A DNA stretch of 53,899 nt, counting the filler, from Stramenopiles sp. TOSAG23-6 (lineage: Eukaryota), in assembly GCA_900128565.1 (NCBI GenBank). It is 3 parts of 3 records of this genome, joined end to end, with 100 filler letters (N's around TTAATTAATTAA, not from the genome) between each part and the next. Parts side by side here need not be neighbours in the genome. Positions count along the whole stretch, not along the records: positions 36,060 to 53,899 come from LT636072.1; 2 more parts are not named here. One strand, given 5' to 3'. Below are positions 1 to 53,899 of the stretch, in pieces. Below the pieces are notes generated by a model. It was not told the DNA's origin, did not search any database, and saw only the letters and a list, made by a program, of their open reading frames with translations. A program made the position numbers and the translations under genes. Numbering within the stretch: position 1 is the first letter of the stretch; every line of letters starts with the position of its first letter.

Positions 1-1
1 A

Positions 2-189
2 TATAATAATCCACCACAACAACAATATAATGAACCACCACAATATAATGAACCACCAAAACAACAATATAATAATCACTATAATAATCCATCTTTAATG
101 CAACAACAACAACAACATCAATACAATGATCCTGGATCAATGCGAAATTCAATGTATAGAAATTCAATGAATGCTTCTCCACCACCACC

Positions 190-226
<37 letters not shown>

Positions 227-577
227 GATGAAAAAAGACATTCATACACAGATGTGCAGTCACAGTCAATGCCATTACCTGTAGCTACTGCACCCACTGC
301 TCCAAGTGCACCACTTTCATACAATCCTTCATCAAGAGATTTATTTGCGGAGCAGCGCACTTCTCAAGAAAGGGTACCTAGAGTGTCAGCCATTCAACAA
401 CAAACTTCACATTGGCAGCAACAACCACAAGTTCAAAATCGAATGCATTATCAACAACAACAACAACAACAGCAGCAATGGCAAGTACGACCTGAATTAA
501 ATTCTCACCAGCAACAATGGCAACAACCACCACAGCAACAACAACAACAACAACAACATCATAATTGGATGCCTTAA
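2..577 (+). CDS. C-terminal fragment of a Gln/Pro/Asn-rich low-complexity protein (5' truncated at contig edge)
   Basis: Frame is open from base 2 (YNNPPQQQYNEPP...) to TAA at 577; (CAA)n tracts encode polyQ. Confidence 0.6.
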
Positions 578-748
578 TTGGTAGTCCAAAAAAAAAATAT
601 TGTTGATAATTTCTTTTCGTACAAAAAAAAAATAAAATTTTTTTTTATTATTTCATTTTTATAAATTTAGAAATATTTCAAAACGTATAATAACTCCCAA
701 TTATAAACATCTATCATACTATACGATACAACTATTTTCTTAATTTTC

Positions 749-1595
749 TTAATTTGTTGTAGACATGAGTAGCTTGAATTCATCATATTCAATTAAACCA
801 GAATTATCAGTATCAATGGCATCAATAAGTTGTTCAATATTAATAGTCAATCCAAAATCGTGTTTAATTATTTTAACCAGAGTTTCTGAATTTACATGAC
901 CTGATTTATCGGATTCTCCACCTAGAGCAACGAAAGCATCTAATATATCTGATTCATCATCTACATTTGATGCACGGCTTTTTTGCATTTTTATCACTGT
1001 TAAAAATTCAGAAAAATCTATGGATCCAGATGCGTTATCGTCTACGTCATTAATCATTTGAAAAATTTCTTCGTCTGTTGGCTGCTGTCCCATAGCTAAG
1101 GATTAAAAAATATGATCAAAATAAAATGTTGTGAATATTATGGTTTTGAATATTAGCAGAGAGTGCTATACAGGAATAAAATATAGACATGGAAAAAGTG
1201 TTGATCGAAAAGATATAAAAAAATATAATAATAGAAACTATCAAATGGAAACACAACACTTCATCTTCAAAACTTTTGTGTACAAACAAAGAACATCAAT
1301 AAATAGCCAAAGAAAACATATAGCTATACACACAAACGCTTTTACAAGCTATAGATAGTCGTTAAAAAATTGATACGACATGTGTTATATGTCGTGTTTG
1401 GGATAGAATTGGGAGAGACGTGAAGTTGTTTCATTGGCAGTTACGTTTACACATTTGTTCATGGGACTTACCTTCTAGTACTGCTTTTAATTCCCATTGG
1501 TCAATTGTACCACTTCTGTCTTTGTCATATTGTAAGAAAGCATCTCTACAAGAGTCAATTTCTTCCTGTGTAAGTTTGTTCTGTTTGGCTGACAT
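749..1595 (-). CDS. Calmodulin-like EF-hand protein, outer-arm dynein light chain LC4-like (exons 1595-1472, 1095-749)
   Basis: Spliced product MSAKQNKLTQEEIDSCRDAFLQYDKDRSGTIDQWELKAVLE-A-MGQQPTDEEIF...DAFVALGGESDKSG. EF-hand loops present; the DAFVALGG motif recalls Chlamydomonas LC4. Confidence 0.85.
1096..1471 (-). other. Canonical GT-AG intron (mirror of 16503-16878)
   Basis: AG|GTAAGT...CCTTAG|CT restores the EF-hand frame. Confidence 0.9.
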
Positions 1596-1785
1596 TTCTA
1601 GAAAAAATACAGAAATGCAATGTACAATATTATATAATACCTCAATATTATAGTACAGTATATCTTTTCTTTTTGGAAAATGAAACGGCTCAAAACGGCT
1701 GGAATTGAAGGTACCGGGTACCCCATTTGAATTGGAAACAAAAAACGTTTAAAAAGATTTATTTTTAAAATTTTTTTTTGTCTCA

Positions 1786-4700
1786 TTATTCGGAATTATT
1801 TACAAAATACATTGGATCACAGGATGACATGATTTGCATATGTTTTGTATTATTTTCAGTACTACAGTCGTTTTCCAATTGATTGTGATATTTCGTGCTT
1901 GTATCAGATTTCGTGATTTTTTTTCTGTTTTTTTTTCGTACCTCTTTTTCCAATTGTGCAATTTTGTTTTCAGCATTTTGAAGCATATCAACTACTTTTG
2001 CTGCAGCAGACATTCTAATTCTATGATTTTTTTGAATTTTTTCAGTATTCATTTCTAAATTTCTAATCTTCACAAGACAATCATTAACTGTAGGGTTAGG
2101 GTTTCCACATAAAACACGAAATGTATTTTCGTTACTATATTGATATTCATTCATATTCTTTACTATTTTTATCGTCTTTTTTGATTGTTCGTTTTGATAT
2201 TTTAATTCTTTCATTTCATTTTGGAACAAACATGTTTTTTGTTCCAATTTATTTTGGAACAAACATGTTTTTTGTTCCAATTTGTCCCACATTTCACTAA
2301 TTAATTGATGAGTTTCATTTCGTTCTGTTTCCAAATTATTCTCATATTGTAACAGTTTTTTTTTCATTTTAATTGAATTTTGATTTTGATTATCATAATT
2401 ATTTTGAAGCAATTCGAATTCATTTTGTAAAGTTTGACATTCAGAAGAAGTTTTGGACAATTTAGTTACTTGTGAAGCAAAATGTTTTTCATGCATTTAT
2501 TATGGAAAAATATATTTTATTTTTGTAGTCAAAATGTTTTGTTAGGTACGAAATTTACTATAAAAAAAAAAAAAAATCAATTTTGAAAACGTACAAATCT
2601 TTATCCCTTTTTATTTGACTTTCCAACATACGTAATGCATTTTCCTCTTCATATAAATTTTTTTCTAATATAGACACATAATTTTTATTTTGTAAAAAAT
2701 TTGCTGTTGCCATTTCTGTTATTTTTTCATTTTTTTGAATTTTTTCTGCATTTAATGAGGAAAAATATTTTGTCAAATTTAAAATATTTATTAGAATAAA
2801 TACATGTAAAACAAAAACGATATTGTATACAAACAGTGACAAACTGGCATTTAAAAAAAAAAAAAAAAATCGAAACTAAAATTCATGATGAAAAAAAAAT
2901 AAATTCGAAATTCATGATGAAAAAAAAATAAATTCGAAATTCATGATGAAAAACATACAAAGTTCAATTTTTCTTTAGATTTTTGTTCCAAGAGATGTCG
3001 ATTTTGTAATAATAACTTAAATTGGCATTCTGCTTCCATTATCTTATATTCTCCAAAATCATGTTTATTTCGTGTCATTTCGTGTTGTAAGTCTATACAT
3101 GATTTTTCTTTGTCGCGGAAATCCATTTTCAATTTTGAAATTTCCACGTGCAATTTTGAAATTTCGTGGTTTTGTTCATGTTCAACAGAATTTTGTTGTT
3201 TTTGTTGTGCTTGAAGATTTTTCAATACAATCAATTTTAAACCGTCCGATTCAGTTGAATTTTCAATTTTATCAAGTAAATGTTTTTTTTCTTCGACAAT
3301 ATTTTCATACTTTTCTTGAGCCAATTTATAATTTTGTACCATTTTTTGTACTATTTTTTCATTTGACGTTTCAAAATTGATGAATTTCATTTTTTGTTGT
3401 TTTTGTTTTATTTTCAAGTTTTTAATTTCTTCTATTTTTTTATGGTCTGTTATTTCTATATTGTTTAATGATACAATTTGATGTTTTATTTCCTCTTGCA
3501 ATTTATCTTTTTCGTGTTTTTGTTGTTTTTCATATTTTTGTTGTTTTTCGTGTTGTTCTGTTTCATATACAAAATCTCTACGTAATTCTTCAGTGTATTC
3601 TATTGAATCACGATATAATTGACTTTCTTTATAATAATTCTCCAAGTACATTTTCATTTCTTTTTCTACAATTTGATGTTCATTTTTTTCATAATTACAT
3701 TTTTTTATAATTTCGTTTTTTGATTTTATTTTCTCTAGTAAATTGTCAACCAATTTTTTTTTCTTTTTTTTTTCTTCAATTTCTAATTTATTCATTTTTT
3801 CAAGTTTTCTTTCAAGTGTCCGCGATTCGTTCTCATACGCACCATATTGAGTATCCAACGTATGAATTTCTATTTTATAATTTTTTTCTTGTTTTTTATA
3901 TGTATTTTTTATATTTTCCCACTTTTGCTTCAATGTCAAATAATTATTGATTTCGTGTTTCTGTATCACATCCGCTGCAACTAAAGCAATATTTCGTGTT
4001 TCAACAGTATGTAACGAATTTTCTACATTTTGGATTTCATGTTGATACACTGAAATTTGTTTCATCATTTCAGTATTTGTATGACAAACCTGTTCGGATT
4101 CTAATTCTATTTTTTGATGTATATTTTGAATGTTTTGTTTATCTTGAATTTGATTTAAATATTTTTCTTCCAAAATGTTATTTCTTTTATTTGCGTTTTC
4201 TTCAAAATTATTATGCATGTATTGTGAAGNAAAAAAAAAAAAAAANTNTTAGGTACAAAAAAAAATTTGAAAAAAATTTGAAAAAAATTTGAAAACAAAA
4301 TCAATTCATACAACTTTACATTTTCACTAATAATTGTGCACTTTTTTCAATTTCTGTAGTATATTTCTCTGCTTCCTCTCTTTTCTGTATTTCATGTCGT
4401 ATAGTTTCTTTCATATTTGCATGATCTACTGATAAAGTATCAAATTGTTTTTGAAATTTGTTTGTTACTTCAAGAATTTCTTCTTTTTTCGTGTTTTGAA
4501 AATGATTTGTAACTTCAAGCATTTCTTCTTTTTTGTCTTTTTCACAATGTTTTAGTTTTTCATTGACTTGTTCGATAATACAGTTTTGTTCATTGATATA
4601 AGTGTCTTTACTTTTTATATTTTGTTCCAAAAAAATTATTTCTGTTTTTTTTTTAGTCTTGTAATTTTGAAATTCATTTTCAATTTTGTCTTTCTCCAAA

Positions 4701-5482
4701 GTTATTTTTTCATTTTTTTGTTGCAATAACTTTGTTTGATGAAAATGTTTCATTTGTAAGTCAAGTAATGTCTTTTTATATTTTTCTATGAGTATAATAC
4801 AATCCCTATATTTCGTTTCAAATGTGTTTAATTGTAGGACAGACGGTTCAAAGAATATTTTTGTAGCATTATTTGTGACCTGACTACAATTTTGGGTAGG
4901 GTTAGGGTTATAGTCGTCATTTTTAATTTCGTCATTCGTACTAGACGAATTATATCGATTATCATCGTATTCAGGAGTAGTATTGAATGATGTTGTTTGA
5001 ATAGAGTTTGGCTGAGCTATGCTTTCTTTATTTTGTTTTATATTGAAAGAGTTTTGTTGGTGGGACAACAAACATTGTGTATCAAAATTAGGGTTAGGGT
5101 TACAATTTCTTTGGAATTGAATAGGAAGATTTTTTGGGTTTAAACCAATAGAAATACAATATTTACAAATAATTGACCTTTCTTCTTTCAATAGTCTACT
5201 GAACTTTCTCCTCACAGAAAGTAGCAATTTCCGTAAAGGAATTTCAAACAGTTCAAGTTTACTTATTTCACTCTTTTGATTAACTAGATTTTTAGCAAAA
5301 GTATGTTCTGGGATACTTTTACAGTTGTGTTCTTGGAAAAATTCCTTTTTAAATAATGTACGTATTTGATACTCTGCCTCTTGCAATCGTCTCTGGTATA
5401 ACTTTTGAGTTCGAGTAATAGATTCAATAAGATTGTGTACATGAGGCGGAATACCGCTAAGAGACGTGGTCGTATGTTTCAT
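1786..5482 (-). CDS. Large coiled-coil protein (~1094 aa), mirror of 12492-16188; non-canonical introns at 2495-2594, 2750-2958, 4217-4319
   Basis: Four K/E/Q-rich ORF segments join in frame after removing three family introns. Confidence 0.75.
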
Positions 5483-5658
5483 TTCTCTATTTTTACGAAT
5501 TATGAAAACGTTACAAGGCTACTTCTACTATAAACGTACAATCAACTCTTCCACTATTGTAAAAGTCTATATTCACAAGAGTAGGTGAATACAGTAATTG
5601 TTAGAATGATCTACAATAAAACAGAAAACAATTTAATCCAACTTTTAATGGAACCAAA

Positions 5659-5682
5659 AGAGAGAGAGAGAGAGAGAGAGAG
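5659..5682. repeat. (AG)n microsatellite
   Basis: AGAGAG... run between divergent genes; mirror at ~12292-12315. Confidence 0.9.
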
Positions 5683-5910
5683 GAGTAATTCTTTTCACTC
5701 TCCGAGAAAAAGCGCAAAATATTTTTTGAAACCCGAACGAAAGTTACGAAACCGAAAAATAAAAAATACGTTTTTTTTTAAGAAAGATACGAATATTACA
5801 ACGACTAACACAATATACAGCGTACCATAGTAGTACTCTGCAACTATTTACACCTATCCTCTACTGAACCATAAAACTATATTTCAAAGGAAGTAGACAT
5901 ATCTACTAGT

Positions 5911-7776
5911 ATGACGTATACGGCAGCACACAAAATATTGAATACCTTACTTTACTTATATTTGTTGTCTTCTGTTTTCTTCTCACAAAAGATTCTCACT
6001 AAAGCTGCAACAAAAAGTCGGCCTGTAAAACAAAAGAATACTGCAAGCAACAACTTCAAAGGTCCTTTTAAGGATAAAAATGTTTATCTTTTATATGATT
6101 CATATCACATGGACGATATGAACGAACAAAGAAATACAATGCTGAGAGTATTTGAAGTAGCAGAATATATTGGAAGACTCAATGTATTCAACCTCACTGT
6201 AGTAATTCCGCGGATCCGACTTCAAAAAGAAGTCAACGGTTCAGAGAGAAAAGATTCCGAGGATTCTGATTCATTATTCATAGCTCCCTCTACGTATTAC
6301 AACATAACAACAACGTTAACGGATGCCTCTGCAAGCTTTACAGTGATGGATTTCCAAGTATATAATGAGTTACAGGTAAAAGAAGATAATGTAGATGCTT
6401 CGAAACAACCTTTGTCAATGGTTCCTCTACTTTGGGTTACAAACGTAAAGAAGAAGAATTGGACGAAAGCTCGAAAGAGGACTGACGACAAAACTTTCCA
6501 GTTTTCTAGATATCAAAAGTTTTGTCAAAAAAATCGAATGAAACACCCTGGAAAATTTCCCACTGAACAATATGGTAATAAAGTACCATTCAGCGGTGTT
6601 GAGTTAACTGTAGAAGCTATTATATGCAGAAAGAATTATTGGGGTGTCAAAGAATATATGGCAATTATAGAACATTTACTGCATTATGGTGCGATTGCAT
6701 TTCCTGAGCTTAGTCTTTCTTCGCATATTTACAAGATTGGATCAAATGAATTGAAGGATTCGTCCCAGATGCATCCGATCAGTTATATATTTCATAAATC
6801 ATTTCAATATAATGAAAAGTATATAGAGATAGTGATACAGTGGTTAGGCGATTTACAAAATAAAAACGGTACTGTAGAATCAAGCATTGATAATTCTGGG
6901 AAAGCAAATGATAATTCTGGGAAAACAAATGAGGGAAACAACCACATCCAAAATAGTTATAAAATTGTAAACAGAGTACCTATAGTATTATTTACTGCAA
7001 TACATTGGGTTAATGAAAAAGACCATACGTCAAAGTCAACGAATCTTGATGATATAGACAATAAGCATGAAGACATAATGCAGCCATTTGGTTTTGTTGG
7101 TGGTGTTCCACAGATTATGTTTTCATTTGGAGATATTTCAGATGGTCTAATACGTTTCCTACGTCGAAATAATGACACTTTGCAAAAATTTTACGTCTTT
7201 ACTAGAGACAAAAAAGAATGGGTGAAACTTCAAGAAGATATCAACAAAAAAGCATCGAAACATCGCCTCACATATGAAGTTGATGATTTATTTTTACCGC
7301 AATTTACAGTAGCAGATTTGCAAAAGTATCAAATGATCAATGATGTATATCAGCATGAAGATGAAGGTATGAGCGATGTTATAAACAAAGTGGAGATTTC
7401 TATTATTGAACAATGCATTTGCCTTCTTGCTCAAAAGTTTTATGGTACCTATAAATCCTCATTTTCAAAGATAATACACGAAATGCGAAAGTATAATACT
7501 ATGTATGGTATTCCAAACCAACCACAAGAAACAATAACGAATCTGTACGTTATTCATAATGTATTTCATTTTTTTTCCATAGAGAATTCTATACCTAACA
7601 AAAAATTTTAAAAAAATTTTAAATATTTTTCACAATGCTTACGGACTAAACTTTTTCCTGACCATGGCGGATTTGCCGGTTATCGTGCTGGTGAAGAATT
7701 AGAGTTTGTAAATGGCGTCGTTAAACCGAAAGGAAAGGCTAGCAAAAGAGTTAAACTCTTTGATCCGGAACTATAG
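5911..7776 (+). CDS. POFUT2-like (GT68/O-FucT fold) protein, ~589 aa (exons 5911-7544, 7641-7776)
   Basis: N-terminal hydrophobic anchor; motifs YLLYD, FTAIHW, KFYVFT and ISIIEQCICLLAQKFYGTYKSSFSKIIHEMR resemble POFUT2. After intron removal the C-terminus reads ...ETITNLRTKLFPDHGG...KLFDPEL*. Confidence 0.7.
7545..7640 (+). other. Non-canonical family intron, GT...TT, 96 nt
   Basis: CT|GTACGTTATT...ATACCTAAC...AAATATTTTTCACAATGCTT|ACGG; phase 2; contains an in-frame stop. Confidence 0.8.
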
Positions 7777-8085
7777 GAATTAAAAAAAAAAGTAAAATAT
7801 TTTATTACATACAAAATTTGGTACAAAAAATTAAAAAATTAAAATAACAAAATTAAGGGAATATTTAGAGTTAAGATTCCCATGAATTCAAATATCGTAT
7901 ATAGTGTAGTATATAGTATTATATATTTTATAAAAAAGATATGAAATCAATCAATCAATCAATCAATCGAACGAAATCTTTCTTTTTTGTTTTGTTACAA
8001 TGTAAACATTGAAATGCAGAATTTCATGTTTGCTTCAAGGTTACCAGGTACTTGGAGTTGAATGTGACATTATAAGGTATAAAAA

Positions 8086-8886
8086 TTATCTCCCTACGAC
8101 ATGAATTGTAACTTCAGTTTTCATAGTATTGTTTCCAGCCACCACATTATTCTTTTTCGTAATTTCTGCACATATTAATAAAAGTATACTACATATATAT
8201 GCAATTAAGAAAATAAAGAAACCTGGAAGAAGTTCAGTTTCTTCGGAAGGTTCTTTAAAACGTTTTCTTAAAATATCAAAATATGTTGCAAAACTTAAAA
8301 CATAAGTAGTTGTAAACCCACAAAAAACTGCGTAAATATTCCAAGTTTGATATTGTTTTGTTTTTATCTCAAGATTTGTTTTGTAGGATGTTCCATGCCT
8401 CTTTTTGTAAACCATACTCCACAATGTTGACGTCACTACACATGTTGTAGTTATTGTTAGTAGTAGACAAATGATTTGAACAAGAATTAACTCAATCTTT
8501 CCATGAATTGTCGAAAACATTTTTTCAGATAACGCACATTTCCCTTGACCACAAACCTGCCACAGATGTATTTTTAAGAGAAAACTTAGTTTATGGTGCC
8601 TCCGTGTCCAATAATTTGTATATGGCAAATTCATGATTGGTACAAATTGAAGAGTAATTAGACAAATTGAAAGTAAGCTTTGAATTATTAACATAAAAAT
8701 CTTAATTTGTCGCGAATTATTAATATGAAAACAATTGCATTCACAATTGCATTCATCTTTCAACTCTTCACGTATATATTGAAATACAAAACCACCAATA
8801 ATCAGAAGTGCAAAACTTAAATAAAAAGCAACACGATATTTTTTCGAATAGGACTCCGTATCTCCGAGTTCTGCAAAGTGTCTTGG
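8086..8886 (-). CDS. Multi-pass membrane protein, claudin/PMP22-like (last exon only; mirror of 9088-9888)
   Basis: Several hydrophobic segments and an LWQVC...C motif. Confidence 0.55.
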   Translation of the reverse strand, partial: PRHFAELGDTESYSKKYRVAFYLSFALLIIGGFVFQYIREELKDECNCECNCFHINNSRQIKIFMLIIQSLLSICLITLQFVPIMNLPYTNYWTRRHHKLSFLLKIHLWQVCGQGKCALSEKMFSTIHGKIELILVQIICLLLTITTTCVVTSTLWSMVYKKRHGTSYKTNLEIKTKQYQTWNIYAVFCGFTTTYVLSFATYFDILRKRFKEPSEETELLPGFFIFLIAYICSILLLICAEITKKNNVVAGNNTMKTEVTIHVVGR

Positions 8887-8948
8887 ATGGATTGTAAAAT
8901 ATATTATTAGAAAAAAATTGATGTTTTCGTTAGGTACACATTTTTGTA

Positions 8949-8986
<38 letters not shown>

Positions 8987-9014
8987 AAAAAANTNAAATT
9001 TTAAAAATTAAAAA

Positions 9015-9087
9015 TTTTTTTTTTGTACAAAAATGTGTACCTAACGAAAACATCAATTTTTTTCTAATAATATATTTTACAATCCAT
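9015..9087 (+). other. 3' part of a non-canonical family intron (ends AT); 5' part lost at the fold-back
   Basis: TTTTGTACAAAAATGTGTACCTAAC...TATATTTTACAATCCAT|CCA AGA CAC. Confidence 0.7.
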
Positions 9088-9888
9088 CCAAGACACTTTG
9101 CAGAACTCGGAGATACGGAGTCCTATTCGAAAAAATATCGTGTTGCTTTTTATTTAAGTTTTGCACTTCTGATTATTGGTGGTTTTGTATTTCAATATAT
9201 ACGTGAAGAGTTGAAAGATGAATGCAATTGTGAATGCAATTGTTTTCATATTAATAATTCGCGACAAATTAAGATTTTTATGTTAATAATTCAAAGCTTA
9301 CTTTCAATTTGTCTAATTACTCTTCAATTTGTACCAATCATGAATTTGCCATATACAAATTATTGGACACGGAGGCACCATAAACTAAGTTTTCTCTTAA
9401 AAATACATCTGTGGCAGGTTTGTGGTCAAGGGAAATGTGCGTTATCTGAAAAAATGTTTTCGACAATTCATGGAAAGATTGAGTTAATTCTTGTTCAAAT
9501 CATTTGTCTACTACTAACAATAACTACAACATGTGTAGTGACGTCAACATTGTGGAGTATGGTTTACAAAAAGAGGCATGGAACATCCTACAAAACAAAT
9601 CTTGAGATAAAAACAAAACAATATCAAACTTGGAATATTTACGCAGTTTTTTGTGGGTTTACAACTACTTATGTTTTAAGTTTTGCAACATATTTTGATA
9701 TTTTAAGAAAACGTTTTAAAGAACCTTCCGAAGAAACTGAACTTCTTCCAGGTTTCTTTATTTTCTTAATTGCATATATATGTAGTATACTTTTATTAAT
9801 ATGTGCAGAAATTACGAAAAAGAATAATGTGGTGGCTGGAAACAATACTATGAAAACTGAAGTTACAATTCATGTCGTAGGGAGATAA
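9088..9888 (+). CDS. Multi-pass membrane protein, claudin/PMP22-like (5' truncated)
   Basis: PRHFAELGD...; about 5 hydrophobic helices; HLWQVCGQGKC resembles the claudin GLW-C-C signature. Confidence 0.55.
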   Translation, partial: PRHFAELGDTESYSKKYRVAFYLSFALLIIGGFVFQYIREELKDECNCECNCFHINNSRQIKIFMLIIQSLLSICLITLQFVPIMNLPYTNYWTRRHHKLSFLLKIHLWQVCGQGKCALSEKMFSTIHGKIELILVQIICLLLTITTTCVVTSTLWSMVYKKRHGTSYKTNLEIKTKQYQTWNIYAVFCGFTTTYVLSFATYFDILRKRFKEPSEETELLPGFFIFLIAYICSILLLICAEITKKNNVVAGNNTMKTEVTIHVVGR

Positions 9889-10197
9889 TTTTTATACCTT
9901 ATAATGTCACATTCAACTCCAAGTACCTGGTAACCTTGAAGCAAACATGAAATTCTGCATTTCAATGTTTACATTGTAACAAAACAAAAAAGAAAGATTT
10001 CGTTCGATTGATTGATTGATTGATTGATTTCATATCTTTTTTATAAAATATATAATACTATATACTACACTATATACGATATTTGAATTCATGGGAATCT
10101 TAACTCTAAATATTCCCTTAATTTTGTTATTTTAATTTTTTAATTTTTTGTACCAAATTTTGTATGTAATAAAATATTTTACTTTTTTTTTTAATTC

Positions 10198-12063
10198 CTA
10201 TAGTTCCGGATCAAAGAGTTTAACTCTTTTGCTAGCCTTTCCTTTCGGTTTAACGACGCCATTTACAAACTCTAATTCTTCACCAGCACGATAACCGGCA
10301 AATCCGCCATGGTCAGGAAAAAGTTTAGTCCGTAAGCATTGTGAAAAATATTTAAAATTTTTTTAAAATTTTTTGTTAGGTATAGAATTCTCTATGGAAA
10401 AAAAATGAAATACATTATGAATAACGTACAGATTCGTTATTGTTTCTTGTGGTTGGTTTGGAATACCATACATAGTATTATACTTTCGCATTTCGTGTAT
10501 TATCTTTGAAAATGAGGATTTATAGGTACCATAAAACTTTTGAGCAAGAAGGCAAATGCATTGTTCAATAATAGAAATCTCCACTTTGTTTATAACATCG
10601 CTCATACCTTCATCTTCATGCTGATATACATCATTGATCATTTGATACTTTTGCAAATCTGCTACTGTAAATTGCGGTAAAAATAAATCATCAACTTCAT
10701 ATGTGAGGCGATGTTTCGATGCTTTTTTGTTGATATCTTCTTGAAGTTTCACCCATTCTTTTTTGTCTCTAGTAAAGACGTAAAATTTTTGCAAAGTGTC
10801 ATTATTTCGACGTAGGAAACGTATTAGACCATCTGAAATATCTCCAAATGAAAACATAATCTGTGGAACACCACCAACAAAACCAAATGGCTGCATTATG
10901 TCTTCATGCTTATTGTCTATATCATCAAGATTCGTTGACTTTGACGTATGGTCTTTTTCATTAACCCAATGTATTGCAGTAAATAATACTATAGGTACTC
11001 TGTTTACAATTTTATAACTATTTTGGATGTGGTTGTTTCCCTCATTTGTTTTCCCAGAATTATCATTTGCTTTCCCAGAATTATCAATGCTTGATTCTAC
11101 AGTACCGTTTTTATTTTGTAAATCGCCTAACCACTGTATCACTATCTCTATATACTTTTCATTATATTGAAATGATTTATGAAATATATAACTGATCGGA
11201 TGCATCTGGGACGAATCCTTCAATTCATTTGATCCAATCTTGTAAATATGCGAAGAAAGACTAAGCTCAGGAAATGCAATCGCACCATAATGCAGTAAAT
11301 GTTCTATAATTGCCATATATTCTTTGACACCCCAATAATTCTTTCTGCATATAATAGCTTCTACAGTTAACTCAACACCGCTGAATGGTACTTTATTACC
11401 ATATTGTTCAGTGGGAAATTTTCCAGGGTGTTTCATTCGATTTTTTTGACAAAACTTTTGATATCTAGAAAACTGGAAAGTTTTGTCGTCAGTCCTCTTT
11501 CGAGCTTTCGTCCAATTCTTCTTCTTTACGTTTGTAACCCAAAGTAGAGGAACCATTGACAAAGGTTGTTTCGAAGCATCTACATTATCTTCTTTTACCT
11601 GTAACTCATTATATACTTGGAAATCCATCACTGTAAAGCTTGCAGAGGCATCCGTTAACGTTGTTGTTATGTTGTAATACGTAGAGGGAGCTATGAATAA
11701 TGAATCAGAATCCTCGGAATCTTTTCTCTCTGAACCGTTGACTTCTTTTTGAAGTCGGATCCGCGGAATTACTACAGTGAGGTTGAATACATTGAGTCTT
11801 CCAATATATTCTGCTACTTCAAATACTCTCAGCATTGTATTTCTTTGTTCGTTCATATCGTCCATGTGATATGAATCATATAAAAGATAAACATTTTTAT
11901 CCTTAAAAGGACCTTTGAAGTTGTTGCTTGCAGTATTCTTTTGTTTTACAGGCCGACTTTTTGTTGCAGCTTTAGTGAGAATCTTTTGTGAGAAGAAAAC
12001 AGAAGACAACAAATATAAGTAAAGTAAGGTATTCAATATTTTGTGTGCTGCCGTATACGTCAT
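10198..12063 (-). CDS. Mirror copy of POFUT2-like gene (intron 10334-10429)
   Basis: Reverse complement of 5911-7776. Confidence 0.7.
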
Positions 12064-12491
12064 ACTAGTAGATATGTCTACTTCCTTTGAAATATAGTTT
12101 TATGGTTCAGTAGAGGATAGGTGTAAATAGTTGCAGAGTACTACTATGGTACGCTGTATATTGTGTTAGTCGTTGTAATATTCGTATCTTTCTTAAAAAA
12201 AAACGTATTTTTTATTTTTCGGTTTCGTAACTTTCGTTCGGGTTTCAAAAAATATTTTGCGCTTTTTCTCGGAGAGTGAAAAGAATTACTCCTCTCTCTC
12301 TCTCTCTCTCTCTCTTTTGGTTCCATTAAAAGTTGGATTAAATTGTTTTCTGTTTTATTGTAGATCATTCTAACAATTACTGTATTCACCTACTCTTGTG
12401 AATATAGACTTTTACAATAGTGGAAGAGTTGATTGTACGTTTATAGTAGAAGTAGCCTTGTAACGTTTTCATAATTCGTAAAAATAGAGAA

Positions 12492-15400
12492 ATGAAACAT
12501 ACGACCACGTCTCTTAGCGGTATTCCGCCTCATGTACACAATCTTATTGAATCTATTACTCGAACTCAAAAGTTATACCAGAGACGATTGCAAGAGGCAG
12601 AGTATCAAATACGTACATTATTTAAAAAGGAATTTTTCCAAGAACACAACTGTAAAAGTATCCCAGAACATACTTTTGCTAAAAATCTAGTTAATCAAAA
12701 GAGTGAAATAAGTAAACTTGAACTGTTTGAAATTCCTTTACGGAAATTGCTACTTTCTGTGAGGAGAAAGTTCAGTAGACTATTGAAAGAAGAAAGGTCA
12801 ATTATTTGTAAATATTGTATTTCTATTGGTTTAAACCCAAAAAATCTTCCTATTCAATTCCAAAGAAATTGTAACCCTAACCCTAATTTTGATACACAAT
12901 GTTTGTTGTCCCACCAACAAAACTCTTTCAATATAAAACAAAATAAAGAAAGCATAGCTCAGCCAAACTCTATTCAAACAACATCATTCAATACTACTCC
13001 TGAATACGATGATAATCGATATAATTCGTCTAGTACGAATGACGAAATTAAAAATGACGACTATAACCCTAACCCTACCCAAAATTGTAGTCAGGTCACA
13101 AATAATGCTACAAAAATATTCTTTGAACCGTCTGTCCTACAATTAAACACATTTGAAACGAAATATAGGGATTGTATTATACTCATAGAAAAATATAAAA
13201 AGACATTACTTGACTTACAAATGAAACATTTTCATCAAACAAAGTTATTGCAACAAAAAAATGAAAAAATAACTTTGGAGAAAGACAAAATTGAAAATGA
13301 ATTTCAAAATTACAAGACTAAAAAAAAAACAGAAATAATTTTTTTGGAACAAAATATAAAAAGTAAAGACACTTATATCAATGAACAAAACTGTATTATC
13401 GAACAAGTCAATGAAAAACTAAAACATTGTGAAAAAGACAAAAAAGAAGAAATGCTTGAAGTTACAAATCATTTTCAAAACACGAAAAAAGAAGAAATTC
13501 TTGAAGTAACAAACAAATTTCAAAAACAATTTGATACTTTATCAGTAGATCATGCAAATATGAAAGAAACTATACGACATGAAATACAGAAAAGAGAGGA
13601 AGCAGAGAAATATACTACAGAAATTGAAAAAAGTGCACAATTATTAGTGAAAATGTAAAGTTGTATGAATTGATTTTGTTTTCAAATTTTTTTCAAATTT
13701 TTTTCAAATTTTTTTTTGTACCTAANANTTTTTTTTTTTTTTTNCTTCACAATACATGCATAATAATTTTGAAGAAAACGCAAATAAAAGAAATAACATT
13801 TTGGAAGAAAAATATTTAAATCAAATTCAAGATAAACAAAACATTCAAAATATACATCAAAAAATAGAATTAGAATCCGAACAGGTTTGTCATACAAATA
13901 CTGAAATGATGAAACAAATTTCAGTGTATCAACATGAAATCCAAAATGTAGAAAATTCGTTACATACTGTTGAAACACGAAATATTGCTTTAGTTGCAGC
14001 GGATGTGATACAGAAACACGAAATCAATAATTATTTGACATTGAAGCAAAAGTGGGAAAATATAAAAAATACATATAAAAAACAAGAAAAAAATTATAAA
14101 ATAGAAATTCATACGTTGGATACTCAATATGGTGCGTATGAGAACGAATCGCGGACACTTGAAAGAAAACTTGAAAAAATGAATAAATTAGAAATTGAAG
14201 AAAAAAAAAAGAAAAAAAAATTGGTTGACAATTTACTAGAGAAAATAAAATCAAAAAACGAAATTATAAAAAAATGTAATTATGAAAAAAATGAACATCA
14301 AATTGTAGAAAAAGAAATGAAAATGTACTTGGAGAATTATTATAAAGAAAGTCAATTATATCGTGATTCAATAGAATACACTGAAGAATTACGTAGAGAT
14401 TTTGTATATGAAACAGAACAACACGAAAAACAACAAAAATATGAAAAACAACAAAAACACGAAAAAGATAAATTGCAAGAGGAAATAAAACATCAAATTG
14501 TATCATTAAACAATATAGAAATAACAGACCATAAAAAAATAGAAGAAATTAAAAACTTGAAAATAAAACAAAAACAACAAAAAATGAAATTCATCAATTT
14601 TGAAACGTCAAATGAAAAAATAGTACAAAAAATGGTACAAAATTATAAATTGGCTCAAGAAAAGTATGAAAATATTGTCGAAGAAAAAAAACATTTACTT
14701 GATAAAATTGAAAATTCAACTGAATCGGACGGTTTAAAATTGATTGTATTGAAAAATCTTCAAGCACAACAAAAACAACAAAATTCTGTTGAACATGAAC
14801 AAAACCACGAAATTTCAAAATTGCACGTGGAAATTTCAAAATTGAAAATGGATTTCCGCGACAAAGAAAAATCATGTATAGACTTACAACACGAAATGAC
14901 ACGAAATAAACATGATTTTGGAGAATATAAGATAATGGAAGCAGAATGCCAATTTAAGTTATTATTACAAAATCGACATCTCTTGGAACAAAAATCTAAA
15001 GAAAAATTGAACTTTGTATGTTTTTCATCATGAATTTCGAATTTATTTTTTTTTCATCATGAATTTCGAATTTATTTTTTTTTCATCATGAATTTTAGTT
15101 TCGATTTTTTTTTTTTTTTTTAAATGCCAGTTTGTCACTGTTTGTATACAATATCGTTTTTGTTTTACATGTATTTATTCTAATAAATATTTTAAATTTG
15201 ACAAAATATTTTTCCTCATTAAATGCAGAAAAAATTCAAAAAAATGAAAAAATAACAGAAATGGCAACAGCAAATTTTTTACAAAATAAAAATTATGTGT
15301 CTATATTAGAAAAAAATTTATATGAAGAGGAAAATGCATTACGTATGTTGGAAAGTCAAATAAAAAGGGATAAAGATTTGTACGTTTTCAAAATTGATTT

Positions 15401-16188
15401 TTTTTTTTTTTTATAGTAAATTTCGTACCTAACAAAACATTTTGACTACAAAAATAAAATATATTTTTCCATAATAAATGCATGAAAAACATTTTGCTTC
15501 ACAAGTAACTAAATTGTCCAAAACTTCTTCTGAATGTCAAACTTTACAAAATGAATTCGAATTGCTTCAAAATAATTATGATAATCAAAATCAAAATTCA
15601 ATTAAAATGAAAAAAAAACTGTTACAATATGAGAATAATTTGGAAACAGAACGAAATGAAACTCATCAATTAATTAGTGAAATGTGGGACAAATTGGAAC
15701 AAAAAACATGTTTGTTCCAAAATAAATTGGAACAAAAAACATGTTTGTTCCAAAATGAAATGAAAGAATTAAAATATCAAAACGAACAATCAAAAAAGAC
15801 GATAAAAATAGTAAAGAATATGAATGAATATCAATATAGTAACGAAAATACATTTCGTGTTTTATGTGGAAACCCTAACCCTACAGTTAATGATTGTCTT
15901 GTGAAGATTAGAAATTTAGAAATGAATACTGAAAAAATTCAAAAAAATCATAGAATTAGAATGTCTGCTGCAGCAAAAGTAGTTGATATGCTTCAAAATG
16001 CTGAAAACAAAATTGCACAATTGGAAAAAGAGGTACGAAAAAAAAACAGAAAAAAAATCACGAAATCTGATACAAGCACGAAATATCACAATCAATTGGA
16101 AAACGACTGTAGTACTGAAAATAATACAAAACATATGCAAATCATGTCATCCTGTGATCCAATGTATTTTGTAAATAATTCCGAATAA
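12492..16188 (+). CDS. Large coiled-coil protein, ~1094 aa (exons 12492-13654, 13758-15015, 15225-15379, 15480-16188)
   Basis: Junctions read LLVKM-HNNF, KLNF-AEKIQ and KDL-HEKH; total 3285 nt = 1095 codons. Confidence 0.75.
13655..13757 (+). other. Non-canonical family intron, GT...AT, 103 nt
   Basis: AAAAT|GTAAAGTTGT...TGTACCTAA...CTTCACAATACAT|GCAT; phase 2. Confidence 0.8.
15016..15224 (+). other. Non-canonical family intron, GT...AT, 209 nt (expanded, internal tandem repeat)
   Basis: TTT|GTATGTTTTTCATC...TATTCTAAT...AAATATTTTTCCTCATTAAAT|GCA GAA; phase 0; divergent 3' motif. Confidence 0.65.
15380..15479 (+). other. Non-canonical family intron, GT...AT, 100 nt
   Basis: GATTT|GTACGTTTTCA...TTTCGTACCTAAC...ATATTTTTCCATAATAAAT|GCAT; phase 2. 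Confidence 0.8.
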
Positions 16189-16378
16189 TGAGACAAAAAA
16201 AAATTTTAAAAATAAATCTTTTTAAACGTTTTTTGTTTCCAATTCAAATGGGGTACCCGGTACCTTCAATTCCAGCCGTTTTGAGCCGTTTCATTTTCCA
16301 AAAAGAAAAGATATACTGTACTATAATATTGAGGTATTATATAATATTGTACATTGCATTTCTGTATTTTTTCTAGAA

Positions 16379-17225
16379 ATGTCAGCCAAACAGAACAAAC
16401 TTACACAGGAAGAAATTGACTCTTGTAGAGATGCTTTCTTACAATATGACAAAGACAGAAGTGGTACAATTGACCAATGGGAATTAAAAGCAGTACTAGA
16501 AGGTAAGTCCCATGAACAAATGTGTAAACGTAACTGCCAATGAAACAACTTCACGTCTCTCCCAATTCTATCCCAAACACGACATATAACACATGTCGTA
16601 TCAATTTTTTAACGACTATCTATAGCTTGTAAAAGCGTTTGTGTGTATAGCTATATGTTTTCTTTGGCTATTTATTGATGTTCTTTGTTTGTACACAAAA
16701 GTTTTGAAGATGAAGTGTTGTGTTTCCATTTGATAGTTTCTATTATTATATTTTTTTATATCTTTTCGATCAACACTTTTTCCATGTCTATATTTTATTC
16801 CTGTATAGCACTCTCTGCTAATATTCAAAACCATAATATTCACAACATTTTATTTTGATCATATTTTTTAATCCTTAGCTATGGGACAGCAGCCAACAGA
16901 CGAAGAAATTTTTCAAATGATTAATGACGTAGACGATAACGCATCTGGATCCATAGATTTTTCTGAATTTTTAACAGTGATAAAAATGCAAAAAAGCCGT
17001 GCATCAAATGTAGATGATGAATCAGATATATTAGATGCTTTCGTTGCTCTAGGTGGAGAATCCGATAAATCAGGTCATGTAAATTCAGAAACTCTGGTTA
17101 AAATAATTAAACACGATTTTGGATTGACTATTAATATTGAACAACTTATTGATGCCATTGATACTGATAATTCTGGTTTAATTGAATATGATGAATTCAA
17201 GCTACTCATGTCTACAACAAATTAA
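16379..17225 (+). CDS. Dynein LC4-like calmodulin-family EF-hand protein (exons 16379-16502, 16879-17225)
   Basis: ATG at 16379; canonical intron; EF-hand loops DKDRSGTID, DDNASGSIDFSEF, DTDNSGLIEYDEF. Confidence 0.85.
16503..16878 (+). other. Canonical GT-AG spliceosomal intron, 376 nt
   Basis: AG|GTAAGT donor and TTTTTTAATCCTTAG| acceptor; no family motifs. Confidence 0.9.
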
Positions 17226-17396
17226 GAAAATTAAGAAAATAGTTGTATCGTATAGTATGATAGATGTTTATAATTGGGAGTTATTATACGTTTTGAAATA
17301 TTTCTAAATTTATAAAAATGAAATAATAAAAAAAAATTTTATTTTTTTTTTGTACGAAAAGAAATTATCAACAATATTTTTTTTTTGGACTACCAA

Positions 17397-17747
17397 TTAA
17401 GGCATCCAATTATGATGTTGTTGTTGTTGTTGTTGTTGCTGTGGTGGTTGTTGCCATTGTTGCTGGTGAGAATTTAATTCAGGTCGTACTTGCCATTGCT
17501 GCTGTTGTTGTTGTTGTTGTTGATAATGCATTCGATTTTGAACTTGTGGTTGTTGCTGCCAATGTGAAGTTTGTTGTTGAATGGCTGACACTCTAGGTAC
17601 CCTTTCTTGAGAAGTGCGCTGCTCCGCAAATAAATCTCTTGATGAAGGATTGTATGAAAGTGGTGCACTTGGAGCAGTGGGTGCAGTAGCTACAGGTAAT
17701 GGCATTGACTGTGACTGCACATCTGTGTATGAATGTCTTTTTTCATC

Positions 17748-17784
<37 letters not shown>

Positions 17785-17972
17785 GGTGGTGGTGGAGAAG
17801 CATTCATTGAATTTCTATACATTGAATTTCGCATTGATCCAGGATCATTGTATTGATGTTGTTGTTGTTGTTGCATTAAAGATGGATTATTATAGTGATT
17901 ATTATATTGTTGTTTTGGTGGTTCATTATATTGTGGTGGTTCATTATATTGTTGTTGTGGTGGATTATTATA
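17397..17972 (-). CDS. Mirror copy of Gln-rich fragment
   Basis: Reverse complement of 2-577. Confidence 0.6.
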
Positions 17973-17973
17973 T

Positions 17974-18073
17974 NNNNNNNNNNNNNNNNNNNNNNNNNNN
18001 NNNNNNNNNNNNNNNNNTTAATTAATTAANNNNNNNNNNNNNNNNNNNNNNNNNNNNNNNNNNNNNNNNNNNN
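17974..18073. other. Artificial contig-joining spacer (N44-TTAATTAATTAA-N44)
   Basis: Exactly 100 nt; central 12-mer has stops in all six frames. Confidence 0.97.
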
Positions 18074-18623
18074 TTTTTAGTGTAAAAAGACGTCAAACAA
18101 AAACAAACAAAAACAAATGGATGAAATAATTATTTTTTATTATACTCTCAATTGAAATTGAAATAAATAAATATGAATTTCATACTATCTATTATTTAAA
18201 ATGAATTGATTTCTATTTTATAAACATTTTAATACTTTTAAGTTATAACAGTGAAGCAAAAAAATTCTCAACTTGAAATTTATATATATTATAAATATTT
18301 CATAAGAAATCACAGAGTCTCCATTTTTTTATATCACCACTTAGCACTTGAATCATTCTGATGACTGACATCGACATCATGATTCATGTGAATCGAATCG
18401 GTCAAATTGGTCAATATCCGCATTGCGCAATCGCAATCGCGAATAGTTTCAGCGGTTTCAGTGGTGATACACGTGATACACAAGTATTAATAGCTATTAG
18501 CTACTGTATACTAACACACAAGAAACAGCTTGATCCCAAGAAAGACATTGGAATATGGCGATAATCATTGTATACCATTGTAGTTATAAAGTAGTTTGAA
18601 GGCTATAAATTTTTGAGCTAGAA

Positions 18624-20393
18624 ATGAATACACTTCAAAGTTCTCAGATTAAAGAGATACTGGTCCTGTCAGCGTGTTTATTTATATCATGGTTTCAAGG
18701 TCGTCGGCAAAGAATTTCCAAGCGGCAAGCGCAGCTCTGTCAAAAGACGCAGAAAAAAATGATGGTGTCACTTTCACCAACTTGTAAGTCACTCAAATGT
18801 TTCGTCATTAATAAAGCTGCCGTTTGCGATGCAGCTTTGATGCGTTATGTGATGCCTTTAGCTGATTTAGCTGAGTGGGTTTTGTTGGGATTTGACGTCG
18901 AGTGGAAACCTAACTTGAAAGGGAAGCCAAAGAATCCACCTGCTGTCGTTCAGTTGTCGACAAAGACACATGTGTTTGTACTTTGTATTTCACACTTTTC
19001 GGTTCCCTCTCCAGCTTTGGCCTATATTTTATCAAGCAATAAATTCATCAAATCAGGTGTTGCGGTACTCCAAGATGCAAAAAGACTCATGAGGCATGTT
19101 TCCTTGGGCTATACTTCTGTGGTTGGTTGCGTTGACTTACGATTACTTGCGGTACGTCAGGGTTGTTGTCCAGATCAGAATTTTTCTTTAAGTCTTCGCA
19201 ATTTATCTCGTCACTTACTTGGGATAGAAATATCAAAAGCCAATGCCTTACGTTGTAGTAACTGGGAAGACTGGCCTTTGACAATGTCTCAGAGCATTTA
19301 TGCAGCCAAAGATGCGATAGTTTCTCGTACTTTATTATTATCTATCATTTCATACAAAAAGAAAAATGTTGACATAAATGAAAATATCAGAAACTTTGTC
19401 ATTCCAATAGTAGATAAGCCATTTTCAATTGATGGTCTTCGTAATGACAAATCTAAGAGCCATAAATGTCAAAACAACATTTATAATAATGAAAAGCGTT
19501 TATTATTGAAACGAAAACGAAGGAAAAGATATACTGCATTTGCTAAACGCAACACTCCACTATATGATAATGTGCGGATGTTGGCACCAGATGGACAATT
19601 GATAGCAATGATTAACCATGATAAAGTGAAGTGGTATATGAAAAGAGGATTGGCTACTGTAGAGAATGAAGTAGATGGATACGATGGTAAAAAACTTGCT
19701 ACTGTAATCCGCCTCACTTTTGAACCCAAAGGTCGTAGAGATGCAAATACACCTTTTTTCACTGCAGTAAAAAATAATTGCTGTGTTACTTGTGGTAACA
19801 ATAAAAATTACGTACGTCACTATGTAATACCTCATAGTTACAGGAAATATTTTCCTCATGAAATGAAGAGTCACGATTCTCATGGTATAGTACTTTTGTG
19901 TGTAACTTGTCAGGAGAAGTGTCAAAAAGCAGATGAAAGAATGAAGAGGACTATTGCCAGGGATCTTGGTATTAAATACTCTAATGGAAATTCACGTGTA
20001 GTCGTCGATGTCAATATAAAAAAGATTCGATGTGCTGCAAATGCTCTGCTCAAATGTAGTCATAAATTACCTGAACAACGGATTGTTGAATTAAAGCAAA
20101 TTATTCGTAGCTATTTTGATAATGGTGTGTTGACTTCTGATAGGAAATCTAGTGACGTGGTTAGTCGTGATGAGCTATTAGCCGCATCTCAGTTAGATTC
20201 TCGAGTAATCAATGAAGATTATATTCCACATGAAAAAATTGTAATCGACAAAATAATCTCAAAAGCCAAATTAGATCACAAAAAAATACATGTAGCATTG
20301 GAACATTTCAATCAACGCTGGCAAAAACATTTTTTGAATACTATGAATCCACAATACTTAAGTCCTCATTGGAAAGAAATGATGAAATTATAA
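18624..20393 (+). CDS. EXD2: EXD2-like 3'-5' exonuclease
   Basis: WRN-type exonuclease motifs (LGFDVEW, CSNWE...YAAKDA) followed by the EXD2 C-terminal region (YDNVRMLAPDG, LTFEP, CVTCG...YRKYFPHEMKSHDSH..LLC..C). Confidence 0.9.
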   Translation: MNTLQSSQIKEILVLSACLFISWFQGRRQRISKRQAQLCQKTQKKMMVSLSPTCKSLKCFVINKAAVCDAALMRYVMPLADLAEWVLLGFDVEWKPNLKGKPKNPPAVVQLSTKTHVFVLCISHFSVPSPALAYILSSNKFIKSGVAVLQDAKRLMRHVSLGYTSVVGCVDLRLLAVRQGCCPDQNFSLSLRNLSRHLLGIEISKANALRCSNWEDWPLTMSQSIYAAKDAIVSRTLLLSIISYKKKNVDINENIRNFVIPIVDKPFSIDGLRNDKSKSHKCQNNIYNNEKRLLLKRKRRKRYTAFAKRNTPLYDNVRMLAPDGQLIAMINHDKVKWYMKRGLATVENEVDGYDGKKLATVIRLTFEPKGRRDANTPFFTAVKNNCCVTCGNNKNYVRHYVIPHSYRKYFPHEMKSHDSHGIVLLCVTCQEKCQKADERMKRTIARDLGIKYSNGNSRVVVDVNIKKIRCAANALLKCSHKLPEQRIVELKQIIRSYFDNGVLTSDRKSSDVVSRDELLAASQLDSRVINEDYIPHEKIVIDKIISKAKLDHKKIHVALEHFNQRWQKHFLNTMNPQYLSPHWKEMMKL

Positions 20394-20402
20394 ATAAAAC
20401 CT

Positions 20403-20469
20403 TAAATCTATAGTGTCAAGTAATACTTATACTTTTAAATCTATAGTGTCAAGTAATACTTATACTTTT
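20403..20469. repeat. 33-bp tandem duplication in 3' intergenic region
   Basis: TAAATCTATAGTGTCAAGTAATACTTATACTTT x2. Confidence 0.85.
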
Positions 20470-20619
20470 GGATGCATCAATAGAAAGAAACATTATGAAA
20501 TTCATGCTTATTTTTCATTTTCCAACATTATTATATTAATACACAACATTTCAATTCAAATATTGAACACTTATGTAAAATATAATTAATATTTCAAAGT
20601 AATAATATTTAATTTGTTT

Positions 20620-23439
20620 TTATCTAGTACTTTTCCACTTCATAAATGAAAACTCACACTCTGCAGCTACTGATAAACTAAAATCGCCAACCCAACCGGT
20701 TCCATAGCAGCATGGTACAATAATATAACACTGATCTGGGTCAAGTATTTCCATTGTAAACCCAAGTGGTGTAGCAACTTGGCTCATTGGAACAAAATTA
20801 GTTTGAAATGTTTCATCTTCTGAGTATTTTATACCAAGATTTTTATCGACAGCATTTCTCGTAGTCGGTAAAATGTAGAAACCAATCATGCAGCTTACCG
20901 GATCTCTTTTCGTTAATCGCGCCCACGTATTTTCAGGTCTACATAAATTTATATTGACATCAACTTTTTCTCCTGCATCACCATGTAACTGTAGCACAAA
21001 CTTTGGATTTTTTCTCCACTGAGATGGATTAATATGACAACCACCAGCGGTATTTTCAGTCCATGAGGATCCAATGGTTTGCATGTTAGATTCTTCCAAT
21101 TTACGTACATTAATGGGCAAATCACTGTGAAACTCCAATTGAAAATCTCCATCTACTTCTGCATCCATCATTGGCGAGACAATTAATCCTCGTTCACAAA
21201 ATCGTGTGGATAATTCTCGCAACAAAGTACAGGAATTCTCAACATTACTAAAATATGAAATAATGGCCCATTCTTCTGGTTGAATTTGTAATTTTCGATC
21301 AATTTGCAAATTTCCAGTGGAGTTTGAATTGTCTTGCAACTGTGCCATCGATAAGTTACTTGGCTGTGTTGGAGGTAAACGTCCCGTTGATAAAAGAACA
21401 GCCTTTTTGGGAGGTTTTAAACGTTTCCGTCGAGTGCTTGGTAAATCAACAGTTGGTTTCACTACAACTAACCCCAAAGTTTCTTTTTTTAATTTTGTAG
21501 GTCCAAGTCTTTTAAGTACAACTTTTACTGTGGTAGAATCCTCCTTTCTTGATGAGGGTAAAAACAATGCATATTGTGGGTTTTGACACCAAGTTCGATT
21601 ACTTCGACCTTCTTTTGTAAGTAGAGGGCCACCTGATGTATCCACCATTCCTCCTTGCTGCCATGTAGAACGAAATATTTGAGTATATGTCTCCAGTATA
21701 GGTTGTAATTTAATTGTAGATTTTGTAAATAATCGTAAAACATATTCTGAGCATATTCCTGTAGTATTTGTATGCGGAATGATAAAGTATGCATATCGAT
21801 TATCTACCTTAATTGAACCTTTTGAAACTTCGCGCTGTGGAAAATTTGATGCAAAATTTGAACTACTTGCTTTTGTGACAATGTCGTCAACGTCTTCTTC
21901 CCATACTCTTGTTGACCATGATTTAGGTTTTCGGATGACTGTAAAGTCAATGGAAATATTATCAGCCAAAATGTCACCAAATTCACTTTTTTCATGATTT
22001 TGTTGATTTCCATTATTTTCATTATGTTGGTTATCACTTTGTTTTGATTCCTTTCTTTTTTTTCTACCTAATCTTCGATCATGTTGAGATAAACTTATAA
22101 AAATATCAAACACACCTCGATCACTCACAGTAAGACGATATTGTGGATTATTAAACCATTGAGGATCACCATTCATTCGGTGATGCCAACCAACATGTTC
22201 TTCCGCCCTCTTTTCTTGGTCAGATGATAAACCTGCTCCACCTTTACATCTACCCTTTGTAGCAGGAGCAATAACACCCACAGGCTTACGCTTTGTTTTA
22301 TTAAATACTTTACCACCCATTTTAGGTTTATCTGATGCTTTGGGTGATTTACTCTGTAAATGTGCTGGTTCTCCTTCCCCTCTATTTGTAATCTCCATAT
22401 GAGCACCAGCAGCTGATTTACCTTCCCATTTCCCATGGACGAGATATTGATTATACTCCTTCCCAAAGATTCGACAAATATATAATTTGTTATATATAGA
22501 AATATAATCTTTCCATAACATCCAAAATGTACCGTCCTCTTCTAGTGTGAAATCTGCATTTTCATCATTTTTCAATGCTTCAACAATTTCAGGATTTTTT
22601 TCCCAATCTTTCGATTTGTCACTCCATTCACCATTCCACTCACCTTTACCCCAAGGATTACGTATTTTAATAAATTTTTTACCTTTCACTTCAGTTGCAT
22701 AGAGTATTGAGTATGCATGATTTACTAAAATACCTTCAGATTCCTCAGTTTCTTCTTCCACCTCTGCACCAGCTATGTTATAACTTGTGCAGAGCAAATA
22801 ATTTTGTTCAACATACTGAAGCATTTTTTTCCATAAAACACCATTTTTTGCATTTTCCATTGTCGCAGGATCAGTAAAAAGCAATTTTTGAGATACACCT
22901 CCTGATAGATCGACTAAAGCTTCAGCAACTGAACCAGAATTTAAAGCTGCGTAAGAACCGTGTAGCTTTGCGTAGGCTTTTTCCAAAAAAACAACCCATA
23001 GCTCATTTGGTGCTTTATTTCGCGCAAAAATAGGCAATCGAGTAGTTACGCTACATGGTATTAATGTATCAATAATGACAGATATCCAAGAGCCATTCTT
23101 ATAGAATCGCATTGTACATTTCCCTGTATCTTCAAACACGTCAACGTCATCGAGAAATAAATGTTCAATAATGTCTTGAGGGTGCATTGCAACAACAGAG
23201 AGCGAACCCAACAAATAACAATCCCCTAGTTCACCTTGAATAACGTCTCCAGCCTCAGTTCCCTGGAAAAACAAGCAAGGATCCTCAGTTATCTCACCAG
23301 GTTTACCAAATTCGTGGGGTCGCAGCCATATTATATCATGTGTTATAGGTTCACCGTCTTCATCTTCGCCAAACGCATCTTTGCCAATCGATCTCTCGCT
23401 TGGAGGGAAATCATCATCGACAAATAACTCGACACTCAT
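20620..23439 (-). CDS. Calpain-family cysteine protease (CysPc plus repeated domain III-like modules)
   Basis: Catalytic triad motifs QGELGDCYLL, NHAYS, IRNPWG; three W...(A/S)GG/AG...NP(Q/K)(Y/F) domain III-type starts. Confidence 0.92.
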   Translation of the reverse strand: MSVELFVDDDFPPSERSIGKDAFGEDEDGEPITHDIIWLRPHEFGKPGEITEDPCLFFQGTEAGDVIQGELGDCYLLGSLSVVAMHPQDIIEHLFLDDVDVFEDTGKCTMRFYKNGSWISVIIDTLIPCSVTTRLPIFARNKAPNELWVVFLEKAYAKLHGSYAALNSGSVAEALVDLSGGVSQKLLFTDPATMENAKNGVLWKKMLQYVEQNYLLCTSYNIAGAEVEEETEESEGILVNHAYSILYATEVKGKKFIKIRNPWGKGEWNGEWSDKSKDWEKNPEIVEALKNDENADFTLEEDGTFWMLWKDYISIYNKLYICRIFGKEYNQYLVHGKWEGKSAAGAHMEITNRGEGEPAHLQSKSPKASDKPKMGGKVFNKTKRKPVGVIAPATKGRCKGGAGLSSDQEKRAEEHVGWHHRMNGDPQWFNNPQYRLTVSDRGVFDIFISLSQHDRRLGRKKRKESKQSDNQHNENNGNQQNHEKSEFGDILADNISIDFTVIRKPKSWSTRVWEEDVDDIVTKASSSNFASNFPQREVSKGSIKVDNRYAYFIIPHTNTTGICSEYVLRLFTKSTIKLQPILETYTQIFRSTWQQGGMVDTSGGPLLTKEGRSNRTWCQNPQYALFLPSSRKEDSTTVKVVLKRLGPTKLKKETLGLVVVKPTVDLPSTRRKRLKPPKKAVLLSTGRLPPTQPSNLSMAQLQDNSNSTGNLQIDRKLQIQPEEWAIISYFSNVENSCTLLRELSTRFCERGLIVSPMMDAEVDGDFQLEFHSDLPINVRKLEESNMQTIGSSWTENTAGGCHINPSQWRKNPKFVLQLHGDAGEKVDVNINLCRPENTWARLTKRDPVSCMIGFYILPTTRNAVDKNLGIKYSEDETFQTNFVPMSQVATPLGFTMEILDPDQCYIIVPCCYGTGWVGDFSLSVAAECEFSFMKWKSTR

Positions 23440-23865
23440 TGAACTGATTTCTTTTCTACTCTTGTTTTTAAAGGAAATTTGTGTCTTTCGAAGGGTGTCT
23501 ATAATTTTTGTTCACAAGAAAATTACAACAAAGATTAGATTTAGATCGGATATGTTGTTTATTTTGGAAAAAAAAAGCAAAATGAAACGTCTTTTTTTTC
23601 CTTTTCCCCGGAGATTTCGTGTTTTTGGAATTCATGAAACGTCATCCGTTATTTGATTTGTTTAGCTGATAAAAATTAATAACAATAAAGATAATAAAAA
23701 TTAGATTGATAGAATCTATTTCAAAACCAGAGGATTCTTTTTACACCAAAATCCTAATAGTTTGCAATTTGCAAATATATAATATAATCCAAAGTATAAT
23801 AGTTCAATAGCGCATTCATTGATAGACACAGAAATAATTTAGAATCTATCAAGAGACTAAGAAAA

Positions 23866-25938
23866 ATGCCTATGAATACTAAAACTCAAGGAGAAAGAAT
23901 AGAAAAGAAAAATTTTCTTCCACAGAAACGCATAGTTGTGATGGAACGTTCCTTCAAAGTAAATGTTAGCTCTGGTTTAAGTGATTCTATACATGAAGTT
24001 TCTAAAACAGAAAAAACAAAATTAGCAATTAAAGCTGCCCTAGCCAAACACTTTTTGTTTTGTCTATTGAATGAAGTGGCAATAGAGTCCATTATAGAAG
24101 TGCTGCAGCGAACGGTGATTGAACCAGGAACTCTGCTCACAAAACAAGGTGATAATGCAGATACATTCTATGTACTTGAGCGAGGGGAAGTATCAGTTGT
24201 AGGAAAAGGCAAACGATCTGTGAAGAAACAAGTGAAAGGCCCTGGAACATTTGGTGATAATGCTTTGTTTTATGAGTGTAAAAGCGTCAATACAGTCAAG
24301 TGTACTAAACAAGGTGTTTTATGGTCAATTTCGCGTACTTTATTACGTCAAGTCATAGCTTTATCTGCGGCCCAAGGCATTATTGGTCGCGTTGAATTTT
24401 TGAGGAATGTACCTTTACTTGGAGGACTTAATCAATTTCAATTGACGCGATTAGCTGAAGCATTCACTGAAGTTGGTTATGACAACAATGAAGACATTAT
24501 TGTGCAAGGCACAAAAGGATCCAAATTTTATGTTCTTACCAGTGGCGAAGTTACAGTGAGAAAGAGAAATCGCCCAGGTGCAGAATACGTTAAATTAGTA
24601 GATCTTCCAGAAGGAGCTTTTTTTGGAGAGCGATCTCTATTAGAAAATCAACCAAGAAATGCTACATGTACAAGCAAAGGTAAATCTGTTTGTCTAGTAC
24701 TTGATAGGACACAATTTAATAAATTATTAGGACCTCTAAAAAATATCATTGCAAAAACGACACAACAGAGAGAAAATGATACTTCAAATAAAATGGCAGT
24801 TGCTGAAGCAACTGGAGCCGCATTAAGAAGAAGTGAAGAAGATGAACAAAATAAACAAGATGAAAAGAGTGAAGCGAAGTCATCAAAAATGAATTTAGAA
24901 AAACAAAACAAAATAATAGTACCACACTTCAAACCAAATGACTTTAGTATAATCAAAGTAATTGGTGAAGGTGAATTGAGCTATACGACATTAGTTCGTC
25001 AGAAGCAATCAAACAAAGTTATGGTCGTAAAATCTTTCCAAAAATCAGAAGTTGCTTCAAAAAAACAATTTCCAAANATAATGCGTGAAAAAACANTTTT
25101 ATCAAAGATTGAAAGTCCATTTGTTGTTAGATTACTTGGTATAGGAGTCGATAAATATGCGCTTTATTTATACTTAGACTTTGTTCAATATGGTAACTTA
25201 TATGATTTATTATACAGTACCGTTCTACAAGACAGAGGACACGGAAATCAAAAAAACAATAATTTAATTCCAAGAACGAATTTAATGGGATTTCCAAATA
25301 ACTACGTACGTTGGTATATAGTTAATATTATATGCGCTTTACAAGCGGTTCATAAATTAGGATATATATATAGACACATTATACCGGAAAATTTTCTTCT
25401 TGATAATTTTGGTTACTTACGAATGACAAATTTTGTTTTTTGTCGTCGGCTTTCAGATGGTGAGAAATCTCAAACTTTATGCGGTTCAATTGAATACTTG
25501 GCACCTGAAATGTTGCTCAGTAAAGGACACGATTCGGCTGTTGACTTTTGGGCACTTGGTTGTCTCATGTACGAATTATTTGTCGGGAAAACACCATTCT
25601 TCGATACGAATCCATCAAATATATGTAAAAAAATTCTTCATTCCTCTGTGTCTGTCAATTTTCATCCGTCATTTCCAAAAAAGCCAAGAGATATCATTAA
25701 ACAGTTATTGCACCCAGTACCAAGTTTACGTATTGGTATGTCAAATAGAAGTTTAATTGAACACTATTGGTTTACAGGTGTAAATTGGGAAGGTATACAA
25801 GAGAGAAAATACCAAGCACCATTCTCACCAACACTACTAGAAAGTGAGAGTGATTGTAGTTACTTTCCAAAGATCGATCGAAAAGAAAATAATATTTTAT
25901 TTACAGGCAATGACAAAGTTTTTTCTAAATTTATTTAA
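23866..25938 (+). CDS. PKG/PKA-like protein: two cNMP-binding domains plus a degenerate AGC kinase domain (probable pseudokinase)
   Basis: FFGERSLLENQPRNATC cNMP cassette; TLCGSIEYLAPE and VDFWALG retained; catalytic loop YRHIIPEN and NFV in place of DFG. Confidence 0.85.
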   Translation: MPMNTKTQGERIEKKNFLPQKRIVVMERSFKVNVSSGLSDSIHEVSKTEKTKLAIKAALAKHFLFCLLNEVAIESIIEVLQRTVIEPGTLLTKQGDNADTFYVLERGEVSVVGKGKRSVKKQVKGPGTFGDNALFYECKSVNTVKCTKQGVLWSISRTLLRQVIALSAAQGIIGRVEFLRNVPLLGGLNQFQLTRLAEAFTEVGYDNNEDIIVQGTKGSKFYVLTSGEVTVRKRNRPGAEYVKLVDLPEGAFFGERSLLENQPRNATCTSKGKSVCLVLDRTQFNKLLGPLKNIIAKTTQQRENDTSNKMAVAEATGAALRRSEEDEQNKQDEKSEAKSSKMNLEKQNKIIVPHFKPNDFSIIKVIGEGELSYTTLVRQKQSNKVMVVKSFQKSEVASKKQFPXIMREKTXLSKIESPFVVRLLGIGVDKYALYLYLDFVQYGNLYDLLYSTVLQDRGHGNQKNNNLIPRTNLMGFPNNYVRWYIVNIICALQAVHKLGYIYRHIIPENFLLDNFGYLRMTNFVFCRRLSDGEKSQTLCGSIEYLAPEMLLSKGHDSAVDFWALGCLMYELFVGKTPFFDTNPSNICKKILHSSVSVNFHPSFPKKPRDIIKQLLHPVPSLRIGMSNRSLIEHYWFTGVNWEGIQERKYQAPFSPTLLESESDCSYFPKIDRKENNILFTGNDKVFSKFI

Positions 25939-25984
25939 CAAAATAAATATTATAAATAAATACATGTAGTTGGTACATATTTTT

Positions 25985-26197
25985 TCATTCTTTTGCCACA
26001 AAATGATGTTTAACATCATCAAGACGACTTGTTTCTAGGAATGCATACAACTGTTTACTTTCTAATTTTAACTGTTTTGATAAATGTTCATACTTCCGAA
26101 TCCACTTTCGTTGTCGGGACTTTTGCTCTTTGGCAGTAACAGCAGATTGGCGTGCGATAGCACGCTCTCCTGCACGGAGATCATGACTATATACCAT
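25985..26197 (-). CDS. Small hypothetical protein (70 aa); 3' end at the palindrome junction
   Basis: ATG-initiated ORF with charged helical composition; no recognised domain. Confidence 0.35.
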   Translation of the reverse strand: MVYSHDLRAGERAIARQSAVTAKEQKSRQRKWIRKYEHLSKQLKLESKQLYAFLETSRLDDVKHHFVAKE

Positions 26198-26383
26198 ACT
26201 TATTTAGATGGGATGAAGTAATTCAAATTCAGATTGCTGAGTAAAAATACACAAAGAGCATGTATATATATATTTTAAAATGAGTTTGAAAAAAAATTAC
26301 TATTTCCTAGTTCGAAAAATTCATTTTGAAATCTTCGCAACTTTGAAAAAGCACTTTGAAATATTATTCTTTTTTGAGTTATA

Positions 26384-26396
26384 AACCCTAACCCTA
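26384..26396 (+). promoter_or_regulatory. Telo-box-like AAACCCTAACCCTA in upstream intergenic region
   Basis: Two telomeric hexamers between divergently oriented ORFs; function inferred only. Confidence 0.3.
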
Positions 26397-26664
26397 GCTA
26401 GGCTTGCAGCGATGTTCCTCGTTCCTCTTGACTCGAGAGCTCGGAAAAAATAATTGCAAAATTGCGCACGATAGCAAAAAGAGAAATTTAAGTAATTATT
26501 TTACGCCCTTTAACTCTAAGCAGAGTGACAGATTTCGCAGAGCTTCCTTCGGAAAAGTTGGACTACACACCATTTGTATACTTTTTATCTTTGGGATTAT
26601 TTTTGTAAATATAGTGTAGCTTTTATTTTTGTAGAACCGACTTCTAGCTCCCATTACAAGTAAA

Positions 26665-28026
26665 ATGGGCACACAGGAGAACCCAAAGTCTGTAAAAACG
26701 CAAAGTGCACTAGATTTACTTTCGAATATGAATCTATGGATCACGTTTGGTCTTATGTGTGTAGTAGTTAGTGCTGGATTGGCTGCAATGGGTTTTCGTG
26801 GACGCGAGCACGTTGTTGGCATTGATCTTGGAACGACGTTTTCAGTTATTGCTGTTCGAAAACACGATACTGGTGAAGTCGCTGTAATTCCTGGTAATAA
26901 AGGAAAGTTAACAACTCCATCAGTTGTCTCATATATGCCAGATGGAAATGTTTTAGTTGGTCATGATGCTGTACCTCAACGAGCCATTCATCCTGAAAAT
27001 ACAATATTTAACGCCAAAAGATTTTTAGGTAGAAGCTATGAAGATTCCACTGTTCAAAGTGACGCAAAGTTACACCCATTTCAAGTTATTGCTGGCACTG
27101 GCACAGATGCAGAACAATGGGGTCGACAGAAACGATGGAAAAACTATCGTCAATTGGAAGGTGTAAGGGAAGTAAATTTTGCAGTCATGGTAAAAAAGGT
27201 TGTAAAAAAACTTATTCCTGAACAAATAGGTACGAAAATTATAACAAAATTACTTGGTGACGCAAGCACTTTTTTAGGTCATAATCAAATTTCAAGTGCT
27301 GTGATTGCAGTTCCTGCCGAATTTAATCAACGACAGAAAAAAGCCACAGCTCGTGCATTTGAAGCTGCTGGTTTGAATGTTGTTCGCATTGTGGAAGAGC
27401 CAACAGCTGCTGCTATAGCATATGGTTTAGATCGTGCCAAAGACATTCATAATGTTATTGTCTTTGATTTAGGTGGTGGAACGTTAGATGTATCTTTACT
27501 CTATGTAAATAATGGCTCTGTACAAGTAATAAATACTTCAGGAAATAATCATTTAGGTGGTGAAGACTTCGATCAAAATATGATACAATTAATTAGAACA
27601 AAAATTAAAAATGAGCAGCATAGTGAAGAAATAACTTCAATTCACAGCATCCCACGTTGTTTTAGTCCGGGGTTACACAAAGCAGCTGAAGAGGCAAAAC
27701 GAAAATTAAGTTTCACAACATATACTAATGTATTTTGCAAAAATGAAAATGGTAAAATAATAAAAGTAGTTATTAATCGAGATGAATTTGAAGATCTTTG
27801 TTCAGATCTGCTTCGATCTTCAACGGAACCAGTATCACGTGTTTTGAAGGAAAGTAATATATTAGTTGATGAAGTAGATTCTGTAGTAATGGTTGGTGGT
27901 GGTAGTAGAATGCCAATGATAAGAAATAAAATTCAAGAATATTTAGGAGGAGATGGAAGTAAAATGAACACACATATTGATCCTGATTTAGCTGTTGCTG
28001 TTGGTGCTGCTATGGTCGTTGATTAA
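26665..28026 (+). CDS. Hsp70 nucleotide-binding-domain-only protein with N-terminal membrane anchor (HSPA13/STCH-like)
   Basis: Motifs GIDLGTT, EPTAAAIAYG, VFDLGGGTLDVS, LGGEDFD, VGGGSRMP; ends right after IDPDLAVAVGAA with no substrate-binding domain. Confidence 0.85.
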   Translation: MGTQENPKSVKTQSALDLLSNMNLWITFGLMCVVVSAGLAAMGFRGREHVVGIDLGTTFSVIAVRKHDTGEVAVIPGNKGKLTTPSVVSYMPDGNVLVGHDAVPQRAIHPENTIFNAKRFLGRSYEDSTVQSDAKLHPFQVIAGTGTDAEQWGRQKRWKNYRQLEGVREVNFAVMVKKVVKKLIPEQIGTKIITKLLGDASTFLGHNQISSAVIAVPAEFNQRQKKATARAFEAAGLNVVRIVEEPTAAAIAYGLDRAKDIHNVIVFDLGGGTLDVSLLYVNNGSVQVINTSGNNHLGGEDFDQNMIQLIRTKIKNEQHSEEITSIHSIPRCFSPGLHKAAEEAKRKLSFTTYTNVFCKNENGKIIKVVINRDEFEDLCSDLLRSSTEPVSRVLKESNILVDEVDSVVMVGGGSRMPMIRNKIQEYLGGDGSKMNTHIDPDLAVAVGAAMVVD

Positions 28027-28094
28027 TTCTGTGGTTTCAAAAGAATGAAAAAATATGTACCAACTACATGTATTTATTTATAATATTTATTTTG

Positions 28095-30167
28095 TTAAAT
28101 AAATTTAGAAAAAACTTTGTCATTGCCTGTAAATAAAATATTATTTTCTTTTCGATCGATCTTTGGAAAGTAACTACAATCACTCTCACTTTCTAGTAGT
28201 GTTGGTGAGAATGGTGCTTGGTATTTTCTCTCTTGTATACCTTCCCAATTTACACCTGTAAACCAATAGTGTTCAATTAAACTTCTATTTGACATACCAA
28301 TACGTAAACTTGGTACTGGGTGCAATAACTGTTTAATGATATCTCTTGGCTTTTTTGGAAATGACGGATGAAAATTGACAGACACAGAGGAATGAAGAAT
28401 TTTTTTACATATATTTGATGGATTCGTATCGAAGAATGGTGTTTTCCCGACAAATAATTCGTACATGAGACAACCAAGTGCCCAAAAGTCAACAGCCGAA
28501 TCGTGTCCTTTACTGAGCAACATTTCAGGTGCCAAGTATTCAATTGAACCGCATAAAGTTTGAGATTTCTCACCATCTGAAAGCCGACGACAAAAAACAA
28601 AATTTGTCATTCGTAAGTAACCAAAATTATCAAGAAGAAAATTTTCCGGTATAATGTGTCTATATATATATCCTAATTTATGAACCGCTTGTAAAGCGCA
28701 TATAATATTAACTATATACCAACGTACGTAGTTATTTGGAAATCCCATTAAATTCGTTCTTGGAATTAAATTATTGTTTTTTTGATTTCCGTGTCCTCTG
28801 TCTTGTAGAACGGTACTGTATAATAAATCATATAAGTTACCATATTGAACAAAGTCTAAGTATAAATAAAGCGCATATTTATCGACTCCTATACCAAGTA
28901 ATCTAACAACAAATGGACTTTCAATCTTTGATAAAANTGTTTTTTCACGCATTATNTTTGGAAATTGTTTTTTTGAAGCAACTTCTGATTTTTGGAAAGA
29001 TTTTACGACCATAACTTTGTTTGATTGCTTCTGACGAACTAATGTCGTATAGCTCAATTCACCTTCACCAATTACTTTGATTATACTAAAGTCATTTGGT
29101 TTGAAGTGTGGTACTATTATTTTGTTTTGTTTTTCTAAATTCATTTTTGATGACTTCGCTTCACTCTTTTCATCTTGTTTATTTTGTTCATCTTCTTCAC
29201 TTCTTCTTAATGCGGCTCCAGTTGCTTCAGCAACTGCCATTTTATTTGAAGTATCATTTTCTCTCTGTTGTGTCGTTTTTGCAATGATATTTTTTAGAGG
29301 TCCTAATAATTTATTAAATTGTGTCCTATCAAGTACTAGACAAACAGATTTACCTTTGCTTGTACATGTAGCATTTCTTGGTTGATTTTCTAATAGAGAT
29401 CGCTCTCCAAAAAAAGCTCCTTCTGGAAGATCTACTAATTTAACGTATTCTGCACCTGGGCGATTTCTCTTTCTCACTGTAACTTCGCCACTGGTAAGAA
29501 CATAAAATTTGGATCCTTTTGTGCCTTGCACAATAATGTCTTCATTGTTGTCATAACCAACTTCAGTGAATGCTTCAGCTAATCGCGTCAATTGAAATTG
29601 ATTAAGTCCTCCAAGTAAAGGTACATTCCTCAAAAATTCAACGCGACCAATAATGCCTTGGGCCGCAGATAAAGCTATGACTTGACGTAATAAAGTACGC
29701 GAAATTGACCATAAAACACCTTGTTTAGTACACTTGACTGTATTGACGCTTTTACACTCATAAAACAAAGCATTATCACCAAATGTTCCAGGGCCTTTCA
29801 CTTGTTTCTTCACAGATCGTTTGCCTTTTCCTACAACTGATACTTCCCCTCGCTCAAGTACATAGAATGTATCTGCATTATCACCTTGTTTTGTGAGCAG
29901 AGTTCCTGGTTCAATCACCGTTCGCTGCAGCACTTCTATAATGGACTCTATTGCCACTTCATTCAATAGACAAAACAAAAAGTGTTTGGCTAGGGCAGCT
30001 TTAATTGCTAATTTTGTTTTTTCTGTTTTAGAAACTTCATGTATAGAATCACTTAAACCAGAGCTAACATTTACTTTGAAGGAACGTTCCATCACAACTA
30101 TGCGTTTCTGTGGAAGAAAATTTTTCTTTTCTATTCTTTCTCCTTGAGTTTTAGTATTCATAGGCAT
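28095..30167 (-). CDS. Mirror copy of cNMP pseudokinase
   Basis: Reverse complement of 23866-25938. Confidence 0.85.
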   Translation of the reverse strand: MPMNTKTQGERIEKKNFLPQKRIVVMERSFKVNVSSGLSDSIHEVSKTEKTKLAIKAALAKHFLFCLLNEVAIESIIEVLQRTVIEPGTLLTKQGDNADTFYVLERGEVSVVGKGKRSVKKQVKGPGTFGDNALFYECKSVNTVKCTKQGVLWSISRTLLRQVIALSAAQGIIGRVEFLRNVPLLGGLNQFQLTRLAEAFTEVGYDNNEDIIVQGTKGSKFYVLTSGEVTVRKRNRPGAEYVKLVDLPEGAFFGERSLLENQPRNATCTSKGKSVCLVLDRTQFNKLLGPLKNIIAKTTQQRENDTSNKMAVAEATGAALRRSEEDEQNKQDEKSEAKSSKMNLEKQNKIIVPHFKPNDFSIIKVIGEGELSYTTLVRQKQSNKVMVVKSFQKSEVASKKQFPXIMREKTXLSKIESPFVVRLLGIGVDKYALYLYLDFVQYGNLYDLLYSTVLQDRGHGNQKNNNLIPRTNLMGFPNNYVRWYIVNIICALQAVHKLGYIYRHIIPENFLLDNFGYLRMTNFVFCRRLSDGEKSQTLCGSIEYLAPEMLLSKGHDSAVDFWALGCLMYELFVGKTPFFDTNPSNICKKILHSSVSVNFHPSFPKKPRDIIKQLLHPVPSLRIGMSNRSLIEHYWFTGVNWEGIQERKYQAPFSPTLLESESDCSYFPKIDRKENNILFTGNDKVFSKFI

Positions 30168-30593
30168 TTTTCTTAGTCTCTTGATAGATTCTAAATTATT
30201 TCTGTGTCTATCAATGAATGCGCTATTGAACTATTATACTTTGGATTATATTATATATTTGCAAATTGCAAACTATTAGGATTTTGGTGTAAAAAGAATC
30301 CTCTGGTTTTGAAATAGATTCTATCAATCTAATTTTTATTATCTTTATTGTTATTAATTTTTATCAGCTAAACAAATCAAATAACGGATGACGTTTCATG
30401 AATTCCAAAAACACGAAATCTCCGGGGAAAAGGAAAAAAAAGACGTTTCATTTTGCTTTTTTTTTCCAAAATAAACAACATATCCGATCTAAATCTAATC
30501 TTTGTTGTAATTTTCTTGTGAACAAAAATTATAGACACCCTTCGAAAGACACAAATTTCCTTTAAAAACAAGAGTAGAAAAGAAATCAGTTCA

Positions 30594-33413
30594 ATGAGTG
30601 TCGAGTTATTTGTCGATGATGATTTCCCTCCAAGCGAGAGATCGATTGGCAAAGATGCGTTTGGCGAAGATGAAGACGGTGAACCTATAACACATGATAT
30701 AATATGGCTGCGACCCCACGAATTTGGTAAACCTGGTGAGATAACTGAGGATCCTTGCTTGTTTTTCCAGGGAACTGAGGCTGGAGACGTTATTCAAGGT
30801 GAACTAGGGGATTGTTATTTGTTGGGTTCGCTCTCTGTTGTTGCAATGCACCCTCAAGACATTATTGAACATTTATTTCTCGATGACGTTGACGTGTTTG
30901 AAGATACAGGGAAATGTACAATGCGATTCTATAAGAATGGCTCTTGGATATCTGTCATTATTGATACATTAATACCATGTAGCGTAACTACTCGATTGCC
31001 TATTTTTGCGCGAAATAAAGCACCAAATGAGCTATGGGTTGTTTTTTTGGAAAAAGCCTACGCAAAGCTACACGGTTCTTACGCAGCTTTAAATTCTGGT
31101 TCAGTTGCTGAAGCTTTAGTCGATCTATCAGGAGGTGTATCTCAAAAATTGCTTTTTACTGATCCTGCGACAATGGAAAATGCAAAAAATGGTGTTTTAT
31201 GGAAAAAAATGCTTCAGTATGTTGAACAAAATTATTTGCTCTGCACAAGTTATAACATAGCTGGTGCAGAGGTGGAAGAAGAAACTGAGGAATCTGAAGG
31301 TATTTTAGTAAATCATGCATACTCAATACTCTATGCAACTGAAGTGAAAGGTAAAAAATTTATTAAAATACGTAATCCTTGGGGTAAAGGTGAGTGGAAT
31401 GGTGAATGGAGTGACAAATCGAAAGATTGGGAAAAAAATCCTGAAATTGTTGAAGCATTGAAAAATGATGAAAATGCAGATTTCACACTAGAAGAGGACG
31501 GTACATTTTGGATGTTATGGAAAGATTATATTTCTATATATAACAAATTATATATTTGTCGAATCTTTGGGAAGGAGTATAATCAATATCTCGTCCATGG
31601 GAAATGGGAAGGTAAATCAGCTGCTGGTGCTCATATGGAGATTACAAATAGAGGGGAAGGAGAACCAGCACATTTACAGAGTAAATCACCCAAAGCATCA
31701 GATAAACCTAAAATGGGTGGTAAAGTATTTAATAAAACAAAGCGTAAGCCTGTGGGTGTTATTGCTCCTGCTACAAAGGGTAGATGTAAAGGTGGAGCAG
31801 GTTTATCATCTGACCAAGAAAAGAGGGCGGAAGAACATGTTGGTTGGCATCACCGAATGAATGGTGATCCTCAATGGTTTAATAATCCACAATATCGTCT
31901 TACTGTGAGTGATCGAGGTGTGTTTGATATTTTTATAAGTTTATCTCAACATGATCGAAGATTAGGTAGAAAAAAAAGAAAGGAATCAAAACAAAGTGAT
32001 AACCAACATAATGAAAATAATGGAAATCAACAAAATCATGAAAAAAGTGAATTTGGTGACATTTTGGCTGATAATATTTCCATTGACTTTACAGTCATCC
32101 GAAAACCTAAATCATGGTCAACAAGAGTATGGGAAGAAGACGTTGACGACATTGTCACAAAAGCAAGTAGTTCAAATTTTGCATCAAATTTTCCACAGCG
32201 CGAAGTTTCAAAAGGTTCAATTAAGGTAGATAATCGATATGCATACTTTATCATTCCGCATACAAATACTACAGGAATATGCTCAGAATATGTTTTACGA
32301 TTATTTACAAAATCTACAATTAAATTACAACCTATACTGGAGACATATACTCAAATATTTCGTTCTACATGGCAGCAAGGAGGAATGGTGGATACATCAG
32401 GTGGCCCTCTACTTACAAAAGAAGGTCGAAGTAATCGAACTTGGTGTCAAAACCCACAATATGCATTGTTTTTACCCTCATCAAGAAAGGAGGATTCTAC
32501 CACAGTAAAAGTTGTACTTAAAAGACTTGGACCTACAAAATTAAAAAAAGAAACTTTGGGGTTAGTTGTAGTGAAACCAACTGTTGATTTACCAAGCACT
32601 CGACGGAAACGTTTAAAACCTCCCAAAAAGGCTGTTCTTTTATCAACGGGACGTTTACCTCCAACACAGCCAAGTAACTTATCGATGGCACAGTTGCAAG
32701 ACAATTCAAACTCCACTGGAAATTTGCAAATTGATCGAAAATTACAAATTCAACCAGAAGAATGGGCCATTATTTCATATTTTAGTAATGTTGAGAATTC
32801 CTGTACTTTGTTGCGAGAATTATCCACACGATTTTGTGAACGAGGATTAATTGTCTCGCCAATGATGGATGCAGAAGTAGATGGAGATTTTCAATTGGAG
32901 TTTCACAGTGATTTGCCCATTAATGTACGTAAATTGGAAGAATCTAACATGCAAACCATTGGATCCTCATGGACTGAAAATACCGCTGGTGGTTGTCATA
33001 TTAATCCATCTCAGTGGAGAAAAAATCCAAAGTTTGTGCTACAGTTACATGGTGATGCAGGAGAAAAAGTTGATGTCAATATAAATTTATGTAGACCTGA
33101 AAATACGTGGGCGCGATTAACGAAAAGAGATCCGGTAAGCTGCATGATTGGTTTCTACATTTTACCGACTACGAGAAATGCTGTCGATAAAAATCTTGGT
33201 ATAAAATACTCAGAAGATGAAACATTTCAAACTAATTTTGTTCCAATGAGCCAAGTTGCTACACCACTTGGGTTTACAATGGAAATACTTGACCCAGATC
33301 AGTGTTATATTATTGTACCATGCTGCTATGGAACCGGTTGGGTTGGCGATTTTAGTTTATCAGTAGCTGCAGAGTGTGAGTTTTCATTTATGAAGTGGAA
33401 AAGTACTAGATAA
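30594..33413 (+). CDS. Mirror copy of calpain
   Basis: Reverse complement of 20620-23439. Confidence 0.9.
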   Translation: MSVELFVDDDFPPSERSIGKDAFGEDEDGEPITHDIIWLRPHEFGKPGEITEDPCLFFQGTEAGDVIQGELGDCYLLGSLSVVAMHPQDIIEHLFLDDVDVFEDTGKCTMRFYKNGSWISVIIDTLIPCSVTTRLPIFARNKAPNELWVVFLEKAYAKLHGSYAALNSGSVAEALVDLSGGVSQKLLFTDPATMENAKNGVLWKKMLQYVEQNYLLCTSYNIAGAEVEEETEESEGILVNHAYSILYATEVKGKKFIKIRNPWGKGEWNGEWSDKSKDWEKNPEIVEALKNDENADFTLEEDGTFWMLWKDYISIYNKLYICRIFGKEYNQYLVHGKWEGKSAAGAHMEITNRGEGEPAHLQSKSPKASDKPKMGGKVFNKTKRKPVGVIAPATKGRCKGGAGLSSDQEKRAEEHVGWHHRMNGDPQWFNNPQYRLTVSDRGVFDIFISLSQHDRRLGRKKRKESKQSDNQHNENNGNQQNHEKSEFGDILADNISIDFTVIRKPKSWSTRVWEEDVDDIVTKASSSNFASNFPQREVSKGSIKVDNRYAYFIIPHTNTTGICSEYVLRLFTKSTIKLQPILETYTQIFRSTWQQGGMVDTSGGPLLTKEGRSNRTWCQNPQYALFLPSSRKEDSTTVKVVLKRLGPTKLKKETLGLVVVKPTVDLPSTRRKRLKPPKKAVLLSTGRLPPTQPSNLSMAQLQDNSNSTGNLQIDRKLQIQPEEWAIISYFSNVENSCTLLRELSTRFCERGLIVSPMMDAEVDGDFQLEFHSDLPINVRKLEESNMQTIGSSWTENTAGGCHINPSQWRKNPKFVLQLHGDAGEKVDVNINLCRPENTWARLTKRDPVSCMIGFYILPTTRNAVDKNLGIKYSEDETFQTNFVPMSQVATPLGFTMEILDPDQCYIIVPCCYGTGWVGDFSLSVAAECEFSFMKWKSTR

Positions 33414-33639
33414 AAACAAATTAAATATTATTACTTTGAAATATTAATTATATTTTACATAAGTGTTCAATATTTGAATTGAAATGTTGTGTATTAATAT
33501 AATAATGTTGGAAAATGAAAAATAAGCATGAATTTCATAATGTTTCTTTCTATTGATGCATCCAAAAGTATAAGTATTACTTGACACTATAGATTTAAAA
33601 GTATAAGTATTACTTGACACTATAGATTTAAGGTTTTAT

Positions 33640-35409
33640 TTATAATTTCATCATTTCTTTCCAATGAGGACTTAAGTATTGTGGATTCATAGTATTCAAA
33701 AAATGTTTTTGCCAGCGTTGATTGAAATGTTCCAATGCTACATGTATTTTTTTGTGATCTAATTTGGCTTTTGAGATTATTTTGTCGATTACAATTTTTT
33801 CATGTGGAATATAATCTTCATTGATTACTCGAGAATCTAACTGAGATGCGGCTAATAGCTCATCACGACTAACCACGTCACTAGATTTCCTATCAGAAGT
33901 CAACACACCATTATCAAAATAGCTACGAATAATTTGCTTTAATTCAACAATCCGTTGTTCAGGTAATTTATGACTACATTTGAGCAGAGCATTTGCAGCA
34001 CATCGAATCTTTTTTATATTGACATCGACGACTACACGTGAATTTCCATTAGAGTATTTAATACCAAGATCCCTGGCAATAGTCCTCTTCATTCTTTCAT
34101 CTGCTTTTTGACACTTCTCCTGACAAGTTACACACAAAAGTACTATACCATGAGAATCGTGACTCTTCATTTCATGAGGAAAATATTTCCTGTAACTATG
34201 AGGTATTACATAGTGACGTACGTAATTTTTATTGTTACCACAAGTAACACAGCAATTATTTTTTACTGCAGTGAAAAAAGGTGTATTTGCATCTCTACGA
34301 CCTTTGGGTTCAAAAGTGAGGCGGATTACAGTAGCAAGTTTTTTACCATCGTATCCATCTACTTCATTCTCTACAGTAGCCAATCCTCTTTTCATATACC
34401 ACTTCACTTTATCATGGTTAATCATTGCTATCAATTGTCCATCTGGTGCCAACATCCGCACATTATCATATAGTGGAGTGTTGCGTTTAGCAAATGCAGT
34501 ATATCTTTTCCTTCGTTTTCGTTTCAATAATAAACGCTTTTCATTATTATAAATGTTGTTTTGACATTTATGGCTCTTAGATTTGTCATTACGAAGACCA
34601 TCAATTGAAAATGGCTTATCTACTATTGGAATGACAAAGTTTCTGATATTTTCATTTATGTCAACATTTTTCTTTTTGTATGAAATGATAGATAATAATA
34701 AAGTACGAGAAACTATCGCATCTTTGGCTGCATAAATGCTCTGAGACATTGTCAAAGGCCAGTCTTCCCAGTTACTACAACGTAAGGCATTGGCTTTTGA
34801 TATTTCTATCCCAAGTAAGTGACGAGATAAATTGCGAAGACTTAAAGAAAAATTCTGATCTGGACAACAACCCTGACGTACCGCAAGTAATCGTAAGTCA
34901 ACGCAACCAACCACAGAAGTATAGCCCAAGGAAACATGCCTCATGAGTCTTTTTGCATCTTGGAGTACCGCAACACCTGATTTGATGAATTTATTGCTTG
35001 ATAAAATATAGGCCAAAGCTGGAGAGGGAACCGAAAAGTGTGAAATACAAAGTACAAACACATGTGTCTTTGTCGACAACTGAACGACAGCAGGTGGATT
35101 CTTTGGCTTCCCTTTCAAGTTAGGTTTCCACTCGACGTCAAATCCCAACAAAACCCACTCAGCTAAATCAGCTAAAGGCATCACATAACGCATCAAAGCT
35201 GCATCGCAAACGGCAGCTTTATTAATGACGAAACATTTGAGTGACTTACAAGTTGGTGAAAGTGACACCATCATTTTTTTCTGCGTCTTTTGACAGAGCT
35301 GCGCTTGCCGCTTGGAAATTCTTTGCCGACGACCTTGAAACCATGATATAAATAAACACGCTGACAGGACCAGTATCTCTTTAATCTGAGAACTTTGAAG
35401 TGTATTCAT
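33640..35409 (-). CDS. EXD2: Mirror copy of EXD2-like exonuclease
   Basis: Reverse complement of 18624-20393. Confidence 0.9.
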   Translation of the reverse strand: MNTLQSSQIKEILVLSACLFISWFQGRRQRISKRQAQLCQKTQKKMMVSLSPTCKSLKCFVINKAAVCDAALMRYVMPLADLAEWVLLGFDVEWKPNLKGKPKNPPAVVQLSTKTHVFVLCISHFSVPSPALAYILSSNKFIKSGVAVLQDAKRLMRHVSLGYTSVVGCVDLRLLAVRQGCCPDQNFSLSLRNLSRHLLGIEISKANALRCSNWEDWPLTMSQSIYAAKDAIVSRTLLLSIISYKKKNVDINENIRNFVIPIVDKPFSIDGLRNDKSKSHKCQNNIYNNEKRLLLKRKRRKRYTAFAKRNTPLYDNVRMLAPDGQLIAMINHDKVKWYMKRGLATVENEVDGYDGKKLATVIRLTFEPKGRRDANTPFFTAVKNNCCVTCGNNKNYVRHYVIPHSYRKYFPHEMKSHDSHGIVLLCVTCQEKCQKADERMKRTIARDLGIKYSNGNSRVVVDVNIKKIRCAANALLKCSHKLPEQRIVELKQIIRSYFDNGVLTSDRKSSDVVSRDELLAASQLDSRVINEDYIPHEKIVIDKIISKAKLDHKKIHVALEHFNQRWQKHFLNTMNPQYLSPHWKEMMKL

Positions 35410-35959
35410 TTCTAGCTCAAAAATTTATAGCCTTCAAACTACTTTATAACTACAATGGTATACAATGATTATCGCCATATTCCAATGTCTTTCTTGGGAT
35501 CAAGCTGTTTCTTGTGTGTTAGTATACAGTAGCTAATAGCTATTAATACTTGTGTATCACGTGTATCACCACTGAAACCGCTGAAACTATTCGCGATTGC
35601 GATTGCGCAATGCGGATATTGACCAATTTGACCGATTCGATTCACATGAATCATGATGTCGATGTCAGTCATCAGAATGATTCAAGTGCTAAGTGGTGAT
35701 ATAAAAAAATGGAGACTCTGTGATTTCTTATGAAATATTTATAATATATATAAATTTCAAGTTGAGAATTTTTTTGCTTCACTGTTATAACTTAAAAGTA
35801 TTAAAATGTTTATAAAATAGAAATCAATTCATTTTAAATAATAGATAGTATGAAATTCATATTTATTTATTTCAATTTCAATTGAGAGTATAATAAAAAA
35901 TAATTATTTCATCCATTTGTTTTTGTTTGTTTTTGTTTGACGTCTTTTTACACTAAAAA

Positions 35960-36059
35960 NNNNNNNNNNNNNNNNNNNNNNNNNNNNNNNNNNNNNNNNN
36001 NNNTTAATTAATTAANNNNNNNNNNNNNNNNNNNNNNNNNNNNNNNNNNNNNNNNNNNN
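35960..36059. other. Artificial contig-joining spacer
   Basis: N44-TTAATTAATTAA-N44. Confidence 0.97.
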
Positions 36060-36122
36060 TACGAAATTTTGTACCTAACAAATTTTAGTTTTTTTTTTTT
36101 GAAATATTTTTCCACAATATAT
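36060..36122 (+). other. 3' part of a non-canonical family intron at contig start (ends AT)
   Basis: TACGAAATTTTGTACCTAAC...GAAATATTTTTCCACAATATAT|GTA TTA TTT. Confidence 0.75.
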
Positions 36123-37898
36123 GTATTATTTCATGCAGTGATTGCCGAATTAAAATATGTCAAAGAGGGACATCGAGAGAGAGAAAATGCTACGGGTAAA
36201 ACAATATGCGGAGTGTATCTTGATCATGTAATTGCTCATGCAAAGAGGCAACTCAAGGCACATTCCGAAGAATTACTATTGAGACCGTCAGAAAAATGTG
36301 AACAGTCATCACAACTCGCAATGTTCGAAGCGATAAATCCAAAAAGTATCGCAAATTATTTCCGACCTAAACTATATGGTTTGGACCGTAACATTCGAAA
36401 ATGCATTGCTACACCTTCACGCATTAAATTTCTTGGTACTACCCATAGTGATACTTACCGATCAATCAATTTCTGTACGGATGGACGTGTGGGTTTTGGA
36501 TATTATGGGTCAGGTTGGAAGCGCAGAGAATTCAAAGGCTCGTTCTTTTTACGTCACGGAGCTGCAGAACGAGTCATCGAAAATGCAAGTAGCCCTAATC
36601 CCCTCAAGATTGAGGGAAGTAACGATACTGTATATCGTGAAGATCACAATGATAACCTACATCGAAATTTCTTCTACAAAGAAGAGAATGAAGAATGTTT
36701 TGAATCAATGATGAAGGTCAGTGTGCTCGACTCGGCTCTTTTTGGATATCCATCAATCCTCATGGCTAATGGAGATGATAATATGGTTTGGATTGGAGGC
36801 GACGGACGAATAAAAGGATACGATGTCGTAGCGGGTTTAGAGAAGATATCGACAACTTCGCAAGATGGCGATGATGACTCTGGCAATAATGAGGAGGAAC
36901 CAAGTCCTTTGCTTAAGTATGTTTTGGACTATACGAAGGATGCACAGGTTGAGGGATTGCTTTCTGAGGCAGAGCTTGTAGAAAAGCAAAAAGCATTCGA
37001 CAAAAAGTATCCAGAAGAGTATTCCTTTAGAGATTCCGATTGGTTACTTCAAACGAATAATACTATTCATTACCTCAAGGGATGTGTAGTGAAAAGTTGG
37101 TCACTTGATACGATTCAGCAGCATGACGGATCTTTAACGATGATGGACATTCATATGGAAGATGAAGACTTTAAAAAAAACTTTCCAGATACATCAAAAG
37201 TGTATGATGGCCGAAAATGGGTATGGATGGGTTTTGGTGATGAGGATTCTGAAGCAGAAGCTTCTCCAGGCGTCGCGCATACATCGCAAATCTTTCTGGA
37301 AGATTTTGGACGTCCTTGGTCGTGTGGCTATCTCCCAGACAATTCCGGTTTCGTGTTTGTATATGGCGCTGGCCAATCTGAAACATTTGCTGAATCATCA
37401 TTTTCATTGTATGATGCAGAGTTCCGCAAATTTGGATGTCTTGTTGGACATTTAGATTATGACGATGCAAATGTTGTGAAGCGTCCGTATTTTGATAATG
37501 GGAATGAAATTGTTACAAGTGTCCGAAATTGCGTCAAAATATGGGATTTGAGAACCTTGAAGCCGACAATCACTATTCAAATGAAAAACCATGGAGGGTG
37601 TAGCAATGCACTCCCAGTTTCTACCGCTAATGGTGCCCAATATTTATTTACGTCATCCTTTGGAAGACAAGGGACATCCGTTTGGGATCTCCGTATGAAG
37701 CGTGTTTTATATAAGATACCGGCTACAGGAGATCTTTCATGGGATAAAAAATCAATGGTGTTAACTGCCAGTGGTTTGGGGGAAGAAACGCAAGGGACGA
37801 TGTGGGATTTTTCCGTTCCTCCGAAGCAAGAGGAGGATAAATATGTAAAATATCATATTGCAGATTATTGGAAATGTGTTAGAAGTCAAAGACTGTAG
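36123..37898 (+). CDS. WD40-repeat-containing protein (5' truncated)
   Basis: LVGH...CVKIWDLR, TSVWDLR, DGRIKGYD WD-like motifs in a long ORF. Confidence 0.7.
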   Translation, partial: VLFHAVIAELKYVKEGHRERENATGKTICGVYLDHVIAHAKRQLKAHSEELLLRPSEKCEQSSQLAMFEAINPKSIANYFRPKLYGLDRNIRKCIATPSRIKFLGTTHSDTYRSINFCTDGRVGFGYYGSGWKRREFKGSFFLRHGAAERVIENASSPNPLKIEGSNDTVYREDHNDNLHRNFFYKEENEECFESMMKVSVLDSALFGYPSILMANGDDNMVWIGGDGRIKGYDVVAGLEKISTTSQDGDDDSGNNEEEPSPLLKYVLDYTKDAQVEGLLSEAELVEKQKAFDKKYPEEYSFRDSDWLLQTNNTIHYLKGCVVKSWSLDTIQQHDGSLTMMDIHMEDEDFKKNFPDTSKVYDGRKWVWMGFGDEDSEAEASPGVAHTSQIFLEDFGRPWSCGYLPDNSGFVFVYGAGQSETFAESSFSLYDAEFRKFGCLVGHLDYDDANVVKRPYFDNGNEIVTSVRNCVKIWDLRTLKPTITIQMKNHGGCSNALPVSTANGAQYLFTSSFGRQGTSVWDLRMKRVLYKIPATGDLSWDKKSMVLTASGLGEETQGTMWDFSVPPKQEEDKYVKYHIADYWKCVRSQRL

Positions 37899-38422
37899 CT
37901 CAAAGCTGGGCTGGTACCACACGCCGTTATAACATGAAATCAAAAAATGGAATGGCGTTCTATTCGAATATAATGAAATCTGAAAATGTATAATTCTATT
38001 CCATTATAAATCAATTCCAAAAAATCCCATTCATTCCATTATAAATCAATTTTTTTTTGCGTGAAATGCGTTATAATGGAATATAATTTTCTAAAAGTTG
38101 ATAAAATTTTCAAAATTAATAAAAACCTAAAACTAAAATGCTTGATGAAGCAAAGCTATTTTATATGATTCTATTAAGATTAATAGATCGATCTATGCAT
38201 CAAAATCGAATGAAGTTTAAATCTTCAGTATTTCATTATTTGTAAGTTACTTTCTCTTAAAATAACTCGTAGAAAAAACAAACCTGCCAATTAGATATTT
38301 AGATTACAAACGGGTCAAAAAAAAGAAAAAAGCTTGACATCATTTTTTTTCATTTTTTTTCTTAGTCTCTCTTGTGTCGTCTCTTGTTGTTTCTTCTTTC
38401 CATTACAAAGTTCAAAGAAAAC

Positions 38423-39611
38423 ATGCGACGTCGACTTTTGAAAGAGGCAGCGGCTTTATCAGAGCCAACGTATGGGTGTCCATCTCTTCATTTTGGATCA
38501 ATGACTTTTGGTTGGGCACAAGCCTCTTCAAAAGTAGATGATGCAGTAGCTTCAGAAATGTTAGAGCATTTCTCAAAAGCAGGACTTGGCACACATTTTG
38601 ATACAGCTCGCATTTATGCGTCAGGAGAATCAGAAACAATGGCAGGAAGGATTAGACCTAGTGGTCTGTTGGGTGAACAATTTAGAGTGGTAACAAAAGC
38701 ACATCCAAGTCAAAAAGATGGTTTATCAAAGAAAGGGTTGTGTTTTCAACTTGAGAAATCAATGGACGCTCTACAACTAAAGCATATTCCTGTACTTTAT
38801 CTACATCAACCAGATCCTGAAAATCCATTAGAAGAAACATTAGAAGCATTAGAAAGCTTAATTGAAGATGGTGTAATCGGTACTGTAGGTTTAAGTAATT
38901 ATTCTGCTGCAGAGGTAGAAAGGGCAGTTGAATTATGCAATTCACATGGTTGGTATAATGCTTTACCAACTGTCTATCAAGGATTATATTCACCTTTGAA
39001 TAGACGCGTCGAAACTGAATTATTACCAACACTCCGTGCGTATGATGTATCATTCGTTGCATATAACCCATTGGCAGGGGGAATGCTTTCTGGTAAATAT
39101 TTAAAACAGGAAAATGATCAAAACAATGTCCCAAATGTATTTTTTTCATGTACCATGTTTCGATTTTGTTTTAGTACGAAATTTTGTACCTAACAGATTT
39201 TTTTTCAAAAACAAATATTTTCTTACAATACATGGACGTTTCAAAGATAATCCAAATTATTTAGATCGATTTTATAAAAAAGATGTTTTCGCTGCAGTAC
39301 AATTATTACAAGAATCATGCAATAATCAAAACGATGAATTAAGTCTTACACAAGCGTCTTTTTCTTGGATGATGAATCATTCAATGCTTGGTAAAAATGA
39401 TGGCATTTTAATTGGAGCATCAAAAATTGAGCATCTAATTTCAAATTTGAATTGTTGTGAAGCAGCACAACCACTGTCACCTGTAGTTTTGGATGCATTT
39501 GATAAGGCATGGGAAATAACAAAGGAAGATTCATTTCTATATTTTCGTGGTTATTCAAAAGATATGCCACCAGAATTAAGAAACGGAGACGGTGCTACTT
39601 ATCAGGTTTAA
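38423..39611 (+). CDS. Aldo-keto reductase, AKR7A/aflatoxin aldehyde reductase-like, ~363 aa (exons 38423-39136, 39234-39611)
   Basis: FDTARIY, VTKAHP, LYLHQPD, GLSNY, PTVYQGLY, AYNPLAGG, ILIGASK; junction NNVPN-GRFKDNPNYLDRF. Confidence 0.9.
39137..39233 (+). other. Non-canonical family intron, GT...AT, 97 nt
   Basis: CCAAAT|GTATTTTTTT...GTACGAAATTTTGTACCTAAC...AAATATTTTCTTACAATACAT|GGACGT; phase 0. Confidence 0.88.
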
Positions 39612-39780
39612 TTAAATAAATTTATTTTCAATGCATGTAATCATCGTTGTTTATTCTTATTTTATAATTGTATTGTTTATGAAAAATATAAAAATAATTT
39701 ATACACATTTTTTTATTTTTAAGTTCATTTACTCTCAAGACATTTTTAGAAACAATAAAGAAAAAAGACAAAATTTTGTC

Positions 39781-41763
39781 TCACCGGTTTGGACCAACAA
39801 CACTACGAAGAACTTCCGTCGGGCTTTCTTCTATTAAAACGTTCATTGCTTCATCATTAGCTACCACAAGATATCCTGCAAAACCTAAACTATTCGTACC
39901 AATTTTTATATTTTGCTTCTCACAAAATCCTGAAATACGTGGAGCTACAAGCATCCAACGTTTTGTGAAAACTAAGCTGTAGCTCGGGCAACTTAGATCA
40001 CTTGTTCGATCATGGATTATGAAAAAATATTTCAAAAAAAATCGTTAGGTACAAAATTTCGTACGAAAAAAAAATTCAAAATTGAAATGAAAACGTACAA
40101 TTCCTTCATTTGTTGATTGTAAAGTATTTATATACGTATCTTGATTCATTGCATTACTTTTAAACAAAAGCTTTTTATAGTATTTCATTAACATAGCAAC
40201 TGTTGGGAAGCCATTGAATAATACACATGCATGTATTGTGAAAAAATATGTAATTCAAAATGGGTCAAAAAAAATCATTAGGTATGAAATTTCGTATGAA
40301 AAAAAAATAAATTTGAAATTCATGGTGAAAACATACATGCGGAAAGTTAAAACTATCAATCTTAAAAGGAATGCCTTTTTTATATTCATACTTTTTTGCT
40401 GTATTGAACATGCTGAATTCGATTGGAATCTCAATAGGACCGTTCCCACTTACATGAATATTTGTTTTTTCAGATAAAGAACTATACATTGTGAAAAAAT
40501 ATTTTTTTTTTTCGTAAAAAAAAATTGTTAGGTATAAAATGTACTATAAACCAAAAAATTACTATAAAAAAAATCATGATGAAAACATACTTCTCTAAGA
40601 ACCTTTTTCAAAATTCTAATTGGTACAGCTTGCATATGTTTATGTTTTTGAGATGCACCTGACGCAGGGCCTCCATTGAAGTATACCATGTATTGTGTGA
40701 AAAAACACGAAATCACAAAAAATATCGTTAGGTACAAAATTTCGTACGAAAAAAAAATTGAGTTGAAAAAAAAAAAAAAAGATACATGGCATTAACATCT
40801 CGTAATAAAATATGAGCTGCACTAAAGTCGTTTTGATCAAGTAAACTGGACTGCGGTGAAAAATTGCGAGTGACTAAAAGTAGATGCTCATCAAAGTATT
40901 TTGAAAAAATATGTTTATATTTGAAATTCGTTAGTTTATATTTTATGATTTTTTTTTTAAAGTAAAAAGAATAAATTTGAAAAGTTGAAAAAAAAAAACG
41001 GTTTTGTTTTCGTACGAAAAAAAATAAATTAAAAATTAAATTGGACAAAGTACAAGGCAGGAAATTTGTTTAAGAGTAAAACATGAGAACAATTTGGACC
41101 AAATTCTGGATCGATCACTAACCCTGGATCAGGGTCAGCAAATGGATCAAATGATTTTGTAGTTTTTTTTGTAGTTTTTTTTACACCTATTGTTCTGGAT
41201 TTTCTGTAGGCATTGAGAACAACAGAATTTATTTGAGATACAATAAACGAATTGCCTTTTTCATCTACGACTGAAATCGGAGAATGATGAAATTTTGATA
41301 TAGCTCTTGTCCGCTTTGCTCTGATATAACATTCTTTTATACTATTAAGTAGTTTTGTATTGCAATTTCTAACGTTATTATGATACCAGGCAATCATGGC
41401 AATTGCTGAACTTGAAAATAAAATGGTTGAATATCTGCGAGGAATTTTGAATATCGCAACAACAGATAACACAAAAAAAGAGAACAAACCAGTAGATGGC
41501 CATATTTCAACAATGGGTGATGATGACTCTGTTGTAAAATCAGGCGTACCAAAGACGGCTACAACCTTTTGTTTTATGGCAGCTTGTAAAATATCATCTG
41601 AACTATAAAGCTGTTTACCCTCCGAGACAAGACGAGTTCTTTCTCGAGACAACCGAAACCGATCACAGAGCTGCAACCAAGGGTCCGTATTACCATCAAT
41701 AGGAACTTTGCATTCTAGCCCTTTGAAACGTGCACATAATAGAATAGGTTCCAATATTTGCAT
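39781..41763 (-). CDS. Ap4A phosphorylase / ATP adenylyltransferase (Apa1/2-like) with N-terminal extension, ~474 aa (exons 41763-41054, 40893-40786, 40687-40591, 40483-40337, 40230-40099, 40011-39781)
   Basis: Spliced product contains FDPFADPD, LLLNKFPAFDEHLLLVTRNF.PQ..LL...DF, YFNGGPASGASQKHKHMQ (HxHxQ), SYSLVFTKRWMLVAPR, NSLGFAGYLVV; total 1425 nt. Confidence 0.9.
40012..40098 (-). other. Non-canonical family intron, GT...AT, 87 nt
   Basis: GGAATT|GTACGTTTTC...CGTACGAAATTTTGTACCTAAC...TATTTTTTCATAATCCAT|GATCGA; phase 0. Confidence 0.85.
40231..40336 (-). other. Non-canonical family intron, GT...AT, 106 nt
   Basis: CCGCAT|GTATGTTTTC...CATACGAAATTTCATACCTAAT...TATTTTTTCACAATACAT|GCATGT; phase 0. 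Confidence 0.85.
40484..40590 (-). other. Non-canonical family intron, GT...AT, 107 nt
   Basis: AGAGAA|GTATGTTTTC...TATACCTAAC...AATATTTTTTCACAATGTAT|AGTTCT; phase 0. Confidence 0.83.
40688..40785 (-). other. Non-canonical family intron, GT...AT, 98 nt
   Basis: GCCAT|GTATCTTTT...CGTACGAAATTTTGTACCTAAC...CACACAATACAT|GGTATAC; phase 2; yields NAM-VYFNGG. Confidence 0.88.
40894..41053 (-). other. Non-canonical family intron, GT...TT, 160 nt
   Basis: GCCTT|GTACTTTG...CGTACGAAA...AACTAAC...ATATTTTTTCAAAATACTT|TGATGAG; phase 2; yields NKFPAFDEH. Confidence 0.88.
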
Positions 41764-42048
41764 GATTAGAAAGACTATAATATGTAAAGCAGTAGTTGTA
41801 CTACGTGTTTGTTGTACACTTCGTGAGTCGTGACTCGAGAAATGTCAAAATATTAGGGTTGTTCCGGTTCGGGTTGGTCAAAAATCGACACGTCATCAAA
41901 AGTTTCAACAAAACATCACGATCAAACAAACGTCAAACACAATGTCATGTGAACTTGTCATCAAACCAAAAAAAGGAAAGATTGAATATAAGTTTCTTGG
42001 TTGGTTTAATTCAGATAAACTACAGAAATCTTTTTGTAGATTAAACAG

Positions 42049-43173
42049 ATGCTATTTTTCAAAGATTGGAAAATATTTGTGTTACTGCTAGTGATATCAC
42101 AGAAAACTCTATATGTGATATCCAAAGTTGACTGCCCTGAGTTAACGTTTTTCGAAGAGTATAAATCAGGATTAGATCAAGATAACCCCAATAGCCGACA
42201 GGTTGCTGTAGTAATGTTAGACGACCGTTCAATACTTCCCGTGGAAGGTAAATCAAAGTATAGTTTCTGGCAATATGCAATAGCTGTAAATCATGCGTAC
42301 ACTTCGGCGCATGGTTACTATTTTACACTTTTTCGACCACCAAATTCTTCTCAGTGTTCTGAGTCACATGATATCGAGGGAACTGTAGGTGCCAAACCTG
42401 TAACAGTTTCTACTCACTGGAATAAAGCGGCTGCACTTTTAACTGTAATGAGAAATTCCCAACTTAAATGCAATGATATTATTTTATATATTGACTCTGA
42501 TGCTGTTGTGAAGCGACAAGATATTGTACGTTTTATATGAATTTCTAATTTAATTTTTTTTCATACGAAATTTCGTACCTAACATTTTTTGTTGAAATAT
42601 TTTTTCACAATACTTACACCACTGGATTTTTTGCGAAAAGAGCGTAAAAATAATAGTGAACTAGCCAAAGAGTATCCTTGGAATGCGTCTAATATCGACA
42701 ATGCTTCAATTGTGGTAGCTGCAGGAGATAATGGAGATATGGGCGTGTGGATGCCATGGGGGTTCTCTGTTCAATGGGCTAATACAGGGGTGATGCTGCT
42801 ACGTAAATCTCGAGCCACAGAATTACTTCTTGAAGCTTGGCGAGATAGTACCTTTCGGGATGATATGACTTTTTATAGACAAAGATGGCCTTTTGATCAA
42901 GAAGCTTTTAATAGACTAATTTATCCTCCAAATAGAAACATGATTGCATTATTACCTATGGTTTCAATGAATAGTCCAAAAGGTCATTGGATTTCACATA
43001 TTTGGGGAGGTGAACGTGAAAAACGAGAAACTTATCTTAGACAGGCTGCAGAATCGCTTGGTCTGACTGACGATAAACTAAGAAGTACATTAGAAAATAT
43101 TAGTATTCAGCACTCAGAAGTTTTACCGCAGTGGATACCAAACACTCAAGGAAATATATGTAAAAGTAAATAG
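42049..43173 (+). CDS. Glycosyltransferase, GT34/GMA12-MNN10-like, ~344 aa (exons 42049-42525, 42616-43173)
   Basis: Signal peptide; motifs YTSAHGY, HWNK, LYIDSDA (DxD), NTGVMLLR, WPFDQEAF, ISHIWG; junction RQDI-TPLDFL. Confidence 0.82.
42526..42615 (+). other. Non-canonical family intron, GT...TT, 90 nt
   Basis: GATATT|GTACGTTTTA...CATACGAAATTTCGTACCTAAC...GAAATATTTTTTCACAATACTT|ACACCA; phase 0. Confidence 0.87.
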
Positions 43174-43260
43174 TATAAATTCTATGATTCATAATTTATT
43201 GTTTCTTAGTTTTGTTTCTTTTAATCAAGTAACTACAATATTCCACATTGTATTTGACAC

Positions 43261-44298
43261 TTACATCAGCACTAAATAACTTTTTTGAAATTGAATTTGT
43301 TTTTTTTTTCTGNTTACNTTTTNCNTTTTCTGGTTTCTTCTCCTGGGGACCTTTGTTGTACTGCTATTTTGTTGGTTTTGTTGTTGTCGCTTTTGTTGTT
43401 GTCGCTTTTGTTGTTGTTGCTTTTGTTGTTGTTGCTTTTGTTGTTGTTGCTTTTGTTGTTGTTGCCTTTGTTGTTGTTGCTTTTGTTGTTGTTGCCTTTG
43501 TTGTTGTTGCTTTTGTCTTACTGCTAACTCTTTAAGATGCATTTGTCTTGATGCTAACTCTTTAAGAGGATTGGGGGGCTCTTTAAGATGCATTTGTCTT
43601 AATGCTAACTCTTTAAGAGGATTGGGGTGCTCTTTAAGAGGATTGGGGGTCGTTTTTTTAATCGCAGTTTTAAACATTTTGACACCGGCAGCAGTTTTTT
43701 CCGTCAAGATTTCGTTTCTGTATTGTTTTGAATCTGGCGAGAATACTGGTGAATTTTGTGTCTTTCGTTTTAATTGAGTTTCAACAGATATAGGTTGTAA
43801 GGGAATTTCATCAGATTCTTCAAAGGCAGATAGAAAATTATCGAGAAGTAAACTTTCGAAGCCTGTCAGAGGATCACGATTATCAAAGTGCTCCGTCAAG
43901 ATTTCGTTTCCGTATTGTTTTGAATCTGGCGAGAATACTGGTGAATCGTATTGTTTTGAATCTGGGGAGAATACTGGTGAATCGTATTGTTTTGAATCTG
44001 GCGAGAATACTGGTGAATTTAGTGTCTTTTGTTTTAATTGAGTCCCAACAGATATAGGTTGTAAGGGAATTTCATTAATTTCTTCAATTGCAGATAGAAG
44101 ATTATCGAGGAGTAAACTTTGGAAGCCTGTCATGTGGGGGTGACGCTTATGAAAGAGTTCTTTAAAATATGTCATTTGATAATAATAATCGGCCGTAGCT
44201 TTTTGTAATTTGATATCTTCTCTGGAGTTCAACGCTGCAAAAGACTTTTGGAATAAGCCACACATGCATAGAAACAAAAAATACCTTAGGTTTAACAT
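43261..44298 (-). CDS. Secreted repetitive protein with poly(KQQQQ) tail (3' end uncertain because of Ns)
   Basis: Signal peptide MLNLRYFLFLCMCGLFQKSFA; SPVFSPDSKQY x4; duplicated TGF(Q/E)SLLLDN...EIPLQPISV block. Confidence 0.65.
   Translation of the reverse strand: MLNLRYFLFLCMCGLFQKSFAALNSREDIKLQKATADYYYQMTYFKELFHKRHPHMTGFQSLLLDNLLSAIEEINEIPLQPISVGTQLKQKTLNSPVFSPDSKQYDSPVFSPDSKQYDSPVFSPDSKQYGNEILTEHFDNRDPLTGFESLLLDNFLSAFEESDEIPLQPISVETQLKRKTQNSPVFSPDSKQYRNEILTEKTAAGVKMFKTAIKKTTPNPLKEHPNPLKELALRQMHLKEPPNPLKELASRQMHLKELAVRQKQQQQRQQQQKQQQQRQQQQKQQQQKQQQQKQQQQKRQQQKRQQQNQQNSSTTKVPRRRNQKXXXVXRKKKQIQFQKSYLVLM
43377..43515. repeat. 15-bp unit tandem repeat (TTTTGTTGTTGTTGC)n encoding (K/R)QQQQ
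   Basis: About 9 units directly visible. Confidence 0.9.
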
Positions 44299-44692
44299 AA
44301 TATCTTTCTGGAATTTGATACAGACGAGTCTAGTATTTAAAGTAAGAAAAAGCTGGACAAAAAATGGACCGTATACTAACTTAAGTCACTTAGCCCTAGT
44401 CAGTCAGTCTTCGTTTCGCGAATTTCGCGAATTCAATTCATCTTTGACCGACCGACCACACTGGCTTCATAATCATATTATCACTCATATTAACTTGTAC
44501 CATTATAGTATCCATTAATATACTGTACGCGTAGTAGCCGATAAGTAACTCTTCTTTCTGTGCGACGGCTATTAATGGTGTACATTTCATTGATATAGTC
44601 ATCATTGAACGCACTGGTATTGCTATTATCAAAAAAAACTTAACAATTACAAGTCTTGTCTTGTGTAAACAGGAGACCTAATTTTAGTTGTT

Positions 44693-45931
44693 ATGAAGCA
44701 GACTTCGTCACAAATGTCTGTGTGCAACACGTCTAGGAAGAATAATCAAACATGTATAGCTGATGCAGTCCAGACTATTGAAGCAGGTGGTCGCACTGTT
44801 TTCCCATATCCTTCGCAAGATATTGCTTCCGAGGTAGCTAAGATTGTGGGTGGCAAGTGCAAAGCAAGGGATGTGAATAATTTTGTTGTAGCCTCTCGGA
44901 ACTCCAGTAGAACAAAAGAAGGAAAGAAAAAAGCATTCTTTTACTATCTTCTCAACAAGCCACGGGGTGTTACTTCAATGAGAACTGCTCCTGGACAAAT
45001 AAAGCAACGATATCCTTCTTGTTATAATGTAATTCCAAATACATATCCTGCTGTTCCACATGTTGGTCGGTTAGACGTTGACACTGAAGGACTGTTATTA
45101 TTTACTGATGATGGTAAATTTCTTGATGGTATTTTAGGTGGTGCTCAAGATAATCTAGAAAAAAAAGTAGAAAAAGTATATCTAGTCAATGTCGTTATTC
45201 GAGATTGGTGGCCTCGTAAAAAATGCCGAGGTAAAATTCATAAGAAAGAAATTGTTGAGACAAAGTCAGAATTTGAAACAATCAAAAACTTTTCTCAAAG
45301 TGAAAATTATTTACACGAAAAATTCCTTGAAAACATGGCTTTACCGCTATATTATTCCGATGGTTCTTTTACTAGACCAGCAAAAGTAACTGATGTTTCC
45401 ATTGAAACAAATTCAAAGAAAGGTTTATATTCTCAATGGAAGTGTAACAATAACCCTAACCCTAATATAAAACCAAAAAAACGTCGTCGACTTGCAAAAA
45501 AAAATAAAAAAGTCACGACAGAAAAAAGTAATCGTGAATTAGGGTTAGGGTGTAGTGATGCAATTGGAATGGAGGATAGTAAAAATAGAGATAAAAATAG
45601 AGATAAAAATAGAGATAGTAGTAGAAAAAATCCTAACCCTACACCTAACAATGATTTGAATGATCAAACATTTTGGCTCACTGTTCAAATAAATCAAGGA
45701 AAAAACCGTCAAGTGAGAAAAATTTGTGCTCGGGCTAATTTAGAAGTATTGCGTTTAATTCGTGTTTCTGTAGGTCCAGTTTCTTTATTGAATTCGAACC
45801 CTAACCCTAATTTGAATATGAAGGGAAAATATAGTACTTGTAGATCTTTGACTGAAAGTGAATTGAAAGCATTATATAGTATTTGTTTGCCTCATTCTGA
45901 GGTTCCTGATATTTTACCACTTCATACATAA
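44693..45931 (+). CDS. Pseudouridine synthase, RsuA/RluB/E/F family
   Basis: YYLLNKPRGV, VGRLDVDTEGLLLFTDDG (catalytic D), EKVYLV, QGKNRQVRK, LRLIRVSVG. Confidence 0.9.
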   Translation: MKQTSSQMSVCNTSRKNNQTCIADAVQTIEAGGRTVFPYPSQDIASEVAKIVGGKCKARDVNNFVVASRNSSRTKEGKKKAFFYYLLNKPRGVTSMRTAPGQIKQRYPSCYNVIPNTYPAVPHVGRLDVDTEGLLLFTDDGKFLDGILGGAQDNLEKKVEKVYLVNVVIRDWWPRKKCRGKIHKKEIVETKSEFETIKNFSQSENYLHEKFLENMALPLYYSDGSFTRPAKVTDVSIETNSKKGLYSQWKCNNNPNPNIKPKKRRRLAKKNKKVTTEKSNRELGLGCSDAIGMEDSKNRDKNRDKNRDSSRKNPNPTPNNDLNDQTFWLTVQINQGKNRQVRKICARANLEVLRLIRVSVGPVSLLNSNPNPNLNMKGKYSTCRSLTESELKALYSICLPHSEVPDILPLHT

Positions 45932-46096
45932 ACTTGGATTTTTCGAATTTATTAATTTAGTACTTTGTCTATAATTTTCTATTTGATTGTATTTGATTTT
46001 GGAATAATATAACAGTTACATTTTTTTCTTTTTTTTTTTGAAGTTTCTTCCTTTTCATATATAAGTGTTACAGGGTCAGTGTGGCTATTTATAGGA

Positions 46097-48893
46097 ATGC
46101 CAGGTCCCGATAGAGGTGTACGTCTACATCTACCATATGATGCGACTCAGCGGAAGCCTTTTACATGGAGCCCTACTAGGCGCAAAAGACTGAACAAACG
46201 AGTTCAAAGAAGAAATAGAGAACTGGAAAATGGCTGGACAACACTTTCAATTCCACTAGAGACGCGTCCAAAGGCGGGAGATGAATGCTTTCCTCTTTTA
46301 CCAGTGCAGAAAAAACTTGTCACCACTAGTCTTGCAAAATATCCCCTACGTTTTCAAGGGAAAAATATAAAGAAGAAAAGGATTTCTTTCGGTAAAACAA
46401 AGTGGAAGGTATCCGTACCAAAAAAGAGACTACAACAAAATCAATGCCAAAAAACGGCAAAAACAAATAGAACAAAAATAGCCAGTAATACAAGCATGCA
46501 AACGATACATCAAATAAAGAAAAAACAACCCATTACATATAAATCGATCTCCTTGAGAAACTCGCCGAAAATTAACCCTAACCCTAACCCTAAAATTAAC
46601 TCCCTTTCAAAGAAAAAAGTAAATTCTTCAAAACTTCCATCTGACGTACAAGCTTATCAAGAGTTTCGAAGTTTGTATGATGGGATTTCGTGTTCAGGAA
46701 GGAATGAAAAGTCTAGAGTTCTCAAATTTGAAGTGTATAAACAAATTGTCATTCGCGAGGGTTATTTAGATAGATTTAGAACTCTTATTGTTGAGTTTAA
46801 AGAAAAAGAATTGGGAACTGGAATAGTAACAGCAACCTCAAAAGTTCAACATGTCTATGATTTGTTAATTGGGTTGCGTACTTCTACTTTTGCTGTAGTC
46901 GAAGCAATTGATAAATGGCAAAAGAGCTTACCTATATTAGAACCATTTATGTGGGGAAATTCAAACTATTTGTGTAAAATTTGGACAGATTTAGATTTTT
47001 TATCAAATGAACCTAGAAGTTTATTATCACGTCTAGGTATTGTAACCAAAAATAATAATAATGAAGATCTTGATATTTTACGTGGAAATCCATTTTTAAT
47101 TCAAGGGTATGCAATTCAATTAATACAACCAGAGTATGTTTGGTTTATGCCATTTTTACCAATCAAATGGGATCTAAGACGAGTTTTGTTTTCAATTCGT
47201 GTCATAGTACAAGAAATGGAATTAACTCAAACCCTAACCCTACAAAAAAAAAGTAATGGAGATAAATTCATTGTGTCAACGAATGATCATATGAATACGT
47301 TTGATAACATAAAAACAAAAAACACTACAAATCGACCGAAATCTGCTGTATCAAGAAACATAGTTGCAAATAGTTTTAGTATTCCTCAGAGAAATCAGAT
47401 ACGCCCGGTGACTGCAGGAACGCGTAGACACTTCAAGAAATCTTTATTACATCGACAAAAAAGAAAGAAAAATAAAGAAGAAATAGAGATGAAAGTTGAT
47501 ACAAAAAGGGATAATAAAGTGCTAATTTCTCAATACCCTAAAAGCCGTTGGATGAAAATTCGTTTTATAAGAGAGGTTGCATTAGGTTTACAACCTTTAT
47601 TGGTGCTCCGGTCACATTTACGGAGGCATCAAAAATTACTGGATACTCAAAAAGCAAAAATTGATCGTGAAGCTATACGAAAAACTTTGGCAGAACAAAG
47701 TCAGAAATGGAAAAGATCTCAAATTATTGATAGTAAGAAAGCAGTTATAAATAATTATAATAATGGTGTTGTGCACATTGGTGGGAATCTTCCTTCAATT
47801 AAGGAAGTTATTAATGAAGACAATGATAATCAAACAAAACAAAAATTTCATTCCTCTGTTGATGATACCATCCAATCGGTAGAATTCATTGGATCTCCAG
47901 CATTGTTATTAGGACAACTACAAATATTGGGTTCTTTTGATAAAATTCCAGAACCAATCAGTAGAGTTCTTCTAGCCACTATCGTATTAGTATTACCCGA
48001 ACAGAAAAAAACTCTTCCAGCAGTAAAACTCGATTGGGCTCTTTCAATTCAGCCACACCTTAAAAAGCAAAATGCAAGAAATTTCGTCGAAAAAATTATA
48101 AGTTTTGATGTTTCGAGTGTAAACCCTACAAAGATAAAGAAATCATTGGACATTTTAGTTGCATTATTTCCACATGTCAACTCATCCGAAAAAAATCGAG
48201 AACTAGAGATGGCTAAAGTAAAGGCATCTCTAAACAAGAATCATTACCCCGCTGCAGTGAAACTATTTGAATGGATTTGTTCTCNTTTANCCTCACNTTT
48301 TTGNANTTTTANAANAAAATAATGATACAGAATGTTCATCATCAATTGAAAGTTTTGATAGGAATTGTAATACTCCAAAAACAAAAAAGACAAATGATAA
48401 GAGAACCTTGCGACAAATTCCTACTGATAAAGCAAACAATCAATCAAATACATTTGTATTCCAGCAAGTAACAGTAATTGATTCTGAACTTTATTATATT
48501 ACTTGTGTTGGTATGCAACCTTATTATTCTGGTAGTGTTTTAATCAAAGCATATAGTCCGAAATTTTCGCGGGAGCTTCGTTGTCTCGTCTCGTCTTCTG
48601 ATATGATGCTAGTACAACAAGCAGCTTTTGAAACATTACTTGCTATGCGAGGTGACCAATGGTTGCACACAAATTGGCGACCAAAGAGTGATGTACAAGA
48701 AGAAAAACGTTTGGCAGATGCAAGGTCGCTTGTAGGTGGGAAAGAAGGTGGGTGGATTTCTGCCTCTGATAAGGAACGAGAGCAAATATGTCGTTTGCTT
48801 ATTGCTGCTTTACAAATTGACGAGACTAGAAGACTAAAAGATGGTGGTGTTTCATATATTCTTATTGTTGTACCACCATCAGTAAATAAATAA
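46097..48893 (+). CDS. Large basic hypothetical protein; two ORFs probably joined across the N-rich stretch at ~48284-48315
   Basis: 747-aa and 208-aa ORFs overlap only in low-quality sequence. Confidence 0.55.
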
Positions 48894-48925
48894 AGATAAT
48901 TTGAAATAATGCTTTTTATATGCAT

Positions 48926-49489
48926 TTATCTAGCACGCAAAGGTGGCAATGATGGATACAAAGACTTCTCTTTCGAAATGGGTGTTTTTTTTGTAGAGTT
49001 TTCTTCAACATTTGCCTTTGATACATCCTGTGTTTCTGCAGAATTTTCAGCATCTAATATTTTTTCTTTTGATTTTGAAAGATATAATTCACTCTTGCCT
49101 TTAGCAGATGGGAGTGAGAGTAATAATTTCCGCGCACGTTCTTTTGCGTCTTGAATATTTGTCTTTTCTTCATCACTTCTTTCGCCAGGACTTTTCTTAG
49201 TGATTAACTTTATTATATCCAGAAGTTCAGTTGCAAGCTTACTTGGGGGTACTTTAAAGTGTGTACTTATAGTTAAGATGGCATCGGAATAATACTTTAC
49301 TTCAATTTGTCTTTCATAGGTACCATCAAGTTTATCAAGTTCATCGAGATCCTTCGTAAACCGATCACCAAATAACAGTGCTTCGCACTCCTCAACTGAC
49401 TTACCATGTACCTCGTCTGGATCAGGACGACCATCCCCTGTGCTACTTGTAGACACATCTTTGTCGTCACAGTCGCACAAATTACCCAT
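48926..49489 (-). CDS. Hypothetical protein with predicted N-myristoylation/palmitoylation (MGNLCDC)
   Basis: 187-aa ATG ORF; MG-x-x-C N-terminus. Confidence 0.65.
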   Translation of the reverse strand: MGNLCDCDDKDVSTSSTGDGRPDPDEVHGKSVEECEALLFGDRFTKDLDELDKLDGTYERQIEVKYYSDAILTISTHFKVPPSKLATELLDIIKLITKKSPGERSDEEKTNIQDAKERARKLLLSLPSAKGKSELYLSKSKEKILDAENSAETQDVSKANVEENSTKKTPISKEKSLYPSLPPLRAR

Positions 49490-49666
49490 TGAAAAATGGA
49501 AAGATAAAGCTCAAAACAATAAAAAAGTAATTTGACTTGGCTTCAAAGGCACTAGTCAAGCCAAGGAAGATATCAAAGAAAGATATTCTCCTACAGTTAC
49601 ACGCACGTAGGCCGATATATATTCCTACATAGTACCTCACAACGTATTTAAGAAAAGACACACACA

Positions 49667-50344
49667 ATGGGTACTGCAATATCATCTGTGAAGCCATGCG
49701 AGCCATTCGAGGGATTTGAGGGTTACAATATGGCTGATTTACTCGACTTGATTAATCGATTTTATGAATGTGATATTCCATATGCTTTAAATGCACAACA
49801 GCTCCAAGGTTTTTTAAGAATGCCTGGTAAATCTGGCTCTCAAAAGTGTCATAATATAGTAAAAGCATTACAGCAAGATAAATCATGTGATCATGTCAAT
49901 ATAATGATGATAATATGCGGCGCTGCGCTGTGCTTGCGTAGTAGTGTACATTCTAAAATATCCCTAGTATTTGATGCTTTTGATTTTTGTCGCGGAGATC
50001 TCTCCTCAGAAATGGCGAGAGAAAAAAGTTTGTCATTTGATGAACTCACAGTTGCGTTTTATGCCGCAATTTGTGGTTTATCACACTTTTCAGATAAAGA
50101 TGTTTTCCCTGATGTATGCCTTATACAACATCAAACAGAATCTGTTTTTAGATATACGAATACCTCGCGAAATGGTAGATTGAAAGTTTTGGATGTATCC
50201 CGTTGGTTGTCAGAAGAGCTATTACCAAAGTTAAAAAGTTTCAGTGAAAGTGATAAAGAAACAGAAGATTTCCAATTCAATGACAACCGAGAAGCTCATA
50301 ACGATAAGAGAACTAGAGCATTTTTACTTCAATTTGGTATATAA
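49667..50344 (+). CDS. Myristoylated EF-hand protein (calcineurin B/recoverin-like, degenerate)
   Basis: MGTAISS N-terminus; KISLVFDAFDF...LSFDEL; TNTSRNGRL. Confidence 0.65.
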   Translation: MGTAISSVKPCEPFEGFEGYNMADLLDLINRFYECDIPYALNAQQLQGFLRMPGKSGSQKCHNIVKALQQDKSCDHVNIMMIICGAALCLRSSVHSKISLVFDAFDFCRGDLSSEMAREKSLSFDELTVAFYAAICGLSHFSDKDVFPDVCLIQHQTESVFRYTNTSRNGRLKVLDVSRWLSEELLPKLKSFSESDKETEDFQFNDNREAHNDKRTRAFLLQFGI

Positions 50345-50434
50345 TGCAAAAATATTTCAAAAGAAGCGCTTCAAGAAAAAAAAGATATTCATTATTTATT
50401 GTTTACATTTATTGAGAATTAGGATTACTTACAC

Positions 50435-52835
50435 CTAAAAAAGTGCATCCTTTGTTTGTTCGAGATTCGTATCGACAAATAAATCTCTTCCGTGAAGCAT
50501 TATACACAGCGCAGAAACATCGAGGTTTGTGAAAGTCTTTTTCCAGTGCTCACAAAGAGTCTCTATCTTCTGTTGCTCTTTTGGAATGGACCTAAATTTT
50601 TCTAATAGAAGCTGATCAAGTTTCTTCTGCAGCCAGTCTACATATAAAATAGATTCCTTTTTTTCTGATTGCCAGACACATTTTAATAATCTTCTTTCTT
50701 GAACATTAGCACCATGCCAAATCCAGCGTCGGTTTTTGTCGCGGTTACCTTGACATGTAATTTCCTGTGATAAATATTTTTCCAGCGCAAAGCCTCTTTT
50801 TTCAAGTTGGAGTCTATATTTTGGGGAAATATGTTTTACAGTTTGAAAAGCATTAGGTACGAAATTTGGTTAAAAAAAAATAAATTTGAAATGAATGATG
50901 AAAATATACATAATCCTTTGACGTTCTTTCATAGACACTGTAAATTTAGGTCCTGGTGCACTTGGCCAGTATTGAATGCCAGGGACAGCCTTATAAGCTG
51001 ACACTTTTGCCTTAGTTGCGGCATGTGCTGAAGTGACTGCAATAAATGCAGCTAATTTACTCACCGCTGCCGCTTTCGAAGGCCTTCCTCCACCTCGACG
51101 CCTCGCTCTCAGTAAAATACGTTCACGTTGTCGTATTTGATTTACTTGCATTATACATGAATCTAAGTAACTCGATGAGTTATTTCGAAAATTCTTCTTG
51201 AGACGATTCATCTTCTGAGTAGTTTTCGAATTAGACGAATTTTCATTGTTTTTGGTATGTTTAGTCGGTGGGAAAATATCTTCACCCTCGCCAACAAATC
51301 CATGAACTTTTCGAAGATGCTGTAAATACGACACATACACATGTATTTTGGAAAAATATTTCAAAAAACAATTCGTTAGGTACAAAATTTCGTACAAAAA
51401 AATCATACAAAAAAAAAAAATAAAACATTCATGTAATTCTAAATTTCGTATTTCGTTCTTAGAAAAACCAAGCTCATTAAAAAAACCTTTGCTTCCCTTG
51501 ATAATTTTAGATTTTTGTGGATTGTCTTCAAAGTAATGTGAATTTTTCACATTTAACCCAATTTGCGAACTTTTCGAGCAATGAAAACTTTGATTTGACA
51601 AACTGTCTAAAGATGTTTGATCATCAGATATACTAATACTAGAATAATCACTTTTGTTTGTTTTCTTCAATTTCCTCTTATCTCTTAATGCTTTTGTAGC
51701 GTCTCTCATACTACCAAAGTGTTTCGATGAAGCGAGTAGTTTTTGTAACATTTCTTCCATTACATCGCAACGATGACAAGAGTGTAGGTGATAAATTCGC
51801 ATTGATGCGAGCATTTTGAACATTTCTTTATCTCGTTTTTTCTTATCTGCCATTGAAATTTTCCAATTATTCGACGACAAAACATCATCAGACAAAACAT
51901 TTTCTTCCAATCTTTTAGATTGGAATTGTTCTTTTGGTGTAATGCCTGAACTTCTATTTGTACTATTATCATGCTTGTTAGTCTTTCTACATTGAAGAAT
52001 TTTAGGTGCTACAAGTTCAACGCACATTTCNTTACNAATANTTTTTTNGGGATANANTTTCTATCACCTTTCGTTTCCTTGCGTTTTCAGCATCCCGAGG
52101 TAAATCTTTTAATTGTTCCTGTAACTTTCTAAGTTCAATTGCAGCTTCAAGTCTAGTGTGAATAGAATATGCTTTAGATGTCATGTGATAATCAATTGGC
52201 TTGAGGAAAACACCTTGTTGTAGTGCCTTTATTTTAATTAGGTCTTCGGTTGTACTTTCAGAAGATTCTATATTACTCGTAGGGTTAGGGCTTTCAGCTT
52301 TAAAACAAGAGTGGATTTTAATTAAAGTTTTTTCATCATCAACAAAAATTCTATGAGAAATAATCGAACGAGGAGTATTGTTTTGATCATTGGCTTTGAT
52401 AAATCTTTCCATGATAATTGCATTTTTTTTTACGGGCTTCTTTATTTTACATGAATTCGTCCTATATTCCTGATATTTCCTAAATTCACTAAGAAAATGT
52501 ACCGAATCTTTCGTTACTGGAAGAACAACCATATCTCCAGGTTTCAAACGTTTTCGAAGGGATTGAGGAAGAAATCGTTTTGTACTTTTCAGGTAGGCAA
52601 AATAATCTGAAGAGGTATTTTTGTGAGTTTTAACACTTTTGTTTAGTTTCTTTTTAATGTTACTACTACTGGGAGCATATATGCGATATGTGCGTGCTAA
52701 ATGTACACCACTTACACCAGAACTAGTGCGGTTTAAATGGCGAATACCTACTGCTGCTAACTCAATTTGTGCTTGTTGAAGTGTTCCAACGAAAACCTTT
52801 TTCTTCTTCTTTGGCGATGAAGCTAGTTGGGGCAT
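50435..52835 (-). CDS. Large basic hypothetical protein (introns 51341-51430, 50814-50909; N-rich gap ~52031-52056)
   Basis: Last exon 50813-50435 is open (LQLEKRGFALEKY...KDALF*) in the phase set by intron removal. Confidence 0.6.
50814..50909 (-). other. Family intron with canonical ends, GT...AG, 96 nt
   Basis: ATTAT|GTATATTTTC...AAATTTCGTACCTAAT...CATATTTCCCCAAAATATAG|ACTCC; phase 2. Confidence 0.85.
51341..51430 (-). other. Non-canonical family intron, GA...AT, 90 nt (3n, stop-free)
   Basis: TTACAT|GAATGTTTTA...GTACGAAATTTTGTACCTAAC...GAAATATTTTTCCAAAATACAT|GTGTAT. Confidence 0.75.
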
Positions 52836-53113
52836 AGCTACTCTTTATTGATATTCATTGAGTTCCCCTCATGTCTATTATATTCGGAGAACTATAAACA
52901 TAAATTTATTGGATAAGCTATATTAAAAGAGGTATATCAATCAATCACCTTTTTGTATCTTTTCTTCGTCATCATCACAGTTACAATATTCGACTATTGG
53001 AGAAAAAATGGATTTCGTGTTTTTATTGCACAAATGTATCCAAAATGACATTGTATTCGTTTTCATTGATATAATATAAATATATATAGCTACTAATAAT
53101 ACATCGAAAAAAA

Positions 53114-53844
53114 TTAAATACCAAGCATCTGTTTGCGAAGCATTTCTTGTCTTTTTCTCTCTGCTTCAGCTCTAGCAGTTCTCTCAGCTTTTGCAAGCGC
53201 TTTGATACGTTTCAATTCAGTCTGAATTTCCTTCTTTTTTTTGGCTAATTTTTTATTTATCTCATCTTTAAACACTTTGTAATAATATTTACGAAATTCA
53301 TGTCTTGCTTTAAGCTCAAGCTCTTGTTTTCTCTTACGCGTATTTTCGAAATCATCCGCTGCCATGACAATTTTCTTGTTTCTGTACCTAACTTCTTGTT
53401 CGGGTAATTCTCTTAAAAACTTGTACTCAGACATCTCATCTCCACAATAATGTAAAAAGTCTTGTTTTGAGCCGGTAAGACTATTTGGAAATTCAGTATT
53501 TGTAGATCTTTGTTGGATTTTGTTTACTCTCCAATTACCATCAAATCTATATCTATTGTCATCATATACAAGACTACCTAGACCATGTCGTTTCCCATAT
53601 TTAAAATAACCTTGGTATGTATTGTGAAAAAATATTTTTTTAAATTTGTTAGGTACGAAATTTCGTATGAAAAAAAAATGAATTCGAAATTGAAAAAAAA
53701 TAAAACATACATATCCATTCTGCTCCGGCCCCTCGAAATAATTTTCTAGGTAATTTACCAGCTGTAATTGCATCTAGTCGACGCTGTTTTATTTCAGCTT
53801 GACGAATTTGTTCTTTTTCAACAAGCTCTTTTTTTGTACGAAAT
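53114..53844 (-). CDS. MORN-repeat/coiled-coil protein, C-terminal part (exons 53844-53711, 53616-53114)
   Basis: Spliced FRTKKELVEKEQ...RGAGAEWI-YQGYFKYGKRHGLGSLVYDDNRYRFDGNW (MORN motif). Confidence 0.75.
53617..53710 (-). other. Non-canonical family intron, GT...AT, 94 nt
   Basis: GGATAT|GTATGTTTTA...CATACGAAATTTCGTACCTAAC...AATATTTTTTCACAATACAT|ACCAAG; phase 1. Confidence 0.87.
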
Positions 53845-53899
53845 ATGTATTTTGGAAAAATATTTAAAAAAAAAAATCNAAAANAANTGTTAGGTACAA
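53845..53899 (-). other. 3' part of a non-canonical family intron at window end (ends AT)
   Basis: TTGTACCTAAC...AAATATTTTTCCAAAATACAT|ATTTCGT. Confidence 0.75.

What the first reader, a model, noticed from the sequence alone, without database searches (positions are those of the whole stretch)
7545..53899. Genome-wide family of non-canonical GT-AT/GT-TT introns that lack an AG acceptor
Seen: 17 unique intervening sequences (14 complete), mostly 87-107 nt, in 9 unrelated genes. Positions: 7545, 9087, 13655, 15016, 15380, 36122, 39137, 40098, 40336, 40590, 40785, 41053, 42526, 50909, 51430, 53710, 53845. They share GTAYGTTTT...poly-T...YRTACGAAATTTYGTACCTAAC...AAATATTTTTYCACAATAC-NN. Cutting from the GT to the dinucleotide after the CAATAC-like motif restores the frame in all 14 complete cases, across phases 0, 1 and 2. 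Final dinucleotide: AT x13, TT x3, AG x1. All 17 are in the sense orientation of the host gene. Known: U2 introns nearly always end in AG; repeat-derived non-canonical introns are described in only a few lineages (e.g. Fritillaria, Amoebophrya, euglenids). Inference: this organism routinely splices an AG-independent intron class defined by a conserved branch site and a CAATAC-type 3' motif, which may require a modified spliceosome.
Basis: partly seen in the sequence, partly recalled or inferred. Interest (0 to 1): 0.96.

Follow-up and report, generated by a model that had tools for sequence, protein, structure and literature searches.

The report
Mobile-element introns without AG acceptors
An uncultured marine stramenopile carries a repeated ~100-base intervening sequence in many genes; it starts like a normal intron but must be cut after AT or TT rather than AG to restore the proteins, though removal at RNA level has not been seen directly.

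Summary
A profile scan finds 17 unique copies of one ~90-107 nt family (two longer), all inside coding sequence and all in sense orientation, in 9 genes.

Cutting from GTAYGT to the second base after the CAATAC-like block restores the frame in 14 of 14 complete copies. The last two bases are AT x13, TT x3 and AG x1.

Homology fixes the junction to the residue in 4 cases and supports a fifth by motif:
- aldo-keto reductase
- three junctions in Ap4A phosphorylase
- a MORN repeat

An independent seawater DNA run has the same elements at the same sites. About 8% of contigs in the best-holding DNA run carry the family. The elements are therefore neither an assembly artefact nor local.

Exons match 100% a protein labelled as a MAST-3 stramenopile assembly. 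That published model mis-splices this intron.

Best reading: introner-like, transposon-derived spliceosomal introns with a non-AG 3' end.

Not shown: RNA-level splicing. The two RNA runs gave no listed bridging contig, and one contig retains an intron end. The cut register (GT-AT versus AT-AC), the spliceosome type and the mobility mechanism are also open.

One ordinary GT-AG intron coexists. I found no published description. This is a new variant of a known kind.

The parts
7545..7640 (+). Family copy, 96 nt, GTACGT...CACAATGC-TT, phase 2, in an O-fucosyltransferase-like gene. The mirror duplicate is at 10429-10334 (-).
   Evidence: (E 2e-12). No in-frame AG within 100 nt downstream.
9014..9087 (+). 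3' part of a copy cut by the palindrome centre, ending ...ACAATCC-AT. The exon of a membrane-protein ORF starts at 9088. Mirror at 8960-8887 (-).
   Evidence: E 1.5e-5
13655..13757 (+). Copy, 103 nt, GTAAAG...CACAATAC-AT, phase 2, in a coiled-coil gene. It has an internal 11-nt x3.4 tandem repeat. Mirror at 4319-4217 (-).
   Evidence: (E 3.4e-8)
15016..15224 (+). Divergent long copy, 209 nt, GTATGT...CTCATTAA-AT, phase 0. Its 5' module of 29 nt is repeated 2.6 times in tandem. Mirror at 2958-2750 (-).
   Evidence: (E 0.015, 5' half only)
15380..15479 (+). Copy, 100 nt, GTACGT...CATAATAA-AT, phase 2, in the same coiled-coil gene. Mirror at 2594-2495 (-).
   Evidence: (E 8e-14). No in-frame AG within 100 nt downstream.
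36060..36122 (+). 3' part of a copy cut by the contig linker, ending CACAATAT-AT. A WD40-protein exon follows.
   Evidence: (E 1.2e-8)
39137..39233 (+). Copy, 97 nt, GTATTT...TACAATAC-AT, phase 0, in the aldo-keto reductase gene.
   Evidence: (E 2.5e-19). The GT..AT model scores 474.9 bits, against 464-471 for in-frame shifts, 455.0 for the published model and 307.3 for the retained form. The junction reads VPN|GRFKDNPNY like the homologues.
40012..40098 (-). Copy, 87 nt, GTACGT...CATAATCC-AT, phase 0, fifth intron of the Ap4A phosphorylase gene.
   Evidence: (E 5e-17). The junction lies in a variable region and cannot be tested by homology.
40231..40336 (-). Copy, 106 nt, GTATGT...CACAATAC-AT, phase 0, fourth intron of Ap4A phosphorylase.
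   Evidence: (E 2.3e-19). The conserved ...F-P-H|A-C aligns with F-P-H|G-C of the closest homologue.
40484..40590 (-). Copy, 107 nt, GTATGT...CACAATGT-AT, phase 0, third intron of Ap4A phosphorylase. An AG 2 nt further on is out of frame. An in-frame AG lies 54 nt further on.
   Evidence: (E 7e-12)
40688..40785 (-). Copy, 98 nt, GTATCT...CACAATAC-AT, phase 2, second intron of Ap4A phosphorylase.
   Evidence: (E 5.9e-19). Pfam PF19327 positions run 135 to 138 across the junction with no gap.
40894..41053 (-). Divergent long copy, 160 nt, GTACTT...CAAAATAC-TT, phase 2, first intron of Ap4A phosphorylase.
   Evidence: (weak: E 0.14 and 0.81 for the two ends). PF19327 positions run 98 to 102 without a gap; 17 of 17 homologues are ungapped at LLNKFPA|FDEHLLLVTR.
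42526..42615 (+). Copy, 90 nt, GTACGT...CACAATAC-TT, phase 0, in a glycosyltransferase-like gene.
   Evidence: (E 2e-17). An RNA-library contig (X8, record 24) covers 42586-42819 without a break at the boundary.
50814..50909 (-). Copy, 96 nt, GTATAT...CAAAATAT-AG, phase 2. It is the one copy with AG in the terminal column.
   Evidence: (E 5.8e-11)
51341..51430 (-). Copy, 90 nt, GAATGT...CAAAATAC-AT, phase 0. It starts GA and has no in-frame stop if retained, so it may be exonised.
   Evidence: (E 1.4e-14)
53617..53710 (-). Copy, 94 nt, GTATGT...CACAATAC-AT, phase 1, in a MORN-repeat gene.
   Evidence: E 7e-18. The AT junction rebuilds Y-Q-G-x-F-x-x-G-K-x-H-G, the start of a MORN repeat. The in-frame AG 6 nt further on would delete it.
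53845..53899 (-). 3' part of a copy cut by the window end, ending CAAAATAC-AT, upstream intron of the same MORN gene.
   Evidence: E 2e-4

Best explanation
These are introner-like introns. A short non-autonomous mobile element has spread, in sense orientation, into the coding exons of many genes of an uncultured marine stramenopile, labelled MAST-3 by the best protein match.

Each copy brings these modules:
- its own donor (GTAYGT)
- a T-run
- a small palindrome (GTACGAAATTTCGTAC) overlapping a branch motif (TACCTAAC, core CTAAC) 32-47 nt from the end
- a second T-run
- a conserved end block (ATATTTTTTCACAATAC)

The transcript is restored by removing everything from the G of GTAYGT to the second base after that block, which is AT in most copies.

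Those last two bases mirror the two exon bases in front of GT (AT or TT in 13 of 15). The element ends GTATGT/ACAATAC are complementary. The simplest model is therefore a 2-bp target duplication flanking a short inverted repeat. Splicing then takes out the element plus one duplicate, which forces the 3' cut to fall behind a non-AG dinucleotide.

Shown: the family, its orientation, the exact length and position of what must be removed, and its presence in independent DNA.

Inferred: removal is by the spliceosome at RNA level, most likely the major one to judge by the donor and branch motifs, with a second step that tolerates A-U or U-U at the acceptor. Transposition as the means of spread is also inferred.
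For: Family and orientation
- 17 of 17 unique copies are sense and inside CDS.
- Median pairwise identity is 69%, range 45-87%.
- Conservation peaks at the donor, the central T-run/palindrome/branch block and the 3' block.

What must be removed
- The frame is restored in 14 of 14 complete copies. An in-frame stop follows retention in 13 of 14.
- AKR: an HMM of 59 homologues scores the GT..AT model best (474.9 bits against 464.4-470.6 for +-3/6 nt, 455.0 for the published GT-AG model and 307.3 retained). The junction is ungapped against 14 of 14 displayed homologues.
- Ap4A phosphorylase: Pfam coordinates are continuous over junctions 41053 and 40785. Alignment with 17 full-length homologues is ungapped in 17 of 17 at 41053. 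The conserved His falls at the end of exon D for 40336.
- MORN start motif at 53710.

AG alternatives
- Three of the 12 AT/TT copies analysed (7545, 15380, 39137) have no in-frame AG within 100 nt downstream.

Real DNA, genome-wide
- Contigs from an independent seawater DNA run (X2) hold exons C, D and E each flanked by element ends at the same sites.
- 1829 of 22991 records in run X1 and 5210 records in X2 lie on the 4.9-kb stretch, almost all on the elements.

The genes are live
- 15 of 25 coding differences between the window and X2 are synonymous. This includes 6 of 6 in the exons just downstream of family introns (AKR exon 2, Ap4A exon E), read in the predicted frames.

Flank signal
- AT or TT precedes GT in 13 of 15 copies, against 28.6% of all GT sites (P 5e-6).
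- The ends pair at 4-6 of 6 positions in 12 of 13 copies.

Another sample
- The same family, with the same AT|GT...AC-AT|G ends and a restored frame, is in an unrelated metagenome contig (L001).
Against: No spliced RNA was seen. Among the pieces and joints that one search listed (29 pieces shown, 9135 not; 15 joints shown, 183 not), no contig of RNA runs X8 or X9 bridges a junction.

X8 record 24 (234 nt, depth 3.3) runs unbroken from inside intron 42526 into the exon. In all, 795 X8 contigs lie on the stretch, mostly on elements. That means either unspliced RNA or DNA carried into the library.

No same-organism transcript fragment of the AKR gene exists in the protein collection (best identity 58%).

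Nine of the 12 AT/TT copies analysed have some in-frame AG within 100 nt downstream. For 40590 the AG at +54 gives a loop length like the homologues, whereas the AT junction implies an ~18-residue insertion.

Copy 51430 starts GA and could simply be translated.

The direct-repeat signal is not significant against shuffled pairing: 2 nt identical in 9 of 15, against 6.9 expected, p 0.14.

RNAalifold finds no conserved structure in 12 copies.

Only 18 copies were available for study.
Confidence: 0.6

Rival explanations
1. Same elements and same mRNA product, but the chemical cut sites lie 2 nt to the left. The introns would then be AT-AC (ATGTATGT...CAATAC), possibly handled by a minor (U12-like) spliceosome, whose 3' end choice is known to be loose.
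For: In 7 of 15 copies the exon bases before GT are AT and the block ends AC, so the AT-AC and GT-AT registers give the identical mRNA.

This register would also rescue copy 51430, which lacks GT.

Passages read in two papers:
- Non-canonical U12-type introns in Physarum include GT-AT (17%) and AT-AT, and may derive from a transposon with a TA target.
- Blastocystis, also a stramenopile (its closeness to MAST-3 is recalled, from no call), has 253 minor introns, 77% of them AT-AC.
Against: Eight of 15 copies are not AT-AC in that register. They read CT-GC, TT-AA x2, TT-AC x2, TT-CC, AA-GT and AT-AT. The GT register is uniform by comparison: GT in 14 of 15, and T as last base in 14 of 15.

The donor is GTAYGT, not [AG]TATCCTT.

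The branch-like motif has a CTAAC core and lies 32-47 nt from the end. The motif and distance of U12 introns, as quoted, are TTCCTTRAC within about 45 nt, usually much closer.

Minor snRNAs could not be sought: no genome is held, and there is no snRNA in the window.
Confidence: 0.15
2. The elements are ordinary GT-AG introns whose true acceptors are AGs further downstream or upstream. On this view the AT/TT rule is a by-product of frame counting.
For: In-frame AGs exist within 100 nt downstream in 9 of the 12 AT/TT copies analysed.

At 40590 the +54 AG fits homologue length better. At 51430 a T-rich ...TTTACAG lies 21 nt downstream in frame.

One copy (50909) does end in AG. A normal GT-AG intron exists at 16504-16878.
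Against: At 39137, 7545 and 15380 there is no in-frame AG within 100 nt.

At 41053, 40785 and 40336 the in-frame AGs would delete conserved blocks that align without gaps to 17 homologues and to Pfam.

At 53710 the +6 AG removes the MORN start.

The published GT-AG model of the AKR gene scores 20 bits lower than the GT..AT model and contains 20 element-derived residues.

At 40590 the first AG after the branch motif is 2 nt past the AT and gives a stop after 3 codons.
Confidence: 0.05
3. The elements are removed from DNA, like ciliate internal eliminated sequences, rather than from RNA.
For: The excision needed is precise, short direct repeats sit at the borders, and no spliced RNA was seen.
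Against: The elements are present in bulk DNA of the best-holding run and of an independent seawater metagenome at the same sites. No DNA contig joining across an element appears among the joints listed (15 of 198 joints were shown).

The borders are not TA.

Strict sense orientation, a GTAYGT donor and a CTAAC branch motif are RNA-splicing signals, which a DNA excisase would not need.

From my own knowledge, with no search run on it, nuclear dualism is not known in this group.
Confidence: 0.04
4. The elements are not removed at all. The host genes would be pseudogenes, or the elements would be amplification or assembly artefacts.
For: The window does contain gross artefacts: inverted self-duplications and contig joins inside elements. 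An RNA-library contig retains an intron end.
Against: An independent DNA run and an independent metagenome contig carry the elements.

Exons on both sides stay open and conserved. Differences from the second population are mostly synonymous (15 of 25; 6 of 6 in exons downstream of introns).

Thirteen of 14 copies would truncate the protein.
Confidence: 0.02

Closest known systems
Introner elements of Micromonas and Aureococcus, and the wider 'introner' class (transposon-generated introns). The original papers are recalled. I read passages of PMC12130899 and the discussion in PMC7789003.
   Same: Many near-identical short introns at unrelated sites in unrelated genes, in genes and in sense orientation. 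The element carries its own splice signals. Splicing removes the element plus one copy of the target duplication, so the coding sequence is restored. The host is a marine protist.
   Different: Those families use GT-AG (or other accepted pairs). The curation rule quoted treats only AG and AC as acceptable 3' ends. Here 16 of 17 copies end in AT or TT. The inverted repeat here is only 6-7 bp and the target duplication is at most 2-3 bp. No autonomous partner and no empty site were seen.
Repeated non-canonical introns of Amoebophrya (PMC7789003, passages read)
   Same: Repeat-family introns with non-canonical ends, short direct repeats overlapping the exon-intron borders and complementary ends. 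They are MITE-like, with no transposase inside.
   Different: In Amoebophrya neither end is conserved, the inverted repeats are 8-20 nt and the hairpin is proposed to join the exons. Here the donor GT and a branch motif are conserved, the complementary ends are 6 bp with a bulge, and no consensus fold is predicted.
Non-canonical introns of Fritillaria borealis and relatives (PMC13326754, abstract read; Henriet 2019 recalled)
   Same: Most introns in the genome escape the GT/AG rule and are removed by the major spliceosome. The origin is linked to mobile elements (recalled).
   Different: The host is an animal. Both ends vary. Duplicated, divergent U2AF subunits are shown to bind the odd 3' ends. 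Here the 5' end is canonical, and U2AF could not be examined.
U12-type introns with non-canonical ends, for example in Physarum (bioRxiv 10.1101/2020.10.12.336362, passages read) and Blastocystis (PMC10639083, passages read)
   Same: GT-AT and AT-AT ends occur. There was mass gain, possibly from a transposon with a 2-bp target. The 3' end dinucleotide is loosely specified.
   Different: The U12 donor ([AG]TATCCTT or TATCTTT) and the branch motif close to the 3' end are absent here.
Non-conventional introns of euglenids and diplonemids (PMC12621601, listing only; the rest recalled)
   Same: Non-GT/AG borders and pairing of intron ends.
   Different: Those lack a conserved donor and are defined by a stable end-to-end structure. 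Here the donor is canonical and no stable structure is predicted.

Membership tests
Introner (transposon-derived intron family) | Many similar intron sequences at non-homologous sites in unrelated genes | tested here: met
   17 unique copies in 9 genes plus one in another metagenome contig. 1829 of 22991 records of run X1 lie on the 4.9-kb stretch, nearly all on elements.
Introner (transposon-derived intron family) | Copies are removed from transcripts by splicing | tested here: inconclusive
   Protein-level continuity is shown at 5 junctions. No RNA junction appears among the listed contigs, and one RNA-library contig retains a boundary.
Introner (transposon-derived intron family) | Transposon hallmarks: terminal inverted repeats, target-site duplication, presence/absence polymorphism | tested here: inconclusive
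   The ends GTATGT/ACAATAC pair at 4-6 of 6 positions in 12 of 13 copies. WT precedes GT in 13 of 15 (P 5e-6). Copy-specific duplication is not significant (p 0.14). No empty site was found.
Major (U2-type) GT-AG intron | GT (or GC) at the 5' end with an extended donor consensus | tested here: met
   GT in 14 of 15 complete copies. GTAYGT in 9 of the 13 aligned copies (9 of 15 complete copies).
Major (U2-type) GT-AG intron | Branch motif CTRAY upstream of a pyrimidine tract | tested here: met
   CTAAC or CTAAT lies 32-47 nt from the end in 13 of 14 window copies, followed by T-runs. The branch point itself was not mapped.
Major (U2-type) GT-AG intron | AG at the 3' end | tested here: not met
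   AG in 1 of 17 copies, AT in 13 and TT in 3.
Minor (U12-type) intron | Donor [AG]TATCCTT | tested here: not met
   The donor is GTAYGTTTT. In the shifted register it reads ATGTATGT.
Minor (U12-type) intron | Branch motif TTCCTTRAC close to the 3' end | tested here: not met
   The motif is TACCTAAC at 32-47 nt. Nothing U12-like lies nearer the end beyond a loose TTTTTCAC.
Minor (U12-type) intron | Minor snRNAs and proteins present in the genome | not testable with these tools
   No genome is held. Rfam finds nothing in the window.
Euglenid/Amoebophrya-type structured non-canonical intron | A stable helix bringing the two intron ends together (8-20 nt) | tested here: not met
   RNAalifold on 12 copies gave 0 pairs. 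Only a 6-bp bulged complementarity is seen.
Ciliate-type internal eliminated sequence | TA-bounded, absent from somatic DNA | tested here: not met
   The borders are WT|GT...WT|. The elements are present in the bulk DNA of two runs.

The most novel reading that the evidence does not exclude
In this stramenopile lineage an active DNA transposon makes introns whose acceptor is its own 2-bp target duplication (AT or TT). The spliceosome sets the 3' cut by position: two bases beyond the element's terminal block or helix, about 35-45 nt past the branch. It does not read AG. Such introns make up the great majority of the genome's introns (17 of 18 in this sample). This would be a free-living protist with routine AG-independent second-step selection alongside normal AG use.
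Probability: 0.4. Interest if true: 0.85.

Novelty: new variant of a known kind. Interest (0 to 1): 0.72.

Why it matters
If RNA data confirm the junctions, this gives a compact natural system for two questions: how a 3' splice site can be chosen without AG, and how transposons seed introns.

The system has useful properties. The donor and branch motifs are canonical. Only the acceptor is odd. The copies form a graded series (AT, TT and one AG in the same column). There are also two copies where a nearby AG competes: 40590 out of frame, and 53710 in frame 6 nt on.

It adds a heterotrophic stramenopile lineage to the few groups with repeat-derived non-canonical introns.

There is a practical consequence already. 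Gene callers that insist on GT-AG mis-model these genes. The public protein P0001 lacks 15 true residues and carries 20 element-derived ones. The family's density is about one copy per 2-3 kb (17 in 36.8 kb of unique window; 1829 element-bearing records in 5.17 Mb of run X1). At that density a large share of this organism's published proteome is likely affected.

Tried and rejected
RNA evidence
They cover few exons at depth 1-5 and show no listed joint at a predicted junction. Absence of cover says nothing.
- A search for short same-organism protein fragments that might cross the AKR junction found none (44 hits, best 58% identity).

More copies
- The core 20-mer was scanned in three collections.
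  - Metagenome contigs gave one locus, L001.
  - Prokaryote genome contigs gave one hit in a Bacteroidales MAG. That is a chance match, because the flanks are unrelated.
  - Viral contigs gave none.
- The window's own genome is not held, so no census, snRNA search or U2AF search was possible.

Other dead ends
- There is no consensus RNA fold, no Rfam family and no tRNA in the window.
- A reading of the whole element as a long hairpin was rejected by eye, from the sequences printed. Both halves carry T-runs, which cannot pair.
- Helitron-like, Tc1/mariner-like (TA) and 3-4 bp (ATG/CATG) duplication registers were considered by eye. CATG flanks both ends in 4 of 15 copies and ATG in 6 of 15. None fits better than the 2-bp register.

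Literature
- Searches returned no paper linking introners or non-canonical introns with MAST lineages.
- Passages found with the terms intron, splice and canonical in PMC5778133, PMC8163842, PMC12614181 and bioRxiv 10.64898/2026.04.17.719054 do not mention such introns.
Gene-structure tables there, and the species lists of introner surveys, could bear on the novelty claim.

Full report
WHAT THE WINDOW IS

Self-comparison shows that 1-8959 is the exact reverse complement of 9015-17973, and 18074-25995 of 28038-35959. The three blocks are separated by 44 N, TTAATTAATTAA and 44 N.

So the window is three contigs strung together. Two of them are inverted self-duplications of the kind that whole-genome amplification produces. 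Unique sequence is about 36.8 kb at 33% G+C.

The palindrome centre at about 8987, the start of the third contig and the window end all fall inside copies of the element. This is what one expects where an assembler meets a high-copy repeat. No whole genome is held.

WHOSE DNA IT IS

The ORFs are eukaryotic:
- aldo-keto reductase, Ap4A phosphorylase, pseudouridine synthase, MORN and WD40 proteins, and an O-fucosyltransferase-like protein
- long ORFs that from their sequence look like a calpain-like protease, a cGMP-dependent kinase-like protein and an HSP70, which I did not scan against Pfam
- EF-hand ORFs

The reductase exons are 100% identical to a public protein whose source label reads GSMAST32.ASY1.ANO1.1648.1. 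That label points to a MAST-3 marine stramenopile assembly. The next best hit is 78% identical. The stretch 38300-43200 is held by seawater and marine metagenome runs.

THE OBSERVATION

Every position in the finding is real.

An alignment of 13 copies gives this layout: xWT | GTAYGTTTTCA ... ATTTTTTTTTC-RTACGAAATTTYGTACCTAAC-RATTTTTTTT ... AAATATTTTTTCACAATAC-AT | G.

A profile of it finds 15 unique copies at E<1e-3 and two divergent ones (15016 and 41053). Nothing significant appears on the antisense strand of a gene, between genes or in the second contig, which has long uninterrupted ORFs.

Exact coordinates, lengths and phases are and under 'parts'. The terminal dinucleotide, taken from the alignment column, is AT x13, TT x3 and AG x1.

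WHAT MUST BE REMOVED

Frame and stops:
- Cutting from the G of GT to that dinucleotide restores the frame in 14 of 14 complete copies.
- If the element stayed in, 13 of 14 would hit an in-frame stop inside it.

Frame counting fixes length only modulo 3, so I sought residue-level tests.

(a) Aldo-keto reductase
- The junction gives ...NNVPN|GRFKDNPNYLDRF.
- Fourteen displayed homologues read ...V[PLA]x|GRFKDNxNYL with no gap.
- An HMM of 59 homologues scores this model at 474.9 bits. In-frame shifts of 3 or 6 nt score 464.4-470.6, the public gene model 455.0 and the retained form 307.3.

(b) Ap4A phosphorylase, five family introns
- Pfam PF19327 coordinates run 98 to 102 and 135 to 138 across junctions 41053 and 40785, which leaves exactly the residues present.
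- Against 17 full-length homologues, LLNKFPA|FDEHLLLVTR is ungapped in all 17.
- ...A|MVYFNGGPASGASQKHKH matches the commonest spacing.
- Exon D ends on the conserved ...F-P-H, followed by A-C, like F-P-H|G-C in the closest relative.

(c) MORN gene
- The AT junction rebuilds Y-Q-G-Y-F-K-Y-G-K-R-H-G, which Pfam aligns from position 1 of the repeat.
- An in-frame AG 6 nt on would remove Y-Q.

Junctions 40590 and 40098 lie in variable loops and cannot be judged this way.

IS IT REAL DNA, AND HOW COMMON?

In an independent seawater DNA run (X2), contigs cover 40075-40305, 40310-40512 and 40566-40716. Each holds one short exon with the ends of the elements on both sides, and shows a few single-base differences from the window.

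Of the 22991 records in the best-holding run X1 (5.17 Mb), 1829 lie on the 4.9-kb stretch, nearly all on elements. In X2 the figure is 5210. That is about one element-bearing record per 2.8 kb of X1, close to the window's 17 copies per 36.8 kb.

The tool warns that summed depths are not copy numbers, so I use record counts only as an order of magnitude: hundreds to thousands of copies.

A further copy with the same ends and a restored frame sits in an unrelated metagenome contig (L001 2578-2475).

ARE THE HOST GENES ALIVE?

Of 25 coding differences between the window and X2, 15 are synonymous. All 6 that fall in exons immediately downstream of family introns are synonymous in the predicted frame. 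Roughly a quarter would be expected without selection (my estimate, not computed). These differences come from contigs at depth about 5.5 and may include errors.

RNA

This is the weak point.
- Both RNA runs hold little of the stretch.
- Among the rows that one search lists, no RNA contig joins across an element.
- X8 record 24 runs from 30 nt inside intron 42526 straight into the exon.
- 795 X8 records lie on the stretch, mostly on elements.
- X9, a poly(A) library, placed 5 records, 3 of them on elements.

This could be unspliced RNA or DNA in the library, and the tool itself warns of the latter. The protein collection holds no same-organism fragment of the reductase. Removal at RNA level is therefore inferred, not shown.

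WHICH CUT SITES?

The base before GT is T in 14 of 15 copies, and the two bases are AT or TT in 13 of 15. Among all GT sites in the unique sequence the figure is 28.6% (P 5e-6). The last two intron bases are also AT or TT.

Where the two pairs are the same (9 of 15), the cut could lie 0, 1 or 2 nt to the left with the same product. In 7 of 15 copies the shifted register reads AT-AC.

Across the family, though, only the GT register is uniform. In the shifted register 8 copies have odd pairs at both ends.

Copy-by-copy matching of the two pairs is no better than shuffled pairing (p 0.14 for 2 nt, 0.08 for 3 nt). That test has little power when the target is nearly constant.

The first six bases (GTATGT) can pair with the seven before the terminal dinucleotide (ACAATAC) with one bulged A. 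This gives 6 of 6 pairs in 4 copies and 4-5 in 8 more. That looks like a short terminal inverted repeat with a 2-nt overhang, but no compensatory change supports an RNA helix, and RNAalifold predicts none.

AG ALTERNATIVES

With the GT donor fixed, three of the 12 AT/TT copies analysed have no in-frame AG within 100 nt. Nine have one or more. Homology rules these out at 41053, 40785, 40336 and 53710.

At 40590 the picture is mixed:
- The first AG is 2 nt past the AT and gives a stop after three codons.
- An AG 54 nt on is in frame, and using it would make the loop the same length as in the homologues.
- That copy may therefore use AG, or the organism may have an 18-residue insertion.

Copy 51430 starts GA, is 90 nt long and has no in-frame stop. 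It may be translated rather than spliced.

Copy 50909 has AG in the very column where the others have AT. That argues that position counts more than the identity of the dinucleotide.

ORDINARY INTRONS

The EF-hand gene has a 375-nt intron, GTAAGT...CCTTAG, at 16504-16878. Its removal gives ...AVLEAMGQQ.... L001 shows another GTAAGT donor. The organism therefore also uses AG. In this sample the family accounts for 17 of 18 recognisable introns.

MECHANISM

The best-supported account is an introner: a non-autonomous mobile element that carries a donor, a branch motif and T-runs. It is inserted, or retained, only in sense orientation within transcribed sequence. It is removed by the spliceosome together with one copy of a 2-bp target duplication.

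The donor and CTAAC branch motif point to the major spliceosome. The U12 donor and branch motifs are absent.

From general knowledge of the second catalytic step, an A at -2 is kept in 14 of 17 copies, while the G at -1 is replaced by U. How AT is singled out in an AT-rich tail is unknown. The conserved CACAATAC block, or the fixed distance from the branch, are the candidates.

COMPARISON AND NOVELTY

See Closest known systems for the comparison. The nearest concept is the introner model, in which splicing removes the element plus one duplicate. The difference is the non-AG acceptor.

Amoebophrya and Fritillaria show that repeat-derived non-canonical introns exist, but there both ends vary. 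Physarum shows GT-AT ends in U12-type introns.

Six literature searches and passages from four papers on MAST genomes turned up no description of this family. Supplements could not be read.

VERDICT

This is a real, abundant and apparently undescribed intron family with a canonical 5' half and a non-AG 3' end. RNA proof and the machinery remain open.

Confidence in the main reading is 0.6. Interest is 0.72.

Noticed in passing
window 1-17973, 18074-35959, and linkers 17974-18073 and 35960-36059: The window is three contigs joined by N44-TTAATTAATTAA-N44 linkers. The first two are perfect inverted self-duplications with centres near 8987 and 27016, typical of amplification chimeras. The first centre lies inside a family element.
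   Followed up: yes
window 39093-39174 (public protein P0001): The public gene model of the aldo-keto reductase uses a forced GT-AG intron. It drops 15 true residues (GKYLKQENDQNNVPN) and translates 20 residues of the element (VRNFVPNRFFFKNKYFLTIH). Its HMM score is 20 bits below the GT..AT model.
   Followed up: yes
window 16504-16878 (+): An ordinary 375-nt GTAAGT...CCTTAG intron in an EF-hand (calmodulin/centrin-like) gene. It is the only conventional intron recognised in the window.
   Followed up: partly
window 51341-51430 (-): A family copy that starts GA instead of GT, is a multiple of 3 in length and has no in-frame stop. It is possibly an exonised, dead intron. A T-rich ...TTTACAG lies 21 nt downstream in frame.
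   Followed up: partly
window 15021-15095 and 13679-13715 (+): Internal tandem duplications inside two copies: a 29-nt 5' module x2.6 at 100% identity, and an 11-nt unit x3.4. The element body tolerates length change while its ends stay fixed.
   Followed up: partly
window 40430-40483 (-): Just downstream of copy 40590, exon D contains a GTAAGT and an in-frame AG 54 nt past the AT. This part of the protein is an ~18-residue insertion relative to 17 homologues, so the exon structure here is uncertain.
   Followed up: partly
window 4230-4248, 8993-8995, 13726-13744, 25077, 25096, 28937, 28956, 43313-43325, 48285-48315, 52031-52057, 53879-53887: Scattered single N, mostly in A/T-rich (homopolymer-like) sequence. 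At 48285-48315 and 52031-52057 they coincide with apparent frame changes between adjacent ORFs of one gene.
   Followed up: no
window 43369-44018 and 17397-17973: Coding tandem repeats: 15-nt x9.9, 36-nt x3 and 51-nt x2.2 in the minus-strand ORF 43261-44385, and Q-rich TTG/TGT runs at 17416-17784. NPNPN-type runs occur in several proteins.
   Followed up: no
L002 6187-6206 (-): An exact 20-mer match to the element core in a Bacteroidales MAG contig. The flanks are unrelated, so it is a chance hit.
   Followed up: yes
window 39612-39783: An RNA-library contig (X8 record 18, 39530-39810) spans the whole 170-nt spacer between the convergent reductase and Ap4A phosphorylase genes. This means either overlapping 3' ends or DNA in that library.
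   Followed up: no

Follow-up and report, generated by a model that had tools for sequence, protein, structure and literature searches.

A family of similar short elements interrupts the genes in the window (the whole stretch of DNA analyzed here, 53,899 nucleotides). The copies are homologous to one another and lie only in genes, always in the sense direction. Reading through the genes requires their exact removal, and most copies cannot be removed as GT-AG introns. The elements are probably true introns of a MAST-3-type marine stramenopile and form a single introner-like family of high copy number. The initial annotation had described introner-like introns with a transposon footprint. The data support repetition, sense orientation, precise removability and a non-AG 3′ end, but not the 2-bp duplication or inverted termini of at least 6 nt. 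An introner-like, non-AG intron family is thus supported; transposon-type spread with a 2-base footprint, judged from these copies, is unproven.

Results

The repeated introns

The DNA is eukaryotic, AT-rich and densely packed with genes, and probably comes from an uncultured protist, a MAST-3-type marine stramenopile. An Rfam search of the window gave no match. Two perfect palindromes are present: positions 1–8959 are the reverse complement of 9015–17973, and positions 17974–25995 that of 28038–36059, with an N linker at 35960–36059. Since the copies below 17974 are each present twice as mirror images, each was counted once (position 15380, cited in the initial annotation, is the mirror image of 2594).

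A profile search of the window with nhmmer identified 14 complete and three truncated unique copies, plus mirror images, with E values from 3e-21 to 6e-3 (Table 1). All of the copies and coordinates listed earlier were present. The family is spread over at least nine genes. All 17 copies are genic and sense; the profile search of the window detected neither antisense nor intergenic copies, but intergenic DNA there is scarce, roughly a tenth of the unique sequence as estimated from gene gaps. Five copies lie within ≈1 kb of one gene, and none in the neighbouring 10 kb, which holds four long genes. Outside the window, a single additional full copy, L003, was found.

Table 1. Unique copies of the intron family in the window. 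Slashes mark intron borders in the GT...(A/T)T register.
Copy	Position	Strand	Length (nt)	Borders	Phase	Mirror image	Gene and remarks
A	2495..2594	-	100	TT/GTACGT...ATAAAT/GC	2	15380-15479 (+)	
Q	2750..2958	-	209	TT/GTATGT...TTAAAT/GC	0	15016-15224 (+)	5′ part enlarged by three 29-nt tandem units; without ACCTAAC core
B	4217..4319	-	103	AT/GTAAAG...ATACAT/GC	2	13655-13757 (+)	
C	7545..7640	+	96	CT/GTACGT...ATGCTT/AC	2	10334-10429 (-)	Last intron of O-fucosyltransferase-like gene
D	8887..8987	-		...ACAATCCAT/CC			3′ part only; 5′ part missing at centre of first palindrome
E	36060..36122	+		...CACAATATAT/GT			3′ part only; cut by N linker
F	39137..39233	+	97	AT/GTATTT...ATACAT/GG	0		Aldo-keto reductase (AKR) gene; exons 38423-39136, 39234-39608
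G	40012..40098	-	87	TT/GTACGT...ATCCAT/GA	0		Last intron of Ap4A-phosphorylase-like gene; flank and end mismatched
H	40231..40336	-	106	AT/GTATGT...ATACAT/GC	0		Ap4A-phosphorylase-like gene
I	40484..40590	-	107	AA/GTATGT...ATGTAT/AG	0		Ap4A-phosphorylase-like gene; flank and end mismatched
J	40688..40785	-	98	AT/GTATCT...ATACAT/GG	2		Ap4A-phosphorylase-like gene; split codon AT/G
K	40894..41053	-	160	TT/GTACTT...ATACTT/TG	2		Ap4A-phosphorylase-like gene; split codon TT/T (F); diverged, longer than usual
L	42526..42615	+	90	TT/GTACGT...ATACTT/AC	0		Nucleotide-sugar transferase-like gene (42049-43170)
M	50814..50909	-	96	AT/GTATAT...ATATAG/AC	2		Only AG end; same register as AT/TT ends elsewhere
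N	51341..51430	-	90	AT/GAATGT...ATACAT/GT	0		GA donor; 6-nt direct repeat TACATG at each junction; open in frame
O	53617..53710	-	94	AT/GTATGT...ATACAT/AC	1		
P	53845..53899	-		...AAAATACAT/AT			3′ part only; cut by window end

Complete copies are 87–209 nt long, typically ≈100 nt. All are built on the same plan, with GTAYGT as the donor, ACCTAA as an invariant motif, a run rich in T and, 4 nt before the intron end, a conserved CACAAT. Of the alignment columns, 20 are invariant; among them are G+1, A+3, TACCTAA and, close to the 3′ end, A.AAT. ACCTAAC sits 31–46 nt before the 3′ end of the intron. A central palindrome of 14–16 nt and T runs are also conserved. The donor is GT in 13 of the 14 complete copies and GA in copy N, while the terminal dinucleotide is AT in ten, TT in three and AG in one. 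Pairwise identity is low (median 0.61, range 0.44–0.77, 78 pairs). RNAalifold predicted no consensus structure for 13 copies (0 pairs), and single copies folded into weak hairpins (−5.4 to −11.8 kcal/mol, z = −0.5 to −2.8). An ordinary intron in the same window, GTAAGT...TTAG, is clearly unlike the repeated family.

Exact removal and the 3′ end

Exact excision joined the longest upstream and downstream open reading frames in frame for all 14 complete copies in the window (chance 1/3 each), and likewise for L003. The resulting junctions agree with homologous proteins to the exact residue, by coordinates for copies F, K and J and by eye for copy H. The copy F junction, VPN/GRF, is collinear with homologues P0002–P0004 (VPE/GRF and similar) and with PDB AKR7 chains. 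Both exons flanking copy J align without gaps to P0122 (residues 227, 228 and 229), as do those of copy K, whose split codon corresponds to F192. Upstream of copy H, the exon ends in NFPH, which aligns with the same four residues of P0122 (NFPH, residue 285). P0121, a 99% identical protein from another assembly, reads through into intron K.

Seven GT-donor copies (A, C, F, G, H, J and K) have no in-frame, stop-free AG acceptor from −60 to +45 nt when the conserved donor is used, and there is none within ±60 nt in copy Q. Copy C also lacks an in-frame GT/GC-AG alternative in the tested range. Copy N, with its GA donor, was ineligible for the AG-acceptor test. Sliding the borders by 2 nt renders most copies canonical in neither direction, and GT...AT, the register preferred previously, is the more uniform reading across copies. 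A 3′ end with T replacing the G is not known to be an efficient acceptor for introns that start with G.

A public gene model imposes a false GT-AG intron here.

Flanking dinucleotides and element ends

The initial annotation proposed that a MITE-like element with GTAY...ATAC ends enters WT sites, and that the 3′ copy of a 2-bp target-site duplication becomes the non-AG acceptor. We consider this unlikely. The counts on which it was built were reproduced exactly: the 5′ flank is AT in seven copies, TT in five, CT in one and AA in one, and equals the terminal dinucleotide of the intron in 8 of 14, with both TT-TT cases in agreement. However, 100,000 random re-pairings of the 5′ and 3′ ends gave an expectation of 6.07 matches among the 14 copies (P(≥8) = 0.17), so that locus-specific matching is not beyond chance. 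Position −2, the sole informative one, comes closer, with 10 matches observed and 7.36 expected (P = 0.055). The matching is also confounded by subfamily: all five GTAC copies are preceded by TT or CT, and in eight of the nine others position −2 is A (Fisher P = 0.003, post hoc). The flank follows the subfamily of the element rather than the locus (Fisher P = 0.003 and 0.027, both post hoc). The copies are old, as judged from their median identity, and a true duplication would therefore be partly eroded.

The flanks themselves are far from random. AT or TT precedes 12 of the 14 copies, compared to 0.195 in the coding background (P = 2e-7), and the downstream exon begins with G in eight copies, A in five and T in one. 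For the WT that precedes the donor and the purine that follows the acceptor, the best reading is a preference for insertion or survival at WT/R, combined with subfamily-specific ends, rather than a demonstrated target-site duplication. The ambiguity at such borders is the same as that of AG/GT...AG/G in ordinary introns.

The inverted termini were borne out in part. The 7-nt inverted match at 39135–39141 and 39227–39233 is present, as is the core GTA(T)/(A)TAC, but only 3–4 nt of it is intrinsic to the element. The 6–7-nt version depends on self-complementary AT flanks, and ATGTAT/ATACAT is perfect in four of the 14 window copies (F, H, J and O). Both halves of the element are T-rich on the sense strand. 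Inside the element, no terminal inverted repeat of at least 6 nt was found in the window copies, whereas at least 6 nt is the criterion given in the introner surveys (Gozashti et al., PMC9860276, PMC12130899).

Other observations also bear on insertion of a MITE-like element. Copies H, J, N and L003 have CAT/G at both junctions, a pattern that would be consistent with a staggered cut, 2 nt apart, in a palindromic CATG target. There is precedent as well: Fritillaria borealis has non-AG acceptors attributed to duplication, and splice sites with that origin occur in Micromonas and other introners. Against it, all 17 copies are sense and lie in genes, although intergenic DNA is scarce. A longer element encoding a transposase, which the initial annotation had suggested looking for, was not found in the window: 26 translated stretches from about 21 ORFs yielded no Pfam domain of a transposase, integrase or reverse transcriptase, which is a weak test.

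A possible AT-AC register

A second alternative places the true borders 2 nt upstream (NT GTAY...AC), making many copies AT-AC introns for a minor-type (U12-like) spliceosome or an AT-AC-tolerant major one. A first and C last is a known compatible pair of intron ends, and AT...AC can indeed be read in six of the 14 copies, as stated in the initial annotation. A joint slide of both borders alters just one codon. Homology is compatible with either register at copies A, G, I, M and Q, in which flank and end differ and so do the encoded residues; in copy C, both registers encode the same residue. The family also resembles U12-type introns in part in its long conserved donor and internal motif, and the donor GTATGTTTT agrees with the U12 GT-type consensus at seven of nine positions.

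However, the AT-AC register makes the starts heterogeneous (AT in seven, TT in five, CT in one and AA in one) and likewise the ends (AC in eight, AA in two, then GC, CC, GT and AT), and costs copy M its AG. The U12 donor consensus is RTATCCTT, while that of the family is GTATGTTT or GTACGTTT; the key CC at +5/+6 is missing from every copy, in agreement with the earlier remark that the 5′ end does not resemble a U12 donor. The U12 branch motif, TCCTTAAC, lies about 10–26 nt from the 3′ end, whereas ACCTAAC, the only branch-like motif here, is considerably further away. Taken together, we regard the shifted register as quite improbable and retain GT...(A/T)T below.

Metagenome and RNA data

Contigs from the independent metagenome run X2 span exon–element borders at 39176, 40075–40305, 40310–40512, 40566–40716 and 40988, where their depth equals that of the exons (about 5–6). 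In all, 6163 X2 contigs fell on 7.25 kb, and thousands of them carry the element core. Depth was 463–43,207 in element-bearing bins compared to 0–9 in element-free bins, a ratio that does not represent copy number. In the RNA runs X8 and X9, exon depth was 2–5 and contigs break at the repeat. One X8 contig (42586–42819) retains the final 30 nt of copy L, and there was no spliced joint among the 15 of 192 joints listed. We infer removal at the RNA level and the exact register.

These data also bear on whether the copies spread at all. An old intron class with no mobility, alike only through unusually long shared splicing signals, would account for copies that are merely 44–77% alike and for the position of the best-conserved blocks (the donor, ACCTAA and the 3′ CACAAT) where splicing signals are expected. 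We find this very hard to accept, since the central palindrome and the T runs are conserved as well and are required by no known signal, and the core recurs in the X2 contigs. The crowding of five copies in one gene next to a long element-free region also argues against it, as does the AKR model of a relative, P0002 (78% identical), which runs straight through the site of copy F.

That the elements are not introns, but DNA eliminated from a somatic genome in the manner of ciliate internal eliminated sequences (IESs), artefacts of amplification or assembly, or insertions into genes that are no longer functional, is scarcely credible: short direct repeats and short inverted ends do resemble IES borders and the assembly does contain chimeric palindromes, but X2 has the elements at the same loci with exon-like depth, the frame is kept in every complete copy, the host genes are conserved, and the AKR gene uses TAA as a stop. 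Ciliate IESs specifically were rejected because the elements are present in bulk DNA and TAA acts as a stop.

Discussion

Comparison with known introns

The family resembles the introners of Micromonas, Aureococcus, fungi and dinoflagellates, as described by Gozashti et al. (2022, PMC9860276; 2025, PMC12130899). Shared features are the many similar short introns across unrelated genes, splice signals carried by the element, unchanged mRNA length after removal, an aquatic protist host and a rare GA donor (here, 1 of 14). The present family differs in that 13 of 14 copies lack a 3′ AG, no duplication is clear, and inverted repeats of at least 6 nt are absent; its copies are also diverged (median identity 0.61). 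In the same papers, the choice between duplication and insertion-site consensus is called “ambiguous” (PMC9860276, PMC12130899), and the same question arises here.

Fritillaria borealis has a large lineage-specific class of introns with a similar non-AG acceptor (AC or AT), proposed to derive from a duplicated target (PMC11282704). Those introns begin with AG and have inverted repeats and duplications, whereas the donor here is an ordinary GTAYGT and inverted repeats are negligible. The introner elements of Amoebophrya (Farhat et al. 2021, PMC7789003) are also repeated introns of a marine protist with no transposase nearby, and short direct repeats overlap their borders and allow these to slide. 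However, their 8–20-nt inverted repeats form a hairpin and their end dinucleotides are highly variable, compared to the uniform GT...WT and lack of predicted consensus structure here. Hairpin-type non-conventional introns, as in Amoebophrya and euglenids, were rejected on the lack of a conserved end-joining stem.

Fungal introner-like elements, as described, have no duplication and no inverted repeats, are biased towards genes, and have been proposed to spread by reverse splicing. The present family resembles them in its length of ≈100 nt, its restriction to genes and the sense orientation, its internal signals, and the lack of a convincing duplication or inverted repeat. The fungal elements have high predicted RNA stability, which is absent here, and they are canonical GT-AG introns; the host here is a stramenopile.

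Proposed splicing and spread

In the register that we prefer, the spliceosome would remove the copies as GT...(A/T)T introns, with the splicing signals supplied by the element itself. GTAYGT would serve as the donor and the invariant ACCTAA(C) as a branch-site-like sequence, 31–46 nt before the 3′ end. It would be followed by a T-rich tract nearly free of AG, and the acceptor would be fixed 4 nt past the conserved CACAAT, with T rather than G as the last intron base in 13 of 14 copies. The divergence of the copies means that recent mobility is not shown. Candidate routes by which the family may have been copied include DNA transposition, reverse splicing and other processes.

Census and Common Plan of the Intron Family

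A profile search of the window found 14 complete members of the family (copies A–C, F–O and Q) and three truncated ones (D, E and P), plus their mirror images; two complete copies were matched in part, Q along its 5′ part alone and K in two pieces. The seven copies that the initial annotation had placed in 39137–42615 were all real by this search. The members share a common plan. On the 5′ side, an exon ending in WT is followed by the donor GTAYGT, then TTTCA and a T-rich stretch. In the middle, a near-palindrome (...CGTACGAAATTTYGTAC...) leads into an invariant ACCTAA(C) and a second T-rich stretch, and on the 3′ side a conserved CACAAT is followed by four further bases, mostly ACAT. The copies are 87–107 nt long, apart from two longer ones of 160 and 209 nt. 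The 209-nt copy is Q, which reaches this length through a threefold tandem array of a 29-nt unit from the 5′ part of the element (2862–2952, minus strand) and is without the ACCTAAC core. Pairwise identity ranged from 44 to 77%, with a median of 0.61 (78 pairs from 13 copies, in an alignment that included 10-nt flanks).

The central palindrome occupies the 14–16 nt directly before ACCTAAC, as at 42565–42578 in the window and at 406–421 in L003, a metagenome contig carrying a full copy, where it is perfect over 16 nt. RNA folding yielded only a small hairpin here; the palindrome could be a protein-binding dyad. Five copies (G–K) are clumped within about 1 kb in the 3′ half of the Ap4A-phosphorylase-like gene (39784–41763, minus strand), with intervening exons of 97–147 nt. 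By the profile search, no copy is present in the 10-kb contig part 18074–28037, which holds four long genes, encoding a calpain, a kinase, an exonuclease-domain protein and an Hsp70.

Gene Content and Contig Structure

The window has a eukaryotic gene content (aldo-keto reductase (AKR), Ap4A-phosphorylase-like protein, calpain, cNMP-dependent kinase, Hsp70, EF-hand protein and pseudouridine synthase) and a GC content of 0.24–0.38 in 2-kb bins. Genes are dense and lie on both strands, ORFs of at least 100 aa covering 84% of the 36,891 unique bases. The closest named protein to the AKR exons was the public protein model P0001, which is identical to them and whose source points to a MAST-3-type marine stramenopile. 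The stretch is also present in seawater metagenomes and in small DNA runs of one organism.

The window consists of three contigs, joined by N44-TTAATTAATTAA-N44 linkers at 17974–18073 and 35960–36059. Two perfect inverted duplications were found (see the table), and duplicate sequence makes up about one third of the window. This arrangement looks like palindromic chimeras from whole-genome amplification, combined with artificial joining of the contigs. Because two contigs are palindromic, sequence below position 36060 is partly present twice, and the family copies there were therefore counted once. Single N bases within homopolymer runs suggest that the assembly of A/T runs is uncertain. Long in-frame tandem repeats of 15-nt and 3-nt units, at 43339–43546 and 1–577, encode K/Q-rich and poly-Q tracts.

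Inverted duplications, the ordinary intron and the copy outside the window. Slashes mark exon–intron borders.
Feature	Position	Strand	Size	Description
First inverted duplication	1–8959 vs 9015–17973		8959-nt arms, 55-nt centre	perfect
Second inverted duplication	17974–25995 vs 28038–36059		8022-nt arms, 2042-nt centre	perfect
Ordinary GT-AG intron, EF-hand gene	1096–1471	-	376 nt	phase 1, AG/GTAAGT...CCTTAG/C, in frame
L003 copy	362–465 (of L003)	-		full, AT/GTATGT...ATACAT/GG, in frame; separate metagenome assembly

Reading Frame and Homologues

Excision at the family borders brought the longest ORF on each side of the element into a single frame in 14 of 14 window copies, and also in L003; the chance of an in-frame fusion is 1/3 per copy. 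Four junctions were compared with homologues, F, K and J at residue level from coordinates and H by visual inspection. Copy F lies in the AKR gene, where exon 1 ends in VPN and exon 2 starts with GRFKDNPNYLDRFYK; the homologues P0002 and P0004 read VPE-GRFKDNPNYLDRFYK. The AKR7 chains in the PDB have a gap of only about 2 residues between their alignments to exons 1 and 2. The exons of the Ap4A-phosphorylase-like gene were compared by pairwise BLASTP with P0122, a homologue with 36% identity. At junction K, exon 1 ends at P0122 residue 191, the split codon TT/T encodes F, corresponding to F192, and exon 2 continues from residue 193. At junction J, exon 2 ends at residue 227, the split codon AT/G falls on position 228, and exon 3 continues from 229. 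At junction H, the NFPH that ends exon 4 aligned with NFPH at P0122 residue 285. Exon 5 gave no BLASTP alignment to P0122.

Contigs of the metagenome run X2 span exon–element borders at five places, at a depth equal to that of the exons, and P0121, a 99% identical homologue from another assembly, runs from exon 1 into intron K. The same insertions are thus found in independent DNA. Protein searches returned no full-length same-species transcript of the five-intron gene, only P0121, a read-through of DNA type, and the distant P0122; a search with the ORF that reads through copy J returned no candidates.

Splice Borders

The tallies of the initial annotation proved exact: the 5′ flanking dinucleotides are AT in seven copies, TT in five, CT in one and AA in one, and flank and intron end agree in 8/14. 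The introns end in AT (10), TT (3) or AG (1). Thirteen of the 14 copies have a GT donor and copy N a GA donor, and the single AG end is that of copy M. One canonical intron was identified in the window, in the EF-hand gene, compared with 17 family copies. Its GTAAGT...TTAG ends indicate an organism with normal GT-AG splicing.

Several other registers were considered. The preferred one, GT-AT, held up as the uniform reading, GT...WT, and the sole AG end, in copy M, falls exactly within it. As had been pointed out, a shift by –2 nt turns six copies into AT-AC introns; the remaining copies then become heterogeneous, with starts of TT, CT or AA and ends of AA, GC, CC, GT or AT, and AT-AC pairs are too common in such AT-rich DNA to be informative. 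The family also fails the U12 features tested, in agreement with the misfit reported earlier. In copy F, a direct repeat of ATG permits four registers (AT..AC, TG..CA, GT..AT and TA..TG), none of which is canonical. When the conserved donor is kept, copies A, C, F, G, H, J and K offer no AG acceptor between –60 and +45 nt that is both in frame and free of stops, and copy Q offers none within ±60 nt. One or two such acceptors are available in each of copies B, I, L, M and O, and all of these except M's own end would delete or add codons. No canonical GT-AG or GC-AG solution was in frame at a constant relative position across the copies. The public model P0001 illustrates the effect of a gene finder restricted to GT-AG: it uses a GT at 39093 and an AG at 39174, loses 15 conserved residues and turns what remains of the element into the 20 residues VRNFVPNRFFFKNKYFLTIH; this GT-AG intron is false.

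Origin of the Intron Ends

The initial annotation had interpreted the family as a MITE-like element whose 2-bp target-site duplication supplies the non-AG acceptor. This interpretation was right in kind, since the family is introner-like and non-AG; the proposed mechanism is neither proven nor refuted, and the footprint did not rise above chance. Random re-pairing of the 5′ and 3′ ends gave an expectation of 6.07 matches, compared with the 8 of 14 observed (probability of at least 8, P = 0.17). By position, only –2 was informative (10 vs. 7.36 expected, P = 0.055). The flank is tied to the subfamily: TT or CT precedes every one of the five GTAC copies, and A stands at –2 in eight of the other nine (Fisher P = 0.003, post hoc), and TT ends are confined to the GTAC group (3/5 vs. 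0/9, P = 0.027, post hoc). The apparent match at each locus is therefore largely a match of subfamilies. A genuine 2-bp duplication would, in turn, be partly eroded in copies that are 44–77% alike, and the test is consequently low in power.

AT or TT flanks occur in 12 of 14 copies, compared with 0.195 in the coding background (P = 2 × 10⁻⁷), and a purine opens the downstream exon in 13 of 14. Ordinary introns present the same situation with their AG/GT...AG/G. The introner survey of Gozashti et al. (PMC9860276 / PMC12130899) classes such cases of flank and end as "ambiguous".

Inverted termini, described earlier as a transposon feature, are present, but extend only 3–4 nt inside the intron. 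Read on the sense strand, the element is T-rich in each of its two halves. Across 13 copies, RNAalifold predicted no pairs, single-copy folds were weak (–5.4 to –11.8 kcal/mol, z = –0.5 to –2.8), and no Rfam family matched within the window. A transposase encoded by elements with the same ends had been envisaged; among 26 translated stretches of the window, from about 21 ORFs, there was no transposase-like domain. None of the 17 copies in the window is antisense or intergenic, which is weak evidence because intergenic DNA makes up only about one tenth of the unique sequence (rough estimate). Duplications of 3, 4 or more nt were rejected, as positions –3 and –4 were at chance level; by eye, both a Tc1/mariner-like TA duplication and TG...CA termini fail in the GTAC subfamily.

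Occurrence in Metagenomes and RNA

A scan of metagenome contigs with a 19-nt core pattern returned four loci, of which only L003 carries a full element. The exons of L003 are more GC-rich, and an ordinary AAG/GTAAGT donor lies about 100 nt downstream of the copy. Since L003 belongs to a separate metagenome assembly, the family is not confined to one assembly. Among genome contigs, the sole match to the pattern was core-only, in a bacterial MAG, and was taken as chance; viral contigs gave no matches.

Contigs matching 7.25 kb of the window (36060–43312) numbered 6163 from X2, 986 from the RNA run X8 and 441 from X7. Nearly all of them fall on element bins, where depth, a sum over organisms and not a copy number, reached 43,207, compared with 0–9 in element-free bins. 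In the RNA runs X8 and X9, exon depth over this region was 2–5 and contigs end at the repeat; one RNA contig retains the final 30 nt of intron L. Among the 15 joints listed of 192 from two RNA and two DNA runs, none skips exactly one element.

Relation to Known Introns and Implications

Bursts of intron gain are at present best explained by introners, and the present family works like one, being a short, repeated and self-sufficient intron that has spread into many genes in an aquatic protist. What sets it apart from described introners is an acceptor that is uniformly non-AG. To our knowledge, families whose members are non-canonical at one end only are rare; they bear directly on the flexibility of 3′ splice-site choice and on whether a splice site can arise from an insertion footprint.

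Unlike the non-canonical introns described from Fritillaria, Amoebophrya and euglenids, the present family has an ordinary donor and is without inverted repeats or a hairpin. Literature searches found no description of it. In the main texts searched on such stramenopiles, the word "non-canonical" is absent and "splice" occurs once, in a reference title; the supplements of the 2022 and 2025 introner surveys, comprising part of 2022 file 1 and all but one of the 2025 files, held nothing relevant on MAST or Incisomonas.

Our tentative reading, which we regard as possible rather than probable, is that a whole introner family is spliced in this organism under a second acceptor code that does not depend on AG. 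The 3′ cut would fall 4 nt past the conserved CACAAT and yield T-ending introns (GT-AT or GT-TT), perhaps with a 2-bp WT duplication at insertion as the seed. If this is true, thousands of introns would be invisible to GT-AG gene finders, and the public gene counts of such uncultured stramenopiles, and perhaps some "pseudogene" calls, would consequently be distorted. Wherever the family sits, proteomes and gene counts taken from assemblies of this kind have probably suffered. A paper on such genomes reports low predicted gene numbers and, in a MAST-3 lineage, "advanced pseudogenization" of dynein genes; both could be due in part to introns of this family that went unrecognised.

Follow-up and report, generated by a model that had tools for sequence, protein, structure and literature searches.

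Five introner-like elements probably spliced out at AT and TT ends in an Apa2-like gene

Introduction

The 3' AG of introns is among the most constant signals in eukaryotic genes. A gene of Stramenopiles sp. TOSAG23-6 (assembly GCA_900128565.1) raises the question of whether a whole family of related introns can do without it and still leave an expressed, uninterrupted reading frame. The gene lies at 41763-39781, on the minus strand of the window, by which we mean the whole stretch of DNA analysed, 53,899 nt long with its filler letters (positions 36,060 to 53,899 come from LT636072.1). An earlier note, made from the sequence, had described it as a functional Ap4A phosphorylase gene split by five introns of one family, whose non-AG acceptors are really used. 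Splice sites are expected to be GT, GC, GA or AT on the 5' side and AG or AC on the 3' side (PMC12130899), and in the literature consulted large-scale exceptions to the 3' AG are reported from few lineages only, namely Fritillaria, Amoebophrya and the euglenozoans. Here we describe the gene, its predicted product and its inserts, and weigh the ways in which the inserts could be removed. The reading that we favour, with a probability of roughly 0.8, is that of an expressed Apa2-like gene with five introner-like elements in sense orientation, spliced out at AT and TT ends by an AG-independent U2-type spliceosome.

Results

The gene begins with an ATG at 41763-41761, in exon 1, ends with a TGA at 39783-39781, and consists of six exons separated by five homologous, AT-rich inserts, named introns A to E, all on the minus strand. 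Exon 1 (41054..41763, 710 nt) codes for an N-terminal extension, which contains a hydrophobic stretch, and for the first part of the Ap4A_phos_N domain as far as the NKFP motif. Intron A (40894..41053, 160 nt, GT...TT) has diverged from the other family copies and holds some 60 nt of additional internal sequence; it separates exon 1 from exon 2 (40786..40893, 108 nt), which matches PF19327 and is followed by intron B (40688..40785, 98 nt, GT...AT). Exon 3 (40591..40687, 97 nt) carries the sequence HKHMQ at 40644-40630. Beyond intron C (40484..40590, 107 nt, GTATGT...TGTAT) lies exon 4 (40337..40483, 147 nt), the frame of which is validated between the PIE... and ...FNFPH motifs common to the homologues. 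Intron D (40231..40336, 106 nt, GT...AT), exon 5 (40099..40230, 132 nt, an open frame) and intron E (40012..40098, 87 nt, GT...AT) complete the split part of the gene, and exon 6 (39781..40011, 231 nt including the TGA) encodes the C-terminal ATP_transf domain. GC content is 16-24% in the introns against 27-40% in the exons. The six exons are open, as the earlier note had said, and together they give the predicted CDS of 1425 nt with no internal stop. This stop-free frame of 474 codons lies in a region of about 26-35% GC, and the genetic code is the standard one, in which TAA, TAG and TGA all act as stops.

The protein predicted from the spliced frame is best described as an Apa2-like Ap4A phosphorylase / ATP adenylyltransferase, an activity suggested by its sequence. 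Against Pfam PF19327 (cut-off 23.1 bits), exon 1 matches profile positions 8-98 (23.6 bits), exon 2 positions 102-135 (33.3 bits) and exon 3 positions 138-165 (35.1 bits), colinearly and with precisely the number of intervening residues expected from the profile. Exon 6 matches PF09830 at profile positions 37-93 (53.9 bits, cut-off 23.5), and exons 4 and 5, each searched alone against Pfam, gave no match. The HxHxQ histidine motif, which we take to be the catalytic motif of the Ap4A phosphorylase family, is intact, in agreement with the earlier note. Its form in exon 3, HKHMQ, aligns with HKHLQ of yeast Apa2 (chain 4i5t_A). Yeast Apa2 (PDB 4i5t), a HIT-superfamily Ap4A phosphorylase, shares both Pfam domains with the spliced protein at a low level of similarity (17-21 bits per exon): its residues 67-103 align with residues 199-235 of the spliced protein, in the NKFP region, its residues 153-173 with exon 3, in the HxHxQ region, and its residues 254-308 with the C-terminal domain in exon 6. 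Unlike the yeast enzyme, the spliced protein has about 130 extra N-terminal residues, including the hydrophobic stretch; this extra part is shared by the closest homologue, P0001 (a EukProt model), and by P0030.

We aligned the spliced protein with 20 full-length homologues (240-599 aa) picked from 55 matches. In the resulting 21 rows the protein is colinear with all of them, without a gap at junctions A, B or D, and the alignment to Apa1/Apa2 profiles that the earlier note had proposed as a check gives no indel across A or B. A word-indexed homologue search with exon 6, aimed at longer proteins, found none, and a metagenome protein scan with exon 1 found no relative among 220 pattern matches.

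RNA evidence was taken from contigs of a poly(A) seawater metatranscriptome. Joined contigs cover two of the five junctions, A and E, with one read-length contig each, at a depth of 2-2.7 and from one run. At junction A, a 151-nt contig joins 40893 to 41054 and skips exactly the 160 nt of 40894-41053; its two sides measure 81 and 70 nt, with 2 and 0 mismatches, respectively. This joint can be moved by up to 3 nt, and the possible intron ends are TT, CT, AC or TA, never AG. At junction E, another contig, with sides of 75 and 76 nt and 0 and 1 mismatches, joins 40010/40098 and skips 87 nt. Here the ambiguity is 2 nt, so that on the coding strand the intron may be placed at 40011-97 (TA..TG), 40012-98 (GT..AT) or 40013-99 (TG..CA), and no placement ends in AG or AC. 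Introns A and E are removed from RNA at non-AG ends. The contigs carry no strand information, and because DNA can occur in an RNA library an insert-free DNA allele is formally possible, an explanation that we weigh below.

RNA contigs also cover 40813-40893 in exon 2, 40098-40173 over exon 5, and 39794-39941 and 39936-40010 in exon 6, and a contig of run X2 covers 41515-41665 in exon 1 with 0 mismatches. Exon-only contigs come from two studies, with 0-2 mismatches. Together with the open frame and the intact motif they suggest that the gene is functional, as the earlier note had proposed. Two further signals were set aside as family repeats from other loci: X2 31-mers at 40494-40524 and an X1 joint, 40041/40278, that carries 13 additional letters. 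A contig of X1 agrees with the locus over 40647-40690 and then continues into 227 nt of unlike sequence.

We then compared the non-AG model with canonical alternatives at each junction. In-frame, stop-free GT/GC-AG solutions number one (non-trivial) for A, none for B, five for C, one for D and three for E. The next AG lies 7, 17, 2, 31 and 11 nt beyond the family 3' ends of A to E; none of these offsets is divisible by 3, so its use shifts the frame at all five junctions, as the earlier note had claimed for A and B, and in intron B it also deletes VYFNG. At junction A, excision of 40894-41053 reproduces the NKFP...H string reported before, and the sole other in-frame GT-AG option, 41046-40887, differs from the joint in the RNA contig and scores 599 against P0001, where the non-AG model scores 607. 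At junction B, excision of 40688-40785 likewise reproduces the ...YFNGG...HKHMQ string. Exon 2 reaches profile position 135, leaving 2 residues, and exon 3 begins at 138, the 21-row alignment has no gap, and no canonical GT/GC-AG solution exists between the conserved anchors, all of which argues for a non-AG acceptor here too. At junction D there is no alignment gap between FPH and the following A; the GT-AG alternative, 40332-40200, gains 4 bits against the family profile and scores 584 against P0001, 23 BLOSUM units lower than the 607 of the non-AG model, and this better fit to the closest homologue speaks for the non-AG acceptor.

The profile has to be read with care at such places. At junction E the canonical alternative also scores 584 against P0001 (non-AG model, 607) and all three GT-AG alternatives differ from the RNA joint; the profile nonetheless favours one of them by 2 bits. 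Since the alternative that it prefers is refuted by RNA, the profile score does not discriminate in loops. At junction C the first AG, 2 nt beyond the predicted end, is out of frame, and its use gives an immediate stop. A 161-nt GT-AG alternative (40590-40430) is in frame and scores higher, by 8 bits against the profile and by 15 against P0001, because it deletes an 18-residue loop; it must pass over two earlier AGs. We infer the end of intron C at 40484 from the family rule described below and the open frame.

The five inserts belong to one family, as had been proposed: introns B to E are 63-74% identical in pairs, and the identity of A to these four is 46-53%. For a core 12-mer (at most 1 mismatch) the window has 11 occurrences where 0.23 are expected, and none of 100 shuffles reached 11. 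With a profile built from B-E we detected copies in other genes, and the window holds 12 full copies in eight genes, plus two partial copies. All 12 are in sense with respect to the host gene. At least seven other window genes carry the family, and one of them, an aldo-keto reductase gene (AKR), adjoins the Apa2-like gene. A scan of a metagenome collection with the 20-nt family core yielded one true copy, on a public contig (locus L001); a match in a Bacteroidales MAG (L002) has no further family feature and is due to chance, and viral contigs gave no match to the core. The family statistics that follow rest on 13 full copies, five in the Apa2-like gene, seven in other window genes and one at the metagenome locus. 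Removal is seen in RNA for two of them, and the other 11 rest on in-frame ORF joints. The seven copies in other window genes all join long flanking ORFs in frame if the 3' boundary is set 4 nt past a conserved AAT (AKR and 51430 by hand). Elsewhere in the window, an Hsp70-like ORF is a divergent paralogue, a cGMP-kinase has its best match, 43% identical, in a metagenome, and a protein atlas search yielded generic calpain clusters only.

The signals of the family are a 5' site GTAYGT, an invariant box TACCTAAC, a long T tract and a 3' block ATATTTTTTCA(C)AAT. The first two nucleotides are GT in 12 of the 13 copies and GA in one. Position +5 is variable (G, C, T or A), with G in 8/13 and C in 1/13. 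Such variability is unusual for a U2-type 5' site in an intron-poor genome. A CTAAY box is present in every copy, and TACCTAA is invariant, at the level of sequence, across 12 aligned copies. This putative branch box lies 32-47 nt upstream of the 3' end in the 13 copies, and the stretch between the two is free of AG in 12, the remaining copy having an AG directly at the box. Intron A has a branch-like ACTAAC 37 nt from its 3' end, and in intron B TACCTAAC occupies 40734-40727, which places the branch-like A 40 nt before the 3' end. The 3' boundary falls exactly 4 nt past the invariant AAT in 13/13 copies. On the ORF and the family rule, nine copies end in AT, three in TT and one in AG; in the sole AG-ending copy, 50909-50814, the AG occupies the homologous position.

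The last bases of the introns resemble the exon ends that precede them. In 11/13 copies the last two nucleotides of the upstream exon are AT or TT, dinucleotides with a combined window frequency of 0.24, and exon end and intron end are identical for 2 nt in 8/13 and for 3 nt in 5/13; intron A and its upstream exon share a terminal CTT, and intron D and its own a terminal CAT. Against shuffled pairings the match gave P values of 0.05 (2 nt) and 0.03 (3 nt) by positions and of 0.05-0.12 by full matches; the evidence for target-site duplication is modest. Inverted termini of the family are limited to GTAT/ATAC, 4 nt. RNAalifold run on the 12-copy alignment gave no conserved pairs, and an Rfam search of the window gave no match.

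Discussion

Could these be ordinary introns of the GT-AG (or GC-AG) type, with the exons bounded elsewhere than the earlier note drew them? On paper, in-frame and stop-free canonical solutions exist for A, C, D and E, some of which gain a few bits against the profile by shortening variable loops, and one family copy, 50909-50814, does have AG as its last two nucleotides, in the homologous position. However, the RNA joints of A and E are at none of the canonical sites, B offers no such solution, the nearest AG combined with the family GT donor shifts the frame in all five, the fit to P0001 is poorer with the alternatives for A, D and E, that for C must skip two earlier AGs, and we consider this explanation extremely improbable. 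We give just as little credit to a decaying pseudogene whose frame stays open over six pieces by good fortune. The out-of-frame AG 2 nt past the predicted end of intron C would fit it, as would the lack of a Pfam match of their own in exons 4 and 5; it has to contend with 474 codons without a stop at about 26-35% GC, an intact catalytic-type motif, colinearity with 20 homologues and RNA contigs from a gene that is transcribed and processed. Also very improbable is an explanation at the level of DNA, in which the inserts are eliminated in ciliate style, or are polymorphic insertions, and the joined contigs derive from a genome or allele that lacks them. Direct repeats 2-3 nt long do flank 8/13 copies, one repeat being kept after removal, contigs of an RNA library can hold DNA, and the window resembles an amplified single-cell assembly. 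But the 12 window copies all lie in sense and carry splice signals on that strand (GTAYGT, CTAAC, T tract), for which DNA excision has no need, the library was made from poly(A) RNA, TAA, TAG and TGA are all stops under the standard code, and the same RNA run contains unjoined family 3' ends on other exons.

[quoted passage not shown] Removal of the family by the minor (U12-type) spliceosome, which tolerates non-AG ends including GT-AT, would have to accommodate a box at 32-47 nt, against 9-12 nt for the Physarum branch motif (Larue et al., bioRxiv 10.1101/2020.10.12.336362), a long T tract, and a +5 position that is G, not C, in 8/13 copies. That position is variable, as this explanation would allow, and the family sequences GTAT(G/C)TTTT and TACCTAAC are loosely like RTATC(C/T)TTT and TTCCTTRAC (consensus from Larue et al.), as judged by eye against the published strings, without a scoring matrix. 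Physarum has non-canonical U12-type introns that include GT-AT ones, and these, like the present family, are proposed to stem from transposons, with short repeats, and their conserved 5' motif is likewise long and rich in T (Larue et al.). On balance we regard the minor spliceosome as an unlikely agent.

We return to AG-independent splicing by a U2-type spliceosome. The Apa2-like gene, whose product may be membrane-anchored, would have been colonised five times, in sense only, by an AT-rich repeated element of about 90-105 nt, of the introner (transposon-like) kind. Each copy would supply its own splicing signals, that is, 5' site, branch-type box, T tract and 3' block, and would be excised from its GT to the point 4 nt past the invariant AAT. 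In most cases the final 2-3 nt of the intron (CAT, CTT, TAT) would copy those at the end of the exon before it, as half of a target-site duplication would; excision leaves one copy of the repeat and would thus restore the reading frame despite the AT or TT end. The second step would not require AG; the T tract and the CA(C)AAT block would serve as the reference points from which the 3' cut is placed, within the AG-free 32-47 nt downstream of the branch box. We infer the type of spliceosome, the branch-point A and the transposon origin of the family. More tentative still, and in our view rather doubtful, is the idea that the major spliceosome uses a ruler here, cutting at a constant distance beyond the T tract and the CA(C)AAT block regardless of whether AT, TT or AG is found there, and that this arose independently of Fritillaria.

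The family resembles several known kinds of intron without coinciding with any of them. It matches canonical U2-type introns in its GT start (12/13), branch motif and T tract, and departs from them in lacking the 3' AG; AT or TT in 12/13 copies is likewise at odds with the AG or AC expected at 3' sites (PMC12130899). Introners are transposon-derived families of spliceosomal introns known from Micromonas, Aureococcus, Chrysochromulina, Symbiodinium and others (Gozashti et al. 2022, PMC9860276; review PMC11282704). Like the present family they are multi-copy, short and AT-rich, occur in unrelated genes of marine hosts and carry at least one splice site of their own, with mRNA length unchanged after removal (PMC9860276, PMC11282704). 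They also have short flanking direct repeats, to which the 2- or 3-nt matches of some copies here may correspond. The Chrysochromulina type brings its own 5' site and takes its 3' site from the duplication (PMC9860276, PMC11282704). The present family differs in having inverted termini of only 4 nt, and no autonomous partner was seen. The hairpin-type nonconventional introns of Amoebophrya, euglenids and diplonemids also form repeated families with non-GT-AG borders and border-spanning direct repeats, but they lack conserved splice motifs and their ends are paired (PMC7789003, PMC12621601), whereas the present family has no conserved pairs and a conserved 5' site and branch box.

The AT ending is also known from Fritillaria, where it is the commonest one, with 34% of introns in F. 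borealis and 44% in F. pellucida (Soo et al. 2026, PMC13326754). In its introns YAY forms the last three bases and often also precedes the 5' site, and a T-rich tract is kept (PMC13326754); a review attributes its non-canonical introns to MITEs (PMC11282704). Similarly, the last triplet of the present family is CAT or TAT in 8/13 copies and the exon end is YAY in 5/13. The major Fritillaria classes, however, start with AG (AG/AC, AG/AT; PMC13326754), while the present family starts with GTAYGT and has an invariant branch box. Fritillaria is a larvacean tunicate, whereas the cGMP-kinase of the present host reaches only 272 bits against human PKG and its calpain is also distant from animal ones, a weak indication that the host may not be an animal. 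In the literature searched we found no description of a GT-AT/TT introner family, and a motif search there gave only primers.

A family that retains a strong GT at its 5' site as well as a branch box and T tract, and yet ends in AT or TT, would make a clean natural test bed for site choice in the second step of splicing. It would also be a further case of a mobile element that apparently makes introns, with the duplicated target as the last intron bases. In practical terms, gene finders that require AG would break or miss genes in such genomes; within 18 kb, they would mis-call the Apa2-like gene, the adjoining aldo-keto reductase gene and at least six more. If the ruler reading were true, the family would represent a natural system in which 3' splice sites are chosen independently of AG, the 5' site and branch box being otherwise like those of yeast, and an introner freed from the 3' AG could spread through coding sequence.

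A probable Ap4A phosphorylase gene divided by five related introns

From 41763 to 39781 the minus strand carries six open pieces of an Apa2-like gene for a probable Ap4A phosphorylase. The window is AT-rich (GC ~23-40% per kilobase) and uses TAA, TAG and TGA as stop codons. We joined the pieces by removing introns A (41053-40894, 160 nt) and B (40785-40688, 98 nt), as the earlier note had placed them, and by cutting C (40590-40484, 107 nt), D (40336-40231, 106 nt) and E (40098-40012, 87 nt), all on the minus strand, at the corresponding family ends. The spliced frame is 1425 nt long and runs from the ATG at 41763 to the TGA at 39783-39781 with no internal stop. GC content is 16-24% in the introns versus 27-40% in the exons, and the five inserts can be aligned as one family, with pairwise identities of 63-74% among B to E and of 46-53% between these and A, which holds additional internal sequence. 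The description of the gene as split by five family introns with all exons open is therefore borne out.

Every exon was queried separately against Pfam. Exons 1, 2 and 3 match Ap4A_phos_N at profile positions 8-98, 102-135 and 138-165, and exon 6 matches ATP_transf at positions 37-93, while exons 4 and 5 gave no Pfam match when searched singly. The missing positions 99-101 (junction A) and 136-137 (junction B) are exactly filled by exon-edge residues plus split codons, so there is no indel at either junction. Among solved structures yeast Apa2 is the sole match, at residues 67-103 for exon 1, which ends in the NKFP motif, 153-173 for exon 3, which includes the HxHxQ motif, and 254-308 for exon 6; exons 2 and 5 matched no solved structure. 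In a full HMMER scan, exon 6 returned 55 hits at E <= 0.001. We aligned the spliced protein with 20 of them (240-599 aa) and set aside 35, of which 34 were shorter fragments and one was a protein of 936 aa. Junctions A, B and D are gap-free in this alignment, and C and E fall within variable-length loops. The alignment to Apa profiles that had been proposed as a check finds the protein colinear at A and B. P0001, the closest homologue, is a 433-aa EukProt model that is identical to the spliced protein at 155 of 441 alignment columns. The first ~130 codons of exon 1 (41400-41763) form an N-terminal extension with a hydrophobic, membrane-anchor-like stretch, common to P0001 and another homologue, P0030, and missing in most of the protein family.

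RNA joints and canonical alternatives

One search showed that two seawater metatranscriptomes from two studies, X1 (a poly(A) library) and X2, carry small shares of the locus, and we aligned the contigs of both to 39700-41800. A 151-nt X1 contig matches 40813-40893 and 41054-41123, skipping the 160 nt of intron A with a joint movable by up to 3 nt, and a second X1 contig matches 39936-40010 and 40098-40173, skipping 87 nt (intron E) with a joint movable by up to 2 nt; each joint comes from one strandless contig, at a depth of 2-2.7, and the RNA library may contain DNA. On the coding strand, intron A may have the termini GT..TT, TG..CT, TT..AC or CT..TA, and intron E may have TA..TG, GT..AT or TG..CA. 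An AG end is impossible for both introns under these joints, as is the AT-AC class for E, and GT is the sole start possible for both. The earlier note held that the gene is functional and that the non-AG acceptors are really used; overall this reading is supported, and the joints bear out the second point for A and E. Exon-only contigs from X1 (39794-39941) and X2 (41515-41665) have 0 mismatches each. In a further X1 contig, of 271 nt, the match to exon 3 spans 44 nt (40647-40690, 1 mismatch) and stops where the joint at B is ambiguous by three bases; the following 227 nt bear no likeness to the window. A paralogue or a graph chimera may account for this contig.

Past the family ends of A, B, C, D and E, the next AG comes after 7, 17, 2, 31 and 11 nt, and with the family GT donor it would shift the frame in all five. 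We then enumerated all in-frame, stop-free GT/GC-AG pairs between conserved anchors, and found none for B. Intron A has two, 41046-40887 and a trivial one covering the full anchor-to-anchor segment, and the RNA joint matches neither; the three solutions for E are likewise refuted by its joint. The single solution for D, whose donor GTTTTC lies within the family 5' end, scores below the non-AG model against P0001 (584 vs 607). In the same comparison the alternatives at A, E and C score 599, 584 and 622; C has five solutions, 40590-40430 among them. The family-profile score slightly prefers the shorter loops of the canonical alternatives at C, D and E; since it favours an E alternative refuted by RNA, it cannot decide. 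Intron C is the weak point: its boundary was set only by the family rule and by a frame that stays open, and the alternative outscores it (622 vs 607). We regard 40590-40484 as quite probable.

Copies of the family and their conserved features

Further copies were found with a profile built from B to E. We examined 13 full copies: the five in the gene, seven in other window genes (2594-2495, 50909-50814, 51430-51341 and 53710-53617 on the minus strand; 7545-7640, 39137-39233 and 42526-42615 on the plus strand) and one in the metagenome contig L001. Partial copies at 36059-36121 and 53898-53845 both have an AT end. The conserved blocks of a 12-copy alignment are TGTAYG, TTTTTTTTTC(G/A)TACGAAATTT(T/C)GTACCTAAC and ATATTTTTTCA(C)AAT, and the intron end falls 4 nt past the invariant AAT in all 12, intron A agreeing by eye. 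RNAalifold predicted no conserved pairing in this alignment. Over the 13 copies, the 3' end is AT in nine, TT in three and AG in one, the start is GT in 12 and GA in one, and the branch-type box lies 32-47 nt from the end, with no AG in between in 12 of 13 (in the remaining copy an AG adjoins the box directly). Each of the 12 window copies has the sense orientation relative to its gene.

Under the family rule, the flanking long ORFs are joined in frame at all seven window copies outside the Apa gene (five computed; the reductase copy and 51430-51341 checked by hand). The copy at 51430-51341, which starts with GAATGT in place of GTATGT, is 90 nt long and open, so the frame is kept with or without removal and the joint carries no weight. 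The copy at 39137-39233 (GT...CAT, phase 0, in frame) splits the neighbouring aldo-keto reductase gene after an exon ending in AAT; the flanking ORFs cover positions 2-209 and 211-290 of Pfam PF00248. In the single AG-ending copy, 50909-50814 (…AAAATATAG), the AG occupies the homologous position. This copy links a frame of 383 codons to a downstream one of 125 codons, and the latter supports the AG end. The copy in L001 (362-465, minus strand; CAT/GTATGT...ACAT/GG) has open coding flanks of higher GC; ~100 nt downstream lies a GTAAGT, a possible ordinary 5' splice site, followed by degenerate telomere-like CCCTAA / TTAGGG motifs.

The window itself has further features. Its three contigs, the third of which holds the Apa2-like gene, are separated by linkers (17974-18073 and 35960-36059) of 44 N + TTAATTAATTAA + 44 N, a six-frame stop spacer. 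Two inverted duplications, 100% identical, pair 1-8959 with 9015-17973 (8959 nt, spacer 55 nt) and 18074-25995 with 28038-35959 (7922 nt, spacer 2042 nt); genes inside them are double-counted in any ORF list. They have the look of an assembly artefact or of fold-back chimeras from whole-genome amplification, and the three-piece window would have the appearance of an amplified single-cell assembly. Single Ns are scattered (e.g. ~48290 and ~52050). Coding repeats, both long CAA/CAG tracts of poly-glutamine type and tandem units of 15 nt, occur at 2-577, 17397-18017 and 43339-43546. The cGMP-kinase and calpain of the window resemble animal proteins only distantly.

Flanking repeats and relation to known introns

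Upstream exons end in AT (7) or TT (4) in 11 of the 13 copies, the window frequency of both dinucleotides together being 0.24. The exon end equals the intron end over the last 2 nt in 8/13 copies and over the last 3 nt in 5/13; against shuffled pairings, P is 0.05 and 0.03 when counted by positions, and 0.12 and 0.05 when counted by full matches. Two of the three TT-ending introns are preceded by a TT-ending exon. The pattern, modest as evidence, fits a target-site duplication of 2-3 nt with a preference for (C)AT/G; the element proper would then begin with GTAYG and end with ...CA(C)AAT(N).

Transposon-derived introns are well documented (PMC9860276, PMC12130899, PMC11282704), and the passages covered give AG and AC as their expected 3' ends. 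The accessible text on Fritillaria describes non-AG ends genome-wide, with 3' AT commonest, YAY triplets at the borders and chief intron classes that begin with AG (PMC13326754), and the corresponding text on Amoebophrya and euglenozoans describes hairpin-type introns (PMC7789003, PMC12621601). Searches of one literature collection, main texts only, returned no account of an intron family with a canonical 5' half and an AT/TT end. Both features are combined in the present family.

Removal of the family

The sense-only orientation, strong GTAYGT, invariant CTAAC-type box, T tract and AG-free zone point to removal by the spliceosome. Removal by its U12-type (minor) form is a less likely rival reading, plausible in that GT-AT is a known class of minor introns in the accessible text of bioRxiv 10.1101/2020.10.12.336362, although the +5 base, the distance from branch box to 3' end and the T tract of the family are all contrary to it. 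If the spliceosome does remove these introns, the unusual part would be the second splicing step, with the 3' cut falling at a constant offset from the 3' block. Among copies the four final intron bases differ (ACAT, GTAT, CCAT, AAAT, GCTT, ACTT, ATAG), the AAT just 4 nt upstream of the end is not used as a cut, and copy 2594-2495 skips a CAT 7 nt upstream and takes the terminal AAT. For the 3' cut of this family, position would appear to count more than the terminal dinucleotide.
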